From NCBI GenBank assembly GCA_046261745.1, contig JBHEOD010000007.1, positions 1 through 59,012 of the forward strand: a stretch of 59,012 nucleotides of DNA. Direction: 5' to 3'. Below are positions 1 to 59,012 of this stretch, in pieces; position 1 is the first letter of the stretch, and the number at the start of each line of letters is the position of its first letter. Origin of the DNA: Candidatus Binatia bacterium (GTDB taxonomy: Bacteria; Desulfobacterota; Binatia; UBA1149; CAITLU01). The notes beneath the pieces are model-generated. The model ran no database searches, had not been told where the DNA came from, and saw only the letters and a list, made by a program, of their open reading frames with translations. The position numbers and the translations under genes were made by a program.

Positions 1-627
1 GGTTATTACCATCCGCCCAAGGGCATTCTTCACCGCTGCGTGAAGGCCGAGCCTTTTCCGCCGGTGCTCGCGGCGCTCGTGGCCAGGGCGGAAAGCATTT
101 CGCGTCGGATCTACTCCGGCCCCGACATGCCGGCTGGGTGGCATCTCAACACCTGCCTGGTGAATTTCTACGGCAGCCGTCTCGATGGCACCCGCCGCAT
201 CGACACCGCGCGGGTCGGCGAGCACAAGGACTTCGAACCGGGCCCGGTCGCGTCGATCTCGCTCGGCGAGCGCGCGCTGTTCCAGTTCGTGTCGAGCAGC
301 CGCATCGGGCAGCGCGGCACCGTCGCGCTGCAGCAGTGGCTCGACGACGGGTCGCTGCAGATCTTCGGCGGCGACCGTTGGAAAACGCACCACTTCCACC
401 GCGTGCAGCGCGTCGACCGAAAGGGGGCCAACTTCGCGATCCACGCGGAGGACTTCGTCACCCGCCGCGTGAACTTCACGTTCCGCTACGTGCCCGACGT
501 GCACATCGTCCCGTACGCGAAGCTGCCGCGCGAGGCCGCCGAGGACGTGCGCGGCTACATGGAGCAGCTCGCGCAGCATTCGTCGTTCTTCAGGAAGGAG
601 CTCGGCGACGCACTTCTACGCGCGTAG
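1..627 (+). CDS. alkB: AlkB-family 2OG/Fe(II)-dependent dioxygenase (5' partial)
   Basis: Frame 1 is open from the window edge (track ORF 40..627). It has an HxD motif in GEHKDFEPGPVASISLG, a distal His in HHFHRV, and RVNFTFR (RxNxTxR). Confidence 0.8.
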   Translation, partial: GYYHPPKGILHRCVKAEPFPPVLAALVARAESISRRIYSGPDMPAGWHLNTCLVNFYGSRLDGTRRIDTARVGEHKDFEPGPVASISLGERALFQFVSSSRIGQRGTVALQQWLDDGSLQIFGGDRWKTHHFHRVQRVDRKGANFAIHAEDFVTRRVNFTFRYVPDVHIVPYAKLPREAAEDVRGYMEQLAQHSSFFRKELGDALLRA

Positions 628-731
628 AACCCCCATCTGACGCTTTGTGCTCAGTGCCCGCATAGTCGGTGAGTCGCACTAACCCCGTTCATCATCGGCG
701 GCGCGGATTGCGCACCGAAGGAAACAAAACA

Positions 732-953
732 ATGAAACTGATCATCCCATTGGCCATCGTCGTCGCGCTCGGAATGAGCGCTTGTGAAGTGAACACGCCG
801 GCAGGCGCGCCCGGACCGGCCGGAGCTCCCGGCGCGACAGGCGCCACGGGATCGAAGGGCAGCGAAGGCGCCGCCGGAGCCGAGGGCGCCAAGGGAAACA
901 CCGGCAAACCCGCCAGCGAGACCATCGTGGTGGTGCCGGTTCCTGCCGAGTGA
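732..953 (+). CDS. small lipoprotein with collagen-like Gly-X-Y repeat
   Basis: Track ORF 669..953 with the start moved to ATG 732. It has a lipobox-like signal MKLIIPLAIVVALGMSAC. It has 12 uninterrupted GXY triplets, GAPGPAGAPGATGATGSKGSEGAAGAEGAKGNTGKP. Confidence 0.6.
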   Translation: MKLIIPLAIVVALGMSACEVNTPAGAPGPAGAPGATGATGSKGSEGAAGAEGAKGNTGKPASETIVVVPVPAE

Positions 954-1019
954 CGCGATCGCGTCGCGCGACGGTGTCAGCCGCTTCGCGGCCGGGCCGT
1001 CGCGCCGCGCGTACCCGCG

Positions 1020-1949
1020 CTACGGCGCGGCCGTTCCCGCTGCGCGCGCCGTGCGCACCACGTCCATGCGCGCGTGGACGAACGCATCCACCTTGTCGAG
1101 AGGCCCCGCGGGCATGCGGTAATACGACGCCAGCGACGCAACCATCAGGCCGTGGCCGAGCTTCGGATACAGAACCGTCTCGACCGTTCCGCCCGCGCGC
1201 TCGACGGCCGTGGTCAGGCTGATGGTGTTCTGCACGTTGACCGCGTTGTCGTCGTGACCATGAAGCAGCAGCAGCGGCGGGTTGCTGCCATCCACGTAGT
1301 GGATCGGCTGTGACAGCTTGTACTTCTCAGGTGGGCCAAACATCTCGGCCAGGTCCTTCGCGCTCTCCGGCTTGAAATCGTAGGGCCCGGAAAGGCCGAT
1401 CATCCCCTTGAGCCAGCCGCGGTTCCCACCGGCGCGGGCCAGGAACGCATCGTCGAGCGCGAGCAACGCGGCCAGGTGAGCCCCGGAGGAATGCCCCATC
1501 ACGAAGAGCCGGTCGGGATCTCCGCCGAACTTCGCGACGTGTTCGTGCGTCCACTGAACTGCCTGGGCCGCGTCCTCGACGAAGGCCGGAAACCGGACTT
1601 CGGGATAGAGCCGGTAGTTCGGCAGCACTGCGATCATCCCGCGCGAGACGAGGCCCTCCGCGACGAATCGGTAGTCGGCCTTGTCCCCCATGCTCCAGCG
1701 GCCAGGAAAGAAGAACACGACGACGGGAGCGCCTGCGGCCTTCTTCGGCGCGTAGACATCCAGCTTGAGCCCTGTGGATCCGTCGAACAGGATGTCACGC
1801 TCGACGCTGTAACTCGGGCCGGGGCTGAGCGTGCTGAGGTTGTTGAGAAGCTGGGTGCCGCTGCAGTTCCAGAAGGAGCCCGCGGCGACGAGGGCGAGCA
1901 GAAACCTTCCGACCCGGCGTCTCCGCTCCGCCATGCGCGGCATCGTCAT
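1020..1949 (-). CDS. secreted alpha/beta hydrolase (esterase/lipase type)
   Basis: 309-aa ORF with an Arg-rich signal peptide, a GHSSGAHLA nucleophile elbow, and a HGHDD region near the C-terminus. Confidence 0.85.
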   Translation of the reverse strand: MTMPRMAERRRRVGRFLLALVAAGSFWNCSGTQLLNNLSTLSPGPSYSVERDILFDGSTGLKLDVYAPKKAAGAPVVVFFFPGRWSMGDKADYRFVAEGLVSRGMIAVLPNYRLYPEVRFPAFVEDAAQAVQWTHEHVAKFGGDPDRLFVMGHSSGAHLAALLALDDAFLARAGGNRGWLKGMIGLSGPYDFKPESAKDLAEMFGPPEKYKLSQPIHYVDGSNPPLLLLHGHDDNAVNVQNTISLTTAVERAGGTVETVLYPKLGHGLMVASLASYYRMPAGPLDKVDAFVHARMDVVRTARAAGTAAP

Positions 1950-1964
1950 CGGGGAAGTCCGGCG

Positions 1965-2213
1965 TCAGCTCGCGGAAGCAATCGTGCCGCGGAATTCACC
2001 GGTGGCCTGTTCCGTGATCTTCGCCGTCCACTCGCGCTTCTCCTCGCCGATGTCGATGTTCCACAACAGGTTGGTGTCGTCGAGCTGGCGGACGGATTTC
2101 ACACCGGGCATGAACAACGGGAACTGCTCGAACTGGGTCTACTGCTTGTATGCCGAGCGCACGGGAACATCGACGTCGATCGCTTCCAGAATTTCCGACT
2201 TCCTGCTCGTCAT
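1965..2213 (-). pseudogene. SRPBCC (polyketide cyclase/dehydrase-like) gene remnant with in-frame TAG and truncated C-terminus
   Basis: MTSRKSEILEAIDVDVPVRSAYKQ-TAG(2139-2141)-TQFEQFPLFMPGVKSVRQLDDTNLLWNIDIGEEKREWTAKITEQ... reads through in one frame. The stop sits where family members have Trp (QWTQFE). An SD GGGAGAG lies before ATG 2213. Confidence 0.6.
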
Positions 2214-2577
2214 CGCTCTCTCCCTGGTAGCCGCCCTCCTTCGCGTGGACTTTGCGGCATCCCTGCCGCGTCCAGAACCAGGTTCGGGGAAGGGCAGGCC
2301 GGCCTGACGGCGCGCGGAGGGGCTGACTGACCCTACGAAGGCGAGGGCAGGCAGGATAGCCCGCACTACTACGCATGTGCGCGCCGACGAAAGGCGGTGT
2401 TGCCGGAGTTCGGGGCGCCGGCCCGGTCCAACGCACCTGCGAAATGACTCGGTCGATGGTTTGCCCGCCCTGCCGCACCGCGCTAAACACGGCGATTCCC
2501 CGCGGCCCAGAGGGCGAACGCGCGGCGGATAAGCGGGGACTTAAAGCGTGCCGGAATCCGTCGTGACCCAAGTGACA

Positions 2578-3921
2578 ATGGAAAAGATCGTCAACCTCTG
2601 TAAGCGACGGGGGTTCGTCTTCCAGTCATCCGAGATCTACGGCGGGCTCAGCAGCTGCTACGACTACGGCCCCCTCGGCGTCGAGCTCAAGCGTAACGTG
2701 AAAGAAGCCTGGTGGCGCGACACCGTCTCCACGCGCGGCGACGTCGTCGGTCTCGACTGCTCGATCCTGATGCATCCTCGCACCTGGGAGGCATCGGGCC
2801 ACATCGCGAACTTCTCGGACCCGATGGTGGACTGCAAGCTCTGCAAGGGCCGCTTCCGCGCCGACCACCTGGCCGATACGCGCTGTCCCAAGCAGCCGAG
2901 CAAGCTGGCCGGACACTGCGACGGCGAGCTCACCGAGCCGCGCAGCTTCAACCTGATGTTCAAGACCCACATGGGCCCGATGGAAGACTCGGCGGCCGCC
3001 GTGTATCTCCGCCCCGAAACCGCCCAGGGCATCTTCGTGAACTTCGTCAACGTGGTGAACTCCACGCGCCTTCGCCCGCCGTTCGGCATCGGGCAGATGG
3101 GCAAGAGCTTCCGCAACGAGATCACGCCGGCCAACTTCCTGTTCCGCACGCGCGAGTTCGAACAGATGGAGCTCGAGTTCTTCGTGGAGCCGGGCACCGA
3201 CGACGGCTGGTACGAGTACTGGAAGAATCGCCGCCTTCAGTGGTACACCGACTACGGAATCCGTCCGGAGCGCCTGCGCCTTCGCGATCATGCTTCCGAC
3301 GAACTCGCGCACTACGCCAAGGGCTGCGCGGACGTCGAGTACGACTTCCCGATCGGCTGGCAGGAGCTCGAGGGTATCGCCAACCGCACCGACTTCGACC
3401 TCAAGCAGCATATTGAGTACTCGGGCAAGGATCTCTCCTACTTCAACGACCAGACCAAGGAGCGCTTCGTCCCGTACGTGATCGAGCCGTCGGCCGGCGC
3501 CGACCGCGGCACGCTCGCGTTTCTCGTCGACTCCTATGACGAGGATGGACCGGAGAACGACCGCCGCACCGTGCTGCGCCTGCACCCGTCGCTCGCGCCG
3601 GTGAAGGTGGCGATCCTTCCGCTCATGAAGCGCGACGGGCTCGACGCGAAGGCGATGGAAATCGTCGAGATGCTGCGTCCGTACTTCGCGGTCAGTTACG
3701 ATCAGGCCGGTTCCATCGGGCGCCGCTATCGCCGCCAGGACGAAGTCGGCACACCGCTCGGCGTGACCGTCGACTACGACACGATGAAGGACGGCACGGT
3801 GACCTTGCGCGACCGCGACACGATGGAGCAGGTACGAGTACCCATCGGCGACCTCTTCGACATCGTACGAAAGAAGGTCGCCCCGCCTGTGTATCGTGGG
3901 CCTCTCGCGCCCGCGGCCTGA
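2578..3921 (+). CDS. glyQS: glycine--tRNA ligase (homodimeric class II type)
   Basis: [40 protein letters not shown] is a typical GlyQS N-terminus. About 447 aa from ATG 2578 (track ORF 2548..3921). Confidence 0.95.
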
Positions 3922-3992
3922 ACCATTCCCCGGCGGCCATGTTGCCGCCGTCACGAAGACTCAACGATATTCCTACAAGGACACGTTTTCCC

Positions 3993-6857
<2,865 letters not shown>

Positions 6858-6863
6858 AAACCC

Positions 6864-6908
6864 GGGACAGGTACAGGTTTTCGCGCCGCGCAAATCTGTA
6901 CCTGTCCC
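6864..6908. terminator. 13-bp inverted repeat hairpin after ppdK (inverted pair of the GGGACAGGTAC repeat family)
   Basis: GGGACAGGTACAG (6864-6876) pairs with CTGTACCTGTCCC (6896-6908) across a 19-nt loop. It starts 7 nt after the ppdK stop. Confidence 0.5.
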
Positions 6909-6926
6909 CGATTTCCGATTTTCCAG

Positions 6927-7811
6927 ATGAGCGCAGTACGTCCCAGCAAGATGGCAGCGACCCGCGCGGCGGTGGAAGGCACGACGCGCGTCGTCGGCAT
7001 CCTCGGCAACCCCGTCGAGCATTCGCTGTCACCGCGCATGCACAACGCGGCCTATGCCGCACTCGGGCTCGACTACGTGTACGTTCCGCTGCGTGCGACG
7101 CCGGTCACCATTCGCGGGGCGGTGCGCGCGATGCACACGCTCGGCATCGTCGGTTTCAATGTCACCGTTCCGTACAAGCAGGATGTCGTCCGCCTCGTCG
7201 ACCGGCTCACGCCGCCGGCGGCGGCCATCGGCGCCGTCAACACCATCTACCGGGATGGCGAAGAGATTGTCGGTGACAACACCGACGCCGTGGGGTTCAC
7301 CGAGGCCCTGCGTTCGCACGGTGCGAGACTCCGCGGCGCGCAGGTGCTCGTGATCGGCGCCGGCGGCAGCGCGCGCGCCGTGCTGCATGCGCTCGGGGAA
7401 GGCGGCGCGCGCGACGTGGTACTGGCCAATCGCACTGTCGCAACCGCGCGTCGCGTCGCCCGCGAGTTCGGCGCCACGGCGGTGGGCCTCGATGCGCTCC
7501 AGCACGACGCGCTGCTGGCAAGCCGAACGCTCGTAGTCAATTCCACTCCGGTCGGCCTCAAGGGGGGCGCATACCTTGCCTACCGCGCGTCGGCCACGCC
7601 GGAATCCTGCATGCACTTCGACCTGGCGTATGGTCGCGAGCTGACGCCGTTTCTGACCCTCGCGAAGAAGGCCGGCCGGCCCGTCCTCGACGGTCGCCAC
7701 ATGCTCGTGCACCAGGGCGCCGCCGCGTTTCGGCGTTTCACCGGCAAGAAGGCCCCCGTCGCCGTGATGCTCGAAGCCGTCGGAATCAAATCCCCAACCC
7801 GCACGCGCTGA
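6927..7811 (+). CDS. aroE: shikimate dehydrogenase
   Basis: Contains GILGNPVEHSLSPRMHNAAY, FNVTVPYK, and the Rossmann motif GAGGSARAV. Confidence 0.9.
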   Translation: MSAVRPSKMAATRAAVEGTTRVVGILGNPVEHSLSPRMHNAAYAALGLDYVYVPLRATPVTIRGAVRAMHTLGIVGFNVTVPYKQDVVRLVDRLTPPAAAIGAVNTIYRDGEEIVGDNTDAVGFTEALRSHGARLRGAQVLVIGAGGSARAVLHALGEGGARDVVLANRTVATARRVAREFGATAVGLDALQHDALLASRTLVVNSTPVGLKGGAYLAYRASATPESCMHFDLAYGRELTPFLTLAKKAGRPVLDGRHMLVHQGAAAFRRFTGKKAPVAVMLEAVGIKSPTRTR

Positions 7812-7831
7812 CCATAAAGATGGGCCCACAC

Positions 7832-7856
7832 AAAAATGGGGTCAGACCCCTTTTTT
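7832..7856 (+). terminator. intrinsic-terminator-like hairpin (copy of the AAATGGGGTCAGACCCCATTT palindrome family) after aroE
   Basis: AAAAATGGGGTCAGACCCCTTTTTT has a GGGG/CCCC stem plus a T-run. It lies 21 nt after the aroE stop. Confidence 0.65.
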
Positions 7857-7997
7857 GCGGAATCCATTTCCCGATCGTTCGTCACGCGCGGCCGGGCGAA
7901 GCGGGTTGCGCCTGCACCGCGTAAAGACGACTTCACGCTTGCGGCTCCGCGAGGCCGGGGCCGACTGCGGGCGCGACGGCGCACAAGGAGAGATCCG

Positions 7998-8621
7998 ATG
8001 TCCGACCCATGGCGCATCGAAAGCGAAGACCAGATCAACGAGACGCTCGGGCACACGTCCGAGATGGTCCGCCAGAAGATCTTCGATCACGTGGACGAGT
8101 ACTCGGCGGCGTTCATCGCACGCTCGCCGCTGCTGTTGCTCGCGACCAGCGACCGCAGCGGCCGCCTCGACGTGTCGCCGAAGGGCGACGGCCCCGGCTT
8201 CGTCGTCCTCGACGACGAGCGCACGCTGCTGCTGCCCGAGCGTCCGGGCAACAAACTTGCGTTCGGCTTTCGCAACATCCTTGAGAATCCCCGCGTCGGC
8301 ATGGTGTTCCTCGTGCCCGGCACCACCGAGACGCTGCGCGCCAACGGCACCGCCGAGATCACGCGGGACCCGGGGCTGCTCGAAAGGCTTTCCGCCAAGG
8401 GCAAGCCCGCGCTGCTCGTCACGCGCATCACCGTCGAGGAATGCTTCTTTCACTGCGGCAAGGCTTTCATTCGCTCCGGCCTGTGGAAACCGGAATCGTG
8501 GCCGCAGGGCTACCGGGTGAATCTCGGCAGGCAGCTCGCGAAGAAGATGGGCGGCAACGACGAAGTGGCCGAACGCATCGACGAGGGCCTCGAGCAGAGC
8601 TACAAGACGACGCTGTACTGA
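7998..8621 (+). CDS. PPOX-class (pyridoxamine 5'-phosphate oxidase-like) FMN-binding protein
   Basis: SD AAGGAG precedes ATG 7998. Contains LLLATSDRSGRLDVSPKGD and NPRVGMVFLVPGTTETLRANG, typical of a split-barrel flavoprotein. Confidence 0.8.
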   Translation: MSDPWRIESEDQINETLGHTSEMVRQKIFDHVDEYSAAFIARSPLLLLATSDRSGRLDVSPKGDGPGFVVLDDERTLLLPERPGNKLAFGFRNILENPRVGMVFLVPGTTETLRANGTAEITRDPGLLERLSAKGKPALLVTRITVEECFFHCGKAFIRSGLWKPESWPQGYRVNLGRQLAKKMGGNDEVAERIDEGLEQSYKTTLY

Positions 8622-8660
8622 AATTGCCGAACCGCACAGCCCGCAGGATCGCGGTCCGGC

Positions 8661-8681
8661 AAATGGGGTCTGACCCCATTT
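8661..8681. repeat. 21-bp perfect palindrome AAATGGGGTCTGACCCCATTT
   Basis: Seen directly in the sequence. It is the first of two tandem units in the 8622-8745 intergenic region. Confidence 0.8.
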
Positions 8682-8707
8682 CGTGAACTTGCCGAACGCG
8701 CGACGCG

Positions 8708-8730
8708 AAATTGGGGTCAGACCCCGTTTT
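8708..8730. repeat. palindromic repeat copy AAATTGGGGTCAGACCCCGTTTT
   Basis: Seen directly in the sequence. This second unit is preceded by TTGCCGAAC, as is the first unit. Confidence 0.8.
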
Positions 8731-8745
8731 CTTCAGGAGGGAGCC

Positions 8746-9771
8746 ATGGCCAACGTGAATCGTGAAATTCATCTCAAGCGCCGTCCCGTCGGGATGCCGG
8801 TCGAAGACGACTTCGAGCTCGTCGAGACTGCGGTTCCCGAGCCCGGCCCCGGACAGTTCGTGGTCCGCAACATCTGGATGACGGTGGACCCGTACATGCG
8901 CGGCCGCATGACCGACCGGAAGAGCTACGTGCCGCCGTTCCAGATCGGCGGCGTGCTCGACGGCGGGTCGGTCGGACAAGTGGTCGCATCGAACAATCCC
9001 GGCTTCGCCGTCGGCGACTACGTGTGCGGCTTCGCAGCCGGCGGCTGGCGCGAGTACCACCTGACAGACGGCATGATGTTCCAGAAGGTCGATCCGGCCG
9101 TCGCGCCGCTGCAGGCCTATCTCGGCGTGCTCGGCATGCCGGGCCTCACCGCCTACACGAGCCTCCTGCGAATCGGCGAGCCGAAGGAAGGCGAGACCGT
9201 CTTCGTGTCGGCCGCGGCAGGCGCGGTCGGATCGGTGGTGGCCCAGGTAGCCAAGATCAAGGGATGTCGCGTGATCGGCTCGGCCGGCTCCGACGAGAAA
9301 TGTCGCTGGCTCGTCGAGCAGGCCGGCATCGACGCTGCCGTCAACTACCGCACCACCGGCAGCCTGCTCACCGATGTCACCAAGGCCTGCCCGAACGGCA
9401 TCGACATCTACTACGAGAACGTCGGCGGCGAGCACCTCGAGACCGCCCTCGAACTCATGAACAGCCGCGGCCGTCTCGTGATGTGCGGCATGATCAGCAT
9501 GTACAACGCGCTCGAAGCTCCCCCGGGCCCGCGCAATCTCGTCAACGTGATCGGCAAGAGCCTGAAGATGCAGGGTTTCATCGTGTCCGACTACATCGAC
9601 ATGGTGCCGGAGTTCTACCAAACGATGGGACCGTGGATCGGCGCCGGGCGCATCAAGTGGCAGGAGACCGTGCACGAGGGCATCGCCAGCGCTCCCAAGG
9701 CCTTCATTGGCCTGTTCCGCGGTGACAACACCGGAAAGATGCTGGTGAGGCTCGCGCCGGATCGCGCCTGA
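8746..9771 (+). CDS. NADP-dependent oxidoreductase (MDR superfamily, alkenal/enone reductase-like)
   Basis: SD GGAGGGAG precedes ATG 8746. Contains VRNIWMTVDPYMRGRM and the nucleotide-binding motif AAAGAVGSVVAQ. Confidence 0.85.
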   Translation: MANVNREIHLKRRPVGMPVEDDFELVETAVPEPGPGQFVVRNIWMTVDPYMRGRMTDRKSYVPPFQIGGVLDGGSVGQVVASNNPGFAVGDYVCGFAAGGWREYHLTDGMMFQKVDPAVAPLQAYLGVLGMPGLTAYTSLLRIGEPKEGETVFVSAAAGAVGSVVAQVAKIKGCRVIGSAGSDEKCRWLVEQAGIDAAVNYRTTGSLLTDVTKACPNGIDIYYENVGGEHLETALELMNSRGRLVMCGMISMYNALEAPPGPRNLVNVIGKSLKMQGFIVSDYIDMVPEFYQTMGPWIGAGRIKWQETVHEGIASAPKAFIGLFRGDNTGKMLVRLAPDRA

Positions 9772-9905
9772 GCGCAGCCCGGCCTGCGTGACGATTCACA
9801 AAAACGACTTGCGGCTTCGGGCACGGCAAGGCTAGGGTCGTCCTCGCCGCAGCGATGACTGGGGTGCACTCGACGGGGAATCGGGGAAGTCTGGGAGGAC
9901 GCGCA

Positions 9906-11675
9906 ATGACGAGATTCGAAAGAGCCGGTTCGCTGGCGATTACGGCGTTGACAATCGCGCTGGCCGGCGCCGGCGCTCCGGCCTCTGCCGGTCCGCGAAT
10001 CGTCAACGGACTCGACACGCACGGTTTCCCGACGACCGGCGCGTTGCTGTACAGCGGCGGCAGCACCATCACCGCGAACAATGCGTCCACCCAGTGCAGC
10101 GGCACGCTGATCGGGTGCCAGACCTTCCTCACCGCCGCGCACTGCGTGGAGGAAGACACCACTGCTTCGCATTACTGGGTCTACCTCCAGAACGGCGGCA
10201 TCCACCAGGTTTCCTCCATCACGTACCACCCCGCCTACAACGGCGACTCCGGTCGCGACGTCGCCATCGTCAAGCTCACGAGCCAGGTCACCGGCATCGA
10301 TCCCACCACCGTCAACAGCACGCACGATCTCGACGCGATGGGCATCGGCTTCGAAGGCACGATTGCAGGCTTCGGGCGCACCGGCGGCGGCTCCGACTAC
10401 GGCATCAAGCGCTACGGCGCCGTGGTGACGGCCGATTGCGACACCGGCGCGACGGGCGGCGAGGGCAACGACGTGCTGGTTTGCTGGGACTACGATTCGT
10501 CGGTCGGCCCGGCAGGTGAAGACTCGAACACCTGCAACGGCGATTCGGGTGGACCGCTGTTCATGAACTTCGCGGGCACTGTCGAGTTGGTCGGCGTCAC
10601 GTCGGCCGGCATCACGACGAACTGCCTTCCGACCGATCACAGCTGGGACGCGAGCGTGTACTACAACGCGACGTGGATCGGCGCCCAGCTCGGCGCCGAT
10701 TCGACCGGCGCGTGCGGCGGCATCGCCGCGGTCGGCCATCCCGACGTCACCACCTTTCACAACAGCGGTGCGCTCAGCCTGCTGCAACCCAGCGACAGCT
10801 TCACGGTGAACCTCACCGGCTCGGCTTCCGTCGTCCGCTTCACCCTCAACGGCACCGACAACGGCAGCTTCAACCCGAACTTCTTCGTGAAAGAAGGACC
10901 CGGCGCCAGCGCGGCAGACTTCGACTGCAAGGCCGACGGTGCGACAGTCTTTGGAGCCTGCGAGTTCGCGAATCCGTCCGCCGGCACGTGGTCGGTGTTC
11001 GTGGAGCGCGCCTCCGGCAGCGGTGGGTACCAGGTCACCACCACCTTGTTCGACGGCGATCCGCCGGTCTGCGGCAACAACATCGTCGAGTTCGGCGAAG
11101 AGTGCGACGGCACCTCCGACGCCGCGTGCGCGGCGCTTTGCACAGCATGCAGTTGTCCCGCGCCGGTCTGCGGCAACAACCTGGTCGAAGCGGGCGAGGA
11201 GTGCGACGGGAGCCAGGACAGCGCGTGCCCGGGCGAGTGCACGTCCTGCTCGTGCCCCGCCGCATGCAGCACCGGCCCGCTCTACGGCGTGAAAATCGTG
11301 TCCGACGAGCGCCGTCTCGACTACAAGGCATGGCTCTTCGATGGTGTGGGCGCGTACGCCGGCCTCGATCCCCGCGAAGACGACTTCACGCTTTCCATCG
11401 AGGACGGAGTCGGATTGATCGACCTTGCGATCCCGGCCGCCCACCCCGGCTGGGTAAAGGCCGATCCGCTGCGCGGGCGATACATGTGGAAGGGCGACGG
11501 CCTGCTGGGCGGCCTGCGGCGCGTCAAGCTGACGTACCGCACCACGTCGGCGGGCGCGTTCTGGATCCTGATCGTGAAAGGCAGGGAAGTTCCCGGCGGG
11601 GCGACGGTCAACGTGGGGAACGAACTCGATTTCGAGCTTGGCTTCGACGGCACCTGCCACCTCGAGACCTGGTAG
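9906..11675 (+). CDS. secreted S1 (trypsin-like) serine protease with PPC-like domain and two Myxococcus-type Cys-rich repeats
   Basis: Signal peptide, then IVNG, TAAHC, DVAIVKL and GDSGGPL (the H/D/S triad). Two CGNNxVExGEECDG repeats follow. SD GGGAGGA precedes ATG 9906. Confidence 0.85.
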   Translation: MTRFERAGSLAITALTIALAGAGAPASAGPRIVNGLDTHGFPTTGALLYSGGSTITANNASTQCSGTLIGCQTFLTAAHCVEEDTTASHYWVYLQNGGIHQVSSITYHPAYNGDSGRDVAIVKLTSQVTGIDPTTVNSTHDLDAMGIGFEGTIAGFGRTGGGSDYGIKRYGAVVTADCDTGATGGEGNDVLVCWDYDSSVGPAGEDSNTCNGDSGGPLFMNFAGTVELVGVTSAGITTNCLPTDHSWDASVYYNATWIGAQLGADSTGACGGIAAVGHPDVTTFHNSGALSLLQPSDSFTVNLTGSASVVRFTLNGTDNGSFNPNFFVKEGPGASAADFDCKADGATVFGACEFANPSAGTWSVFVERASGSGGYQVTTTLFDGDPPVCGNNIVEFGEECDGTSDAACAALCTACSCPAPVCGNNLVEAGEECDGSQDSACPGECTSCSCPAACSTGPLYGVKIVSDERRLDYKAWLFDGVGAYAGLDPREDDFTLSIEDGVGLIDLAIPAAHPGWVKADPLRGRYMWKGDGLLGGLRRVKLTYRTTSAGAFWILIVKGREVPGGATVNVGNELDFELGFDGTCHLETW

Positions 11676-11730
11676 CCGGGCCGTCTCCGCCGAATCCATC
11701 GCGCCGGCGCGCACACACGGGGTTGCGCCT

Positions 11731-13803
11731 CTACGCGTGCCCCGCCTTCGTCGCGCTAGCCCTTCTCGCCGGAGCCGCACTCTTCGGCCACAGCGTGAAG
11801 CGGAACGTGGTGCCCTCATCGACCTCGCTGTCGGCCCACACCCGCCCGCCGTGCCTCTCGATGATGCGCTGCACCGTCGCCAGCCCGATGCCGGTTCCCT
11901 CGAAATCGCCGATCGCATGCAGGCGCTGGAACGGGCGGAACAGCTTGCCGACGAACTGCATGTCGAAGCCGACGCCGTCGTCACGAACGAAGTACACGCG
12001 CTCGCCGTCGATCGTCTCGGACCCGAACTCGATGACCGCGGTCGGCCGCCTGCTGGTGTATTTCCATGCGTTGCCGATCAGGTTCTCGACGACGATCCGT
12101 AACAGCGGCTCGTCGCCCTCGACCACGAGGCCGTCGGCGATCACGAAGTTCGTGTCGCGCACCGGTCGTTCCTGCTCGAGGTCCTCGACGACGCTCCGCG
12201 CGATCGCGCTCAGGTCCACCTTCTCCACCGTCATCGAAGCGCGGGACATGCGCGAGAACGCGAGCAGATCGTGGATCAGGCGGTCCATGCGCGCACTCGT
12301 CGAATGGATCCTGTGAAGATAAGAGCGGCCCTGCTCGTCGAGCGTCTCCGAGTACTCCTCGAGGAACATCTTCGCGAAGCCCTCGATCACGCGCAGCGGT
12401 GCGCGCAAGTCGTGAGACACCGAGTAACTGAAAGCCTCGAGCTCGCGATTGGCCGCGACCAGCTCGGCCGTGCGATCCCGCACACGCTGTTCGAGTTCCG
12501 CGTTGAGCCGGTGCACTTCCTCCCGAATGCGCCTGCGTTCGGTCACGTCGTCGATGATCACCTGAATCGACGACTGGCCGTGGAAGACGATGGGGCTCGC
12601 CATTACCTCCACGTCGATCGTCGTGCCGTCGAGGCGAAGGAACACCTCTTCCACGCGCCCGGCCGGCTTTCCTTCCTCGGTCATGCTGCGGATTCGCTCG
12701 ATGGCGAGGGCGCGGCTGGACTCGTGCACGAGTTCGAGGAGCGGATGGCCCAGGAGGTCGGACGGGTCGCTCGCGCCGACGAGCCTCAGGGCCGAGCCGT
12801 TGGCGAACACGATCTTGCCGCCGCGGTGCACGACGATCGAGTTCGGCGACATCTCGACGAGTTCGCGGTAGCGGGCTTCGCTTTCGTAGAGCGCTTCCAG
12901 CGTGCGCTTGCGCGCGGTGATCTCACTGAACACACCGGTCACGCCCGTCACTTCACCGTTCTCGATGGTGGGGCCGATGGACGCGTGCACCCAGCGTATC
13001 TCCCCGTTCTTGTCGTGGACTCGATACTCTACCTGGGCCGACTCGCCGGCGAGGTTGCGCTGGAACACGGCCGCAAGAGCGGGCAGGTCGTCCACGTGCA
13101 CGAAGTCGGCGAAAGAGCGGCCGAGAACCTCCGCCGGCGTGTAGGAAGAGACCTGTTCGATGGCCGGGCTGCAGTAGAGAAAGTTGCCGGAACGGTCCAG
13201 GGCGTAAACCACGTCGTTCAGGTTCTCGACGAAATGCCGGAAGCGCTCCTCGGCCGCACGGAGATCCTCGTCGCGCTGCTTGGCGGCCGTGATGTCCACC
13301 ATGACCCCGCGCAACAACAGCGGGCCGGAGGGCTGTTCAACCACCGTCACGATGTCGCGCAGCCACACCGCGCGCCCGTCAGCCGCAATCATGCGGTATT
13401 CGAAGTCGTGGTTCTTTCGCTCCTCGGTCGATCGCCGACAAAACGCCACTACCCACGCGCAGTCGTCGGGATGGATGTGATTGCACCAGAAGTCGGGATC
13501 CTCCACCCACCGTGCGGGCGGGTAACCCAGCAGCCTTTCAGCCTGCGCGCTCACGAACGTGAAGCGCAGGGTCTCGCCGTTGGCCTCCCAAACGATGCCG
13601 TCGATCGATGCGACGAGGTGCTCGTACTGTTCGCGCGAACGACGAAGCTCGGCTTCGATGGACTCGTCTGTGGCGGGCGTCACCGCGGCGCCGAGCGCGG
13701 GCACGCCCGCCGCCTCCTTGGCGGCGTCGTTTCCCTTCGTAGCTGTCCGACCTGTTGTCATCGCGTTCGCGGCAGTTTGCTCGCCCAGCCACGCCGAAGC
13801 CAA
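11731..13803 (-). CDS. multi-PAS sensor histidine kinase
   Basis: Several PAS/PAC segments, the H-box VSHDLRAPL, and HATPase boxes NLIGNAWKY, DDGVGF, GTGIGL. Confidence 0.9.
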   Translation of the reverse strand: MASAWLGEQTAANAMTTGRTATKGNDAAKEAAGVPALGAAVTPATDESIEAELRRSREQYEHLVASIDGIVWEANGETLRFTFVSAQAERLLGYPPARWVEDPDFWCNHIHPDDCAWVVAFCRRSTEERKNHDFEYRMIAADGRAVWLRDIVTVVEQPSGPLLLRGVMVDITAAKQRDEDLRAAEERFRHFVENLNDVVYALDRSGNFLYCSPAIEQVSSYTPAEVLGRSFADFVHVDDLPALAAVFQRNLAGESAQVEYRVHDKNGEIRWVHASIGPTIENGEVTGVTGVFSEITARKRTLEALYESEARYRELVEMSPNSIVVHRGGKIVFANGSALRLVGASDPSDLLGHPLLELVHESSRALAIERIRSMTEEGKPAGRVEEVFLRLDGTTIDVEVMASPIVFHGQSSIQVIIDDVTERRRIREEVHRLNAELEQRVRDRTAELVAANRELEAFSYSVSHDLRAPLRVIEGFAKMFLEEYSETLDEQGRSYLHRIHSTSARMDRLIHDLLAFSRMSRASMTVEKVDLSAIARSVVEDLEQERPVRDTNFVIADGLVVEGDEPLLRIVVENLIGNAWKYTSRRPTAVIEFGSETIDGERVYFVRDDGVGFDMQFVGKLFRPFQRLHAIGDFEGTGIGLATVQRIIERHGGRVWADSEVDEGTTFRFTLWPKSAAPARRASATKAGHA

Positions 13804-13889
13804 CGGCGGACCGGACAGATGGGGGATTCCGAGCGAACATCACATCTGCGTCGTTGAAGACGCCGAGGGGCTTTTTGTAGCGTCCCGGC

Positions 13890-15107
13890 ATGAGTCCGAC
13901 TTCCTGGCCGACCGATGCTCCGGCCCGAGCAAAGAACACCGAGAGCGGCTCTCCCGCCGTGCGCCGCCTCAGCGCATTGCTGGCCGCAGCCGTCGAGGCC
14001 GGCGCCTCCGACCTCCACCTGGAGCCCGACCGCGACGGGCTGCGAGTGCGCATGCGCGTGGACGGTCACCTCCACGACATCGAACCGCCGCCGGCCGCGC
14101 TGGTGGCGGCACTGCTCACCCGAATTCGCCTGCTCTCGCGCGTCGACCTGGCCGAGCGCCGCCTCCCGCAGGACGGCCGCTTCACGTGGGCCCTCGATGC
14201 AGGCGAATCCGTCGACGTCCGTGCCTCGTTCCTGCCGGCGGCACGCGGCGAGAAGATCGCGCTGCGGCTTCTGCGTCATCACGGCGCGGCTCCGAGCCTC
14301 GATGCGCTCGGCATGAGCAGCGACGCGCTCGAGCGCTTCCGCCATGCCCTTGCCCGGCCGAACGGCCTGCTGCTCGTCGTGGGTCCCACCGGAAGCGGAA
14401 AATCCACGACCCTGCACGCCGCTCTGGTGCACCTGCGCGGCGCGACGCGTTCGCTGGCAAGCGTGGAAGATCCTGTCGAGTTCGACATTGCCGGCGTCTC
14501 GCAGGTGGCCGTCGACGAGGAGATCGGCAGGACGTTCGCCGTCGTGCTGCGCGCGTTGCTGCGCCAGGACCCCGATGTGCTGATGGTGGGCGAGATCCGC
14601 GATGACGAGAGCGCACGCATCGCGTGCCGGGCAGCGCTCACCGGCCACCTTGTGCTGACAAGCCTGCACGCGTCGCATGCGCGTGAAGCACTTCTGCGCC
14701 TGCCGGAGATCGGAGTGCCCGACTACCTCGTCAGGGCGACGGTCGCGCTCGTCGTCGCGCAGCGACTGGTGCGCCGCCTCTGTCGAGCTTGTGTGCAGGC
14801 GCGTCGCTCCGATGCCGGCGACGCCGAGTGGTTCGCTCGCGCGGGGCTCACCGCACCCGCGAGGCTCGCGCAATCTCAAGGCTGCAGCGCATGCCTCGGA
14901 CACGGTTACCGGGGGCGTCTCGCTCTTTTCGAGATCGCCTCGTGCGCCGACGATGCGCCGTCTCCGTTCGCGGCCGGCAGTCTCGGTGCGGCCGGACTTG
15001 CGCAGGTGCTCGCCGGGGAAACCTCTTTCGAGGAAGTGCTGGCACACTGCCCGCACCCTGCGGACGGGCTCCTGCGTGCGAATCCTCGCGACGAGGCGCC
15101 GCGGTGA
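13890..15107 (+). CDS. GspE/PilB-family secretion ATPase lacking the N-terminal GSPII-E domain
   Basis: ASDLHLEP occurs about 40 aa from the start. Contains Walker A GPTGSGKST, GEIRD, and the tetracysteine CRAC...CSAC. Only 405 aa. Confidence 0.9.
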   Translation: MSPTSWPTDAPARAKNTESGSPAVRRLSALLAAAVEAGASDLHLEPDRDGLRVRMRVDGHLHDIEPPPAALVAALLTRIRLLSRVDLAERRLPQDGRFTWALDAGESVDVRASFLPAARGEKIALRLLRHHGAAPSLDALGMSSDALERFRHALARPNGLLLVVGPTGSGKSTTLHAALVHLRGATRSLASVEDPVEFDIAGVSQVAVDEEIGRTFAVVLRALLRQDPDVLMVGEIRDDESARIACRAALTGHLVLTSLHASHAREALLRLPEIGVPDYLVRATVALVVAQRLVRRLCRACVQARRSDAGDAEWFARAGLTAPARLAQSQGCSACLGHGYRGRLALFEIASCADDAPSPFAAGSLGAAGLAQVLAGETSFEEVLAHCPHPADGLLRANPRDEAPR

Positions 15108-16219
15108 ACAGTTCCGCACGCTTCTCCCGGCCCGCGGTCGCGCTGCAACGAGGCAGTCGTGGGCGGTTGCAGCCGCGCCGCGCGATTTCGCGACGCGAAG
15201 CCGCCGCCGTCATCGCGCGCCTGGCGGCACTGACGGCCGCGGGCGTCGCCACGGGCGATGCGATCGCGGCGTCGGCTCGCAACGGCGATCGCCTGCTTGC
15301 GCGCCTGCACACGGCCGTGCGTCGCGGGGTCGCGCTATCGGCGGCGATGGGCGACGCGAGCCTGCCGTTTGGCGAAGCCGAGGTGGCCGTCGTACGCGCC
15401 GGCGAACGCGGCGGCTCGACGCCGCGTGCGCTCGCACTGCTGGCCGAACGGATGGAGCGCGAGGCCGGTGGACGCAGTCGCATCGCCGCTGCCCTTGCCT
15501 ACCCCTGTATCCTGGCCGCGGGCGCGCTCGGTGCGCTGTGCTTCCTGTCGATCGTCGTGCTGCCGTCGTTCACGACGATGTACACCGGCCAGAACGTCGA
15601 GTTGCCGTGGGCGACGCGCACACTGCTCGCGTTCGGCAACGCGGTGCAGGCGCACGGCCTGGCCATGCTCGCGGCGACCGCCGCTGCGGGCGGCGGATTC
15701 TCGATCGCCAGAAGCCGCAGCCGCCGCTTCGGCCGCTTCTGCGACGGCGTCGTGATCGACGCTCCGGGTCTGCGCGCACTCGCGGCGCCGCGCGCCGCTC
15801 ACGAGTCGTGCGCGCTGCTGGCCGTGCTGCTGGAAGCGGGCTGCGAAGCGGAGGAAGCGCTTGCGCTGGCGGCGCGGGCGGCGGGCAATCGCATCGTGGC
15901 CGAGCGGCTCGGCGAGGCCTTGCGGTCACTGCGCCATGGCGTTCCGCTCAGCCGCGCGTGGAGCGCCGCCGGGCTCGACCGCAGTGGTGACGCTGCGCCG
16001 CTGCTGGAGATCGCCGAGGCCACCGGCGGCTACGGCCAGGCCTTCACCAGATTGGCCGTGCTCGAAGGCGCAGCCGCCGAGCGCGCCCTCACCCAGACCT
16101 GCCGGCTCGCCGAGCCGATTTCGGTGATCGCGATGGCGGTCGCCGTCGGCGGCGGCGTGCTCGCTCTTTACCAACCGATGCTCGGGTCGGCATCGCTTCT
16201 ACTCGGAGGAACACCATGA
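15104..16219 (+). CDS. GspF/PilC-family inner-membrane platform protein
   Basis: GTG 15104 overlaps the ATPase stop (GTGA). It has T2SSF-like repeats (ALAYPCILAAGALGALCFLSIVVLPSF...; EPISVIAMAVAVGGGVLALYQPM). Confidence 0.85.
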   Translation: MNSSARFSRPAVALQRGSRGRLQPRRAISRREAAAVIARLAALTAAGVATGDAIAASARNGDRLLARLHTAVRRGVALSAAMGDASLPFGEAEVAVVRAGERGGSTPRALALLAERMEREAGGRSRIAAALAYPCILAAGALGALCFLSIVVLPSFTTMYTGQNVELPWATRTLLAFGNAVQAHGLAMLAATAAAGGGFSIARSRSRRFGRFCDGVVIDAPGLRALAAPRAAHESCALLAVLLEAGCEAEEALALAARAAGNRIVAERLGEALRSLRHGVPLSRAWSAAGLDRSGDAAPLLEIAEATGGYGQAFTRLAVLEGAAAERALTQTCRLAEPISVIAMAVAVGGGVLALYQPMLGSASLLLGGTP

Positions 16220-16746
16220 ACGATCGTGATCGCAGCTCTCTCTTTCCCTTCCGCTCTCGTGTCGCGCGCGGCGCGAAGCCAGCTGGGGCCGTGCCGGCTC
16301 TACTCGCCGCGACTTCGCCGGGCGCGCCAGCACCGCAGCATCGCCGGATTCGCCGACTGAGACTCGTTGTGATGCCACAGGCCTCGCGCCCGCCCGAAGG
16401 CGGATTCAGCCTGCTCGAGTTGCTCGTCGTCGTCGCGATTCTCGGAATCCTGGTTGCGGCCGCCCTGCCGCGCTTCGCCGAGTTTCGCGCGGCCGCGTAC
16501 GATTCGCGCTCGCAACAGGACCTTCGCAACCTGGCGGCTGCGGAAGAGCTCTTTCGCGCGACTTCGCCCACCTATGCCGACGACACGGCACTGCTGACGG
16601 GATTCGCAGCTTCCGAAGGCGTGGACGTTGCGCTCGAGTCGGCGACGGAGACCGCGTTCATCGCCACCGCCTCGCATCCGGCAGGATCGCGCGACTTCCG
16701 CTGGGACAGCAGTGCGGATCCACCGCTCTCTTCAGCGGTGCGCTGA
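16216..16746 (+). CDS. prepilin-type pilin/pseudopilin (class III signal G|FSLLE)
   Basis: Contains GFSLLELLVVVAILGILVAAALP. ATG 16216 has SD GGAGGA and overlaps the upstream stop (ATGA). An alternative ATG at 16372 would give a normal short leader. Confidence 0.75.
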   Translation: MNDRDRSSLFPFRSRVARGAKPAGAVPALLAATSPGAPAPQHRRIRRLRLVVMPQASRPPEGGFSLLELLVVVAILGILVAAALPRFAEFRAAAYDSRSQQDLRNLAAAEELFRATSPTYADDTALLTGFAASEGVDVALESATETAFIATASHPAGSRDFRWDSSADPPLSSAVR

Positions 16747-16937
16747 ACGAGCCCGGGCGCGGGTCTCCGGCGGATCTGCGCCCGGAGGCCCTCGCCGGGC
16801 TCCCGGGTTCCTCGGCAACCTGCCAGCCCATGCACCGCAGCAGTGCGGGCGTTCGAGCGGCGTCCGCGCTATGCGTAGGCTGGCAAGCGCGACGGCGCTT
16901 GCGCGGCGGAATCCATGCAGACGACAACGGTGCCACG

Positions 16938-17702
16938 ATGACTCTGCTGCTCGCCGTTCTGTTCGGCCTCGTCATCGGGAGCTTCCTCAACGTCTGCATC
17001 GTCAGGCTTCCGGAGGAGGAGTCGATCGTCTCGCCTTCCTCGCACTGCCGGACCTGCCACGCCCCGGTGGCCTGGCGCGACAATGTGCCGGTCGCCAGCT
17101 TCGTGATGCTCGGCGGTCGCTGTCGCGGCTGCGGCGCGCCGTTCTCCATGCGCTACCCCTTCGTCGAGATCCTGACCGGTGTTCTCTTCGGCGTGGTTGC
17201 CATGCAGGAGCTGCCACTTCCCGTGACGATCCTGCAAATGGCCATCGTCTCGGCGATGATCGTCATCACCTTCATCGACATCGATCACTTCCTGATCCTC
17301 AACGTGATTACGTACCCATCGATCGTGCTGGCACCGGTGCTGGCCGTGCTGGTCGGGCACATCACCCTTGCCGACAGCCTGCTCGGCATCGTCGCCGGAG
17401 GCGGCCTGTTGTGGGCGTTCGCGTGGAGCTACGAGGCGATTCGCAAGCGCGAGGGAATGGGCTTCGGCGACGTCAAGCTGATCGCGATGATCGGCGGGCT
17501 GCTCGGATGGCAGGCCACGCTGTTCAGCCTGTTCGCGGGTTCCATTGTCGGTTCCGTCGTCGGCCTGGCCGCGATGGTCCTGCGCGCACGCAAGTTCGAC
17601 CTCGAGATTCCGTTCGGTCCCTTCCTGGCCTTTGGAGCGCTGCTCTACATGTTTGCCGGACCGGAACTGATCGACTGGTGGCTCGGTGTGCCCGCCTTCT
17701 GA
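16938..17702 (+). CDS. pilD: prepilin peptidase (A24 family)
   Basis: Contains IGSFLNVCIVRLP, Cys pairs CRTC...CRGC, and GFGDVKL. Confidence 0.9.
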   Translation: MTLLLAVLFGLVIGSFLNVCIVRLPEEESIVSPSSHCRTCHAPVAWRDNVPVASFVMLGGRCRGCGAPFSMRYPFVEILTGVLFGVVAMQELPLPVTILQMAIVSAMIVITFIDIDHFLILNVITYPSIVLAPVLAVLVGHITLADSLLGIVAGGGLLWAFAWSYEAIRKREGMGFGDVKLIAMIGGLLGWQATLFSLFAGSIVGSVVGLAAMVLRARKFDLEIPFGPFLAFGALLYMFAGPELIDWWLGVPAF

Positions 17703-17816
17703 CGGGAGGAGCCGCCCGTTTGCCCCCGGATCGATCGGCGGCTAGGAGCGCGCAGCGCGACAGTCCGGGGAGAGCGCTCGCGCGCGCTCAGGACGAGGCG
17801 AAGCGAGGAGATTTTC

Positions 17817-18602
17817 GTGAGCGAGAAAAAGTACGAGTTCATCAAGGTGGAAGCGCAGGACCGCGTCCTCGTCGTCACCATCAACCGTCCCGAGTCTTTC
17901 AACTCGCTCCACCCCGCCGCCAATCTCGAGATGGGCGATGCCTTCGACGATTTCGCCGTCAACGACGACCAGTGGGTCGCGATCGTGACCGGAGCCGGGG
18001 AAAAGGCCTTCTCGGCCGGCAACGACCTCAAGTGGACAGCGCAGAACCAAGGCAAGCTCGAGATTCCCCCGCGCGGCTTCGGCGGTCTGACCAATCGTTT
18101 CGACCTGGACAAGCCCGTGGTTGCGGCCGTCAACGGAGTGGCGCTCGGCGGCGGATTCGAGATCGCGCTTGCGTGCGACATCATCCTGGCTTCCTCGAAC
18201 GCGCGCTTCGGGCTTCCCGAGCCTCGCGTGGGACTGGCCGCGCTGGCCGGCGGCATGCATCGCCTGCCGCGACAGATCGGCCTGAAGAACGCGATGGGCA
18301 TGATGTTGACCGGCCGTCACGTGGACGCGGCCGAGGCCTTCCGCCTCGGCATCGCGCAGGAAGTGGTGGAACCGGCCCAGTTGATGGAGCGCGCGATGGC
18401 GTGGGCCGGCGAGATCGCCGCGTGCGCACCCCTTTCCGTGCGCGCAACCAAGCAGGTGGCGATGCAGAGCCTCGGCAGGCCGCTCGAGGACGCGGCGCGT
18501 GCGAAGTATCCGGCGGTGGAGAAGCTGTTCAAGTCGGAAGACTTCGTCGAAGGCCCGCGCGCGTTCGCAGAGAAGCGAAAGCCGAACTGGAAGGGCCGTT
18601 AG
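17817..18602 (+). CDS. enoyl-CoA hydratase/isomerase (crotonase) family protein
   Basis: Contains GAGEKAFSAGNDL and GVALGGGFEIALACD. SD GAGGAG precedes GTG 17817. Confidence 0.9.
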   Translation: MSEKKYEFIKVEAQDRVLVVTINRPESFNSLHPAANLEMGDAFDDFAVNDDQWVAIVTGAGEKAFSAGNDLKWTAQNQGKLEIPPRGFGGLTNRFDLDKPVVAAVNGVALGGGFEIALACDIILASSNARFGLPEPRVGLAALAGGMHRLPRQIGLKNAMGMMLTGRHVDAAEAFRLGIAQEVVEPAQLMERAMAWAGEIAACAPLSVRATKQVAMQSLGRPLEDAARAKYPAVEKLFKSEDFVEGPRAFAEKRKPNWKGR

Positions 18603-18625
18603 CAGCTGCGCAAAACCCCTTCCCG

Positions 18626-19405
18626 TCAATGCAGGTCGAGGTAGGCGGCGCGAACCACCTCGGCCCCGTAGTGCCTCTCGAGGCGCCGCACGGTGAAGTG
18701 TCCGCGCGCCATGTCCTGGAAGTGGTCGATGAAGAGCGTATTCAGCACCGCTCCGCCGGCCGCACCGACCACCGGCAGCGACTGCGCGACGATCTTCTCG
18801 GAGACGGGCACGCCGAAACGCACCGCCACCTGCGAGATGAATCGGACCATCGCCGGCACCGCCGTTCCCGTCACACCCCGGCCCGCGAGATGCTGGGCGG
18901 CCTCGGACAGCGCCTTGGCCAGCGCGAGACGGACCGCAAAGTACGCCGACTCGCTGGCATCGTCACCGGGCTGCCGTCCGCCGAGTGCGAACACCTCGAT
19001 GCACGCGAGCTTCGCTTCCATCGTCTTGATCGCTTCCCCCTCGCTGCGCGCGATGTCGGCAATCGAGCGCAGCATGATGGTGGTGGACAACGGCAACTCG
19101 ACCGCGAGAGCCGGCAGGCCGAACATGCCGCCGGCAGCCCCCGCCATCGCAACGGCGAGCTTGTGGCTCCAGTCCACGGAGTCGCGGCGCCGGTCGTCCA
19201 TCGACGCCACCGCGAAGTTGAGGGCGGCATCGAGGGACTTCTTGGTGGCCGTGGCCACCATTTCCCCCGCGCCGGCCGGTAGCGCGCCGAGTCCGCGCTC
19301 GATCGGCTTGCCGATCGCGCCGGCCACACGCGCGGCCAGGCTGGGATGCTCGAGCAGGTCCTTGGCATAACGCAGATCGGCTTCGTCGTAGGCTGCGAGT
19401 TTCAC
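18626..19405 (-). CDS. EcsC-family protein (tentative)
   Basis: 259-aa reading inside the spurious 532-aa track ORF. GTG 19405 has SD GGAGAGG. The family call is from remembered sequence resemblance only. Confidence 0.65.
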   Translation of the reverse strand: MKLAAYDEADLRYAKDLLEHPSLAARVAGAIGKPIERGLGALPAGAGEMVATATKKSLDAALNFAVASMDDRRRDSVDWSHKLAVAMAGAAGGMFGLPALAVELPLSTTIMLRSIADIARSEGEAIKTMEAKLACIEVFALGGRQPGDDASESAYFAVRLALAKALSEAAQHLAGRGVTGTAVPAMVRFISQVAVRFGVPVSEKIVAQSLPVVGAAGGAVLNTLFIDHFQDMARGHFTVRRLERHYGAEVVRAAYLDLH

Positions 19406-19917
19406 GCCTCTCCATCCTTGCGGATTTCGCTCCGCGCGCCGGTTGCGCCTTCCATCGTCGTAACGGACGCCGTGAACTCGCGCCGACACTCGTCGAGAAA
19501 ATCGGACCAGGTGTCGTTCAGCGGCCACAGCGTGCGAGCGTGTGCATCTGCTTGCTCGCGCGTCCACCCGAGCATGATTTCTCCATAGACGGCCATGAAG
19601 CTCGACACGCGGTAATTGGCAGCACAATGCACGAGGACTCGCTCCGCGGCGCACTCCTGCATCGACGAAAGGAAGATTCGGAAATCCTCGACGGTCGGCG
19701 CGTCGAACTGTACGGGGATGTGGCGATACCGCAGGCCCAGCGACTGGACGAGACCGGCCTCGTCGGGAAGGCAGTAGCGCGGGTCGAGAAGCCCAAGATT
19801 GATCACGGCGGTATAGCCGGCCGCAGCGGCATCGCGCAGCTCGGTCTCGCTCGGTTGGCCGGCCGTACCGATGCGTTCGTCGATCGGAAGAAAATTGGCG
19901 ATGTCTTCCACTGCCAT
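19402..19917 (-). CDS. PTP-like/DUF442-type phosphatase-fold protein
   Basis: Contains an HCAANYRVS Cys/Arg P-loop-like motif. Its stop overlaps the downstream GTG (GTGA), implying an operon with the EcsC-like gene. Confidence 0.6.
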   Translation of the reverse strand: MAVEDIANFLPIDERIGTAGQPSETELRDAAAAGYTAVINLGLLDPRYCLPDEAGLVQSLGLRYRHIPVQFDAPTVEDFRIFLSSMQECAAERVLVHCAANYRVSSFMAVYGEIMLGWTREQADAHARTLWPLNDTWSDFLDECRREFTASVTTMEGATGARSEIRKDGEA

Positions 19918-20177
19918 GGTGCCGTCCCCTTCTATCGTCAACGCATCGCCGCGTGAACTTCTCCGCAGCACGTGCGGAGTAACCGGATTCGCATCGTGAG
20001 TATCCGCGACGCGTCTCACCCGCAATGATGCGGCCCCATCGCGTCGCTCGGCCCGCCCCGAACGCGGCGAGGGATGCGGCTACTCGCCCCATCCTCGGGA
20101 CTTGCGCGATACCACGCGGTGCGGCACCGTGACCAAGCGGCCGGGGGCGCCCCTTCACGACTTCGCCTGCGCGCACT

Positions 20178-21572
20178 ATGCCTGAAGCCAAACACCCGGA
20201 GCGCAGACTCGTCGTCATGGCCAATCGTCTGCCCTTTTATCGCCCGCAACCGGGCGGCGACGCGTGGTGCAAGAGCCCGGGTGGACTCGTTTCCGCGTTG
20301 ACGCCCATCCTGCAGGCCGAGGGTGGAAGCTGGATTGGGTGGGACGGGAACCCCGGCCGCGCTCCGGAGCCGTTCGAACAGGACGGCATTCGCAGCGTGC
20401 CGATCGCTCTCAGCCAGAAAGAGATCGACAGTTTCTACAAGGGCTTCGCCAACCGGACGCTGTGGCCGCTCTATCACGATGCCGTGCGCAGGCCTCATTT
20501 CGAGCAACGCTGGTGGAAACCGTACGTCGATGTGAATCGGCGATTTGCCGAGTGTGCGGCCGGGGAAGCAGCGCCCGGAGGCGTCGTGTGGGTGCAGGAC
20601 TACCACCTGCAACTTGTACCGGCGATGCTGCGTCAGCTTCGTCCTGACCTGCGCATCGGTTTTTTCCTGCACATCCCGTTTCCTCCCCAGGAGCTTTTCG
20701 CGCAGTTGCCCTGGAGGAAGCCCATCCTCGAAGGCATCCTGGGCGCAGACTTTTTCGCATGCCACACCGCCCTCGGTGCCAGCAACTTCGCCCAACTTGC
20801 CGTTCGCTACGCCGGAGCGGAGGCGGTTGACGGCGTCAATGCGCTGCGCTTCGACGGCCGCACGGTGCGCTTCGGTGCGCTGCCGATATCGATCGACGTC
20901 CAGCAGTTCGAGAGGGTTGCCAATAGCCACGCCGCACGCGAACGGGCCGCGTCGATCCGGCGTGAGCTCGGTGACAGGAAGATCCTTCTCGGCGTCGACC
21001 GGCTCGACTACACCAAGGGGATTGACATTCGTCTTCGGGCTTACGGCACGCTTCTCGATCGCGGCGCGCTGTCACCCGATCAATGCGTGCTGGTGCAAAC
21101 TGTCGTCCCGAGCCGCAGCGACGTGCTCGAGTACATGCGCGTACGGGACAAGGTCGAGCAGCTCGTCGGTTCGATCAACGGACGCCACGGTAGCCTGGGC
21201 CGCGTGGCGGTCCACTACCTGCACCAGAACCTCGAACTCGACGAACTCGTTCCGCTCTACCTGGCGGCCGACGTCATGCTGGTGACTCCGCTGCGAGACG
21301 GGATGAACCTCGTCTGCAAAGAATATGTCGCAACTCGAACCGACGGAGGAGGTGTGCTAGTGCTGAGCGAGTTCACAGGCGCGGCATACGAATTGACGGA
21401 GGCACTTCTCATTAACCCTTACGATCAGGAAGCTCTCGCGCGTTCGATCCTGCAGGCCCTCGAGATGCCGCCCGAAGAGGCGGCACGCCGGATGGGTGCG
21501 CTGCGCCGCACCGTCGAAACCCATGACGTGTACCAGTGGGCCCACGAGTTCCTGTCGGCGTTGGCGGCATGA
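20178..21572 (+). CDS. otsA: alpha,alpha-trehalose-phosphate synthase (GT20)
   Basis: Contains [21 protein letters not shown]-like VQDYHL, and [11 protein letters not shown]. Confidence 0.9.
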
Positions 21573-24136
21573 CAGAGAACACCCCGCGACCCGAACTGCT
21601 CGGGGCAATCGAAAGGCTCTCCACGTCGTCCGTCCTGCTGGTCGCGACGGACTACGACGGCACCCTCTCCCCGCTGGTATCCGATTTCACGAACGCCAAG
21701 CCCGATCGCGAGGCCATCGTCGCCCTGCGGTCGCTGGCCGGCCTTCCGAACACGCACGTTGCGGTGATCTCTGGCCGTGCGCTGCGCGATCTCGCCCGGC
21801 TGTCCGGGTTGCCCGGCGAAGTTCACCTGGTCGGAAGTCATGGCAGCGAGTTCGACGTCGACTTCCAGGGCGCGCTCGACGAGCACCAGATCGCCCTGCG
21901 TGCGCGACTCCTCGTCGAGATCTCGCGGATCGCCGAGTCCGATCCCAGCCTTGCCTTCGAAGAAAAGCCGGCCAGTGTCGCCCTCCACTACCGCGATGCC
22001 CCGCCCGAGGTCGCGGCCCGCGCGGTGGCCGAGGTGGAAGCCGGACCCGCGCTTCACCGCGGAGTGTTCACCCGCCTCGGCAACATGATCATCGAGTTGT
22101 GCGTGCTGCCCACGAGCAAGGGGCGAGCTCTCAATGCGATCCGGCAGCGGGTGGGCGCGACCGCGGTGATCTTCCTCGGAGACGACCTCACCGACGAGGA
22201 AGCCTTCACGACGCTCTCGGGACCGGACATGGGCGTCAAGGTCGGAACCGATCCTTCGCTGGCGCGCTGCCGCGTCAGCGACACGGTGGAGGTCGCCCGA
22301 CTCCTCGGACGACTGGCCGAACTGCGGGCCGCGTGGACGTCCGGCGCCGGCGCGGTTCCGATCGACGGGCATATGCTGCTTTCCGACCAGCGCAGCATGG
22401 CCCTGCTCACTCGCGATGCGCGCATGACGTGGCTGTGCCTGCCCCGCCTCGATTCCCCGCCGCTGTTCGCCGAACTTCTCGGCGGGCCGACGGCAGGCCG
22501 TTTCTCGGTGCGGCCGCACGGCAGCCGCGGTGCGCTGCGACAATCCTACGTGGATGACTCGATGGTCGTGCGTACGGAATGGGAAAACATGTCCGTCACC
22601 GATTTTCTTGACTGCTCGCGCGAACGCCCGCGCCAGCGGGCGGGAAGATCCGACCTGTTGCGCATCCTGCGCGGCACCGGTCGCGCAAGGATCGAGTTTG
22701 CACCGCGTCTCGACTTCGGACGCGTTCCGACGCGCCTCAACCGCCATCCCATGGGCATCGTCGTCGAAGGATCGATCGACCCCATCGTACTGAGAGCGCC
22801 GTCGGTTTCCTGGGAGATCGTCGACGAGGGACGCCATCAGACTGCGCGCGGCGAAGTGGACCTCGCCGACGAGCCGGTCATTCTCGATCTTCGCTACGGA
22901 ACCGGCAGCCTGAGCGCGCCCGGTCTCGGAGGACTCCAGCGCTGCGAGATGACGACCCGGTACTGGTCGGCGTGGTCCTCCCTGCTCGAGTTGCCGCGGG
23001 TCGAACCGGAGATGGTGATGCGCAGCGCCCTCACCCTGCGCGCGCTTTGCTACGGCCCGAGCGGTGCAATCGCCGCGGCCGCCACCACCAGCCTGCCCGA
23101 GCACATCGGCGGAGTGCGCAACTGGGACTATCGTTTCTGCTGGCTTCGCGATGCCGCGTTGTCGGCAACCGCGCTTGTCAGGCTCGGCAGCCAGGCGGAA
23201 GCCATGCAGTTCCTCGACTGGATGCTCGAGGTCGTGCAGCACACGCACTCTCCCGGCGCGCTGCATCCGCTCTACGGCGTGGACGGCGAAACGGTCGCTC
23301 CCGACGCCGAGATCGGCGACCTGGCGGGATATCGGGGCAGTCGCCCGGTACGCGTCGGCAACTCGGCGGCGCAACAAATCCAACTCGACGTGTTCGGTGC
23401 GGTCGTCGATCTCATTCACGAGTTGCTGATTCGCGAAGCCGCGCTGTCCACGCGGCATTGGCGACTCGTCGACGCCATGGCCAGCGCGGTCGTGGCACGA
23501 TGGATGGAACCTGATCACGGAATCTGGGAGATCCGTCTGCCACCCCGCCATCACGTTCATTCCCGCACCATGTGCTGGCTGACGATCGACCGTGCCATCA
23601 AGATTTCCCATGGCCTGCTCGAGCAGGAGCGTCCGCAGTGGGAGACGCTGCGCGACCAGATTCGCTCCGACGTCCTCGAGCACGGCTGGAGTTCGAAAGC
23701 CTGCTCATTCACCACGGCTTACGGCTCCGACCACGCGGACGCGGCGTCGCTGCTGGTGGGGCTGAGCGGGCTCCTCGATCCGACCGACACGCGCTTCGTG
23801 CGCACCGTCGAGGCAGTGGAGCGCGAGTTGCGCGACGGATCCGGCGTGTATCGCTACCGTTTCGACGATGGACTTCCGGGCCGCGAAGGGCCCTTCCTTT
23901 TCTGTGCGTCGTGGCTCGTGGACGCCTACCTTGCGGTCGGTCGGCGCGACGACGCCTGGGAGCTCTTCCGGGCCATCACTGCCGCCGCTTCGTCGACCGG
24001 GCTACTCTCCGAACAATACGATGCGGAGGGGCGCATCGCGCTCGGCAACTACCCGCAGGCGTACTCGCACGTGGGCCTGATCGGGAACGCATTGAACCTC
24101 GCCGCAACGATGCCGTCCGGACGCGACGCGGGCTGA
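21569..24136 (+). CDS. otsB: trehalose-6-phosphate phosphatase (HAD) fused to a GH15 glycoside hydrolase domain
   Basis: ATG 21569 overlaps the otsA stop (ATGA). The N-terminus has LLVATDYDGTL and GDDLTDE. From about residue 270 come GH15 motifs DGHMLLSDQRSMALL, WLCLPRLDSPPLFAELLG and NWDYRFCWLRDA. Confidence 0.85.
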   Translation: MTENTPRPELLGAIERLSTSSVLLVATDYDGTLSPLVSDFTNAKPDREAIVALRSLAGLPNTHVAVISGRALRDLARLSGLPGEVHLVGSHGSEFDVDFQGALDEHQIALRARLLVEISRIAESDPSLAFEEKPASVALHYRDAPPEVAARAVAEVEAGPALHRGVFTRLGNMIIELCVLPTSKGRALNAIRQRVGATAVIFLGDDLTDEEAFTTLSGPDMGVKVGTDPSLARCRVSDTVEVARLLGRLAELRAAWTSGAGAVPIDGHMLLSDQRSMALLTRDARMTWLCLPRLDSPPLFAELLGGPTAGRFSVRPHGSRGALRQSYVDDSMVVRTEWENMSVTDFLDCSRERPRQRAGRSDLLRILRGTGRARIEFAPRLDFGRVPTRLNRHPMGIVVEGSIDPIVLRAPSVSWEIVDEGRHQTARGEVDLADEPVILDLRYGTGSLSAPGLGGLQRCEMTTRYWSAWSSLLELPRVEPEMVMRSALTLRALCYGPSGAIAAAATTSLPEHIGGVRNWDYRFCWLRDAALSATALVRLGSQAEAMQFLDWMLEVVQHTHSPGALHPLYGVDGETVAPDAEIGDLAGYRGSRPVRVGNSAAQQIQLDVFGAVVDLIHELLIREAALSTRHWRLVDAMASAVVARWMEPDHGIWEIRLPPRHHVHSRTMCWLTIDRAIKISHGLLEQERPQWETLRDQIRSDVLEHGWSSKACSFTTAYGSDHADAASLLVGLSGLLDPTDTRFVRTVEAVERELRDGSGVYRYRFDDGLPGREGPFLFCASWLVDAYLAVGRRDDAWELFRAITAAASSTGLLSEQYDAEGRIALGNYPQAYSHVGLIGNALNLAATMPSGRDAG

Positions 24137-24333
24137 ACGGCCCAACTCGTTCCGTTCGGCGCAGTCGCTGCCCATGCGATTGCCCTCGCCCGTGCGGGCG
24201 AGGGCCTGCTAACCACACGCTAACAAGGCTCGAGCAGAGTGCGTGGCCCCTTGCGTGGCCCCTCGATGATTCCCATCACGCAAGGTGAACAGAAGAAGGA
24301 TCCGACTATACTGACGCGTCCGGAGCCAGTCGC

Positions 24334-26493
24334 ATGGAAAGTCCAGCCACGTCCCCGCATGTTCCCCTCGAGTCGCCGGAGGCGCTCCTCAACCGTGAAC
24401 TCAGCTGGCTCGCCTTCGCACGGCGAGTGCTCGAGATGGCCGGCGACGCCTCACTTCCCCTGCTCGAACGCGTCAAGTTCGTCGGCATTCACGGCATGCT
24501 CCACGACGAGTTCTTCATGAAGCGCATGGGTGGGCTCGAGCGACAGGCCGCCAAGAACAGCACCAAGGTGTCTCCCGACGGCCGCACGCCGGCAGAGGAG
24601 CTGAGCGCATGCCGGTTCGAGATTCGCGACCAGATGCGACTGCTCTCGCGCCTCATGAACGACGAGATTCGACCTGCGATGGCAACGGCCGGAATCCCGA
24701 TCCTCGATCATGCCGAACTCAGCGACGAACAGCGGAGCTCAATCCGCGAGGATTTCGCTCACAGCGTCGTGCCCATCCTGACGCCGCTGGCCGTCGACGC
24801 CGAACATCCCTTTCCCTTCATCAGCGGCCAGGGGCTGAACATGGCGATCCAGGTGCCCGACACCGCGGGCCTGCGCGAGCGCTTCGTTCGACTGAAAGTT
24901 CCCACCAATCGTCCGCGGTGGGTGCCGGTTCCCGGCACCCGGGGCTTCGTGCCACTCGAGCAGGTGATCGCCGCCAATCTCGACCTCGTGCTCGTCGGCA
25001 ACGCGACCTTTCGTCACTACCTTTTTTGCGTCACGCGCGATGCGCAGGGCGAGGCAGACGAAGTCGAGGAGATCGACGAAGGGGACTCGCTGCTTCCGGG
25101 CAGCATCGTTCGCCAGGTCAGCCGCGACCTGAAGGCCCGCCGCTTCGCCGGGATATCGCGCCTCAAGGTCAGCAGCGACATGCCCGTCGAGTTGCAAACG
25201 TGGCTTGCCCGCCAGCTGGGCGTGACGCTCGACGACGTCTATTCCACCGACACGTTCCTCGGACTGAACGACCTCATGTCGCTGCGCGTGCCGTCCGGCG
25301 ACCACCTGCTGGCTCCGACGCATGAGCCGGCCGACCACCCGCGGCTGCACAACGAGTCCCGCGACGGCCCGGGCTCGATCTTCGAGGAAATTCGCCGCGG
25401 CGACATCCTGCTGCACCACCCCTACCACTGCTTCGAATCGTCGGTGCTGCGCTTCCTCTGCGACGCCGCCGAAGATCCCGCCGTGGTAGCGATCAAGCTC
25501 ACCATCTACCGCACCAACAGCGACTCTCCCATCATCCGGGCGCTGACGGATGCAGCGCGACGCGGCAAGCAGGTGGCAGTGCTCGTCGAGATCACCGCCC
25601 GTTTCGACGAGGCGCCCAACATTGCCTGGGGTCAGCTTCTCGAACGAGAAGGCGTCCACGTTTCCTACGGCGTCGAGAAACTGAAGACCCACGTCAAGCT
25701 CGCACTGGTGGTCCGCGACGAGGCCGGGAAGCTGCGCCGGTATGCACACGTGGGCACCGGCAACTACCACACCGGCACGGCACGCATCTACGAGGATCTC
25801 GGACTGCTGACAAGCGACACTGCTCTTTGCGCCGATGTCGCGCTTCTTTTCAACCAGCTTACCGGGGCGCTGCCCGCCCGCTCGTACAAGAAACTGATCG
25901 TCGCGCCGTACGACATGCGCTCGCGCTTCATCGAGCTCATCCGCAAGGAAGCCGAGCATGCGCTGGCCGGACGGCCCGCTCGCATCCGCGCGAAAATGAA
26001 CCAGCTCCAGGACCAGGAGTTGATCCGCGAGCTCTACAAGGCCGGCCAGGCCGGCGTGGCCATCTCGCTGAATGTTCGCGGCCTTTGCTGCTTGCGTCCC
26101 GGAGTGCCGGGGCTTTCCGAGAATATCGAGGTGTTCAGCGTTCTCGGGCGCTTCCTCGAACACGCCCGCATCTACGAATTTCTCGCCGGCGGCCACCCTC
26201 GCTACTTCCTGGGTTCGGCCGACTGGATGAAGCGCAACCTCGACCGGCGCGTCGAAAGCGTCGCCCCCGTGGAGGATCCCAAGCTCGCGCGCGAGCTGAG
26301 CGCGATCCTCGACGTGTACGATGCCGACAATGCCACGCGCTGGGATTGCGATGCCGACGGCGTCTACACCCGCCGCACGCCGGCTGCCGGACAGCAACCG
26401 GCCTCTTCGCAGGCGGTCTTCCTCGAGATGGCGGCTGCCGAGCGCAGCTCGGCGCCGCCGCGTAAACGCGTGCGTCGCGCTCGCAAGGAATAG
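24334..26493 (+). CDS. ppk: polyphosphate kinase 1
   Basis: Contains LNRELSWLAFARRVLE and the two C-terminal PLD-like domains (TGNYH..., LGSADWMKRNLDRRVE). Confidence 0.95.
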   Translation: MESPATSPHVPLESPEALLNRELSWLAFARRVLEMAGDASLPLLERVKFVGIHGMLHDEFFMKRMGGLERQAAKNSTKVSPDGRTPAEELSACRFEIRDQMRLLSRLMNDEIRPAMATAGIPILDHAELSDEQRSSIREDFAHSVVPILTPLAVDAEHPFPFISGQGLNMAIQVPDTAGLRERFVRLKVPTNRPRWVPVPGTRGFVPLEQVIAANLDLVLVGNATFRHYLFCVTRDAQGEADEVEEIDEGDSLLPGSIVRQVSRDLKARRFAGISRLKVSSDMPVELQTWLARQLGVTLDDVYSTDTFLGLNDLMSLRVPSGDHLLAPTHEPADHPRLHNESRDGPGSIFEEIRRGDILLHHPYHCFESSVLRFLCDAAEDPAVVAIKLTIYRTNSDSPIIRALTDAARRGKQVAVLVEITARFDEAPNIAWGQLLEREGVHVSYGVEKLKTHVKLALVVRDEAGKLRRYAHVGTGNYHTGTARIYEDLGLLTSDTALCADVALLFNQLTGALPARSYKKLIVAPYDMRSRFIELIRKEAEHALAGRPARIRAKMNQLQDQELIRELYKAGQAGVAISLNVRGLCCLRPGVPGLSENIEVFSVLGRFLEHARIYEFLAGGHPRYFLGSADWMKRNLDRRVESVAPVEDPKLARELSAILDVYDADNATRWDCDADGVYTRRTPAAGQQPASSQAVFLEMAAAERSSAPPRKRVRRARKE

Positions 26494-26494
26494 A

Positions 26495-27985
26495 ATGCCC
26501 CGCTTTCCAGTCGCGGTGGTCGACGTGGGATCGAATTCGGCGCGCGTCGTCGTATTCCGCAGGGCGGGGGGCGGCGTGCTCGAAGTGATGGCCGACGAGC
26601 ACGTCTCCCTCCAGCTCATCCGCGAGCTCGAGGAGGACGGACGACTCTCGAAAGCCGCTGTCGCGCGAACGCTGCGCGTCCTGCGAGATTTCCGCCGTCT
26701 GGCGGATGCCGCGGGCGCGAAGAGCATCCTCGCGTTCGGCACCGCGGCGCTGCGCGAGGCGCGCAACGGGGAAGAACTTCGCGCCCGCATCGCCTCCGAG
26801 TGCGGCATTCAGCTTCGGATCATGGGGCCGGATGAGGAGGCCCAAGCGGGATTCACCGGCGCCGTCTACGGACTGCCGGTTACCGGCGGACTCGTCTTCG
26901 ACATCGGAGGCGGTAGCCTGCAGATCACCCTGTATCGCAATCGATTGCGCCGCCGGGCCTGCAGCCTGCCGCTTGGCGCACTTCGGGTCAGCGATGAATT
27001 CCTGGGTTCGGACCCGCCGGGCGCGCGGCAGGTTCGCAAGCTGCGCAAGCACGTTGCCGAACTGCTCACCCGCGCAAGGATTCCCCGTCTCCAGCCCGGG
27101 GAGACCGTGGTCGGAACCGGCGGCACCGTGCGCAACCTGGCCAAGCTCGATTCGCGACGCTTCGACTACCCGATCGCAAGACTACACGGGTATGAACTGA
27201 CACACGGCCGACTGCGGGAACTGACGAGCATCCTGCTCGGACAAACCGCTGCGGAACGCTCGACGATGTCGGGACTGAACGCCAGTCGCGCCGATTCGAT
27301 CGTCGGCGGTGCCATCGTGGCCGAGGCCATCCTCGAGGCCGGGCACGCGACTCGCTTCCTCGTGGCCGGGCAGGGCTTGCGCGAGGGGGTCGTGCTCGAC
27401 TCGCTGCTGGCCAGGCTGCCGACGCCGGCGCGCGTCCGCGAGAACGCGATCGCAGTCCTGGCGTCACGCTTTGGCACCTGTGACGCCACCCGATCGATGC
27501 GGCGCAGGAAGCTGGCCCTGTCCCTCTACGACCTGCTCGAACCGCTTCCCGACCCGCTCGTGCGCGAGATGCTGGGGCACGCGACGGCCATCGTCGACAT
27601 CGGCCGTAGCGTCGATTTCTACCGGCTGCACGCCCACGCGGCTTCCATCATCCGCGCAAGTGCACTGCTCGGTTTCAGCCATCGCGAGATCGCATTGTTG
27701 TCCTCGATCGTCGAGCTCGCCGACAAGGACGGATGGGATCCGCGACGCTGCTCTCCTCCCCTTCGCGCGGACGACTACGACTGCGTCGATCGCGCCGGCG
27801 TGTTGCTGTGCCTGGCCGACGTGATCGAGCAGAGGCGGCTGCCCGGCCGTGCTTCCGGTGCGACAGGTCGCGCCAAGGGGCGCGCGTTCGTGCTCGAGGA
27901 AGCGGGCCTGGCTGCGTGGGTGGACGAAGAAATCGACGCGCGCTTTCGAAAAGCGTTCGGAAAAGACCTCAAGGTCGCCGGGTAG
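26495..27985 (+). CDS. ppx: exopolyphosphatase / Ppx-GppA family phosphatase
   Basis: ATG lies 1 nt after the ppk stop. Contains VVDVGSNSARVVVF and GTGGTVRNLAKL. Confidence 0.9.
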   Translation: MPRFPVAVVDVGSNSARVVVFRRAGGGVLEVMADEHVSLQLIRELEEDGRLSKAAVARTLRVLRDFRRLADAAGAKSILAFGTAALREARNGEELRARIASECGIQLRIMGPDEEAQAGFTGAVYGLPVTGGLVFDIGGGSLQITLYRNRLRRRACSLPLGALRVSDEFLGSDPPGARQVRKLRKHVAELLTRARIPRLQPGETVVGTGGTVRNLAKLDSRRFDYPIARLHGYELTHGRLRELTSILLGQTAAERSTMSGLNASRADSIVGGAIVAEAILEAGHATRFLVAGQGLREGVVLDSLLARLPTPARVRENAIAVLASRFGTCDATRSMRRRKLALSLYDLLEPLPDPLVREMLGHATAIVDIGRSVDFYRLHAHAASIIRASALLGFSHREIALLSSIVELADKDGWDPRRCSPPLRADDYDCVDRAGVLLCLADVIEQRRLPGRASGATGRAKGRAFVLEEAGLAAWVDEEIDARFRKAFGKDLKVAG

Positions 27986-27995
27986 ACCAAGTGCG

Positions 27996-28031
27996 TCCCA
28001 CCCGTGTCGACGAGCGTCGACACGGGTGGGA
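27996..28031. terminator. 16-bp perfect stem hairpin between convergent genes
   Basis: TCCCACCCGTGTCGAC - GAGC - GTCGACACGGGTGGGA. Confidence 0.6.
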
Positions 28032-28079
28032 TGCACGAACGCAGCGGGAGCGTTGGCGCCAGTCCCGGTCAGGAAGGAA

Positions 28080-28685
28080 TCAGCAGAGCACGAACAGCAG
28101 GATGATTCCGGGGATCACGAAAAGGATGAAGCCGAACACGATCGCGACGATCTCGCCGGTCGTGTAATGACATCGGCCGGGGCCGCGGACCTGGGCCTGC
28201 CCCACGTTGAGATCCGCCACCTGGATCAGCTCGCCGCTGAGCATGTCCTGGCTGAGAAGCCTGTCGAATTCGCCGGCGACGTCCGCCGGAGTTCCGCTTT
28301 GCTCCACGCGGCCCTCGAACCCTTCGATCCTGTCGCGAGCGGCCGCCAGGTCGGCGCTCGACGGTGCGACCAGCGCAGCGAATTGCAACGCCTTTCGCGC
28401 CGCTCGCGCCGGATTGAGCGCGAGGGCGCGAGCTTCCTCCACGGTCTCCGCATCCGCGATGCGCTGGCGACGCTCACTCACGACTGCCAGTTGCGGGATC
28501 GTGCAGGTGTAGCTGCCGTCGATGAAATCTCCGGCGGACGGGGCGTCAACTTTCGGCAGCGATGGTTCGATGCCACCGGTGGAGGCCGAGACAGTTGTCG
28601 CCGTCAGCAACGCGGCGCCGATCACCCGAAATGCGAGATGCTTGAATGCCGGCGAGCGGCTGGTTTCAGAAGTGGATGTCCTCAT
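28080..28685 (-). CDS. hypothetical exported protein with C-terminal TM anchor
   Basis: ATG 28685 is preceded by AAGGAG. It has an N-terminal signal-like segment and a C-terminal IVAIVFGFILFVIPGIILLFVLC. It lies downstream of the DUF3185-like gene. Confidence 0.55.
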   Translation of the reverse strand: MRTSTSETSRSPAFKHLAFRVIGAALLTATTVSASTGGIEPSLPKVDAPSAGDFIDGSYTCTIPQLAVVSERRQRIADAETVEEARALALNPARAARKALQFAALVAPSSADLAAARDRIEGFEGRVEQSGTPADVAGEFDRLLSQDMLSGELIQVADLNVGQAQVRGPGRCHYTTGEIVAIVFGFILFVIPGIILLFVLC

Positions 28686-28863
28686 GTGTGTGTTCTCCTT
28701 CATTCTTTCTGCACCCGATGGCGCCGCTGACAGAAAAGCCGACAGCCCTTCGTCGTTACCACTGGAATGCAATCCCGCATAGAGGTGACATCGTTCACGC
28801 ACCGCGATCTTCGCTCGAATGGGGAGCGGCTGGAGGGGGGTATTCCCCCCTCCAGATTCGCGG

Positions 28864-29085
28864 CTATGCTTGCTTGCGATCGAACAGCAGCATCAGCACG
28901 CCGCCTCCAATGGCCGCGGCAGCCAACCATTGCGGAATATGGACCCGCTCCTTTTCCTCGACGGAGAATTCGAGGGGACCGATCTTGGCGTCATGGGTTT
29001 CCTTGGTGAAGCTGAACGTTCCATAGGCAAGGCCGAGGCCCCCGCCCAAGATGAAAAGAATCGCCAGGATCTTGATGCCGTTCAT
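28864..29085 (-). CDS. 73-aa two-TM protein, DUF3185-like (paralog 1)
   Basis: MNGIKILAILFILGGGLGLAYGTFSFTKETHDAKIGPLEFSVEEKERVHIPQW... is about 80% identical to the 39311..39532 product. Confidence 0.7.
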   Translation of the reverse strand: MNGIKILAILFILGGGLGLAYGTFSFTKETHDAKIGPLEFSVEEKERVHIPQWLAAAAIGGGVLMLLFDRKQA

Positions 29086-29190
29086 GGGGTTTCTCCGTCG
29101 GGACTTTGTTTCGCTTCGCATGGCAGAGCGATCGGGAGCGCGCCACGCCGGAGGTTCAGTTAACAACGCCACACGCGCGAGCGGCAATCC

Positions 29191-29211
29191 GGAGTGATAC
29201 GCGCGTAGTTG
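29191..29211 (-). promoter_or_regulatory. conserved box upstream of DUF3185-like paralog 1 (contains palindrome TACGCGCGTA)
   Basis: The minus-strand reading AACTACGCGCGTATCACTCC is identical at 39650-39670, upstream of paralog 2. Confidence 0.5.
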
Positions 29212-29240
29212 CGCGTACAACCCCGTTGGCGAAGCCCCAC

Positions 29241-29261
29241 GCACGTAGTTTTGCGGGCTAT
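29241..29261 (+). promoter_or_regulatory. conserved box upstream of PAS kinase 1
   Basis: GCACGTAGTTTTGCGGGCTAT versus GCACGTAGTTCTGCGGTGTAT at 34643-34663 matches at 18/21 positions. Confidence 0.45.
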
Positions 29262-29367
29262 GCGCCAAAGGGGTCGTCCGTTAGGATCGCGAAAGAAATT
29301 CCGAGGTCACGCTCGGTCCTCTAAGGCAACGGGCGAGAAGCCCGAGAGGTGCGGCGTCCCGAGCATC

Positions 29368-31089
29368 ATGAAAGCCAACCCGAAGGCTGCCATTCCCAGA
29401 CGACGCGAGGTTGCCCCAGCCACCCCGCTTGCAGCCTCCCCGCTTCGCGCAGTCACAGTCGCTTCCGAGAATCAGCTCGAGCACCGCAACGACGACGCCC
29501 AGACCTGGGACAGCGACCTCAACAACCTCCTCGTCAGCACCAACATCGGGATGGTGCTGCTGGACCGTCGGACCTGCATCCGCCGGTTCACGCCGGCGGC
29601 CACCTCCCTTTTCGGTTTTCTCCACGCCGACATTGGCCGTCCGATCCGTGATCTTTCGCCGAAGTTCACCGACCCTTCCTTTCTTTCCGACGTGTTGCTC
29701 GTGCTCGACGGGGGCGATGCGACCAAGAAAGAGGTGCTGTCGCACGAGGGACGATGGTTCCTGCGACAGACGCTGCCTTATCGGCTGACCGACGGCACCA
29801 TCGAGGGTGCCGTCATCACGTTCTCCGACGTTGCGGCCGACGCGCTCCAGGAAGCACGCCTCTACGCATCGTCCATCGTGAACTCCGTGCGCGATCCGCT
29901 GATCGTGGTTGACGGCGAGCTGCGTATCCATTCGATCAACCAGCCGTTCTCCGACTTGTTCCGGGTGTCCGCAGACGAAGTCCTGGGGCGGGAATTGCGA
30001 GAGGTTTGCAGCCGAGTATGGGACGTCAAGGAACTGCTCCACCTGCTCCAAGGCGTGCTCGAGAACGGCGATTCCATCGATGTCTTCGAGATCGGCTACG
30101 AATCCGCCGCCCTCGGCTCGCGTGCGCTGCTCATGAATGCGCGAGCGCTGCATCGCGGACACGGCCGCCCCGACCTCATCCTCCTGGCCATCGACGATGT
30201 GACCGAGCAAAGGCGGATCGAGGCGCTGTTGCAGGAAAACGAAGCGCGGCGCCACCAGGAAGAGCGCGTCCGCCAACGACAGATCGACCTGTCCAACTCC
30301 CTCAGGGTCAGCACGGTGGGCGAGCTCGCGACCGGGCTCGCTCACGAACTCAACCAGCCGCTTTCTTCGATCTCGAACGTGGTGGAGGCCTGCACCCGTT
30401 CTGTGCGCGCAGGCACCATTGAGCAGGCCAAGATTCTCGAACTCCTGGCAAGCATCGCGAGCGAGACGATGCGTGCTGCGGGGATTGTCGCCCACCTGCG
30501 CAGCTTCGTCGACAAGGGCGAACCTCAGATGGAGGAGGTCGATCTCGTCGAGGTCGTCCGCCATGTGCCCCACCTCCTGCTGCTGGACTTCGAGCGTAGC
30601 CGGGTCTCCCTTCGAACCGCTCTTGCGAATGATCCCCTGCGTGTTCGTGCTGACAGCATCCAGATCGAGCAGGTCATCGTGAACCTGCTCCAGAACGCGA
30701 TCGACAGCATCCACGAAGCAGAGGCCACCGAACGCGTGATCGAACTGAGCGCGTCGCGGAGAAACGGAAACGCAGAGATCAGCGTCCGTGACACCGGCAC
30801 CGGAGTGTCGGCCTCGGCCGCCGAGCGCATGTTCGAACCGTTCTTCACCACCAAGAAACAGGGTCTGGGAATGGGCCTTGCGTTGAGCCGTTCCGTGCTG
30901 GAATCGCATCGCGGGCGGATCTGGATGGAGGATCCCTCGGATGGAGGGGCGGGAATCATCGTGCGGTTCTCTCTTCCGCTCCACATCAAGAAGCGGAAAA
31001 GTCCCGCCTCCGTCAAGAACGCCGTGCCAAAACCTGTTGCCGCCCCACGAAGGAAGCGGCGACGTCCCCCTGCCGGCGCCAACGCCTGA
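29368..31089 (+). CDS. PAS-PAS sensor histidine kinase (paralog 1, no adjacent regulator)
   Basis: Two PAS segments, the H-box GLAHELNQPL, and HATPase boxes LLQNAIDS, DTGTGV, GLGMGLA. Confidence 0.9.
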   Translation: MKANPKAAIPRRREVAPATPLAASPLRAVTVASENQLEHRNDDAQTWDSDLNNLLVSTNIGMVLLDRRTCIRRFTPAATSLFGFLHADIGRPIRDLSPKFTDPSFLSDVLLVLDGGDATKKEVLSHEGRWFLRQTLPYRLTDGTIEGAVITFSDVAADALQEARLYASSIVNSVRDPLIVVDGELRIHSINQPFSDLFRVSADEVLGRELREVCSRVWDVKELLHLLQGVLENGDSIDVFEIGYESAALGSRALLMNARALHRGHGRPDLILLAIDDVTEQRRIEALLQENEARRHQEERVRQRQIDLSNSLRVSTVGELATGLAHELNQPLSSISNVVEACTRSVRAGTIEQAKILELLASIASETMRAAGIVAHLRSFVDKGEPQMEEVDLVEVVRHVPHLLLLDFERSRVSLRTALANDPLRVRADSIQIEQVIVNLLQNAIDSIHEAEATERVIELSASRRNGNAEISVRDTGTGVSASAAERMFEPFFTTKKQGLGMGLALSRSVLESHRGRIWMEDPSDGGAGIIVRFSLPLHIKKRKSPASVKNAVPKPVAAPRRKRRRPPAGANA

Positions 31090-31179
31090 GCGGGAATCTC
31101 CGCTGCAGGGGGTACGCCTGCATCTCGCCACGTTCGCCGCCCCGCAAGTGAGGGACAAAGTTGCGCGTGAAACTACGCG

Positions 31180-31213
31180 CGTAAACGCGCCCGCGTATTT
31201 TCCCGATCTTTAA
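31180..31213 (+). promoter_or_regulatory. 34-nt island motif, copy D
   Basis: CGTAAACGCGCCCGCGTATTTTCCCGATCTTTAA lies 49 nt upstream of the DUF1328 gene. Confidence 0.55.
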
Positions 31214-31262
31214 AGACCCTCCTTTCGGCGGTACAAGTCGATCAACCAACAGGAGGCTTCCC

Positions 31263-31442
31263 ATGCTCAATTACGCAATGACCTTCTTCGTAATCGCTCT
31301 TATCGCAGCGGTGCTGGGCTTCGGCGGCGTCGCCGGACTCTCTGCCGAGATCGGCTGGTTCTTCGCCATCATCGCAGTTGTTCTGCTCGCGGTCGGTTTG
31401 CTATCCGGTCGTGGCGGAAGCGGTGCACTGCCGAGGGTTTGA
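31263..31442 (+). CDS. DUF1328 (YtjA-like) small membrane protein, 59 aa (paralog 1)
   Basis: Not in the ORF track. SD AGGAGG is present. Sequence MLNYAMTFFVIALIAAVLGFGGVAGLSAEIGWFFAIIAVVLLAVGLLSGRGGSGALPRV. Confidence 0.8.
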   Translation: MLNYAMTFFVIALIAAVLGFGGVAGLSAEIGWFFAIIAVVLLAVGLLSGRGGSGALPRV

Positions 31443-31652
31443 GGCAAACCGGTGAGGTCTTTCCGTGACGTGGTCTGGGTGTTGCTCGGTGCGACTGTCG
31501 GCATGACAATCTGCGTCGCCGGCGCCGAGCAGTGGGCATGGTCCACGACGACGGACGTCGTGCCCTTGGCGAGGCTTACGGTCTTCGCCATGCTGGTCGG
31601 CAGCATCCGGCGCCCGGCAGCACCCACACCCGTCACGGGCTGACCTCTCCGC

Positions 31653-33434
31653 GTGTCCGGGACTGCCAACGAGGGGGGGCCAACGGCCTCCAACGACGTT
31701 TCTGCGCCAAGACGGACCCTTCGACAGTTCTGGGACATTTCGAGAGCGTTTTTTGCTGCGCGCGGGCAGCGCAAAGCCCAAGGTTACCTCGCCACGTTGC
31801 TGGTGCTGTCGCTGGCGGTCGGCGGCGTTGAGGTGCTGATCAGCTACGTGGGGCGGGATTTCATGACCGCCATCGCGGAAGCGAAGTCGGAGGAGTACTG
31901 GCGACTCCTCCGTCTTTATATAGGAACCTTCGCCCTCGCCGTTCCCCTTGCCGTCTACTACCGCTGGACGGAAAAACGCCTGGCCCTCCTGTGGCGCGAG
32001 TGGCTCGCGCGGCGGCTCATGGCACGCTACTTCAACAACCGCGCTTACTACCGGTTGCGCGGGTCGGAAGGCATCGACAACCCCGACCAGCGAATCAGCG
32101 AGGACGTGGTCAACTTCACGTCCGACTCGCTGTCGTTCCTCCTGATCGCACTCAACTCCACGGTCACCGTGATCGCGTTCCTGGGTGTGCTTTGGGGGAT
32201 CTCCGGCGCACTGGTTACGGCGCTGTTCGTTTACGCCGCAGCCGGCACGGTGGTCAGCATCCTGATCGGCAAGCGGCTGGTGCGCCTGAGTTTCCATCAG
32301 TACCGCAAGGAGGCCGATTTTCGCTATGGCCTCGTGCGGGTGAAGGACAACGCGGAATCGATCGCGTTCTACCGCGGCGAGCGTCGCGAGCAGGATGATC
32401 TCGTGTCGCGACTGAAGCTCGCCCTGGTCAACGCGGCCGAGATCATCACATGGAACCGCAACCTCGCGTTCTTCACCACCTCCTACAACTTCGCCGCGAT
32501 CGTGCTTCCCATTGCGATCGTGGCGCCGATGTTCATACGCGGGGAGGTCGAGTTCGGCGTCGTGACCCAGGCGGCCGGGGCGTTCGCGACCGTGCTCGCA
32601 GCGGTTTCGCTGGTCATCACCAAGTTCGAGGGACTCAGCATCTACCTGGCGGGCGTTCAGCGACTGGGCGCCCTTTGGGACAACCTCGACGAGTTCGACG
32701 CCGACGAGGAGCGGGCCGCAGCCGAGTCCGAAATGCAACTCGACGAGGACAGCCGCATCGTGAAGCTGGAAGACCTCACCGTGCGGACCCCGGGCCTCCT
32801 GGAGGACTCCAAGTTGCTGGTCGACAACCTTTCATTCGAGCTGCGTCGCAAGCAAAGCCTGCTCATCATGGGCCCGAGCGGCTCGGGCAAGAGCTCCGTG
32901 CTTCGTACCATCGCCGGCCTGTGGCCGTGCGACAGCGGCTCACTGGAACGGCCGCCCCTGCTCGAACTGATGTTCCTGCCACAGCGTCCCTACATGGTGC
33001 AGGGCAGCCTGCGCGACCAGCTTCTCTATCCGTACCCGGCGCGCAAGGTCGAGGACGACAAGATTCGCGAAGTCGTCGCGGCGGTGAATTTGTCCGATGT
33101 GTTCGGCCGAGTCGACGACGACCTCGATCGCACGGTGGACTGGACGAATGTTCTCTCTATCGGGGAGCAGCAACGCGTAGCCTTCGCCCGCCTGTTCCTG
33201 CGAGCACCCCGATTCGCGTTTCTCGACGAAGCCACCAGTGCCCTCGACGAGGACAACCAGGACATTCTGTACCGGCTGCTGAGAGACTCGCACATCGGAT
33301 TCGTCAGCGTGGGGCACCGTCAGACACTCGTGCAGTACCACGACCGCATTCTCGAACTGACAGCTGACGGGAGCTGGGTGATTCGCGACGCAAGCGAGGG
33401 AGACGAGCTCCCCCGCATTGCAGATGCCTCATGA
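31653..33434 (+). CDS. fused ABC transporter permease/ATPase (ABC_membrane_2 / YddA-BacA-like type)
   Basis: N-terminal TM domain, then Walker A GPSGSGKSS, signature LSIGEQQR, and Walker B FAFLDEATSALD. Confidence 0.9.
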   Translation: MSGTANEGGPTASNDVSAPRRTLRQFWDISRAFFAARGQRKAQGYLATLLVLSLAVGGVEVLISYVGRDFMTAIAEAKSEEYWRLLRLYIGTFALAVPLAVYYRWTEKRLALLWREWLARRLMARYFNNRAYYRLRGSEGIDNPDQRISEDVVNFTSDSLSFLLIALNSTVTVIAFLGVLWGISGALVTALFVYAAAGTVVSILIGKRLVRLSFHQYRKEADFRYGLVRVKDNAESIAFYRGERREQDDLVSRLKLALVNAAEIITWNRNLAFFTTSYNFAAIVLPIAIVAPMFIRGEVEFGVVTQAAGAFATVLAAVSLVITKFEGLSIYLAGVQRLGALWDNLDEFDADEERAAAESEMQLDEDSRIVKLEDLTVRTPGLLEDSKLLVDNLSFELRRKQSLLIMGPSGSGKSSVLRTIAGLWPCDSGSLERPPLLELMFLPQRPYMVQGSLRDQLLYPYPARKVEDDKIREVVAAVNLSDVFGRVDDDLDRTVDWTNVLSIGEQQRVAFARLFLRAPRFAFLDEATSALDEDNQDILYRLLRDSHIGFVSVGHRQTLVQYHDRILELTADGSWVIRDASEGDELPRIADAS

Positions 33435-33476
33435 TGGCCAGGCCGGCGGTTATCGGCTCGAGGTTGCTCACCGAGG

Positions 33477-33510
33477 CGTAGAATCACGCACGTAATAATC
33501 CCATCTTACC
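33477..33510 (+). promoter_or_regulatory. 34-nt island motif, copy A
   Basis: CGTAGAATCACGCACGTAATAATCCCATCTTACC lies 88 nt upstream of the 38-aa ORF. Confidence 0.55.
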
Positions 33511-33598
33511 GGCCGCGGTTTCGCGCGATACACAGGAAATCTCGCGGATGGTGCGGACCTGAACATGGAGCGACACCGCGCGAGAAGGGAGTCACCAA

Positions 33599-33715
33599 AT
33601 GGGCAACCTCAAACGCGACAACGAAAGAGGAGCGGCCGGATGGATGCTCCTCTGGCTCGTCGGCATTCCCATTCCCATCCTTCTGGGTCTGTTCCTGCTG
33701 CGCGGATGCACGTGA
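33599..33715 (+). CDS. 38-aa single-TM peptide
   Basis: Not in the ORF track. SD AAGGGAG is present. Sequence MGNLKRDNERGAAGWMLLWLVGIPIPILLGLFLLRGCT. Motif copy A lies upstream. Confidence 0.45.
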   Translation: MGNLKRDNERGAAGWMLLWLVGIPIPILLGLFLLRGCT

Positions 33716-33760
33716 TCTGCACACGCCCGGCCGCGTGCAACGCCTGGCGAAGCTGAGGAG

Positions 33761-34534
33761 CTACGCGCCGCGCCCGTTCGCATCGCCGCGGCGCGCGACT
33801 CCGGAACGATCTTCCCCGTCGCGCTCGAAGCGGATATCCACTCCGTCGGGCTTTCCACTGACGGCGCTGCGCAGCAGTGCAACCAGGTGCGGCGTAGCGC
33901 CGGGACTGGCGGCGATGCTCTCGAGCGCCTCCCCGTTGATCCAGTAGTCGTCGTCGCCTGGCCGCTCCTCTTCGAGAGCATCCTGCAGCACTGCGAGCTC
34001 GACCTCGGAGATGCGCCCGAGTTCCTGTCCGGTGGTATCGTTGTAGAGAGTGATCGTACTGTCGGGGTTCTGGTCCCTGCTCGCATCTGCAACGATTTCG
34101 GCTTCGCTCATGCTGGCGCGCCTCTCGTCGAGGATCTCCAGCTCGGTGAACGTCGGGGCGGCGGGATCGAACGTCTGCCAGCCCGTCGTGATCCACCGGT
34201 TCACCCTGCGCCTGAGGTCGATCGCGCCACTACGACGCAGCACGTCCTTGATCTTCTCGGCCTGCTCTGTCGGCGTCTCCACGACCAGCAGCGCGCTGCC
34301 GCGCCGCAAGCCCTCCGCGTAGGCACTTACGTCGTGGTCGGCCTCGGTGTCGAAGAATGCCAGCAACCTTTCCCAGCCGGTGGGCGCGGGAACCGTCTCG
34401 GAATGCTCCGGGAGCGACGATGGTTCCGTGTGCATGGCCTCTTCGGTCGCGAGTCCCGCGCGCACGAGTTCTTCCTTCGCACGCAGCAGTACGGCCGGAT
34501 CATCGAACATTGCGACTACCCTGATGATAACCAT
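33761..34534 (-). CDS. hypothetical protein with YflT/GSP17M-like N-terminal domain (tentative)
   Basis: Only the 3' 257 codons of the 904-aa track ORF look real. ATG 34534 has SD AAGGAG. Contains MVIIRVVAMFDDPAVLLRAKEELVRAGL...YAEGLRRGSALLVV. Confidence 0.55.
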   Translation of the reverse strand: MVIIRVVAMFDDPAVLLRAKEELVRAGLATEEAMHTEPSSLPEHSETVPAPTGWERLLAFFDTEADHDVSAYAEGLRRGSALLVVETPTEQAEKIKDVLRRSGAIDLRRRVNRWITTGWQTFDPAAPTFTELEILDERRASMSEAEIVADASRDQNPDSTITLYNDTTGQELGRISEVELAVLQDALEEERPGDDDYWINGEALESIAASPGATPHLVALLRSAVSGKPDGVDIRFERDGEDRSGVARRGDANGRGA

Positions 34535-34642
34535 GTCAGCTCCTTGGAGCGGGACGGCCCCCGCGACGGCGAGCCTACGCCATGACGCCGGTGGCGTGAA
34601 GGGGAGAGTCTTTTTTCGCGCCAGCATCTTCCGACACCGAAG

Positions 34643-34663
34643 GCACGTAGTTCTGCGGTGTAT
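34643..34663 (+). promoter_or_regulatory. conserved box upstream of PAS kinase 2
   Basis: It matches 29241-29261 at 18/21 positions. It overlaps the track start at 34658, which argues for a downstream start. Confidence 0.45.
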
Positions 34664-34777
34664 CCTCTGGGGGAGACATTGGTTATGTTGTCGTGCACGC
34701 CGTCCGGACTGAGAGCGGTTTTGCTCCCGGACAATGACGAGAGGAAACCTCGTCGAGGCTGCGATTCCACGAGCAAG

Positions 34778-36421
34778 ATGAAGATCAGGAACCGGTCCGC
34801 AGCAGGTCGACCTGACCGACGTGCGGTCCCGGCGGCTGCCATCTGCAACGTACCCGTCGCCCGCCCTTTCATGAAACCCGAGCCCGTCCGCGACGAGCGG
34901 GGAATCACAGCCGGAGAGTTCGATGCCGGGCTGATCGACTCCCCCAGAGCGATGCTGCTCCTCGACCGGGCACGGTGCATCCGACAGTTCACACCGGGCG
35001 CAACCTCCCTGTTCAGCCTCCTGCCCGGCGACGTGGGCCGGCCGATTCGTGATTTTGCGCAGAACTTCGTCGATGCCGCCTTTCTGTCGGACATCCTGCT
35101 CGTGCTCGAAGGCAGGAACGCCTCGAAGAAGGAAGTGCAGTCGAGCGAGGGGCGCTGGTACATCCGGCAGACGCAGTCCTACCTCCTGGCGGACGGGAGC
35201 ATCGACGGCGCCGCGATCACCTTCTCGGATGTCGACGCCGAAGTGCTTCAGGAGGCGCGCTTCTACGCCGAAACCATCGTCAACTCGGTGCGCGAACCGC
35301 TTCTCGTTGTGGACGCCGAACTCTGCGTACACTCCGTCAACGAGCCGTTCACCACGCTTTTTCAAGTAGCAAGCGCCGACGTCCTCGGGCAAACCTTGCG
35401 CGACCTCGACCGGGGTGTCTGGGAAATTCCCCAGTTGCTCGCCCTGCTGAGGCAAGTTTTCGAGAATGGGCACCCGATGGAGGAGTTCGAAATCCAGTAC
35501 GAATCCAGGGCGTTCGGCACCCGGTCGCTGATCCTTAACGCGCGCACCCTGCATCGTGGCGGTGGACGGTCCGACTTGGTCTTGGTGGCGATCGACGATG
35601 TCACCGAGCGCCGTCGCCTCCGCAAACTTCTCCAGGAGAACGAGGCAAGGCTCCACGAGGAAGAGCGCCTGCGCCAGCGCCAACTCGAGCTCACGAACGC
35701 GCTGCGGGTCAGCACCGTGGGCGAACTTGCGGCCGGCCTCGCCCACGAACTCAACCAGCCGCTTTCCTCGATCTCGAACTTGGTGGAGGCCTGCGCGCAG
35801 CATGTCCGTGGTGGGCCAATCGATGCCCCCCAGCACCTCGAGCTTCTGTCCGAGATCGCCGCCGAGGCGATACGGGCCGCCGGCATCGTCGCGCATCTGC
35901 GCAGCTTCGTTGACAAGGGCGAGCCGCAACTCGCGCACGTCGATCTGGGGGAGATCGTGCGGCACGTTCCCCATCTCCTGATGCGAGAGTTGGAACGTAC
36001 CCGCGTCTCTCTCGAAATCGACATTCCGGAGACGCCACTGCCGGTTGATGCCGACACGATTCAGGTCGAGCAGGTGGTCGTGAATCTCCTGCAGAACGCC
36101 ATGGACAGCATTCGCGAAGCCGCGAGCCCCCAGCGCCGGATCGAGTTGGCGGTCCGGGCAGTCGACGGGATGGGAGAAGTCACGGTTCGCGACACCGGCA
36201 CGGGTGCATCCCCGCAGGCCGCCGAACGCATGTTCGAGGCCTTCTTCACCACCAAGAAACAGGGTCTCGGAATGGGACTGGCCTTGAGCCGTTCCATTCT
36301 CGAGGCACACCGCGGACGTATCTGGATGGAGATCCCCTCGGATGGCGGCCCCGGCACGGTCGTGCGTTTCTCGATACCCATCCGAAATCGCCAAGGCAAC
36401 GACGTGGGGCGAGATCGATGA
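34778..36421 (+). CDS. PAS-PAS sensor histidine kinase (paralog 2)
   Basis: Collinear with kinase 1 (for example VSTVGELAAGLAHELNQPLSSISNLVEAC). The start is uncertain (ATG 34778 chosen; track 34658). Confidence 0.85.
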   Translation: MKIRNRSAAGRPDRRAVPAAAICNVPVARPFMKPEPVRDERGITAGEFDAGLIDSPRAMLLLDRARCIRQFTPGATSLFSLLPGDVGRPIRDFAQNFVDAAFLSDILLVLEGRNASKKEVQSSEGRWYIRQTQSYLLADGSIDGAAITFSDVDAEVLQEARFYAETIVNSVREPLLVVDAELCVHSVNEPFTTLFQVASADVLGQTLRDLDRGVWEIPQLLALLRQVFENGHPMEEFEIQYESRAFGTRSLILNARTLHRGGGRSDLVLVAIDDVTERRRLRKLLQENEARLHEEERLRQRQLELTNALRVSTVGELAAGLAHELNQPLSSISNLVEACAQHVRGGPIDAPQHLELLSEIAAEAIRAAGIVAHLRSFVDKGEPQLAHVDLGEIVRHVPHLLMRELERTRVSLEIDIPETPLPVDADTIQVEQVVVNLLQNAMDSIREAASPQRRIELAVRAVDGMGEVTVRDTGTGASPQAAERMFEAFFTTKKQGLGMGLALSRSILEAHRGRIWMEIPSDGGPGTVVRFSIPIRNRQGNDVGRDR

Positions 36422-36999
36422 CTTCCAACGCGGCGACGGTGTTCGTGGTTGACGACGACCCCGGCGTCCGCGCATCCCTCGGGCGGCTGCTCACGGCGGT
36501 CGGCCTGTCCGTCGAGAGCTTCGCCAGCGGAACCGAGTTTCTCGCCGCGATCGAACCGGACGATGCCGGGTGCTTGCTGCTCGACCTCCGGCTGAAGGAG
36601 GGAAGCGGTCTCGACGTGCAGGACGAGATGCGGCGACGTGGCCTGCGCTTGCCGATCATCGTGCTGACCGGACACGGGAACGTGCCCGACTCGGTGCGGG
36701 CAATGAAAGCCGGCGCTTACGATTTCCTGCAGAAGCCTCCCGCTCCCGTTCTTCTGGTCGAGAGAATTCGCGATGCGATGGAGTACGACCGAGTAGCCCG
36801 TGGCGCAGCTTTGGATCGCGCCGCAGCCCTCGCCCGCCTGTCGGTGCTGCACCCACACGAACGCGACGTGCGCTCGCTGCTCGTGGCAGGAGGTGCGTCC
36901 ACGGAAGTCGCCGACGACCTCGTCCTCAGCATGACGGCTCACGAATCGGGGCAGTGCTGGAGGTGCTCCCCTGCCTTGAACGCCCGGAATCCGTCCTAG
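36418..36999 (+). CDS. FixJ/NarL-type response regulator paralog with aberrant C-terminal HTH
   Basis: ATG overlaps the kinase stop (ATGA). The REC domain has DDD...D...K (VFVVDDDPGV, LLLDLRL, MKAGAYDFLQKP). The HTH begins HERDVRSLLVAGGASTEVADDL, then loses similarity. Confidence 0.8.
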   Translation: MTSNAATVFVVDDDPGVRASLGRLLTAVGLSVESFASGTEFLAAIEPDDAGCLLLDLRLKEGSGLDVQDEMRRRGLRLPIIVLTGHGNVPDSVRAMKAGAYDFLQKPPAPVLLVERIRDAMEYDRVARGAALDRAAALARLSVLHPHERDVRSLLVAGGASTEVADDLVLSMTAHESGQCWRCSPALNARNPS

Positions 37000-37024
37000 C
37001 GACGGCCCTGCGTAGTGCTCCCCG

Positions 37025-37058
37025 CGTAAAGCTGCGTACGTAATTTCCCGATCTTTCG
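37025..37058 (+). promoter_or_regulatory. 34-nt island motif, copy E
   Basis: CGTAAAGCTGCGTACGTAATTTCCCGATCTTTCG. A third CGTA lies 14 nt upstream, at 37011. Confidence 0.5.
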
Positions 37059-37233
37059 CGCCTTCCGCCAGGGAGATACCTTCACCCCATGCATCGCCGG
37101 ATTCATCGGGGGCAGGCGGACAACGCTCTCCTGTGCACGGATCCCACGCGACGCGTGAGGCCGAACAATGATTCCCCGCACCAGGCTACCCATGCCATCA
37201 CACGGGAGCAGCAATCTCCCAATCGAGGAAACA

Positions 37234-37428
37234 ATGAATGAAGTTCGATCCCTGGCGACTGCCGATTCGGAACGCATGGCGCGAGTTCTCGCGCAGTACG
37301 AGACGCTGAACGCGGAGATCGCGCGGACCGATGCCGACGACGAAGAGTCGCACCGCGATTTCATCGAAATTCCGTGCCGATTGGCACCGGCCATCCGGCG
37401 GAGACCGATGGTACGCAATTCAGCCTGA
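37234..37428 (+). CDS. hypothetical 64-aa protein
   Basis: ATG 37234 follows GAGGAA. It lies downstream of motif E. No recognisable domain. Confidence 0.3.
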   Translation: MNEVRSLATADSERMARVLAQYETLNAEIARTDADDEESHRDFIEIPCRLAPAIRRRPMVRNSA

Positions 37429-37454
37429 TTCTCTGACGACGGTACGAATCAAAA

Positions 37455-37490
37455 GGACAGGGACGACTTCCTCGGAAATCGTCCCTGTCC
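37455..37490. terminator. 12-bp stem hairpin between convergent genes
   Basis: GGACAGGGACGA - 12 nt - TCGTCCCTGTCC, flanked by AAAA and ATTTT. Confidence 0.6.
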
Positions 37491-37500
37491 CATTTTCGTC

Positions 37501-39243
37501 TCAGTACTTTCCCTTTCCTTGCGGTACGTCGTCGGGCATGTCCTGCGGCGGCTTCTTCCTGCCCGGGTCTTTGCCCGGGTCTTTGCCCGACTCCTGCGTA
37601 CCCTGGGCAGGCGCATCGGCCGGCCTCGTCTGCTGCGGCGCGCGGCGCTGCTCGACCTGCGGTGCGCGCTCGGGCGGCTGTGATTCACGCGGCGACGGCT
37701 CCCGGCTTCGCTCGGGCTGCATTTGCTGTTTCGGTGCCTGCTGCATTCGCTCTGGCTGCATCTGCGGCTTCGGTGCCTGCTTCTGCGTCCGCTCCGGCTG
37801 CATCTGCGGCTTCGGCGCCTGCTTCTGCGTCCGCTCCGGCTGCATCTGCGGCTTCGGCGCCTTCCCGGGCTTCGCTTGCGGCGGAATTTCCTGGCGGCGC
37901 GACGGCTGCTCCGCACGCGGAGCCGACTGCTCGCGCGCGGCCGGCTCCGCCCGGGAACCGGGCTTCGCCTCCCTATCGGCCTCGACCGGCTCCCTCTGCT
38001 CCCGTGCCGGTTTCATCGCAGCACCGCGCTCTGGGCTTTTCGCCTTCTCTGGCTTGCCGCGCGGATCGTCTTCGGTCTTGCGTTCCGGCACGGCCGACTT
38101 GTCTGCCTTGCCTCTCCCGGCAGGTTCGCCGGCATTGAGCCTGTCCTTGCCCTGCTCATCCATGGACGCCGGCTCGCGTGCGTCGGGCTTGTCTCTGCCC
38201 CTGCCGGGATCGGCTCGCTCCGGCGTGTTGTCGGCCGGACCGCCGCCGCCGCGCTCGTTGTCCTTCTCGCGCACCGTCGGTTCGGTTGCGGCTCGGTCAC
38301 GCCCCCTGTCCTTATCTTTGTCGGGAACGCTGTCGAGGCGCTTCTTCTCCTGACGGATCGTGTCGGCCTCGCGCGCTTCCCGAGCCGGCTCCTTGGCCAG
38401 GCCGAGACGATCAGGAGTCTTGTCCCTGGTTTCCTTCACGCGGGGACGGAACATCCGGATGCTGTCCGAACGGGTGTTATCGCGCTCGCCAGGCCTGTCC
38501 GCGGCCTCGATCCTCACGGGACGCACAGGGCGGCCCGTCGCCTTTTCGACCATTCTTCGATCGATGCTGTGTCCGATGCGCTCGGGACGACTCTCGTCGT
38601 ATTGCGTCACGTCGCGCGAACTCCGGAAGATGCGATCGCGCTCGCGACGGTCCGTGACGGCGCGGCGACCAACGCGGTCGGAGGTGAAATCACGGTCGCG
38701 CGTGAACACCCAGCGATCCCAGTCGCGGCCGCGATGGCGGCGATCCCAGTCGCCGTCGTGGCGCCAGCGATCCCACCGGTTCTCGGGATATCGATCGAAG
38801 TAGGCGGGCCAAAGCGGCGCCCAGCCGATGTAGCCCGCTTCGACGCGCCAACTCACCCAAGCCGGAGCCCACGTGCGTCCGGGTACCCAGCTCCATCCGT
38901 ACATCGGATCGAAGTACCAGCGCCCGTAGTGATAGGTGGCCCAGCCCCACGGCTCCTGCGATGCCCAGGTCCAGCCTACGTCATTGGCATAAACCCACTG
39001 CCCCTCCGTGTAAGGACGCCAGCCGACGTTGACGCGTGCCGGATGCCAGACCCATCCGAATTGCGCCTGGTAGAACCACCGGCCGTGCGGAGCCAGGTTC
39101 GCGTAGAAAAAGCCGTCGTCGACGTCCTGCGCGTACGCCTGGCGCGGCGCCGCATCGTTTACCAGCAGCACCGTGCCCGTGCTGCAGCCGAAGAAGGCGG
39201 CGAGCGCGAGGCTTGCCGGTATGTGGAGCTTGCGAATCATCAT
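37501..39243 (-). CDS. YXWGXW/WxxGxW-repeat protein with about 400-aa charged low-complexity tail
   Basis: Signal peptide, then repeats GWVWHP, GWTWAS, WGWATYHYGRW, YGWSWVPG, GYIGWAP. A long R/D/E/K/P/Q-rich tail follows. Confidence 0.8.
   Translation of the reverse strand: MMIRKLHIPASLALAAFFGCSTGTVLLVNDAAPRQAYAQDVDDGFFYANLAPHGRWFYQAQFGWVWHPARVNVGWRPYTEGQWVYANDVGWTWASQEPWGWATYHYGRWYFDPMYGWSWVPGRTWAPAWVSWRVEAGYIGWAPLWPAYFDRYPENRWDRWRHDGDWDRRHRGRDWDRWVFTRDRDFTSDRVGRRAVTDRRERDRIFRSSRDVTQYDESRPERIGHSIDRRMVEKATGRPVRPVRIEAADRPGERDNTRSDSIRMFRPRVKETRDKTPDRLGLAKEPAREAREADTIRQEKKRLDSVPDKDKDRGRDRAATEPTVREKDNERGGGGPADNTPERADPGRGRDKPDAREPASMDEQGKDRLNAGEPAGRGKADKSAVPERKTEDDPRGKPEKAKSPERGAAMKPAREQREPVEADREAKPGSRAEPAAREQSAPRAEQPSRRQEIPPQAKPGKAPKPQMQPERTQKQAPKPQMQPERTQKQAPKPQMQPERMQQAPKQQMQPERSREPSPRESQPPERAPQVEQRRAPQQTRPADAPAQGTQESGKDPGKDPGRKKPPQDMPDDVPQGKGKY
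37715..37862. repeat. about 3.6 tandem copies of a 42-bp unit inside the YXWGXW gene
   Basis: Units at 37754-37795 and 37796-37837 are near identical (GGCTGCATCTGCGGCTTCGGYGCCTGCTTCTGCGTCCGCTCC). They encode APKPQMQPERTQKQ repeats. Confidence 0.85.
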
Positions 39244-39310
39244 GGCTTGAACCTCCCGGTTCCGGGTCGTGTGTTGTGGCGATGGTCGCAGGGTGCGACC
39301 ACACGCAGGT

Positions 39311-39532
39311 TCAAGCTCGCCTGCGATCGAGAAGCAGCATCAGCACGCCGGCGCCGATGGCGGCAGCCGCGATCCACTGCGGAACATTGACCCTCTCTTT
39401 TTCCTCGATCGAAAACTCGAGGGGGCCGATCTTCGTCTCGTGGGTTTCCTTGGTGAAGCTGAAGCTTCCGTAGGCGAGCCCAAGCCCGCCGCCGAGGATG
39501 AAAAGGACCGCCAGGATCTTGATGGACGACAT
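39311..39532 (-). CDS. 73-aa two-TM protein, DUF3185-like (paralog 2)
   Basis: MSSIKILAVLFILGGGLGLAYGSFSFTKETHETKIGPLEFSIEEKERVNVPQW... It lies directly upstream of the YXWGXW gene on the same strand. Confidence 0.75.
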   Translation of the reverse strand: MSSIKILAVLFILGGGLGLAYGSFSFTKETHETKIGPLEFSIEEKERVNVPQWIAAAAIGAGVLMLLLDRRRA

Positions 39533-39649
39533 CGGGCACGTCTCCGACGGCGCGCGTTACGCCCGCCAATCTGTAAAAAAGAGGGATGGAGAAAGGGGAC
39601 CGGGCTGCAACAGCATTTCTACGCCCGCAACGGGGGTGCGAGCCAGAGA

Positions 39650-39670
39650 GGAGTGATACGCGCGTAGTTC
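39650..39670 (-). promoter_or_regulatory. conserved box upstream of DUF3185-like paralog 2
   Basis: The same 20-21 nt as at 29191-29211. Confidence 0.5.
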
Positions 39671-39722
39671 CACGGGGTAAAATTCCGCGCAGGCATCGGC
39701 GATTCCGAGGGAGCGCCGCACA

Positions 39723-39756
39723 CGTAAGAGCACGCGCGTACTTCTCCGACCTTAAC
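39723..39756 (+). promoter_or_regulatory. 34-nt island motif, copy F
   Basis: CGTAAGAGCACGCGCGTACTTCTCCGACCTTAAC lies 58 nt upstream of ATG 39815. Confidence 0.55.
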
Positions 39757-39814
39757 CGAGCCAACCCGCTGCTGTAGCTTTGGGCAAGTCGAACACCGAC
39801 TGAGGAGAACGAGC

Positions 39815-40225
39815 ATGAAACAGAACAACATCACTTCCATTGTCACATTCGTATTCGCTGCCGGATTGCTGGCGGGCGTCACGACCGCCGGTGCCGAAAC
39901 GGTCACGACCTCCAAGACGACCACATACACCGGCGTCGTTTCGGAGGTGAATCCGTCGAGCTCGACTATCATTCTCAAGTCGGAAGCGTCGCCGTCGCCC
40001 GTGACCTACACGTACACCAAGGAGACGACGTTCGTCGATTCGAAGGGCAACGTCGTAACCTACGAAACCATCAAGAACTCCCCGGTCACCGTGGAGTACA
40101 CGACCGAAGGCGGCCAGACGGTCGTTCGCAAGGTGATCCAGACTGCTCCCGCCGTCGAGGTGGCTCCGTCGGCCCCCGTCATCCGCGAGAAGACGACCAC
40201 CCGCACCGAGACCGAGACTCGCTGA
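39815..40225 (+). CDS. secreted Thr-rich hypothetical protein
   Basis: SD GAGGAG is present. It has a signal peptide ending AGA|ET and a Thr/Val-rich beta-like sequence. The C-terminus reads APVIREKTTTRTETETR. Confidence 0.6.
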   Translation: MKQNNITSIVTFVFAAGLLAGVTTAGAETVTTSKTTTYTGVVSEVNPSSSTIILKSEASPSPVTYTYTKETTFVDSKGNVVTYETIKNSPVTVEYTTEGGQTVVRKVIQTAPAVEVAPSAPVIREKTTTRTETETR

Positions 40226-40299
40226 CACCGTCCGGAAAGCCGGCGCCCTGACCACAGGTGCGCCGGCTCCCCCGGCGCCCAGACAAGGAAGATTCTCCC

Positions 40300-40470
40300 A
40301 TGAAAAAACTCATTGCCGGGCTAAGCGTGTTCGCGTTCGTTGGTATGACCACCGGATGCAGCACGGAACGCCAGACCAGAACGACCACCCGGACCGTCGA
40401 AACGGTTCCCGCTGCCCCCGTCGTCATCGAAAAGCGCACGACAACGATGGAAACCCGCACGAGCGACTGA
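40300..40470 (+). CDS. small lipoprotein, Thr-rich
   Basis: MKKLIAGLSVFAFVGMTTGC lipobox. It shares APVVIEKRTTTMETRT with the upstream gene's C-terminus. Confidence 0.55.
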   Translation: MKKLIAGLSVFAFVGMTTGCSTERQTRTTTRTVETVPAAPVVIEKRTTTMETRTSD

Positions 40471-40511
40471 CAAACTTCGCCATCCAGGTTCCCGAAAAAG
40501 GGCATCGAACT

Positions 40512-40567
40512 GGTGATCTCCCGCCCCGCGTCCCCGAAGGGGGGCTTCGACGGGCGGGAGGATCACC
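40512..40567 (+). other. long compound hairpin between the lipoprotein gene and the response regulator
   Basis: GGTGATCTCCCGCC pairs with GGCGGGAGGATCACC (14 bp, one bulge). It encloses an inner TCCCC-GAA-GGGGG hairpin. No T-run follows. Confidence 0.4.
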
Positions 40568-40624
40568 AAGCGAGGCCTTGATCCCGCATCGCGCGAAGGG
40601 GAGTGTCCGAAAGCGGACACCAGG

Positions 40625-41257
40625 ATGGCCATGAATCACGACACCCCGACCGTCTACGTCGTCGACGACGACGCCTCCGTGCGCAACTCGCTCCGCGAGT
40701 TGCTCGCCTCCGTTTCGCTTCCCGTGGAGACGTATGCGTCAAGCCGGGAATTTCTCGATTCCTTCCATCCCGAGCGACCAGGGTGCCTGGTTCTGGACGT
40801 TCGCCTGAAGGAAGGCAGCGGCCTGGATCTTCAGGACGAATTGGTCAAGCGCCACGTTCCATTGCCGATCATCGTGCTGACCGGTCACGGTGACGTGCCG
40901 AGTTCGGTGCGTGCACTCAAGGCCGGCGCTTTCGATTTCCTGCAGAAACCTCCTCCGCCTGACGTTCTTCTCGAGCGGATTCGTGCCGCCATCGAGAACG
41001 ATCGTCAGAGACGTGCGGCAGCGGCATCCCGAGAGGATGCGCTTCACCAGCTTGAATCGCTGACGCCGCGCGAGCGCGACGTGATGTCACTGCTCGTTTC
41101 CGGCTCCACTTCGAAGGAAGTCGCGTCGGACCTGGGGATCAGCGTGCGGACGGTAGAAGGGCACCGGCGCCGGGTACTTTCCAAGCTCAACGTCACCTCA
41201 GCTGCCCAGCTCGTGAGGGTCGTGATGAATACACGGGGGACCGAGGTCGAGAGCTAA
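40625..41257 (+). CDS. FixJ/NarL-type response regulator (REC + LuxR HTH), no adjacent kinase
   Basis: Contains VYVVDDDASV, LVLDVRL, LKAGAFDFLQKP, and an intact HTH LTPRERDVMSLLVSGSTSKEVASDLGISVRTVEGHRRRVLSKL. An alternative ATG is at 40631. Confidence 0.9.
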   Translation: MAMNHDTPTVYVVDDDASVRNSLRELLASVSLPVETYASSREFLDSFHPERPGCLVLDVRLKEGSGLDLQDELVKRHVPLPIIVLTGHGDVPSSVRALKAGAFDFLQKPPPPDVLLERIRAAIENDRQRRAAAASREDALHQLESLTPRERDVMSLLVSGSTSKEVASDLGISVRTVEGHRRRVLSKLNVTSAAQLVRVVMNTRGTEVES

Positions 41258-41328
41258 ACTCGACCCCGGCCCACTGTGCGTCCGGTCAGAACGCGACCGC
41301 GATCGTCGCGCCACGCGAAGAACCTGCG

Positions 41329-41652
41329 CTACACCAGTCCTTGCCGAACCAGCAGTACCGCAGCCTGCGTGCGATTCTTCACCTCGATCTTGCGGAATAT
41401 CCTCTTCAGCTCGGATTTCACGGTCTCCGGCGACACTCCGAGGCGGCCCGCGATCGAGGCGTTCGACAATCCGTCGCAGACGAGACGAAGAATCTGTTTC
41501 TCGCGCTCCGTAAGAGCACGGGGAATGCGATCCGGATCGTGCATCCTGGTACCTGAAGGCAACGGTGCGTTGCGGTTGGGACTTCTCAAATCCGGAGCGT
41601 GTTCGGCCGCTGCGGCGCCTGCGAGATAGGAAGTGTTTTTTTCGAAATTCAC
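41329..41652 (-). CDS. stand-alone LuxR/GerE-type HTH regulator
   Basis: GTG 41652 has SD GAGGAGA. Contains LTEREKQILRLVCDGLSNASIAGRLGVSPETVKSELKRIFRKIEVKNRTQAA. Confidence 0.7.
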   Translation of the reverse strand: MNFEKNTSYLAGAAAAEHAPDLRSPNRNAPLPSGTRMHDPDRIPRALTEREKQILRLVCDGLSNASIAGRLGVSPETVKSELKRIFRKIEVKNRTQAAVLLVRQGLV

Positions 41653-41762
41653 GGTGTCTCCTCTGCCCGGTCGGCGGGCCGCGCACAGGTAGTGCACGTC
41701 GTCACTGTATCGACCGACCAGATACCCACAAGGCCGGACTACTGCGCACGTAGAATCACGCG

Positions 41763-41796
41763 CGCAGAGCCACTCGCGTATTTCTCCGATCTTACG
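41763..41796 (+). promoter_or_regulatory. 34-nt island motif, copy B
   Basis: CGCAGAGCCACTCGCGTATTTCTCCGATCTTACG. A further CGTAGAATCACG lies 14 nt upstream, at 41749. The motif ends 30 nt before ATG 41827. Confidence 0.55.
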
Positions 41797-41826
41797 GGGG
41801 GTCTTTCGGCAGGGTACAACCGGTGC

Positions 41827-42213
41827 ATGAACGCAGCCGAACACATGACCGAAGACCGCTCCATGCCCGACGGACACTACGACGCGACGCAGCGGACGCT
41901 AATGCTGCGAGCCGAACATTCCTCCGTCTCTGCCGACACTCTTCCGGAGCACCGCCTGATGATCGCGCTGGTCAGGGATGCGATCCGATGCATCGACAAG
42001 TACCGGCACGCGCGTGATTTTCGCGGGAAACGCCTGTTCGCCCAGGACGCAGAGTGGGTCTTGTCCGACGACACCGGGTGGATCTATGCGTTCGCGCGAG
42101 TGTGCGAGACCCTCGACCTCGATCGGAACTCGGTTCGGATCGCCCTCGGTCTGCTGCCCGCCCGTGGCGCGGCCGCCACGAACGAGTCGAACTCCGCTTC
42201 GACCGTGCACTAG
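41827..42213 (+). CDS. hypothetical protein
   Basis: 128-aa reading from ATG 41827 inside track ORF 41599..42213. It is divergent from the LuxR gene. No recognisable domain. Confidence 0.5.
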   Translation: MNAAEHMTEDRSMPDGHYDATQRTLMLRAEHSSVSADTLPEHRLMIALVRDAIRCIDKYRHARDFRGKRLFAQDAEWVLSDDTGWIYAFARVCETLDLDRNSVRIALGLLPARGAAATNESNSASTVH

Positions 42214-42303
42214 CTCGATCCCTGCACGTTCCGGCGAAGTCCACGCTTTCGCACGTCCAGTCCCCGGTCGACGCCCGTTCGACCCTGCTCGAAGGAGCCC
42301 ACC

Positions 42304-42477
42304 ATGCTGAACTACGCCGTTACATTCTTCATCATCGCACTGATCGCGTCGGCCCTTGGCTTCGGCGGAGTGGCCGGCCTGTCGGCCGAAATCGGCTGGT
42401 TCTTCGCCATCGTAGCGCTCGTCCTTCTCGCCATCGGCCTGCTGACCGGTCGCGGCCGCGGCATGCTACGCCCCTGA
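42304..42477 (+). CDS. DUF1328 (YtjA-like) small membrane protein, 57 aa (paralog 2)
   Basis: Not in the ORF track. SD GAAGGAG is present. Sequence MLNYAVTFFIIALIASALGFGGVAGLSAEIGWFFAIVALVLLAIGLLTGRGRGMLRP. Confidence 0.8.
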   Translation: MLNYAVTFFIIALIASALGFGGVAGLSAEIGWFFAIVALVLLAIGLLTGRGRGMLRP

Positions 42478-42546
42478 CACGCCTGAGAGGCTGGCCCGGC
42501 CGCGCAGGACTGCGCCGCGCACCGGCCGCGCACGAAGGAGACTTTC

Positions 42547-42765
42547 ATGCCCACCGAACCCAGGACCCAGCCCGACACGGACCAGCCGTCTTCGATTCCG
42601 CCAATGGCGGCGCTGCAATCGGACATGGAGGCGATCGGCCTCAATGTCTCCTACCTCGAGCAGGAGGCGCGGACACTGATCCGCCAACGACCGGTGATGG
42701 CGGCGCTGGCGGCGGCCGGGCTCGGGTATCTCCTCGCGCGCCTTGCCAGTCGCGCGAGCCGCTAG
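42547..42765 (+). CDS. DUF883/ElaB-like tail-anchored protein (tentative)
   Basis: SD AAGGAG is present. The C-terminus RQRPVMAALAAAGLGYLLARLASRASR resembles the YqjD/ElaB anchor. Confidence 0.6.
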   Translation: MPTEPRTQPDTDQPSSIPPMAALQSDMEAIGLNVSYLEQEARTLIRQRPVMAALAAAGLGYLLARLASRASR

Positions 42766-42770
42766 GACAC

Positions 42771-43112
42771 GTGCACGTTAGAGACCCTTCGGGCCAGGAG
42801 CGTCGCACTCTCGGCAGTCACGCCCGGCAGCTCCGCAGCGACACGAGGGCTCTCGTCGCCGAGATCGCCAGCACCAGGGCCGACCTCGAAGGCGCTCTCG
42901 CCGACAACGCGAGACAGCGCCCATACCTCACACTCACGGCGGCTGCCGGCGTCGGCTACGTGCTGGGCGGCGGACTACGCTCGCAGTTCACCGTCGTGAT
43001 CCTCGGTGTGGCCGCGCGTCTCGTGACTGCCATCGCGGTGCGACAGCTGGGCGAGCTTGCCGGCCGGGCGCAATCTTCACCACGTCCACAACCATCGTCC
43101 ACCGGCACCTGA
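42771..43112 (+). CDS. second DUF883-like membrane-anchored protein (tentative)
   Basis: GTG 42771 lies 6 nt after the previous stop. Contains QRPYLTLTAAAGVGYVLGGGL plus a further hydrophobic helix. Confidence 0.5.
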   Translation: MHVRDPSGQERRTLGSHARQLRSDTRALVAEIASTRADLEGALADNARQRPYLTLTAAAGVGYVLGGGLRSQFTVVILGVAARLVTAIAVRQLGELAGRAQSSPRPQPSSTGT

Positions 43113-43139
43113 GCGTAGGGAACCGGCAAAGGAGGTCGA

Positions 43140-43292
43140 ATGTCGCCGCTACTGATTGTCATCCTGTTGCTGCTCGTCTTTGGCGGACTTCCGAATTGGG
43201 GATACCACCAGTACGGCTACGGGCCTTCTGGAATCGGCGGTATCCTGCTTGTCGTCCTCGTCATCATGCTGCTGACCGGAAGGCTGCGCTGA
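43140..43292 (+). CDS. DUF3309 small membrane protein, 50 aa
   Basis: Not in the ORF track. SD AAAGGAGG is present. Sequence MSPLLIVILLLLVFGGLPNWGYHQYGYGPSGIGGILLVVLVIMLLTGRLR. Confidence 0.7.
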   Translation: MSPLLIVILLLLVFGGLPNWGYHQYGYGPSGIGGILLVVLVIMLLTGRLR

Positions 43293-43353
43293 CGCACGCG
43301 ATCCTTCGCGCGCAAGCCTTCCGACGACAACGCACGCAACCGGGCGCCCAATC

Positions 43354-44841
43354 ATGACCACCGACGATCCCGGCCACGTGCGGGTTCCCGGCGTGGCAGA
43401 TGTTGCCGCCGCCACGGCCGTGGTGATCGCGATGCTCATCGCCGTGGCGATCGGTTACCTGCTGCTCGACATCCTGTTCTTGCTGTTCTTCGGCATCGTC
43501 GTCTCGGCGGCTCTCCAGCCGGGGCACGTCGCACTCGGACGGTTGGGCGTGCCCAAAGGGCTCGCGGTCCTGCTGATCTACCTTCTGATCCTCGCCGCCA
43601 TCGCGCTCATGTTGCTGGTGGTCGGCCCGCTGGTGATCGAGCAGTTGGGGAAATTCATCAGTGAAGTGCCGCAATCCTATGCCGACGCACGTTCATGGCT
43701 CCAGTCCAGCAGTTCATGGCCGCTACAGGTCCTTGGGTACCGCATCCCGCCCCTTGAGCGCCTGACGCCCGCGCTGACCGACCTGGCGCCGCACATGCTC
43801 CAGGGAACGCTGGGCGTCACCACGAGCGTCATCCTGCTGCCGGGCTACATCGTGACGGTGCTCGCCATCGGCTTCTACTGGACGATGGAAGTGCCGCGTT
43901 TCGAGCGATTGATCCTGTCGCTGATCGCGGTGGAGAAAAGGCCCCGCGCGCTCAATGCGTGGCACGAAATCGAAACCAAACTCGGTGGGTTCATCCGCGG
44001 CCAGGGTCTGGCCATGCTGTTCGTCGCCGTTGTTTCCGGAGTGGGTTATGCGCTGATCGGACTGCCCAGCGTGCTGGCGCTCGCCGTGCTCGCGGGACTG
44101 CTGGAGGCCATTCCGTGGATCGGGCCACTGCTCGCGGTGTTTCCGGCGTTGTTCGTCGCGCTACCGCTGGGCACCGACAAGGCATTCCTGGTCATCGGTT
44201 TCGCCCTGCTACTCCAGGTCCTCGAGAACAACGTCCTCATTCCGCGCATCATGAACCGCTCCGTCGGGGTCAGCGCGCTCGTAAGCTTGATGGCCATCCT
44301 GGCCTTCGGCACGCTTTACGGAGTGGTCGGAGTCCTGATCGCGATACCGATGGCGGCAGTGATCCAGGTACTGCTCGACTTTCTCGTTGTGAACATCGAG
44401 GAGGTGACTCCGGAAGAACTGGCAGGTCCGTGGACCGATCTTCGGCACCGCATCGGGGCGCTGCGCCAGCGAGCTCGTGAAAGGCTTCGGGCCCGTGACA
44501 GCCGCATGGGCATCGATCCGGCAACCGCGGACCACGTCGTGGATGCGCTCGACCAGCAGATCGAGGGGGCGGTGACGAGAGTCGAGAAACTCATCTCGAT
44601 CGCGGAACGCACGTCCGATCCGTCGGCCGAAGGCGCGCTGGCCGCCATGCTGGAAAGGCTTCAGGCGGCCGCCGGCGAAGTGGAGCGGGCTGTCGATCGT
44701 GCCGATGCGAGCGAGACGCCGGGGCTCGAACCGATCCTCGACACACTTGGACAGGCGACGCAGAAGTTCGATAGTGCGATCCAGGAGGCGGAAACGCTGA
44801 TCGTTTCCGCCCAGGCGAACGCGCCGCCGCGGAGGGCCTGA
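43354..44841 (+). CDS. AI-2E (PerM/YhhT) family transporter with about 130-aa soluble C-terminal extension
   Basis: Multiple TM helices. The conserved C-terminal core is LLEAIPWIGPLLA...VLENNVLIPRIM. A helical tail follows. Confidence 0.85.
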   Translation: MTTDDPGHVRVPGVADVAAATAVVIAMLIAVAIGYLLLDILFLLFFGIVVSAALQPGHVALGRLGVPKGLAVLLIYLLILAAIALMLLVVGPLVIEQLGKFISEVPQSYADARSWLQSSSSWPLQVLGYRIPPLERLTPALTDLAPHMLQGTLGVTTSVILLPGYIVTVLAIGFYWTMEVPRFERLILSLIAVEKRPRALNAWHEIETKLGGFIRGQGLAMLFVAVVSGVGYALIGLPSVLALAVLAGLLEAIPWIGPLLAVFPALFVALPLGTDKAFLVIGFALLLQVLENNVLIPRIMNRSVGVSALVSLMAILAFGTLYGVVGVLIAIPMAAVIQVLLDFLVVNIEEVTPEELAGPWTDLRHRIGALRQRARERLRARDSRMGIDPATADHVVDALDQQIEGAVTRVEKLISIAERTSDPSAEGALAAMLERLQAAAGEVERAVDRADASETPGLEPILDTLGQATQKFDSAIQEAETLIVSAQANAPPRRA

Positions 44842-44880
44842 GACGCGCAGCCCGGGCGCCTCCAAGGCCCTGCTCAACCC

Positions 44881-44914
44881 CGTAGATTCACGCGCGTAGT
44901 AGTCCCACCTTACA
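44881..44914 (+). promoter_or_regulatory. 34-nt island motif, copy C
   Basis: CGTAGATTCACGCGCGTAGTAGTCCCACCTTACA lies 110 nt upstream of csbD. Confidence 0.55.
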
Positions 44915-45024
44915 CGAAGCACCGGTGGCCCCTATAGGTGGTGCACGGCACGGATGTGGGTTCCCCTCGTGCGCACCAGCGCCGCGTCCTTCGACGCAGG
45001 CAAGAAGACAACAGGAGAATCGCG

Positions 45025-45237
45025 ATGAACTGGGATCAGATTGAAGGCAAGTGGAAGGAAATGACGGGTAGCGTGAAAGAGCAGTGGGGCAAGATCACCG
45101 ACGACGAGCTCACGACGATCGGCGGCAAGCGCGACAGGTTGGCCGGCATCATCCAGGCCAAGTACGGCGTGGCCAAGGAAGCCGCCGAAGAGCAGATCGC
45201 CAAGTTCGAACGCGGTCTCGACGAACTCAAGAGCTGA
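45025..45237 (+). CDS. csbD: CsbD-family general stress protein
   Basis: SD AGGAGA is present. Sequence MNWDQIEGKWKEMTGSVKEQWGKITDDELTTIGGKRDRLAGIIQAKYG. Confidence 0.9.
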   Translation: MNWDQIEGKWKEMTGSVKEQWGKITDDELTTIGGKRDRLAGIIQAKYGVAKEAAEEQIAKFERGLDELKS

Positions 45238-45254
45238 GCCCTCGCACCCGCCGC

Positions 45255-45280
45255 CACGCGCAACTCGCGAGTTGCGCGTG
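45255..45280. other. 26-bp perfect palindrome between csbD and the BON gene
   Basis: CACGCGCAACTCG|CGAGTTGCGCGTG. It shares ACGCGCAACT with the DUF3185 promoter region. Confidence 0.4.
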
Positions 45281-45341
45281 CGCAGCATCCATCGCCCGGA
45301 GCCGCTTCCCCGCGGCTTCGGGCCAACCAAGGAGCACGCCT

Positions 45342-46394
45342 ATGACGTTCGCCATCAGCGCCTCTCGCGCCGCCACCATCGCCGCATTCATCGCCCTCTG
45401 CGTTGCCACGCCGGCTTCCGCTGGAACCACACCGACGGACGCCTGGCTCACCACCAAGGTGAAGCTCGCCATCGCGACAACCGACGGAGTCAATCCCACC
45501 GAAGTTCATGTCGATACGGTGCGCCGCGCGGTCACGCTGCACGGCACCGTCAACACCGCCGTCGAGAAGGGCATCGCCGAACAGGCCGCCACGAGCGTCA
45601 CCGGCGTGGACTCGGTGCGCAATCTGCTCCAGGTCGTCCCGGCGGAGAACGAAGCCGCCGTCGAAGAGAAGGATGACAAGATCAGCGCACGCGTGTCGGC
45701 CGCCCTCGCCAAGGAGCCTTCACTGAAGGACAGCAGCATCGCCGTGCAGTCCGTCAACAAGGGCGTTGTGTTGCTGAAGGGCAGCGCCGCGAACCTCAGC
45801 GATCACCTGGACGCGATCGAAGTCGCACGCAGCGTCAAGGGCGTGCGTCGCGTGGCGAGCGAGGTCGAGAGCAAGGACCAGCTCGCGGACAAGAGCATCT
45901 GGAAGGAACGCAACATGGCGGTTGAAGGCGCCGATCCCGCGAGCACTCCAGGCGCAGCCACCGACCTCTACACCACCTCCATGGTAAAAATGCGGCTGCT
46001 CGCCAACGGGGAAACTCCCGCCATGGACATCAACGTGGACACGCGCGCCGGCGTGGTCACGCTCTTCGGCATGGTACCGACGGCGGAGAGCAAGGCTGCC
46101 GCCGAGGCCGAGGCCGGCAAGACGAGCGGCGTCGCGTCGGTGAAGAACCAGCTCCAGGTCGTCGCGACTGCGAAGCAGCCGGCCGTCGAAGCCAGGGACG
46201 ACGTGATCCAGGCCGAGGTCAAGGCGAACCTCGAGAAGAACGCCGACCTCGCCAAAGTGACTCCCGAAGTGAAAAATTGCGTCGTACGGCTGACGGGCAC
46301 CGTGCCTTCGGGCATCGAGCGCGTCGAGGCCATGCAGGCTGCACGCGCCACCAAGGGCGTATGCTCCGTAAAGGAAGACCTTACCTTCCAGTAG
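45342..46394 (+). CDS. periplasmic OsmY-like protein with four BON domains
   Basis: SD AAGGAG and a signal peptide are present. There are four repeats of the BON pattern (for example VDTVRRAVTLHGTV...VDSVRNLLQV). Confidence 0.85.
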   Translation: MTFAISASRAATIAAFIALCVATPASAGTTPTDAWLTTKVKLAIATTDGVNPTEVHVDTVRRAVTLHGTVNTAVEKGIAEQAATSVTGVDSVRNLLQVVPAENEAAVEEKDDKISARVSAALAKEPSLKDSSIAVQSVNKGVVLLKGSAANLSDHLDAIEVARSVKGVRRVASEVESKDQLADKSIWKERNMAVEGADPASTPGAATDLYTTSMVKMRLLANGETPAMDINVDTRAGVVTLFGMVPTAESKAAAEAEAGKTSGVASVKNQLQVVATAKQPAVEARDDVIQAEVKANLEKNADLAKVTPEVKNCVVRLTGTVPSGIERVEAMQAARATKGVCSVKEDLTFQ

Positions 46395-46507
46395 CGGGGC
46401 GCTGCCGCGTGCGCGCATGCGCATGACCGGCAGCAACTGCGTGGAACAATCGCCGGCAGGCGACCAAAGAAACGGCAGGACTCCCCTCGTCCTTCCGCTT
46501 CGATCGG

Positions 46508-48214
46508 TCATCCGCCGTCGCGCCCTCGCGCCGCCGGTTCAGCCCCACCGCTGTCCTGGCGGCGCGAGGCGAGTCTCTCGCCGAGCCGCTTGCCAAGTCG
46601 CTCGAGTGCCTTCGAGCGATCCATCTTGTCCAGGTGCACGTTCACGATCGAGAACGCCTCGGTGTTGGCGCGCGCCTGCACGAGCGCGTCCTCGAGCTCA
46701 CTCTCGGTGCGAACCTCGCAACCCCATCCCTTGCGCAGCAGCAGCGGCACCAGGTGATAGGCCCAGTCGTGAATGTCGTTGTAGGGACCTTCCCGGATGT
46801 AGCGCTCGGTGGTGTAGCCCTTGTTGTTGAGTACGAACACGATCGGGTTCAGGCCCTGCATGGCAGCCGTCGAAAGCTCCTGCCCCGTCATCTGGAACGC
46901 ACCGTCACCGACAAGCACGATCGGGCGTGACGCGCGTTTGTATATTTGCGCGCCGACGGCCGCCGGCACCGCGAAACCCATCGACGTGTAGTAGGCCGGA
47001 CTCAGGAATTCGGTGCGGTGCCGGATGATGAGATCGGCCGCGCCGAACAGCGAATCGCCGATGTCGGCAATCACGACGTCTCCGTCCTCCAGGAACGCGT
47101 CGAGCCGCTCGAAGAACCGCCGCACCGTGGCCGGCCGGGACGGGCGCACCTTGAACGGGCGCGCTGCTGCTGCCGCTGCCGACGCGCTGACGATGCGCTG
47201 CTCGCGGCGCAGCCCGACGTCGGTCTGCATAAGCCCTTCCATGAAGTCGCCGAGCACGACGTCTTCGTAGTGATGATGTCGGATCGACGCCTTTTCCGAG
47301 TTCACGTTGATGGTGCGGTCGATGTCCAGGTGCGCGGTGTAGACCCCCAGGTTGATGTCCGTCATGAACGCGCCGAGGATCAGCGCGCAATCGGCGCCTT
47401 CCACCGTGCGACGAACCTCCTCGCGGCCCATCGCGCCTTCGTAGATGCCGACGTACTGCGGATGCAGCTCGGTGATCACCGACTTTCCGAGAATGGTCGC
47501 GGCCACCGGGTAGCCCGTGCGTTCCACGAGACGCACGAGCGCTTCCTGGAGACCGAAGCGGTGGATCTCGACGCCGGCGAGGATCACCGGGCGGCGCGCC
47601 TTGCGCAGCATCGCGGCGGCCTCCTCGAGGCACTCGCGCAGGACGTCCTTGTCGCTGTTCGGGCGCGGTACCACGAATTCACCGGGCGCCGCGCAAGGAG
47701 CATCCACCATGTCGCGCGGCAGCTCGAGGAACACCGGGCGTTTCTGGCGCATGCACGCGCGCAGGCACTCGTCGATCTGCGCGGGCGCCGTGCGTGCGTC
47801 CTCGAGGGAAACCGCCGCCACGGTCACCTTCTCGAAGATCTGGCGCTGGGTCTGAAAGTCGCGAACCTTGTGATGAAGGAGCGGCGAATGCGCGCGTTCG
47901 CCGAGGCCCGGGGCCCCACTGATCACGACGAGAGGCGATTTCTCGGCATACGCTCCTGCCACCGCGTTAAGCGTGTTCAGGCCGCCAACGCAGTAGGTGA
48001 CGCACACGGCGCCGAGTCCGCTCACGCGAGCGTACGCGTCGGCCGCGAATCCGGCGCCCGCCTCTGTGCAGGTGCCGACCACTTCGAGCCTGCTGGCGAC
48101 CAGCAAGTCGTAAAAGCCGAGTACGTAATCGCCGGGGATTCCGAAGACGTGACCGAGACCGGTCTGCTCGAGGCGATGGACGAGATAGCGACCGATCGTG
48201 CTTGGCTGGCTCAT
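46508..48214 (-). CDS. TPP-dependent alpha-keto acid decarboxylase (indolepyruvate/phenylpyruvate/pyruvate decarboxylase family)
   Basis: Contains IGRYLVHRLEQTGLGHVFGIPGDYVL and the TPP-binding motif GDGAFQMTGQELST...NN. ATG 48214 is preceded by AAGGAG. Confidence 0.9.
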   Translation of the reverse strand: MSQPSTIGRYLVHRLEQTGLGHVFGIPGDYVLGFYDLLVASRLEVVGTCTEAGAGFAADAYARVSGLGAVCVTYCVGGLNTLNAVAGAYAEKSPLVVISGAPGLGERAHSPLLHHKVRDFQTQRQIFEKVTVAAVSLEDARTAPAQIDECLRACMRQKRPVFLELPRDMVDAPCAAPGEFVVPRPNSDKDVLRECLEEAAAMLRKARRPVILAGVEIHRFGLQEALVRLVERTGYPVAATILGKSVITELHPQYVGIYEGAMGREEVRRTVEGADCALILGAFMTDINLGVYTAHLDIDRTINVNSEKASIRHHHYEDVVLGDFMEGLMQTDVGLRREQRIVSASAAAAAARPFKVRPSRPATVRRFFERLDAFLEDGDVVIADIGDSLFGAADLIIRHRTEFLSPAYYTSMGFAVPAAVGAQIYKRASRPIVLVGDGAFQMTGQELSTAAMQGLNPIVFVLNNKGYTTERYIREGPYNDIHDWAYHLVPLLLRKGWGCEVRTESELEDALVQARANTEAFSIVNVHLDKMDRSKALERLGKRLGERLASRRQDSGGAEPAARGRDGG

Positions 48215-48286
48215 CGAGGTTCGCTCCTTCACCGGTCGGCCGGACCCGAACCTACCGCGATCGTCGTCGTGGTGTCGACCACACCC

Positions 48287-48925
48287 TCACGCGCCCGGCT
48301 CCCACCCGGCCGCCATCGCCTCCGCCCCGCGCATGATGATTCGCACCTCGCGGATGATGCGCTCGGCCGTGGCCTTGCGTTCCTCGCGCGGAAGGTCGAT
48401 CGCGCTCGCGCCCAGGTTGAACGCCACCGTCACCATCGCCTCGGCCGCCAACTCGACGTCCGCGAGCGGACGGCCCGACAACTTGGCCGCGCGTTCGAGA
48501 TCCTCGACGAGATCGCTGGTGAAGCGCGCGATCTCCTTGCGGATCGCGTGACGGAACGCCGGCGTGCTGCCCGACCCTTCGCCGAGCAGCAACCGGAACA
48601 GGCTCGAGTGTGCGTCGGCAAACGCCATGAACGTCTCGATGGACGGCCTGACGACGCTTCCGGTGCCGGCCGTCTCGACACTGCGACGGGCTTCGCGAAC
48701 GAGTTGCCGGAGCGACATGCCCACTTCGTCCACCAGCGCGAGGCCGAGTTCGTCGAGATTGACGAAGTGACGGTAGAACGACGTCGGCGCGATACCGGCA
48801 TGCGCGCAGACGGCCCTCAGGCTGAGGCTCGAAAAGCCGCTCTTCACGCTGAGCTCGAGCGCCGCCTCGAGTAGCGCGCGGCGAGTCCCTTTCTTCTGTT
48901 CGCTGCGGGAGACCGTGGCCATCAA
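48287..48925 (-). CDS. TetR/AcrR-family transcriptional regulator
   Basis: N-terminal HTH RRALLEAALELSVKSGFSSLSLRAVCAHAGIAPTSFYRHF. It is divergent from pfaD. Confidence 0.9.
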   Translation of the reverse strand: MMATVSRSEQKKGTRRALLEAALELSVKSGFSSLSLRAVCAHAGIAPTSFYRHFVNLDELGLALVDEVGMSLRQLVREARRSVETAGTGSVVRPSIETFMAFADAHSSLFRLLLGEGSGSTPAFRHAIRKEIARFTSDLVEDLERAAKLSGRPLADVELAAEAMVTVAFNLGASAIDLPREERKATAERIIREVRIIMRGAEAMAAGWEPGA

Positions 48926-48933
48926 TGTTGAAG

Positions 48934-48945
48934 GTACACGTGTAC
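48934..48945. promoter_or_regulatory. candidate TetR operator 1 (12-bp perfect palindrome GTACACGTGTAC)
   Basis: It lies 9 nt upstream of the tetR start. It is followed by GCCAAAATT, as is operator 2. Confidence 0.5.
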
Positions 48946-49055
48946 GCCAAAATTAAACAGCCCGATTCGCCGAACTGTCGTCGGGATCGCAATTGCGGCG
49001 AAGATTATTTTGCATTCTCCAGCCGTGGAGTCATGAAAGGGGGAAACCGGTAGCG

Positions 49056-49069
49056 CGTACATATGTACG
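49056..49069. promoter_or_regulatory. candidate TetR operator 2 (14-bp perfect palindrome CGTACATATGTACG)
   Basis: It lies 89 nt upstream of pfaD ATG 49158. It is followed by CCGAAAATT. Confidence 0.5.
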
Positions 49070-49157
49070 CCGAAAATTCGAAAAATTGGCAAATTGGAAT
49101 GATGCGTGTGGAAACCGCCGGGAAGGTCTCCACGCATCCAGGGACACCCACCTTCTT

Positions 49158-50765
49158 ATGCAAGAGTTCGGCATCTGGACCGGCGACGGCTCAGCGCCCG
49201 CATTTTCCCAGGCGGACATCCTCACGGCGACGCAGCGCCTTCGCGAGCCGGTGCACATCGTGCGCGAGCCCTCGCTGGGCCGCATCGGCATCGCATGGGG
49301 CGGAACGCTCACCGCGACTCGCAACGGCAAGCCGTCGTGGTCGCTACTCGGCACGCTGCCGGCAATCTTCCCCGAGTGGCTCGGCGACCGCTCGTTCGGC
49401 GAAGTGCACTCGACGCGCTTTCCCTATGTCGCCGGCGAGATGGCCAACGGCATCGCGACGGCCCCGATGGTCATCGCGATGGCGCGCGCCGGCATGCTCG
49501 GCTTCTTCGGCGCGGCCGGCCTGACGCTTGCGCGCGTGGAAGCGGCCATCGATGAAATCGAGGCTGCCCTCGGCACCGACGGCCCTGCGTGGGGAATCAA
49601 CCTCATTCATTCGCCCAACGAACCCGCACTCGAAGAGGCGGTGGCCGACCTCTACATTCGCCGCAGCGTTCGCCGCGTGTCGGCTTCGGCGTACATGAAC
49701 CTGACGCTGCCGCTGGTGCGCTATGCGTACAGCGGCGTCGGCGCCGACTCCTCGGGCAGCATCACGCGCAGGAACCACGTGTTCGCGAAGATCTCGCGCC
49801 CCGAAGTCGCACGTCGCTTCATGGAGCCGGCGCCGGCCGAGATGCTTGACGCGCTGGTTTCGCGCGGCCAGCTCACGTCCGACGAGGCGCGGCTCGCGCG
49901 CTCGCTGCCCGTCGCCGAAGACTACACCGTGGAGTCCGACTCGGGCGGCCACACCGACAACCGCCCGCTGACTGCGCTGTTTCCGACCATCCTCGCGCTG
50001 CGCGACCAGATGACCGCGACGCATCACTACCAGCGGCCGATGCGCGTCGGCGCCGCCGGCGGACTCGGCACGCCGAGCTCGCTGGCCGCGGCGTTCTCCC
50101 TCGGTGCCGCCTACGTGCTGACCGGATCGATCAACCAGGCCGCCGTCGAATCGGGCTTGCACGCCGACGGGCGCGAGATGCTCGCGAAGGCCGATCTGGC
50201 CGACGTCGCGATGGCGCCCGCCGCCGACATGTTCGAGCTTGGCGTGCAGGTGCAGGTGCTCAAGCGCGGCACGATGTTCAGCGTGAGGGCCAAGCGCCTC
50301 TACGACCTTTATCGCACCTACGCATCGCTCGAGGCCGTGCCTGCCGACGAACGGGCGCGCGTCGAGAAAGACATGTTGCGCTGCTCTTTCGAGGAGGCGT
50401 GGCAATCGACGCGCGAGTTCTGGCTGGACACCGATCCCGAGGAAGTCGCGCGCGCCGAGACGGATGCCCACCACCGCATGGCGCTCGTGTTCCGTTCGTA
50501 CCTCGGTCAGTCGAGCAAGTGGTCCATCGCGGGCACGCCCGAACGCCGCAGCGACTACCAGATCTGGTGCGGACCGGCGATGGGCGCATTCAACGCGTGG
50601 ACCTCCGGCAGTTTCCTCGCCGAATCTTCCAACCGCGGCGTCGTGCAGATCGCGCGCAACCTTCTCGAAGGTGCCGCCGTCGTCACGCGCGCGCAGCAGC
50701 TTCGCAGCTTCGGCGTGCCGGTACCGCCGGCTGCCTTCGATTACCGTCCGCGCCCGCTCGAGTAG
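49158..50765 (+). CDS. pfaD: PfaD-family enoyl reductase (2-nitropropane dioxygenase-like, PUFA/secondary-lipid synthase)
   Basis: Contains FPYVAGEMANGIATAPMVIAMARAGMLGFFGAAGL, WGINLIHSPNEP, and SDSGGHTDNRPL. Confidence 0.9.
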   Translation: MQEFGIWTGDGSAPAFSQADILTATQRLREPVHIVREPSLGRIGIAWGGTLTATRNGKPSWSLLGTLPAIFPEWLGDRSFGEVHSTRFPYVAGEMANGIATAPMVIAMARAGMLGFFGAAGLTLARVEAAIDEIEAALGTDGPAWGINLIHSPNEPALEEAVADLYIRRSVRRVSASAYMNLTLPLVRYAYSGVGADSSGSITRRNHVFAKISRPEVARRFMEPAPAEMLDALVSRGQLTSDEARLARSLPVAEDYTVESDSGGHTDNRPLTALFPTILALRDQMTATHHYQRPMRVGAAGGLGTPSSLAAAFSLGAAYVLTGSINQAAVESGLHADGREMLAKADLADVAMAPAADMFELGVQVQVLKRGTMFSVRAKRLYDLYRTYASLEAVPADERARVEKDMLRCSFEEAWQSTREFWLDTDPEEVARAETDAHHRMALVFRSYLGQSSKWSIAGTPERRSDYQIWCGPAMGAFNAWTSGSFLAESSNRGVVQIARNLLEGAAVVTRAQQLRSFGVPVPPAAFDYRPRPLE

Positions 50766-50822
50766 CGGCCCCAACAACTTTGAAGGGATGCATTCGCTGG
50801 ATGCGTCCCGGGGAATTCCACG

Positions 50823-51785
50823 ATGTCCGATTCCAACATCAAAAACTCTCGCCGTTTGCGCAACTCACGCCCCGACATCGCCGTCGTCGGCGCCGGGGCC
50901 CTGTTTCCCGGCTCGTTCGATGGAAAGGGCTTCTGGAAGGACATCCTCGCCGGAACCGACCTGATCACCGGCGTGCCTGCATCCCACTGGCTCGTCGAGG
51001 ACTACTACGATCCCGATCCGTCGGTGCCCGACAAGACGTACGCGAATCGCGGCGCATTCCTCGGCAACGTCGACTTCGACGCGATGGGCTGGGGGATTCC
51101 GCCCACCATCGTTCCGGAGACGGACACCTCGCAACTCCTCGCGCTGATCGTCGCGCAAAAGGTTCTCGAAGACGCGGCCGCCGGGCCGCTTGGAAAGGCC
51201 GGAGGGGCGCTTAAGAAGGCCGGAGGGCCGCTGGAAAAGTCGGATCATTCCCGCACGTCGGTGATCCTCGGCGTCACGTCCGGGCAGGAACTGCTCGGTT
51301 CCATGGTGAGCCGCCTTCAGAGGCCCGTGTGGACGAAGGCGCTGCGCGAGGCGGGCCTTCCCGAGAACGAGGTCGGCGACATCTGCGAGCGCATCGCGTC
51401 GCACTACACGCCGTGGCGCGAGAGCACGTTCCCCGGCCTGCTCGGCAACGTCGTCGCCGGCCGCATCGCGAACCGGCTCAACCTCGGTGGCACCAACTGC
51501 GTGACGGATGCCGCCTGCGCGTCCACGCTGTCGTCGCTGTCGATGGCAGTCAACGAACTCTACCTCGGCGATTCCGACATGGTGATCACCGGCGGCGTCG
51601 ACACCATGAACGACATCTTCATGTTCATGTGTTTCAGCAAGACGCCCGCACTGTCGCCGAGCGGCGACTGTCGCCCCTTCTCCGACAAGGCCGACGGAAC
51701 GATGCTCGGCGAAGGCCTCGGCATGGTTGCGCTCAAGCGTCTCGAGGACGCCGAGCGCGACGGCAACACGATCCATGCGGTGCTG
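50823..51785 (+). CDS. pfaA: PfaA-like multidomain PKS, 5' fragment (KS N-half) upstream of a +1 frameshift
   Basis: Contains IAVVGAGALFPG and the active-site motif TDAACAST (Cys codon 51516-51518). The frame ends its similarity at GNTIHAVL. Confidence 0.85.
51183..51245 (+). repeat. 3 x 21-bp tandem repeat inside the KS domain
   Basis: GGGCCGCTTGGAAAGGCCGGA / GGGGCGCTTAAGAAGGCCGGA / GGGCCGCTGGAAAAGTCGGAT encode GPLGKAG GALKKAG GPLEKSD. Confidence 0.8.
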
Positions 51786-51786
51786 G

Positions 51787-54700
51787 AAGGCGGTCGGGTC
51801 CTCCTCCGACGGTCGCTCGAAAAGCGTGTACGCGCCGGTGCCCGAAGGCCAGGCGCGCGCGCTCAGGCGCGCATACGAACTGGCCGGTTACGGCCCGGAA
51901 ACCGTGGAATTCGTCGAGGCCCACGGTACCGCCACCAAGGCCGGCGACGCAGCCGAGTTCGAAGGACTGCAGACCGTCTTCAACGAAAGCGGACGCGCGG
52001 AACGACAGTGGTGCGCGCTCGGTTCCGTGAAGTCGCAGATCGGGCACACCAAGGCCGCGGCCGGAGCAGCCGGGTTGTTCAAGGCAGTGATGGCGCTTCA
52101 CCACCGCGTCGTGCCGCCGATCATCAAGATCGATCGTCCGAATCCTGCGCTGAAGCTCGAGGCGTCGCCATTTCACCTGCCGTCGCATGCGCGTCCGTGG
52201 GTTCGCGACTCCTCCCATCCGCGCCGTGCGTCGGTCAGCTCGTTCGGTTTCGGCGGCTCCAACTTCCATGTCGCGCTCGAGGAGTACGCGGGCGACGCGC
52301 GCACGCCGCGGCTTCGCACGTTCAGTCACGAACTCGTCGTCGTAGACGGAACGAGCGGCGCCGAAGTGGCGGCGCTCGCGCGCAGCCACGCCGCCGCTGC
52401 CACCAAGGACGGCTATCTCGCGTGGCTCGCGCACGAGTCGCAGCGCAGCTACCGCGCCGATTTCGCCGCGCGTCTGGCCGTCGTTGCCAGCGATGAAACC
52501 GACCTTGCGTTCAAGCTCGAACAGGCCGCCGCGCGTATCGAGAGTGACGCCTCGACGCCGTTCTCCACGCCGACCGGCATTCACTTCGGCACGTCGGCGC
52601 GCGAAGGCCGCCTGGCCTTTCTTTTCCCGGGCCAGGGCAGTCAGTACGCGGGCATGGGCGCCTCGCTCGCGATGCATTTCGACAAGGCATTGGCGGTCTG
52701 GGACCGCGCGGCGGGAATGGACTGGCGCGGCGGCGCGACACTGCACGACGTCGTCTTTCCGCGAACCGCGTACGACGACGAGACGCGCGCCGTGCAGGCG
52801 CAGCGCCTGATGGCCACCGAGTGGGCCCAGCCGGCCATCGGCTGCATGAGCCTCTCGCTGCTGGCGCTGCTCGAGGAGGCCGGCCTCGAGGCCGACTGCT
52901 TCGGCGGACACAGCTTCGGCGAAGTCACCGCGCTCGGTGCGGCGGGCGTGCTGTCTGAAGCAGACGTCGTGCGCGTTGCACGTCGCCGCGGCGAGTTGAT
53001 GAAGGAAGCCGCGCGCACGCCGGGTTCGATGATCGCGGTGCCTCTGTCGGCGGGCGAGATGCAGAATATGCTCGACGGCTGGGGCGTCGACGTCGTGATC
53101 GCGAATCACAACGGCCCCGGCCAGGTGGTGCTTTCGGGAACGACACCCAACATCGAAGCAGTCGAGACGAAACTGAGGGACGCCGGTATCCACTCGCACC
53201 GTCTGGGCGTGGCCACCGCGTTTCATTCCCCGGTTGTGGCCGACGCGGCGCACGCGTTCGCGGACTGGCTCGGCGACGTGTCGTTCCGCGCACCGTCGCG
53301 CCCCGTCTACGCGAACACCACCGCCAGGGCCCATCCCGAAGACGCGTCGACCATCCGCACCAGCCTCGGAGAACAGCTCGCCCATCCCGTGCTCTTCATG
53401 GAAATGATCGAGGCGATGTACCGCGGCGGCGTGCGCACGTTCGTCGAGGTCGGCCCCGGCTCCATCCTCACGGACCTCACCGCCCGCATTCTGGAGGGGC
53501 GCCCGCACTCGGCGATTCACCTCGACCGCAAGGGCGTGGACGGGTTGCGCGGCCTGCTGCAGGGCATGGCGGCCCTGGTCGCCGGCGGACACCCGATCGA
53601 CTTCGCAGCGCTATGGTCCGAGTACGCGGCGCCGGCAAACCCGCACGACCGCGCGCAGCCAAAACTGAATCTGCCGATCAACGGCAGCAACTACGGCAAA
53701 CCGTATCCTCCCGAGGGCGGCATCGTTCCCGGACCCAACCCTCCTCGCCCCTCTGCCGCACCAGCACCGTCTCCGGCCCCGGCCCCGGCCGTCGCTGCCC
53801 GTGCCGCGGCACCGAAGTCCACGCCTTTCGTCGCAGCCATCAAGTCGCCGTCCGTCTCCGCGAACGCGGCGCCGCGCGCCGGCAACGTCCGCAAGATGGG
53901 CAACTGGGCGCAAGCGTTCGAAAGCGCGCAGCGCCAGACCGCCGACGCGCACTCGGCCTACATCCAGGCCATGGCCCGCAGCCACCAGGCCTTCCTCGAA
54001 ACCGTCAGCCACGGCTTCAACGCCCTCGAAAATCGGGGACAGGTACAGATTTCCGTCGAGAATCAGCCGCCACTTTCCGCCAATCACGAGAAATGGGGTC
54101 AGACCCCATTTTCCCAAACCGCCAATCCGGGACGCGTGCAGAGCGCCGAACGCGTCGGCGCGGAAGTCTTCGTGGTAGCGCCGGCGCCTGCGGCGGATGC
54201 CGTCGCGAGCGCACCTTCGGTTCCCCCATCGGCCGATCTCGAAGCGCTGATGCTCGACATCGTTTCGGAGAAGACAGGCTACCCGACCGAAATGCTCACC
54301 ATGGAGATGGAACTCGAGGGCGACCTCGGCATCGACTCCATCAAGCGAGTCGAGATCCTCGCGGCCATGCAGGAGCGTGCGCCCGGGCTTCCGGAAGTGG
54401 AAGTGCGCGTGATGGCCAAGCTGCGCACGCTCGGCCAGATCGTCGACTACATGAACGGCGAGATCGCCAAGACCGGCGGCGGAGCGCCGAACGCCTCGGG
54501 CGAAGTTGCACCGAGCGCTGCAGGCGCCGCTGCGCCGGGCGCCGCGCCCGCCTCAGCGCCATCGCACACCGCTCCCGGCGCAGGCCAAGCGCTCGGCCGC
54601 TACATTCTCGAAGCCGTCGAGTCGAGCCCCATCGGCATGTCCGAGCGCGGAATCCTCGGCGAGGGTCGCGTGGTCGTCATCGACGACGGCACCGACCTTC

Positions 54701-56961
54701 CCGAATGCATCGTGCGCGAGCTGGCCGTACACGGCATCACCGCCGAAGTCTCCGAAAATGTTCCGCCAGCCGACCTGCGCGGAGTGATTTTCCTCGGTGG
54801 ACTGCGCGTCATTGCCGATGACAACGACGCCATCGCCATCAATCGCGAAGCCTTCGCGATTGCGAAGAAAGCGGCCGCCTGGTTCGCGGAACCGGGCTCC
54901 GATGACAAGCCTCGCCACGGCTTTTTCCTGATGGTGCAGGACACCGGCGGAACCTTTGGAACCGCGGGCATCGATCCGCGGCGCGCGTGGCTCGCCGGCT
55001 GCGCCGGCCTCGCGCGAACGCTCGCACAGGAATGGCCGGCCGTTGCCGTCAAGGCCGTCGACCTCGAGCGCGGCGATCGTCCGTCCGCGCAGCTGGCGCG
55101 CGCGCTCGTCGACGAGTTGCTCGCCGGCGGCCCCGATCTCGACGTCGGACTCACGCGCGACAACCGTCGCGTGGTGCTGCGCAGCACCGAGGCACCCGCG
55201 GCCGGCGGCGCGTTTCGCCTTGCCGACGGAGACGTCGTCGTCGCATCCGGCGGCGCGCGCGGTGTCACCGCCGCAACGCTCACGGCACTCGCCGGACAGG
55301 CGCGGCTTCGTTTCGTGCTGCTCGGCCGCACCACCGAGGAGCCCGAGCCCCGCGAGTGCGAAGGAATCGCCGATGCCGCCGCTCTCAAGCGCGTGCTGCT
55401 CGCCCGTGCGAAAACCACCGGCGCAACGCTCACACCGGCCCAGCTCGGGCGGCAGGTTTCCGACATCCTCGCGCGCCGCGAGATCCGCGCCACCATCGAC
55501 GCCATCGAGGCGGCCGGGTCGCAGGCGCGTTACGCGGCCACCGACGTGACCAGCGAGCAGGCGCTCGCAGCCACGCTAGCCGGCGTGCGCGAAACGTGGG
55601 GCCCGATTCACGCCGTCGTGCACGGAGCCGGCGTGATCCAGGACCGCTTCGTGGCCGAGAAGACCACCGAGCAGTTCAACCGCGTCTTCGACACCAAGGT
55701 GAAGGGCCTGCGCGCGCTGCTCGCCGCCACGGCCGCCGATCCGCTCAAGGCGCTGTGCCTGTTCTCCTCCGTGGCTGCCCGCTGCGGAAACATGGGCCAG
55801 AGCGACTACGCGATGGCCAACGAGATCCTCAACAAAGTGGCGCTCGCGGAGAACGCGCGTCGCGGCGACGCGTGCGTCGTTCGTTCTCTCGGCTGGGGTC
55901 CGTGGGCCGGCGGCATGGTCAGCCCGGAGCTCCAGGCGCGTTTCGAAACCATGGGAGTGCCGCTGATCGATCTTGCAAGCGGCGCGCAGATGTTCGTGGA
56001 CGAGCTGATGGGCGCCTCCGGCGGCGCCGACGTCGAACTCGTGCTCGGCGGCCGGCCGCGTCCGGAAGCGCTGCTGCCGTCACCCGACGGACGGCACCTG
56101 TGCCTCGACGTAACCGTCAGCCGCGTGAGTCATCCCTATCTGTGCGACCACAGCATTCGCGCAACGCCGGTCGTTCCGGTGGCGCTGGCCATCGAGTGGT
56201 TCGGGCGCGCAGCGCGCGCGTTCGCGCCGGACCTGTCGCTGGCGGCGCTGCACGACGTCAAGGTGCTGCGCGGGATTCCGCTGCGCGACTTCGAAAGCGG
56301 ACGCCTCCACCTCGTGGTGCACTGCCGTCAGCGCAGCGCAGGCAACGACCATTCGCTGTCGCTCGAACTTGCGGACACCAGCGGAGCCGCGTTCTACCGC
56401 TGCGTGGCCGACATGGTGCACGTGCGGGCCGCCCACCAGGGCTTCACGAACGGACGCTCGCACTATCTCAAGGATCTTCAGCTGGAGGCCTGGGGCGACC
56501 GTCTCGTCTACGACGGAGAAGTGCTGTTCCACGGCCCGAGGTTCCAGATGATCCGCAGCATCGACGGCGTGTCCGACAGCGGCATCGCTGCCCACCTCGA
56601 CGGCGTGGCTGCGTTCGACTGGCATCTGGGCAGCGACGGCGTTCCGAGCGCTTCGCGGCTGGCCGAGATCGACGACTGGCATACCGATCCGGTTGCGTTC
56701 GACGGCGGACTGCAGCTGGCGCTGCTGTGGTGCAAGCACAAGCTCGGCCGCGCATCCCTGCCGACCAGCATCGCGTCGGTTCGAACGTGGAGCGACGGGG
56801 CGGCGCGCGGCCCCATCCACTGCACGGTCATCGGTCGCGACTCGCGCGGCGCCAGGTCGCTGTCGGACGTGGTGTTCCGCGACAGCCGGGGCGATGTGTT
56901 CGCCGAGTTCGAAGGCGTCGAAACGCACTTGGTGCCCGAAGCCGACGACGGCCGGGCCTGA
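51787..56961 (+). CDS. pfaA: PfaA-like multidomain PKS, 3' fragment: KS C-half - AT - single ACP - KR - DH
   Basis: KAVGSSSDGRSKSVYAP continues the KS. Further motifs are EAHGTAT, GHTKAAAG, AT FLFPGQGSQY/GHSFGE, ACP LGIDSIKRVE, KR VVASGGARGVTAA, and DH HPYLCDHSIRATPVVP. Confidence 0.85.
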   Translation, partial: KAVGSSSDGRSKSVYAPVPEGQARALRRAYELAGYGPETVEFVEAHGTATKAGDAAEFEGLQTVFNESGRAERQWCALGSVKSQIGHTKAAAGAAGLFKAVMALHHRVVPPIIKIDRPNPALKLEASPFHLPSHARPWVRDSSHPRRASVSSFGFGGSNFHVALEEYAGDARTPRLRTFSHELVVVDGTSGAEVAALARSHAAAATKDGYLAWLAHESQRSYRADFAARLAVVASDETDLAFKLEQAAARIESDASTPFSTPTGIHFGTSAREGRLAFLFPGQGSQYAGMGASLAMHFDKALAVWDRAAGMDWRGGATLHDVVFPRTAYDDETRAVQAQRLMATEWAQPAIGCMSLSLLALLEEAGLEADCFGGHSFGEVTALGAAGVLSEADVVRVARRRGELMKEAARTPGSMIAVPLSAGEMQNMLDGWGVDVVIANHNGPGQVVLSGTTPNIEAVETKLRDAGIHSHRLGVATAFHSPVVADAAHAFADWLGDVSFRAPSRPVYANTTARAHPEDASTIRTSLGEQLAHPVLFMEMIEAMYRGGVRTFVEVGPGSILTDLTARILEGRPHSAIHLDRKGVDGLRGLLQGMAALVAGGHPIDFAALWSEYAAPANPHDRAQPKLNLPINGSNYGKPYPPEGGIVPGPNPPRPSAAPAPSPAPAPAVAARAAAPKSTPFVAAIKSPSVSANAAPRAGNVRKMGNWAQAFESAQRQTADAHSAYIQAMARSHQAFLETVSHGFNALENRGQVQISVENQPPLSANHEKWGQTPFSQTANPGRVQSAERVGAEVFVVAPAPAADAVASAPSVPPSADLEALMLDIVSEKTGYPTEMLTMEMELEGDLGIDSIKRVEILAAMQERAPGLPEVEVRVMAKLRTLGQIVDYMNGEIAKTGGGAPNASGEVAPSAAGAAAPGAAPASAPSHTAPGAGQALGRYILEAVESSPIGMSERGILGEGRVVVIDDGTDLPECIVRELAVHGITAEVSENVPPADLRGVIFLGGLRVIADDNDAIAINREAFAIAKKAAAWFAEPGSDDKPRHGFFLMVQDTGGTFGTAGIDPRRAWLAGCAGLARTLAQEWPAVAVKAVDLERGDRPSAQLARALVDELLAGGPDLDVGLTRDNRRVVLRSTEAPAAGGAFRLADGDVVVASGGARGVTAATLTALAGQARLRFVLLGRTTEEPEPRECEGIADAAALKRVLLARAKTTGATLTPAQLGRQVSDILARREIRATIDAIEAAGSQARYAATDVTSEQALAATLAGVRETWGPIHAVVHGAGVIQDRFVAEKTTEQFNRVFDTKVKGLRALLAATAADPLKALCLFSSVAARCGNMGQSDYAMANEILNKVALAENARRGDACVVRSLGWGPWAGGMVSPELQARFETMGVPLIDLASGAQMFVDELMGASGGADVELVLGGRPRPEALLPSPDGRHLCLDVTVSRVSHPYLCDHSIRATPVVPVALAIEWFGRAARAFAPDLSLAALHDVKVLRGIPLRDFESGRLHLVVHCRQRSAGNDHSLSLELADTSGAAFYRCVADMVHVRAAHQGFTNGRSHYLKDLQLEAWGDRLVYDGEVLFHGPRFQMIRSIDGVSDSGIAAHLDGVAAFDWHLGSDGVPSASRLAEIDDWHTDPVAFDGGLQLALLWCKHKLGRASLPTSIASVRTWSDGAARGPIHCTVIGRDSRGARSLSDVVFRDSRGDVFAEFEGVETHLVPEADDGRA
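54031..54051 (+). repeat. copy of the AATCGG..GGGACAGGTAC repeat family inside pfaA
   Basis: AATCGGGGACAGGTACAGATT matches the reverse complement of 6896-6916, just downstream of ppdK. Confidence 0.75.
54091..54111. repeat. 21-bp perfect palindrome AAATGGGGTCAGACCCCATTT inside pfaA
   Basis: It is the same palindrome family as the intergenic copies at 7832, 8661 and 8708. Confidence 0.8.
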
Positions 56962-56964
56962 GTC

Positions 56965-59012
56965 GTGACCAAGCCCGCCTTCGAACCGATCGCGGTGGTC
57001 GGCCGCGCGTGCCTGTTGCCGGGCGCGACGACTCCCGAACAGCTCTGGCAGCTCGTGCTGGAAGGGCGCGACGTCATTGGCCCAGCGCCCGAGGGACGCT
57101 GGGGCGTGGCCAGGGAGAAGATCCTTGCCGCCGCCGGAGCCTCCGCCAGCGATCGCGCGTGGTCGGACCGCGGCGGTTACGTCGAAAGCTTCGCGAGCGT
57201 GTTCGATCCCGAGGGCTTCGATGGACTGACGGCCGCCCAGGTGCTGGCCCTCGATCCTCTCTTCCAGTGGCTGCTGCACACGACGCGCGAAGCGCTGCGC
57301 GATGCCGGCGGCGCGCACGGCAGGGTCGGAGCCGTCTTCGGCAACCTTTCCTTTCCGTCCGCTTCGATGGCGGCATTCGCCGAGGCGGTGTGGTCGGATC
57401 GCGAGGCGCGGCCGGATGCGCGCAACCGTTTCTCGTCGGGCCTGCCGGCGCTCATTCTCGAGAAGGCGCTCGCGCTCGAAGCCGGCGCCTTCGCGCTTGA
57501 CGCCGCGTGCGCGAGCTCGCTTTACGCCATCAAGAGTGCGTGCGACCGGCTGCACGACGGACGCGCCGACCTCGTGCTGGCCGGCGCGGTCAACTGCGCG
57601 GACGACCTCTTCATCCACGTCGGCTTCACCGCGCTCGGTGCGCTGAGCCCGAGCGGCCGCAGTCGGCCGTTCCATGCCGGCGCCGACGGCCTGGTGCCGG
57701 CTGAAGGCGCCGCGTTCGTCGCGCTCAAGCGCCTGGCGGATGCCGAGCGCGACGGCAACACCATCCATGCTGTGCTGCGCGGCGTCGGCCTTTCCAACGA
57801 CGGGCGCGGCAAGGGTTTCCTGGTGCCTTCCGAGGAAGGCCAGACGCGCGCGATTCGCGCGGCCTACGAAGCCGCGTCCCTGTCACCTTCCGACATCTCG
57901 CTGCTCGAATGCCACGCCACCGGCACCACGATCGGCGACGCGACCGAGCTGCGCAGCCTTGGCAACGTCTTCACGGGCGCCGCGGCCGCGCTGCCGATCG
58001 GCTCGCTCAAGTCGAACATGGGCCACCTGATCACCGCCGCAGGAACGGCCGCGCTGATCAAGGTGATCGAAGCGATGCGAGCCGGCGTGCGTCCGCCGAC
58101 GCTGCACGTGGAGACGCCAACCGCAGACCTCGCCGGCACGCCGTTTCGGCTACTGACCGCAGCCGAGCCATGGGACGTCGCCGACGGAGCCACGAGACGC
58201 GCCGGCATCTCCGCCTTCGGCTTCGGCGGCAACAACGCCCATCTCCTCGTCGAGCAGTACGACAATCGGAAGTCCGGGACAGGTACTTCGGCGCGAGAGA
58301 CGGCCGTCGCGCCCGAGCCGCTTGCAATCGTCGCCATCGGCGTCGTCGCCGCCGGCTGCCGCAATGTCGAAGAGTTTGCGACGGCACTGCGTGACCGTCG
58401 CTCGCAGCTCCAGCTTCGCGACGACGGATGCTTCGAAGGCCGCGCCGGCCAGCTGGTTCTCGACGTCGCGGCGCTCGGCGTGCCGCCCAGCGATCTTCGC
58501 CAGACGCTCGCGCAGCAGTTGCTCATGCTCGGCGCGGCGCGCGAAGCGGTGGCCAACCTGGAGTCCTGCACCCGACTCGAGCAAACCGGCGGCGCCTTGC
58601 CACGAGCCGGCGACCGCGACGGCGTTCTTCCGCGCGAGCGCAGCGGAGTGTTCGTCGGCATGGGCGTCGATGCGGAGGTGGCGCGCTACGGGATGCGCTG
58701 GCGAAACACGTCCGGCGACTCTGCCGACGGCGTCGTCGGTGCGCTGACGTCGGCCGGCGTGATCGGCACGATGCCGAACATGACCGCCAACCGCATCAAC
58801 CGCCTGTTCGATCTTGGCGGCGCGAGCTGCACGGTTTCGGCCGAGGAGCGCTCCGGCCTCGTCGCGCTCGAGATGGCGGCGCGGGCGCTGCGCTTGGGCG
58901 AACTGGACGCCGCCACGATGCAGGACCGGTTGGACCATGCCGACATATTCGTCTCGGCGGCGATCTACGAGCCGTTCGGGCTGGCCGTGCTCGAAGCGGC
59001 GCAAGCCCGATG
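56965..59012 (+). CDS. pfaC: PfaC-like KS-CLF protein (3' partial; the last ~30 codons switch to a glycosyltransferase-like sequence)
   Basis: The frame is open from GTG 56965, 4 nt after the pfaA stop, to the window end. It is absent from the track because it has no stop. KS motifs are LDAACASS, ECHATGT and SNMGHL. The CLF has SCTVSAEERSG. Confidence 0.85.
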   Translation, partial: MTKPAFEPIAVVGRACLLPGATTPEQLWQLVLEGRDVIGPAPEGRWGVAREKILAAAGASASDRAWSDRGGYVESFASVFDPEGFDGLTAAQVLALDPLFQWLLHTTREALRDAGGAHGRVGAVFGNLSFPSASMAAFAEAVWSDREARPDARNRFSSGLPALILEKALALEAGAFALDAACASSLYAIKSACDRLHDGRADLVLAGAVNCADDLFIHVGFTALGALSPSGRSRPFHAGADGLVPAEGAAFVALKRLADAERDGNTIHAVLRGVGLSNDGRGKGFLVPSEEGQTRAIRAAYEAASLSPSDISLLECHATGTTIGDATELRSLGNVFTGAAAALPIGSLKSNMGHLITAAGTAALIKVIEAMRAGVRPPTLHVETPTADLAGTPFRLLTAAEPWDVADGATRRAGISAFGFGGNNAHLLVEQYDNRKSGTGTSARETAVAPEPLAIVAIGVVAAGCRNVEEFATALRDRRSQLQLRDDGCFEGRAGQLVLDVAALGVPPSDLRQTLAQQLLMLGAAREAVANLESCTRLEQTGGALPRAGDRDGVLPRERSGVFVGMGVDAEVARYGMRWRNTSGDSADGVVGALTSAGVIGTMPNMTANRINRLFDLGGASCTVSAEERSGLVALEMAARALRLGELDAATMQDRLDHADIFVSAAIYEPFGLAVLEAAQAR
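58264..58286 (+). repeat. copy of the AATCGG..GGGACAGGTAC repeat family in the pfaC KS-CLF linker
   Basis: AATCGGAAGTCCGGGACAGGTAC matches the reverse complement of 6901-6923 at 21/23 positions. Confidence 0.7.

Follow-up and report, generated by a model that had tools for sequence, protein, structure and literature searches.

A 34-nucleotide repeat is the upstream half of a promoter common to a stress-gene island of Candidatus Binatia and most likely holds boxes for a FixJ-like regulator

FixJ sites and a repeated motif

The DNA sites of the response regulator FixJ are known from more than one promoter. Selection in vitro (SELEX) gave GTAGTTTCCC and GTAMGTAG, the fixK promoter of Sinorhizobium meliloti carries TAAGTAATTTCCCTTA, and FixJ footprints on fixK extend from -69 to -44 and from -57 to -31 (PMC4999443). 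The fixK promoter of Rhodopseudomonas palustris holds GTACGTAG and is bound by FixJ in gel shifts (PMC13327599).

The window considered here, a stretch of 59,012 nucleotides, is one contig of a metagenome-assembled genome of Candidatus Binatia (phylum Binatota). An earlier note on this DNA had drawn attention to six same-strand copies of a 34-nt motif. All six are where they were said to be, intergenic and 5' of a plus-strand gene, and all six plus-strand sites match the pattern of invariant columns exactly (D, 31180; A, 33477; E, 37025; F, 39723; B, 41763; C, 44881), while 100 dinucleotide-preserving shuffles contain no match. With three mismatches allowed, there are eight matches in the window against 0.49 expected. 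The third CGTA reported exactly 14 nt 5' of the motif at sites B and E is also present in the sequence, but at the supposed degenerate seventh site (42251-42272) the key columns are all absent. Overlooked at that time were four weaker sites, at 609 (plus strand) and at 29215, 39674 and 41760 (minus strand), as well as the downstream extension of the conserved block, which reaches as far as a TAnAAn hexamer (motif positions 53-58).

How does the motif compare with the sites of FixJ? Within site E, GTAATTTCCC is identical at 10 of 10 positions to the core of the S. meliloti fixK site, which was located in pSymA. The proximal box of promoter D, GTATTTTCCC, agrees with the SELEX site GTAGTTTCCC at 9 of 10 positions, and the GTACGTAG of R. 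palustris is found in locus L049. The motif spans about -64 to -30, as compared with -69 to -31 for the S. meliloti footprints. The arrangement is not the same, however: the boxes are 14 bp apart in Binatia as against about 23 bp between the two AATTTC repeats of S. meliloti fixK, and the GTA(A/G)T..CC box lies about 8 nt nearer the start than in fixK (the fixK start is my estimate). The earlier note recognized neither the cis-element nor the set of regulators, but the proximal box is that of defined FixJ sites, and the regulator and kinases are of the FixJ/FixL type. To call the regulon undescribed is fair for an uncultured phylum without earlier studies, and goes too far in that the element is recognizable as FixJ-type.

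Anatomy of the promoter

In 37 Binatia sites, the information is found mainly at positions -1 to 34, at positions 53-58, and at A65 (A in 21 of 37). Two tandem boxes of the type CGCGTAG(W)A, 14 bp apart, occupy positions 1-28. Since G is found at position -12 in 26 of the 37, an extra box upstream is common, and a third is seen in about 40% of sites. TCCGAkCTTACGG follows at positions 23-35, overlapping the -35 region, with C24, C25, A27, C29, T30, and T31 near-invariant. After a 17-nt spacer comes the -10 hexamer TAnAAn at positions 53-58, exactly 21 nt past CTT (T in 31, A in 32, then, after any nucleotide, A in 26 and A in 27 of the 37 sites). TA falls exactly 22-23 nt past CTT in all six sites of the window. 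The hexamer does without the usual T at -7, which only 10 of 37 sites possess.

The genes themselves tell where transcription begins. The start codon (ATG or GTG) of the family that I call hyp128 lies 5-7 nt past the hexamer in the window and in L002, L020 (three copies), L028, L043, L049, L051, L058, and L059. In five genomes the leaderless gene begins at motif position 65, and independent gene calls (NCBI, JGI, ENA) begin exactly 64 nt past position 1. These leaderless start codons fix the start of transcription at position 65, and the motif therefore spans the interval given above. Read in this way from the sequence, the 34-nt motif is the activator-binding and -35 region of a promoter, not its -10. 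The earlier suggestion that CCGATCTT serves as the -10 element gives way to the separate TAnAAn 21 nt downstream and to the start codons at position 65. The same note was right that the motif resembles neither sigma70 nor sigma54 promoters: scans with the consensus sequences of sigma70, sigma54, sigma28, and EcfG found no match.

The individual promoters and their genes

Promoter D (31180-31244, plus strand, as are the next five) has boxes at 31180-31214 (CGTAAACGCGCCCGCGTATTTTCCCGATCTTTAAA), the -10 TACAAG at 31232-31237, and a predicted start at about 31244. It precedes a gene encoding a DUF1328 membrane protein (31263-31442, +) and, 3' of it, one encoding an SbmA/BacA-like ABC transporter (31653-33434, +), an order repeated in L051 and L058. 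Promoter A (33477-33541; boxes 33477-33511; -10 TACACA at 33529-33534) has as its target a 38-aa transmembrane peptide (33599-33715, +). Promoter E (37025-37089) combines GTACGTAA and GTAATTTCCC in its boxes (37025-37059), to which the third box 14 nt upstream is added. Its -10 is TACCTT (37077-37082), and a 50-aa ORF has its ATG at the predicted start, 37089. Downstream lies a 64-aa ORF (37234-37428, +) of uncertain coding status, with no homologue found in the other loci compared.

Promoter F (39723-39787; boxes 39723-39757; -10 TAGCTT at 39775-39780) serves a Thr-rich secreted protein (39815-40225, +) and a lipoprotein, and probably also the gene of the FixJ-like regulator, which would then be autoregulated. 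At locus L058, the site orthologous to F precedes co-directional genes for the Thr-rich protein, the lipoprotein, a kinase, and the regulator. Promoter B (41763-41827; boxes 41763-41797; -10 TACAAC at 41815-41820) starts at 41827, the ATG of leaderless hyp128 (41827-42213, +), a small four-helix protein of an uncharacterized family and the most frequent target of the motif. The NCBI product ABR587_02295 begins at this same ATG, and the 64-nt offset recurs in L051, L058, and L059. A second DUF1328 gene (42304-42477, +) is probably co-transcribed from B, and the order hyp128 then DUF1328 is repeated in L051, L052, and L058. Then come genes for a DUF3309-like membrane protein of 50 aa (43140-43292, +), read from the sequence, and an AI-2E family transporter (43354-44841, +). 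In both L051 and L058, Pfam places a DUF3309 gene in the same downstream run of stress genes, and in L051 the AI-2E transporter follows it directly. Promoter C (44881-44945; boxes 44881-44915; -10 TATAGG at 44933-44938) precedes the genes for a CsbD-like protein (45025-45237, +) and an OsmY-like protein with four BON domains (45342-46394, +).

Three of the weaker sites are weak variants of the promoter. One (41696-41760, minus strand) stands back to back with B, sharing B's third box, and lies 5' of the gene for a stand-alone GerE protein, with minus-strand equivalents in L002, L051, and L058. Another (39610-39674, minus strand; CTACGCGCGTATCACTCC) diverges from F and lies 5' of genes for a 73-aa membrane protein (39311-39532, -) and, 3' of that, a DUF6600 protein (37501-39243, -), past which there is a strong hairpin terminator (37454-37491). 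Its L058 orthologue scores 29.9. A third (29151-29215, minus strand) is 5' of a gene paralogous to that of the 73-aa protein (28867-29085). The fourth (609-673, plus strand) is an outlier, 28 kb from the island, with a perfect CTACGCGCGTAG box, 5' of an ORF (about 732-950) for a small Gly-rich lipoprotein.

The 34-nt repeat is thus real and is the upstream half of a promoter of about 65 nt common to a stress-gene island. This bears out the central idea of the earlier note, that the motif is part of promoters and makes one regulon of the island's small membrane and stress-type genes. Pfam or the sequence itself bears out the gene content: DUF1328 twice, CsbD, the four-BON protein, the AI-2E transporter, the DUF6600 protein, and the DUF3309-like ORF.

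Conservation across genomes

Searching 185,579 species genomes with the pattern gave 50 stretches, of which 17 carry the label Candidatus Binatia. Scored by a matrix built from the six window sites only, and only from columns outside the search pattern, the 17 Binatia hits lie far above the other 33 (Mann-Whitney p = 3e-7). TA at positions 53-54 is found in 10 of the 17 but in 1 of the 33. Conservation at orthologous loci, to which the earlier note had attached importance, is found in other Binatia genomes, and the motif occupies orthologous positions in four syntenic Binatia islands. At L058, sites precede the orthologues of CsbD and BON (the counterpart of C), of hyp128, of the Thr-rich protein together with kinase and regulator, of the 73-aa membrane protein together with DUF6600, and of GerE, and there are further sites 5' of holin-like and Gly-zipper genes. 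The placement of sites in L002, L051, and L059 is consistent with this. Homologues of the regulator lie no more than 8 kb from motif sites in L002, L020, L028, L037, and L049 (two copies) and also within the 20-kb loci L051, L058, and L059.

Who reads the boxes?

The best candidate is a predicted response regulator of the FixJ family encoded in the island (40625-41257, +; 210 aa), with a receiver domain and a LuxR/GerE-type HTH domain by Pfam. To judge from its sequence, it is a full-length FixJ homologue: it shares 41% identity with S. meliloti FixJ across 194 residues (E 1e-43), and among solved structures it matches StyR (7e-48) and, less closely, B. japonicum FixJ (2e-39). Its recognition helix, SVRT(V/I)EGHRR, is kept in all seven Binatia copies (six loci and the window), as compared with SPRTVEVHRA in FixJ and AEVTVKVHRH in StyR. 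StyR is the best structural match, yet it binds a different palindrome, and so membership in the family does not by itself fix DNA specificity. Two sensor kinases, 60% identical to each other, are encoded nearby, one (34658-36421, +) with PAS_10, PAS_4, HisKA, and HATPase domains by Pfam and the other (29209-31089, +) its PAS_10/PAS_4 paralogue. The first is best matched in PDB by FixL kinase-core chimeras (6e-43, residues 331-576 only). The kinases are FixL-like in their catalytic core, but no haem-binding PAS domain of the FixL type was detected in them. The gene of the first overlaps by 4 nt that of a receiver-domain protein (36418-36999, +) whose C-terminal HTH is truncated and decayed, as judged by alignment to the 40625 regulator, Pfam giving Response_reg only. 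Adjoining the sites are genes for two further HTH-type candidates, the stand-alone GerE/LuxR-type protein (41329-41544, -; Pfam GerE 1e-19; about 71 aa from the first ATG past the predicted start) and possibly hyp128. The window contains no sigma factor gene. Pfam or the sequence itself thus confirms the regulatory gene content first reported: two PAS_10 histidine kinases, two receiver-domain regulators, a stand-alone GerE protein, and no sigma.

It is conceivable, though I think it unlikely, that the promoters are as described and the boxes are read by GerE or hyp128, the FixJ-like regulator acting elsewhere or indirectly. Both genes stand behind motif sites, and autoregulated factors often sit behind their own sites. 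In the window, L002, L051, and L058 the two are transcribed away from one array of boxes that serves both (in L059 they are adjacent), and GerE orthologues adjoin the regulator and hyp128 genes in all four of those other loci. Moreover, no target is as constant as hyp128, whose C-terminal helix pair is helix-turn-helix-like. But the boxes match FixJ sites, while in GerE the recognition helix reads SPETVKSELKR and does not resemble that of FixJ. No GerE homologue was found in the 8-kb loci L020, L028, L037, and L049, all of which have the regulator and motif sites. A search for similarity of hyp128 to DNA-binding families or folds detected none, and its distant relatives occur without the motif. 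Somewhat harder to accept is a lineage-specific alternative sigma factor, with TCCGAkCTTACG as its -35, TAnAAn as its -10, and the CGTAG boxes as an accessory activator site, governing a regulon like those of RpoS, SigB, or EcfG. The unusually strong conservation of the -35 region, the scarcity of T at -7, and the failure of the sites in the sigma70 scan speak for it, as does the gene content, typical of general-stress sigma regulons in other phyla. However, neither the window nor the four syntenic islands contain a sigma or anti-sigma gene, and FixJ-type regulators and kinases are always present. The GTA(A/G)T..TCC part of the block is accounted for by a FixJ site, and class II activator-dependent promoters characteristically lack a -35 hexamer.

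What of a sigma28-like promoter (TAAA-N15-GCCGATAA), in which CCGATCTT itself is the -10 and transcription starts about 7-10 nt past it? CCGAT is the core of GCCGATAA, and 16 nt upstream, at positions 3-6, TAAA is found in D and E and TAGA in most other sites. I consider this very improbable, for it leaves unexplained the invariant CGTA at 15-18, the TAnAAn in fixed register, and the leaderless start codons. Furthermore, the consensus tail ATAA is here CTT, a search of the window for the exact sigma28 consensus gave 0 matches, and there are no flagellar genes among the targets. It is scarcely believable that the copies have no regulatory role and were left behind by a dispersed repeat or mobile element. 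The element is multi-copy and clustered, and the spacer shared by D and B, TCTTTCGGC.GGTACAA, suggests duplication of a promoter. Yet conservation is column-specific rather than uniform, the flanks are unrelated, the distance from each strong site to the gene it faces suits a promoter, orthologous genes in different genomes have retained the sites in place, and a search for an Rfam family or other repeat structure found none.

A proposed mechanism

The motif most likely holds predicted binding boxes for the island's own FixJ-like regulator, and I propose that the promoters are probably activated by it. The island's two PAS-domain histidine kinases would phosphorylate the regulator, which would bind the tandem boxes at about -64 to -40 and recruit RNA polymerase to promoters without a usable -35 hexamer, in the manner of class II activation. 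The anatomy of the promoters, its conservation, and the family to which the regulator belongs are shown; I infer the identity of the binder, that it activates rather than represses, and that the signal is of a stress type. The conservation of TCCGAkCTTACG exceeds what a plain inverted half-site would call for. This strength, together with the want of T at -7, may mean that a dedicated sigma factor works alongside the activator.

Within the window, no fewer than six strong promoters and four weaker ones would respond, driving genes for CsbD, BON, two DUF1328 proteins, the SbmA-like ABC transporter, DUF3309, the AI-2E transporter, small membrane peptides, the Thr-rich protein, and hyp128, and the regulator would probably activate its own gene through promoter F. 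A regulon of this type is already familiar and the kind of signal is not new; the example in Binatia is.

Motif copies within the window

The invariant columns of the motif, used as a search pattern, find exactly six matches, all on the plus strand, in agreement with the earlier note: at 31180 (site D), 33477 (A), 37025 (E), 39723 (F), 41763 (B), and 44881 (C). The same pattern finds none in 100 dinucleotide-preserving shuffles, and with up to three mismatches allowed there are eight matches in the window against 0.49 expected. A third CGTA, 14 nt further upstream, is present at both B and E, where it had been claimed. There are no key columns at 42251-42272, where a degenerate seventh site had been suspected, and it is more likely that the second DUF1328 gene is co-transcribed from promoter B than that it is served by a site of its own.

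Scanning with a position matrix derived from these six reveals weaker copies at 609 (+), 29215 (-), 39674 (-), and 41760 (-). The first of these (609-673, +) is isolated, 28 kb from the island, and contains a perfect 12-bp palindrome, CTACGCGCGTAG; downstream of it is a small lipoprotein ORF (about 732-950, +) with collagen-like GxxGxx repeats. Two paralogous genes encoding 73-aa membrane proteins, 81% identical (28867-29085 and 39311-39532, both -), stand behind variant promoters that keep the box CTACGCGCGTATCACTCC and not TCCGATCTTACG. With no gene downstream of it, a minus-strand match at 31177 was set aside as a by-product of the box being nearly palindromic.

The motif as half of a promoter

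Alignment of the sites together with their flanks brings out a further conserved block, TAnAAn. Exactly 21 nt separate it from the CTT at motif positions 29-31, so that its TA starts at the 22nd nucleotide after the CTT. It is present at all six sites of the window, as TACAAG (D), TACACA (A), TACCTT (E), TAGCTT (F), TACAAC (B), and TATAGG (C). The motif first described is the upstream half only of a whole element, the consensus of which, from 37 sites in the window and related loci, is CGTAGAACCACGCGCGTAGTAnTCCGAkCTTACGG, then 17 nt, then TAcAAg. Counting from the first nucleotide of the motif, the commonest bases downstream are T at 53 (31/37), A at 54 (32/37), 56 (26/37), and 57 (27/37), and A at 65 (21/37). 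The motif itself is built on a 14-nt direct repeat, CGCGTAG-W-A-n-Y-M-C-G, which occupies positions -1 to 12 and again 13 to 26; an additional repeat lies upstream in about 40% of the sites, and TCCGAkCTTACG follows.

Where transcription begins is indicated by the genes. Homologues of hyp128, the gene that follows site B (41827-42213, +), have their start codon, ATG or GTG, at a distance of 5-7 nt (typically 6) from the hexamer in the window and in L002, L020 (three copies), L028, L043, L049, L051, L058, and L059, all loci from other genomes. Gene starts called independently by NCBI, JGI, and ENA fall exactly 64 nt after motif position 1 (window, L051, L058, and L059). A start codon only 5-7 nt past a TA-containing hexamer, too close for a ribosome-binding site to fit in between, is characteristic of leaderless transcription. 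This makes the hexamer the -10 element and puts the predicted +1 at about position 65, so that the motif itself would span about -64 to -30, as judged from the leaderless start codons and the -10 hexamer. It follows that CCGATCTT, which the earlier note implied to be the -10 element, is not one; the separate hexamer at 53-58 and the leaderless starts put the -10 further downstream. CTT and ACG occupy the place of the -35 hexamer, which reads TTACGG with a 17-nt spacer.

The -10 hexamer has T at -7 in only 10 of the 37 sites. An attempt to calibrate the housekeeping -10 of Binatia from motif-free leaderless genes was swamped by internal in-frame start codons; the missing T may be specific to the regulon or common to Binatia.

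Distribution and conservation

The class Binatia belongs to the candidate phylum Binatota, for which metagenomic genomes are the only source of knowledge (PMC8262859). One genome per species, from 185,579 species, was scanned with the pattern CGYARN9CGTANTNNYCCSAYCTT, yielding 50 stretches, 17 of them labelled Candidatus Binatia. These were scored with a matrix derived from the six window sites only and restricted to the columns that the search pattern leaves unspecified, thereby avoiding circularity, and the Binatia stretches outscore the remainder by far (Mann-Whitney p = 3e-7). The best match outside Binatia (L041, labelled Thermodesulfobacteriota) looks genuine, while the lowest-scoring match labelled Binatia, probably L044, looks like chance, its flanks being off consensus. 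When the 8-kb Binatia loci were rescanned, about 35 sites scored at least 35, as against a maximum of -4.7 in shuffled sequence, and a locus often holds two to four sites. The genome scan and contig look-ups together gave five syntenic islands in all.

Conservation at orthologous loci had been set beforehand as a test on which the motif could fail; the sites are conserved in L058, L002, L051, and L059. The whole island is present in L058 (a 630-kb contig), with sites before CsbD and BON genes (score 41), before hyp128, DUF1328, and the ABC transporter (41), before a holin-like gene that has YtxH and DUF3309 behind it (38), before the Thr-rich protein, a lipoprotein, the kinase, and the regulator (34), on the opposite strand before the 73-aa membrane protein and DUF6600 (30), before a Gly-zipper protein (44), and before the GerE protein (9.5). 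A core of regulator, GerE protein, and hyp128, with its sites, is common to L002, L051 (a 647-kb contig), and L059. Other Binatia loci add holin-like (YqjE-type) proteins, BON lipoproteins, small membrane proteins, PAS-domain kinases, and some enzymes to the targets, the most frequent of which are genes of the hyp128 family (at least 13 of 37 sites).

For the holin-like genes (Phage_holin_3_6, YqjE-type), too, the predicted start falls on an ATG, at L020 5538, L028 5125, L030 2327, L051 12373, and L002 6715 in the orientation of the site. Only in L002 is it in frame with the annotated protein; elsewhere it may open a short upstream ORF, itself leaderless, or reflect an error of assembly. In L003, a site in reverse orientation at 2158 precedes a leaderless gene for an 84-aa Cys-rich protein with CxxC motifs, then a hyp128-like gene, in a neighborhood of Hsp20, BON, and CheB/CheR-PAS_10 genes.

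Genes of the island

Pfam and direct reading of the sequence bear out the gene list drawn up earlier, and also the claim that it includes no sigma factor: none was found anywhere in the window, the island included. An exact search of public assemblies for the regulator's product and a megablast of the island against plasmids both came back empty. There are two PAS_10/PAS_4 histidine kinases (29209-31089 and 34658-36421), a regulator with a full receiver and a GerE-type domain (40625-41257, +), a receiver protein with a decayed HTH domain (36418-36999, +), and a stand-alone GerE-type protein of about 70 aa that consists of the HTH domain only (41329-41544, -). The remaining genes include two for DUF1328 proteins and others for an SbmA-like ABC transporter, a DUF6600 protein, a DUF3309-like ORF, an AI-2E transporter, CsbD, and a protein with four BON domains. 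In the receiver protein at 36418-36999, co-transcribed with the kinase at 34658-36421, the HTH is truncated, with LSMTAHESGQCWRC where the intact regulator has ISVRTVEGHRRRVLSKL. Judging by this, it may no longer bind DNA and could serve as a phosphate sink or modulator.

The start predicted for promoter E coincides with the ATG of a 50-aa ORF (37089-37241, +) of weak coding signal. The 64-aa ORF at 37234-37428 has no homologue in the related loci, and a strong 17-bp hairpin terminator lies downstream of E at 37454-37491; the E transcript might be non-coding. The DUF6600 protein (37501-39243, -) carries a long, charged, low-complexity tail that includes tandem repeats of the APKPQMQPERTQKQ type. 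Just upstream of the island (20178-26493, +) are otsA, a fused trehalose-phosphatase/trehalase gene, and the gene for polyphosphate kinase 1, also stress-related, and the motif is absent from all three.

A FixJ-like regulator as candidate activator

The anatomy of the promoter and its conservation are matters of observation, and so is the family of the regulator encoded at 40625-41257. It is 41% identical to Sinorhizobium (S.) meliloti FixJ over 194 residues (E 1e-43), and the solved structures that match it best are those of StyR and B. japonicum FixJ. The recognition helix reads SVRT(V/I)EGHRR in seven of seven Binatia copies, SPRTVEVHRA in FixJ, and AEVTVKVHRH in StyR. Homologues occur in 5 of the 17 8-kb Binatia loci and in all syntenic islands. 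The genome contains a FixJ-like candidate for the cognate regulator, and its gene adjoins the sites.

SELEX with S. meliloti FixJ gave GTAGTTTCCC and GTAMGTAG, the site at fixK is TAAGTAATTTCCCTTA, and FixJ protects the fixK promoter from -69 to -44 and from -57 to -31 (PMC4999443). The fixK promoter bound by Rhodopseudomonas (R.) palustris FixJ contains GTACGTAG (PMC13327599). In pSymA, I located the S. meliloti fixK site 86 nt upstream of the ATG of fixK. Site E reads ACGTACGTAATTTCCCGATCTT, whose core, GTAATTTCCC, agrees with that of fixK at 10 of 10 positions, and it also contains GTACGTAA. Site D reads GCGTATTTTCCCGATCTT, in which GTATTTTCCC agrees with the SELEX site at 9 of 10. The Binatia consensus, GTAGTAnTCC, agrees with the FixJ site at 7-8 of 10, and L049 carries GTACGTAG itself. 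In sequence, then, the proximal repeat matches FixJ sites at E, at D, in the consensus, and in L049, and in position the motif lies upstream of the -35 and overlaps it, taking +1 as predicted from the sequence. The core GTAATTTCCC is thus identical to that at fixK, and the region that would be occupied, relative to +1, is the same. The earlier note had viewed the element and its regulators as unfamiliar and the regulon as undescribed. A stress regulon linked by its promoters stands; an unrecognizable element does not, since the proximal box matches FixJ sites and the regulator is FixJ-like.

I propose that these promoters are activated, through their tandem boxes, by the FixJ-like regulator after phosphorylation by the PAS-domain kinases, a reading that I consider rather probable. 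The kinases would phosphorylate the regulator, which would then occupy the boxes at about -64 to -40 and activate RNA polymerase where a promoter lacks a usable -35 hexamer. The regulator would also feed back positively on its own operon, in the window through promoter F. The orthologue of promoter F in L058 heads an operon that ends in the kinase and regulator genes. The identity of the binding protein, the sign of the regulation, and the signal are what I infer. The core of the kinase is closest to FixL, the match to FixL chains in the PDB being confined to residues 331-576. No haem-binding PAS domain is detectable in it, and its PAS_10 and PAS_4 sensor region matches no FixL haem-domain entry in the PDB. 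Nor are fixK, nifA, or respiratory genes found among the targets, which are CsbD, BON, and DUF1328 genes, ABC and AI-2E transporters, and small membrane proteins.

Other possible readers of the promoter

One might instead look to the genes behind the sites. The GerE protein and hyp128 form a conserved divergent pair there, as would be expected if one of them read the boxes, but the recognition helix of the GerE protein is unlike that of FixJ and differs from that of the FixJ-like regulator as well, while hyp128 resembles no DNA-binding fold. I regard either as a rather unlikely reader. It is scarcely credible that the element is an inert dispersed repeat: its conservation is specific to particular columns, and its sites keep orthologous positions.

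A different view is that a dedicated sigma factor reads TCCGAkCTTACG together with TAnAAn. The strong conservation in the -35 region and the lack of T at -7 speak for it, yet a sigma gene is absent from every island, and this view too seems to me quite unlikely. The promoter classes scanned for do not describe the element. No motif site passes the sigma70 consensus (TTGACA, a spacer of 16-18 nt, and TATAAT with A at the second and T at the sixth position of the -10), there being TTACGG in the -35 place and TAnAAn in the -10. Matches to sigma54 (TGGCAC-N5-TTGC, -24/-12), allowing two mismatches, number 50 against 56.6 expected, and none has GG and GC in register at a site. The one window match to EcfG (GGAAC-N16-17-CGTT), against 1.27 expected, is in the region of 52001, and there is none in the island. 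The idea that CCGATCTT is a -10 element like that of sigma28 is highly improbable: the hexamer at 53-58 speaks against it, as do the leaderless start codons, which place +1 27 nt further downstream than this idea predicts. The sigma28/FliA promoter (TAAA-N15-GCCGATAA, with a start about 8 nt downstream) has no exact match in the window, and only CCGAT is common to it and the motif. Rfam covariance models found no family at gathering score between 28000 and 47000.

The hyp128 family

The product of hyp128 is NCBI protein ABR587_02295 (100% identity), from a metagenome-assembled Candidatus Binatia genome. It is a member of a family that comprises at least 99 sequence clusters, every one of them annotated as hypothetical. 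Its genes occur in the window and in L002, L003, L020, L028, L030, L032, L043, L049, L051, L058, and L059, with several copies per genome and three within 8 kb in L020. Behind the motif they are leaderless wherever the start can be placed (nine loci and the window). The distant relatives P0051 and P0076 have Shine-Dalgarno sequences and no motif; the association with the motif is therefore limited to one clade.

Pfam has no match to hyp128, either with single sequences or with 62 members of the family, and a profile search of PDB sequences likewise found none. Of two AlphaFold models, the second is confident over residues 40-110, which form a four-helix core (pLDDT at least 95). Two Foldseek searches against the PDB gave nothing below E = 0.5; a few very weak matches to sigma-factor chains in one of them are not taken as evidence.

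Known systems and significance

A regulon under a two-component regulator of the FixJ/NarL family is of a known kind. As in the FixL-FixJ systems of S. meliloti, Bradyrhizobium, and R. palustris, the regulator combines a receiver with a LuxR-type HTH in about 205-210 aa, its recognition helix is similar, the kinase core is of the FixL type, the boxes match as GTA(A/G)TTTCCC and GTACGTA(G/A), and the region predicted to be bound lies directly upstream of and over a poor -35, from about -65 to -30, as at FixJ-dependent fixK. By this analogy, the promoters would work as FixJ-dependent, class II-type promoters do. This is not a strict FixLJ oxygen system: the sensor combines PAS_10 with PAS_4, a haem-binding PAS is not detectable in it, and the targets are stress-type and small membrane-protein genes instead of fixK, nifA, and respiratory genes. 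Moreover, fixK has an 18-bp palindrome, whereas here up to four boxes stand at 14-bp intervals, with TCCGAkCTTACG after them; FixJ has few direct targets and here there are many per genome; and, unlike those of rhizobial FixLJ, many transcripts are leaderless and the phylum is Binatota. New features, accordingly, are the phylum, how many targets are direct, the leaderless transcripts, the conserved TCCGAkCTTACG, and the 14-bp spacing of the boxes.

In its logic, the regulon resembles, at the level of the superfamily, that of DosR with DosS and DosT in Mycobacterium tuberculosis. DosR (DevR), a regulator of the NarL/FixJ superfamily, controls a dormancy regulon at the behest of two paralogous sensor kinases, DosS and DosT. 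It activates tens of promoters directly through tandem boxes, the proximal one over the -35, and also its own gene, and many of the proteins under its control are small ones of stress and dormancy. Its box differs, being a palindrome of 20 bp, and DosS and DosT are GAF-haem kinases. In gene content, the regulon overlaps with those that alternative sigma factors govern in general stress, under RpoS in Gammaproteobacteria and under PhyR-NepR-EcfG in Alphaproteobacteria; common to them are CsbD, BON/OsmY, DUF883/ElaB-like, DUF1328, DUF3309, YtxH, and YqjE/holin-like proteins. Unlike them, it has no EcfG-type motif at its sites and no sigma gene in its islands, and control appears to be by an activator, not a sigma factor. 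The HTH-only protein of about 70 aa recalls GerE of B. subtilis and other stand-alone LuxR-type proteins.

It is possible, if doubtful, that Binatota run a general-stress or dormancy program (CsbD, BON/OsmY, DUF1328, DUF3309, YtxH, holin-like, and small membrane proteins) through an activator derived from FixLJ in place of an alternative sigma factor, with 8-10 promoters per island under direct control and with hyp128 as the most constant target and perhaps a co-regulator along with the GerE-type protein. Transcription signals are not known to have been described in this widespread uncultured phylum. The present model, tandem activator boxes and a -10 without the usual T at -7, with frequent leaderless transcripts, is a first for Binatota and provides a concrete regulon for which metagenomes and metatranscriptomes can be searched. 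It also singles out hyp128, a conserved family of small proteins with no assigned function, tied tightly to the system, as a target for study. If the assignment to a FixJ-type regulator is true, then genes that are elsewhere under RpoS, SigB, or EcfG are in these bacteria under a two-component activator.

What the first reader, a model, noticed from the sequence alone, without database searches (positions are those of the whole stretch)
54031..54125. A composite of two intergenic palindromic repeat families is inserted in-frame into the pfaA AT-ACP linker
The stretch AATCGGGGACAGGTACAGATT...(39 nt)...AAATGGGGTCAGACCCCATTT lies inside the ORF. It is translated as ENRGQVQISVENQPPLSANHEKWGQTPFSQTANPG.
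Its first part matches the hairpin arm downstream of ppdK (6896-6916, reverse complement).
Its second part is the 21-bp perfect palindrome that elsewhere serves as terminator-like hairpins (7832, 8661, 8708).
The segment is visibly less GC-rich than the flanking Ala/Pro linker. It keeps the reading frame without stops.
This looks like a REP/MITE-like element that landed in a tolerant PKS linker. There it could also form a strong mRNA hairpin in mid-gene.
Basis: seen in the sequence. Interest (0 to 1): 0.65.

Follow-up and report, generated by a model that had tools for sequence, protein, structure and literature searches.

The report
REP hairpin repeats translated inside PfaA
Two kinds of small mobile DNA hairpin repeat (REP elements), which normally sit between genes, lie in frame in a flexible linker of a fatty-acid megasynthase gene and are read as protein; at least a dozen other genes of this genome carry such copies, and the phenomenon is already described in other bacteria.

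Summary
Window 54031-54054 is an exact arm of repeat family A. 54091-54111 is an exact copy of palindrome family B. Both are read in frame, without stops, between the AT and ACP domains of a PfaA-like synthase, and GC falls to 52% there against 70-79% in the flanks.

Both families are multi-copy in this MAG (about 318 B units and 154 A arms in 278 clusters). They are nearly absent from 30 relatives. They share a cluster in 23 cases.

Family B has a cognate single-copy RAYT-like tyrosine transposase (C220:5351-6067), flanked by B copies.

The pfaA copy is not unique. At least 12 other genes carry in-frame copies, among them MoeA, RNase R, Lpd, RecX, an FGE-type enzyme and the neighbouring pfaC. 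MoeA orthologues show the empty site.

Two caveats apply:
- The linker is not longer than in orthologues, so the REP-derived 28 codons make up part of a hypervariable linker and are not a net addition.
- The hairpin is modest (-12.7 kcal/mol) and does not look like a terminator.

Intragenic REPs are already in print (Di Nocera 2013; Rickettsia RPEs). This is a new member of a known kind, of low to moderate interest.

The parts
54031..54054 (+). Family A arm AATCGGGGACAGGTACAGATTTCC, read in frame as NRGQVQIS
   Evidence: Exact 24/24 match to C68:38289, and 21/21 to window 6893-6913(-). There are 154 arms genome-wide.
54055..54090 (+). 36-nt spacer between the two repeat units, read as VENQPPLSANHE. 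Its origin is unclear: it may be carried in with the repeats or be old linker.
   Evidence: Mixed A/B clusters elsewhere have gaps of 5-86 nt and unrelated spacers.
54088..54114 (+). Family B REP palindrome (core AAATGGGGTCAGACCCCATTT at 54091-54111), read as KWGQTPF. In RNA it forms a 10-bp stem with a 3-nt loop.
   Evidence: 0 mismatches to the family core. 318 units genome-wide. Fold energy -12.7 kcal/mol.
54121..54144 (+). Possible decayed second A arm AATCCGGGACGCGTGCAGAGCGCC (18/24 to the A consensus). This is tentative.
   Evidence: Read from the sequence. The stretch aligns with L002.
51727..56961 (+). PfaA-like ORF (KS C-terminal part, AT, ACP, KR, DH) that holds the insert
50823..51795 (+). 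N-terminal KS part of the same gene, in another frame. A 1-nt frameshift lies near 51785-51795 (GGCGGTCGGG).
   Evidence: The source's own gene call is the 1707-aa P0003.
58264..58286 (+). Partial family A copy (GGAAGTCCGGGACAGGTAC, 18/19) in frame in the pfaC KS-CLF linker, read as NRKSGTGT
6859..6913 (.).
   Evidence: Fold energy -33.6 kcal/mol.
7834..7854 (.). Intergenic family B copy
8661..8729 (.). Intergenic pair of family B copies (8661-8681 and 8709-8729)

Best explanation
The stretch is REP-derived DNA that has become part of the coding sequence of pfaA.

**The two families.** Both are short and hairpin-forming, and both have expanded in this lineage.
- Family B is the 21-25-nt palindrome AAAATGGGGTCWGACCCCATTTT. 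It has a cognate single-copy RAYT-like Y1 (HUH) transposase that is flanked by B copies.
- Family A has the arm GGAAATCSGGGACAGGTACRGATTTCC. It usually occurs as inverted pairs.
- The two families often settle next to each other, in BIME-like mixed clusters.

**The pfaA copy.** One mixed cluster (a single A arm, a 36-nt spacer and a B palindrome, 84 nt or 28 codons) lies in the hypervariable, presumably unstructured linker between the conserved post-AT helix and the ACP of PfaA. It survives there for three reasons: it is a multiple of three, the units are open in almost all reading frames, and the linker tolerates nearly any sequence.

**Genome-wide picture.** The same process has put copies into surface loops and linkers of at least 12 other genes. 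Most insertions into coding sequence were presumably removed by selection, since only about 5% of clusters are in-frame intragenic.

**Shown:** family membership, copy numbers, lineage specificity, in-frame reading, the RAYT with flanking B copies, the empty site in MoeA orthologues, and the absence of these residues in PfaA orthologues.

**Inferred:**
- The RAYT mobilises B, and perhaps also A.
- The peptide is translated and neutral.
- The B unit arrived in the G000 lineage, while A-type units were in this linker earlier or arrived repeatedly.
For: **Repeats and their spread**
- Exact matches, with none in shuffles.
- 318 B units and 154 A arms in 278 clusters, 23 of them mixed A/B.
- Exact-core counts are 119 (B) and 58 (A) in G000. 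Among 30 relatives, one congener has 9 B cores, another has 1 A core, and the rest have none.

**The transposase**
- C220:5351-6067 matches Pfam Y1_Tnp (E 2e-11). Its best NCBIfam hit is REP_Tyr_transpos (E 1.5e-20).
- It has the HUH motif NHWHML and the Tyr motif RYIERNPV.
- One B copy lies about 80 nt upstream. A B pair starts 17 nt after the stop.
- It is the only Y1_Tnp hit in the assembly.

**In-frame copies in real genes**
- Pfam domains lie around or on both sides of the copies in RNase R, MoeA, an FGE-type sulfatase-modifying enzyme, two AMP-ligases, RecX, a sigma54-AAA/HisKA protein, a sulfatase, Lpd, a GT2 and the PfaC-like protein.
- MoeA orthologues of the same genus and family lack the 19-22 REP-coded residues.

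**PfaA orthologues**
- They have unrelated linker sequence of similar or greater length.

**Reading frames and composition**
- B is stop-free in 5 of 6 frames and A in 6 of 6.
- GC dips to 52% over the insert.
Against: - No orthologue is close enough to show an exact empty site in pfaA. The nearest proteins are 67-69% identical over the region searched.
- The nearest relative (L002) already has A-like arms in the same linker. The event may therefore be old, and the perfect match of the G000 copies to their families would then need gene conversion or re-insertion.
- Family B lacks the GTAG/CGTC tag of classical RAYT-linked REPs.
- The RAYT scores 73.5 bits, below NCBIfam's cut-off of 80.
- No cognate transposase was found for family A, though the assembly is only 78% complete.
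- pfaA carries a frameshift in its KS domain. If that is real, tolerance could simply reflect a dying gene.
Confidence: 0.87

Rival explanations
1. pfaA is a recent pseudogene. The repeats sit in it only because selection on the gene has ceased.
For: - A 1-nt insertion near 51785-51795 splits the KS domain between two frames.
- The source's own gene call starts after it (P0003, 1707 aa).
- The relative L002 has an in-frame TAG in its ACP-KR linker.
Against: - There is only one lesion in about 6.1 kb. The remaining 1744 codons are open with a coding signal on both sides of the insert (LLR 12.7 and 31.4).
- The ACP is 73/73 identical in protein to L002.
- The insert itself is in frame and stop-free.
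- Intact housekeeping genes (Lpd, MoeA, RNase R, RecX) carry the same elements, so a dead host gene is not needed.
- In a 284-contig MAG the frameshift may be an assembly error.
Confidence: 0.15
2. The element has been co-opted. The mid-gene B hairpin would act as a translational pause, an RNase processing or stability site, or a weak internal terminator that tunes expression of the ACP-KR-DH part.
For: - The B unit folds into a 10-bp hairpin followed by UUUUCC.
- REP fragments lie at three joints of the pfa genes.
Against: - The hairpin energy is only -12.7 kcal/mol.
- The 116-nt region folds no better than shuffles (z -0.10).
- The scan calls no terminator here.
- Host genes and positions are unrelated, and orthologues lack the elements. 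This pattern fits neutral survivors.
Confidence: 0.06
3. The composite was not inserted as mobile DNA. It was copied in from another locus by recombination or gene conversion between REP clusters, or it is a remnant of an older intergenic spacer from a time when the gene was split.
For: - Mixed A/B clusters exist elsewhere. One of them (C157:18379-18459) matches the pfaA composite at 74% over 90 nt.
- G000 lacks 13 codons that L002 has just upstream of the A arm, and it has one ACP where its relatives have two.
Against: - The C157 similarity is carried almost wholly by the two repeat cores. Spacers in other clusters are unrelated.
- All orthologues listed that carry KS and ACP have KS-AT-ACP fused in one protein.
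- No data distinguish transposition from conversion.
Confidence: 0.1
4. Assembly artefact: the assembler threaded a repeat copy into the pfaA contig.
For: - The genome is a fragmented MAG with 3.8% contamination.
- The contig end at 58918-59012 reads like an unrelated glycosyltransferase motif.
Against: - The insert is 84 nt, which is shorter than a read.
- It keeps the frame exactly.
- It lies 5 kb from the contig end.
- The flanks align with L002 on both sides.
- Two independent assemblies of the relative (L002 and L003) show A arms in the same linker.
Confidence: 0.03

Closest known systems
Intragenic REPs (GTAG- and CGTC-tagged palindromic repeats), Di Nocera et al. 2013, PMC3733652
   Same: - Short (20-40 nt), high-copy palindromes that are mostly intergenic.
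- Often found as dimers or clusters.
- Some are inserted in frame in known genes, where dimers encode 20-30 residues.
- RAYT genes are flanked by the repeats.
   Different: - Families A and B carry neither a GTAG nor a CGTC tag.
- The host lineage differs: the RAYT's best named relative is from a 'Candidatus Binatia' MAG.
- The pfaA case is a mixed cluster of two families inside a megasynthase linker.
Rickettsia palindromic elements (RPE), Ogata et al. 2000, as summarised in PMC10969869 and PMC3733652
   Same: Palindromic selfish DNA inserted in frame in many unrelated, apparently functional genes. The resulting peptide segments are predicted to be compatible with the host protein's fold and function.
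   Different: - RPEs are about 100-150 bp. As far as I know, no transposase has been linked to them.
- Here the units are 21-27 nt, and family B has a RAYT-like gene.
REPIN/RAYT systems of Pseudomonas and Enterobacteria (Bertels & Rainey 2011, PMC3116915; Nunvar 2010)
   Same: - A single-copy Y1 transposase flanked by its repeats.
- Hundreds of lineage-specific copies.
- Frequent doublets. B-B spacings cluster near 26-29, 48 and 57-62 nt.
   Different: - REPINs are described as extragenic.
- The RAYT here falls below the NCBIfam equivalog cut-off.
- The repeats have no GTAG tag.
BIMEs (bacterial interspersed mosaic elements) of E. coli
   Same: Different REP types are combined in mosaic clusters with variable spacers, like the 23 mixed A/B clusters here. 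The description of BIMEs rests on my own knowledge.
   Different: BIMEs are intergenic, and their REP types are related to one another. Families A and B share little sequence.

Membership tests
REP / REPIN-RAYT system | Short (about 20-40 nt) palindromic unit in high copy number | tested here: met
   - B: 21-25-nt palindrome, 318 units.
- A: 24-27-nt arm, 154 arms, mostly as inverted pairs.
REP / REPIN-RAYT system | Predominantly extragenic location | tested here: met
   About 11-14 of 278 clusters are in-frame intragenic. The rest show no open coding frame across them. There was no gene caller, so the classification rests on a codon log-likelihood model.
REP / REPIN-RAYT system | Single-copy Y1 (HUH) transposase gene flanked by the cognate repeats | tested here: met
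   - C220:5351-6067 is the only PF01797 hit in the assembly.
- B copies lie at 5249-5272 and at 6084-6134.
- This holds for family B only. No such gene was found for family A.
REP / REPIN-RAYT system | The transposase belongs to the RAYT (TnpA-REP) clade | tested here: inconclusive
   The best NCBIfam hit is NF047646 REP_Tyr_transpos, at 73.5 bits against a cut-off of 80.
REP / REPIN-RAYT system | Conserved GTAG (or CGTC) tetranucleotide at one end of the hairpin | tested here: not met
   - The B consensus is AAAAATGGGGTCWGACCCCATTTTT, with no conserved flank.
- The A arm is GGAAATCSGGGACAGGTACRGATTTCC.
- Neither holds GTAG or CGTC.
REP / REPIN-RAYT system | The transposase binds and cleaves the repeat as single-stranded DNA | not testable with these tools
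   This needs biochemistry.
Rickettsia palindromic elements | Units of about 100-150 bp that encode a conserved peptide, in Rickettsia | tested here: not met
   The units here are 21-27 nt and are read in several frames: KMGSDPIF, KWGQTPF and NGVRPHF for B. The case works like an RPE but is not a member.
MITE | Terminal inverted repeats of a parent IS, plus target-site duplication | tested here: inconclusive
   The units are single hairpins with no distinct terminal repeats. Target-site duplications could not be assessed without exact empty sites at DNA level.
PfaA-type PUFA/polyketide synthase subunit | Domain order KS-AT-ACP(n)-KR-DH, followed by a KS-CLF-DH subunit | tested here: met
   - Pfam on P0001, P0002 and P0123.
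- Relatives are annotated as PfaA.
- The neighbouring gene in L001 has KS-KS-FabA-FabA-acyltransferase.
- G000 has only one ACP.

The most novel reading that the evidence does not exclude
In this lineage the REP/RAYT elements are more than tolerated passengers. They would be a recurrent source of linker and loop sequence, and they would mark the seams at which the pfa megasynthase is remodelled. REP fragments lie at the AT-ACP, KS-CLF and DH joints. G000 has lost 13 codons and one ACP next to the cluster. Alternatively, the mid-gene hairpin could serve as a pause or processing signal between domains.
Probability: 0.07. Interest if true: 0.6.

Novelty: new member of a known kind. Interest (0 to 1): 0.3.

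Why it matters
This is a clean, well-documented example of REP-type selfish DNA being read as protein, in a little-studied lineage. One genome holds a cognate RAYT, two cooperating repeat families and more than a dozen host genes, including housekeeping enzymes.

- **For annotation:** odd low-GC peptide blocks such as KMGSDPIF, KWGQTPF or NPGQVRIS in proteins of this group are repeat-derived and are not functional motifs.
- **For PUFA and polyketide synthase engineering:** the post-AT helix to ACP linker accepts about 28 foreign codons.

It opens no new question, because the phenomenon is already in print.

Tried and rejected

- The genome search with the whole PfaA protein failed once. I went on with DNA, pattern and other queries.
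- The look-up of encoding contigs failed once and worked on retry.
I could therefore check neither the KS frameshift, nor read support for the insert, nor strain polymorphism, nor RNA-seq ends.

**Census**
It was too crude and was replaced by a codon log-likelihood model.
- The strict model still misses cases that Pfam verifies (MoeA, the C241 ligase). The count is therefore a lower bound.
- Classifying flanking gene orientation was uninformative: 174 of 262 clusters lacked a clear coding signal on one side.

**Ideas rejected or left open**
- I considered that C157:18379-18459 is a homologous composite and possible donor. I rejected this because the match rests on the two cores.
- I considered that the L002 linker holds an orthologous decayed B. 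The MAFFT alignment suggests it, but a global pairwise alignment pairs the A arms differently. The point stays open.
- Same-genus genomes G001-G005 gave no DNA match to this stretch of pfaA. A protein search for the pfa genes in them was not done, and no near empty site was available.
Full report
**1. The observation**

The sequence is as described. AATCGGGGACAGGTACAGATT lies at 54031-54051. A 39-nt gap follows, then AAATGGGGTCAGACCCCATTT at 54091-54111. All of it lies inside ORF 51727..56961(+) and reads ENRGQVQISVENQPPLSANHEKWGQTPFSQTANPG.

- The first part matches 6893-6913(-) at 21/21, and 6859-6879(+) with three mismatches. These two form an inverted pair.
- The second part recurs at 7834, 8661 and 8709.
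- No shuffle gave a match for either pattern.
Nothing else differs.
- GC is 0.52 at 54030-54119, against 0.70-0.79 upstream and 0.72-0.74 downstream.
- Pfam puts the AT domain at residues 298-588 and the ACP at 843-908 of P0001. The insert is at 769-803. It sits directly after a conserved helix (NWAQAFESAQRQTADAHSAYIQAMARSHQAFLETVSHGFNAL) and 39 residues before the ACP.

**2. The two repeat families**

The window is contig C252 of a 3.84-Mb, 284-contig MAG with 66.7% GC.

*Family B* has the consensus AAAAATGGGGTCWGACCCCATTTTT.
- There are 319 exact GGGGTCWGACCCC cores and 318 units by fuzzy search.
- It occurs as singles (88 clusters), pairs (75) and triples (14).
- Start-to-start spacings cluster near 26-29, 48 and 57-62 nt.

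*Family A* has the arm GGAAATCSGGGACAGGTACRGATTTCC.
- There are 154 arms.
- Typically two inverted arms form a long hairpin just after a stop codon, but single arms also occur.
- The 6859-6913 pair folds at -33.6 kcal/mol.

Twenty-three of the 278 clusters mix A and B, with gaps of 5-86 nt and unrelated spacers. The pfaA composite, with a 39-nt gap between the units as defined in the census, is one of these mosaic clusters.

Both families are lineage-specific. Exact-core counts are 119 (B) and 58 (A) in G000. One congener has 9 B cores, another has 1 A core, and the other 28 relatives have none.

**3. A cognate transposase**

The assembly has one Y1_Tnp (PF01797) gene, at C220:5351-6067, encoding 238 aa.
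- It carries the HUH motif (NHWHML) and the catalytic Tyr motif (RYIERNPV).
- A B copy lies about 80 nt upstream. A B pair starts 17 nt after its stop.
- Its best NCBIfam hit is REP_Tyr_transpos at 73.5 bits, just under the cut-off of 80.
- It has thousands of relatives in metagenomes. The best named one is from a 'Candidatus Binatia' MAG at 60% identity.

This is the REPtron layout for family B. No transposase was found for family A, but the assembly is only 78% complete.

**4. The pfaA copy is one of many in-frame copies**

I trained a codon log-likelihood model on 462 long ORFs. It finds 11 clusters that lie in an open frame with a coding signal on both sides. Pfam confirms the hosts and adds two more:

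| Host gene | Contig | What is inserted |
|---|---|---|
| RNase R | C135 | One B inside the RNB domain. An A-like PGQVRI plus two decayed B units between RNB and S1. |
| MoeA | C57 | B pair inside the MoCF domain |
| FGE-type sulfatase-modifying enzyme | C201 | B pair |
| AMP-ligase | C241 | B |
| AMP-ligase | C223 | A+A+A- |
| RecX | C17 | B pair |
| sigma54-AAA/HisKA protein | C269 | A pair, plus three further B-type units seen by eye in the translated ORF |
| Sulfatase-domain protein | C113 | B pair |
| Dihydrolipoyl dehydrogenase-type (Lpd) | C94 | A whole A+A- hairpin between the FAD/NAD and dimerisation domains |
| GT2 | C65 | A+A- pair (the Pfam match around this N-terminal site is weak) |
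| PfaC-like protein | C84 | B pair in the DH region |

A partial A copy also sits in frame in the pfaC KS-CLF linker of this window, at 58264-58286.

For MoeA the empty site is visible. Six orthologues from the same genus and family lack the 19-22 REP-coded residues between ...PVALARL and ...AIPGYPVSA.

Family B is read in all three frames, as KMGSDPIF, KWGQTPF/KRGLTPF and NGVRPHF.
- The unit is stop-free in five of six frames.
- The sixth frame (centre T, GTC TGA) is not seen among the coding copies.
- Family A is open in all six frames.

In-frame intragenic clusters are about 5% of all clusters, in a genome where most DNA presumably codes for protein. This fits strong purging, with survival only in tolerant loops and linkers.

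**5. Orthologues of PfaA**

The nearest proteins are only 67-69% identical over the region searched. No exact empty site is available.

In an alignment of 18 sequences (G000 plus 17 orthologues), the helix and the ACP are highly conserved while the linker between them is hypervariable. From helix to ACP it is 207 nt in G000, 303 in L002, 279 in L001 and 198 in L006. The REP-derived 28 codons are therefore not a net addition. They make up about 40% of a linker of ordinary length.

P0005, P0007, P0008 and the others have unrelated Ala/Pro/Thr-rich sequence there.

The closest relative is P0004, seen in two independent assemblies (L002 and L003).
- It has three family-A-like arms in frame: one before the helix and two after it, read as NRGQVQVS, KKGGQVHF and ENQGQVQVS.
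- Its linker is significantly similar to that of G000 (z 7.3), while the L001 linker is not (z 1.5).
- Whether it also holds a decayed B depends on the alignment used.

My reading is that A-type units colonised this linker before the two lineages split, or did so repeatedly. The perfect B unit was added in the G000 lineage, where B expanded.

**6. Function**

In RNA the B unit forms a 10-bp stem with a 3-nt loop, at -12.7 kcal/mol. The single A arm has no stable fold (-3.6 kcal/mol). The 116-nt region folds no better than shuffles (z -0.10), and the scan calls no terminator. Nothing points to a role beyond a tolerated passenger, but no expression data could be examined.

**7. Caveats**

- pfaA has a 1-nt frameshift inside its KS domain, at GGCGGTCGGG near 51785-51795. 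The N-terminal KS part is in ORF 50823..52496, and the source's own gene call starts after the lesion. This may be an assembly error or a recent inactivation.
- The rest of the gene is intact. Its ACP is 73/73 identical in protein to that of L002.
- Intact housekeeping genes carry the same elements, so a dead host gene is not needed to explain the insert.

**8. Comparison with what is known**

- Intragenic REPs, including dimers that encode 20-30 residues in known genes, were surveyed by Di Nocera et al. 2013 (PMC3733652).
- In-frame Rickettsia palindromic elements have been known since 2000.
- RAYT-flanked REPs and REPINs are well described.
- The present families differ in lacking the GTAG/CGTC tag, in host lineage, and in forming a two-family mosaic inside a megasynthase linker.
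- Earlier notes of this scan report many comparable cases in other genomes.

**Verdict.** This is a new member of a known kind, and its interest is low to moderate.

Noticed in passing
window 51785-51795: A 1-nt insertion (GGCGGTCGGG; one G too many relative to ...AVLEGVGSSSDGRSKSVYAP) splits the pfaA KS domain between ORF 50823..52496 and ORF 51727..56961. It is either an assembly error or a recent pseudogenisation.
   Followed up: partly
window 58264-58286: A partial family A copy (GGAAGTCCGGGACAGGTAC) lies in frame in the pfaC KS-CLF linker, read as NRKSGTGT. It is a second REP-derived stretch in the same gene cluster.
   Followed up: yes
G000 C84:3230-3303 (- strand): A family B pair lies in frame (KRGQTPFSAAGATRTGTTRKRGLTPF) in the DH region of a PfaC-like protein (FabA x2, PS-DH, acyltransferase). 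This ORF is probably the continuation of the pfaC gene that runs off the window's end.
   Followed up: partly
G000 C220:5249-6134: REPtron: a RAYT-like Y1 transposase gene (5351-6067) with one family B copy upstream and a B pair downstream. It is the only Y1_Tnp gene in the assembly.
   Followed up: yes
G000 C94:3421-3470: A complete family A hairpin (A+A-, about 50 nt) is read in frame (EIRDRYGFPAKSVPVPDF) in a dihydrolipoyl dehydrogenase-type gene, between the Pyr_redox_2 and dimerisation domains.
   Followed up: partly
G000 C135 (- strand), RNase R ORF residues ~443 and ~665-700: RNase R carries one B unit inside the RNB domain. In the RNB-S1 linker it carries an A-like PGQVRI plus two B units that share the same G-to-A change (CAGGGTCAGACCCC). 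This is a second in-frame mixed composite.
   Followed up: partly
L002:5640-5650 (also in L003): In the closest relative, pfaA is cut by an in-frame TAG in the ACP-KR linker, and the reading frame continues unchanged behind it. The gene is called as two (KS-AT-ACP2 and KR-DH) in two independent assemblies.
   Followed up: no
window 58918-59012: The last 95 nt of the contig read ...DHADIFVSAAIYEPFGLAVLEAAQAR in the pfaC frame. To my eye this resembles a glycosyltransferase (GT1-type) motif and not a CLF domain; no domain search was run on it. It may be a chimeric contig end.
   Followed up: no
window 53612-56961 versus L001, L002 and L006: G000 PfaA has a single ACP, where the three nearest relatives have two tandem ACPs.
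   Followed up: no
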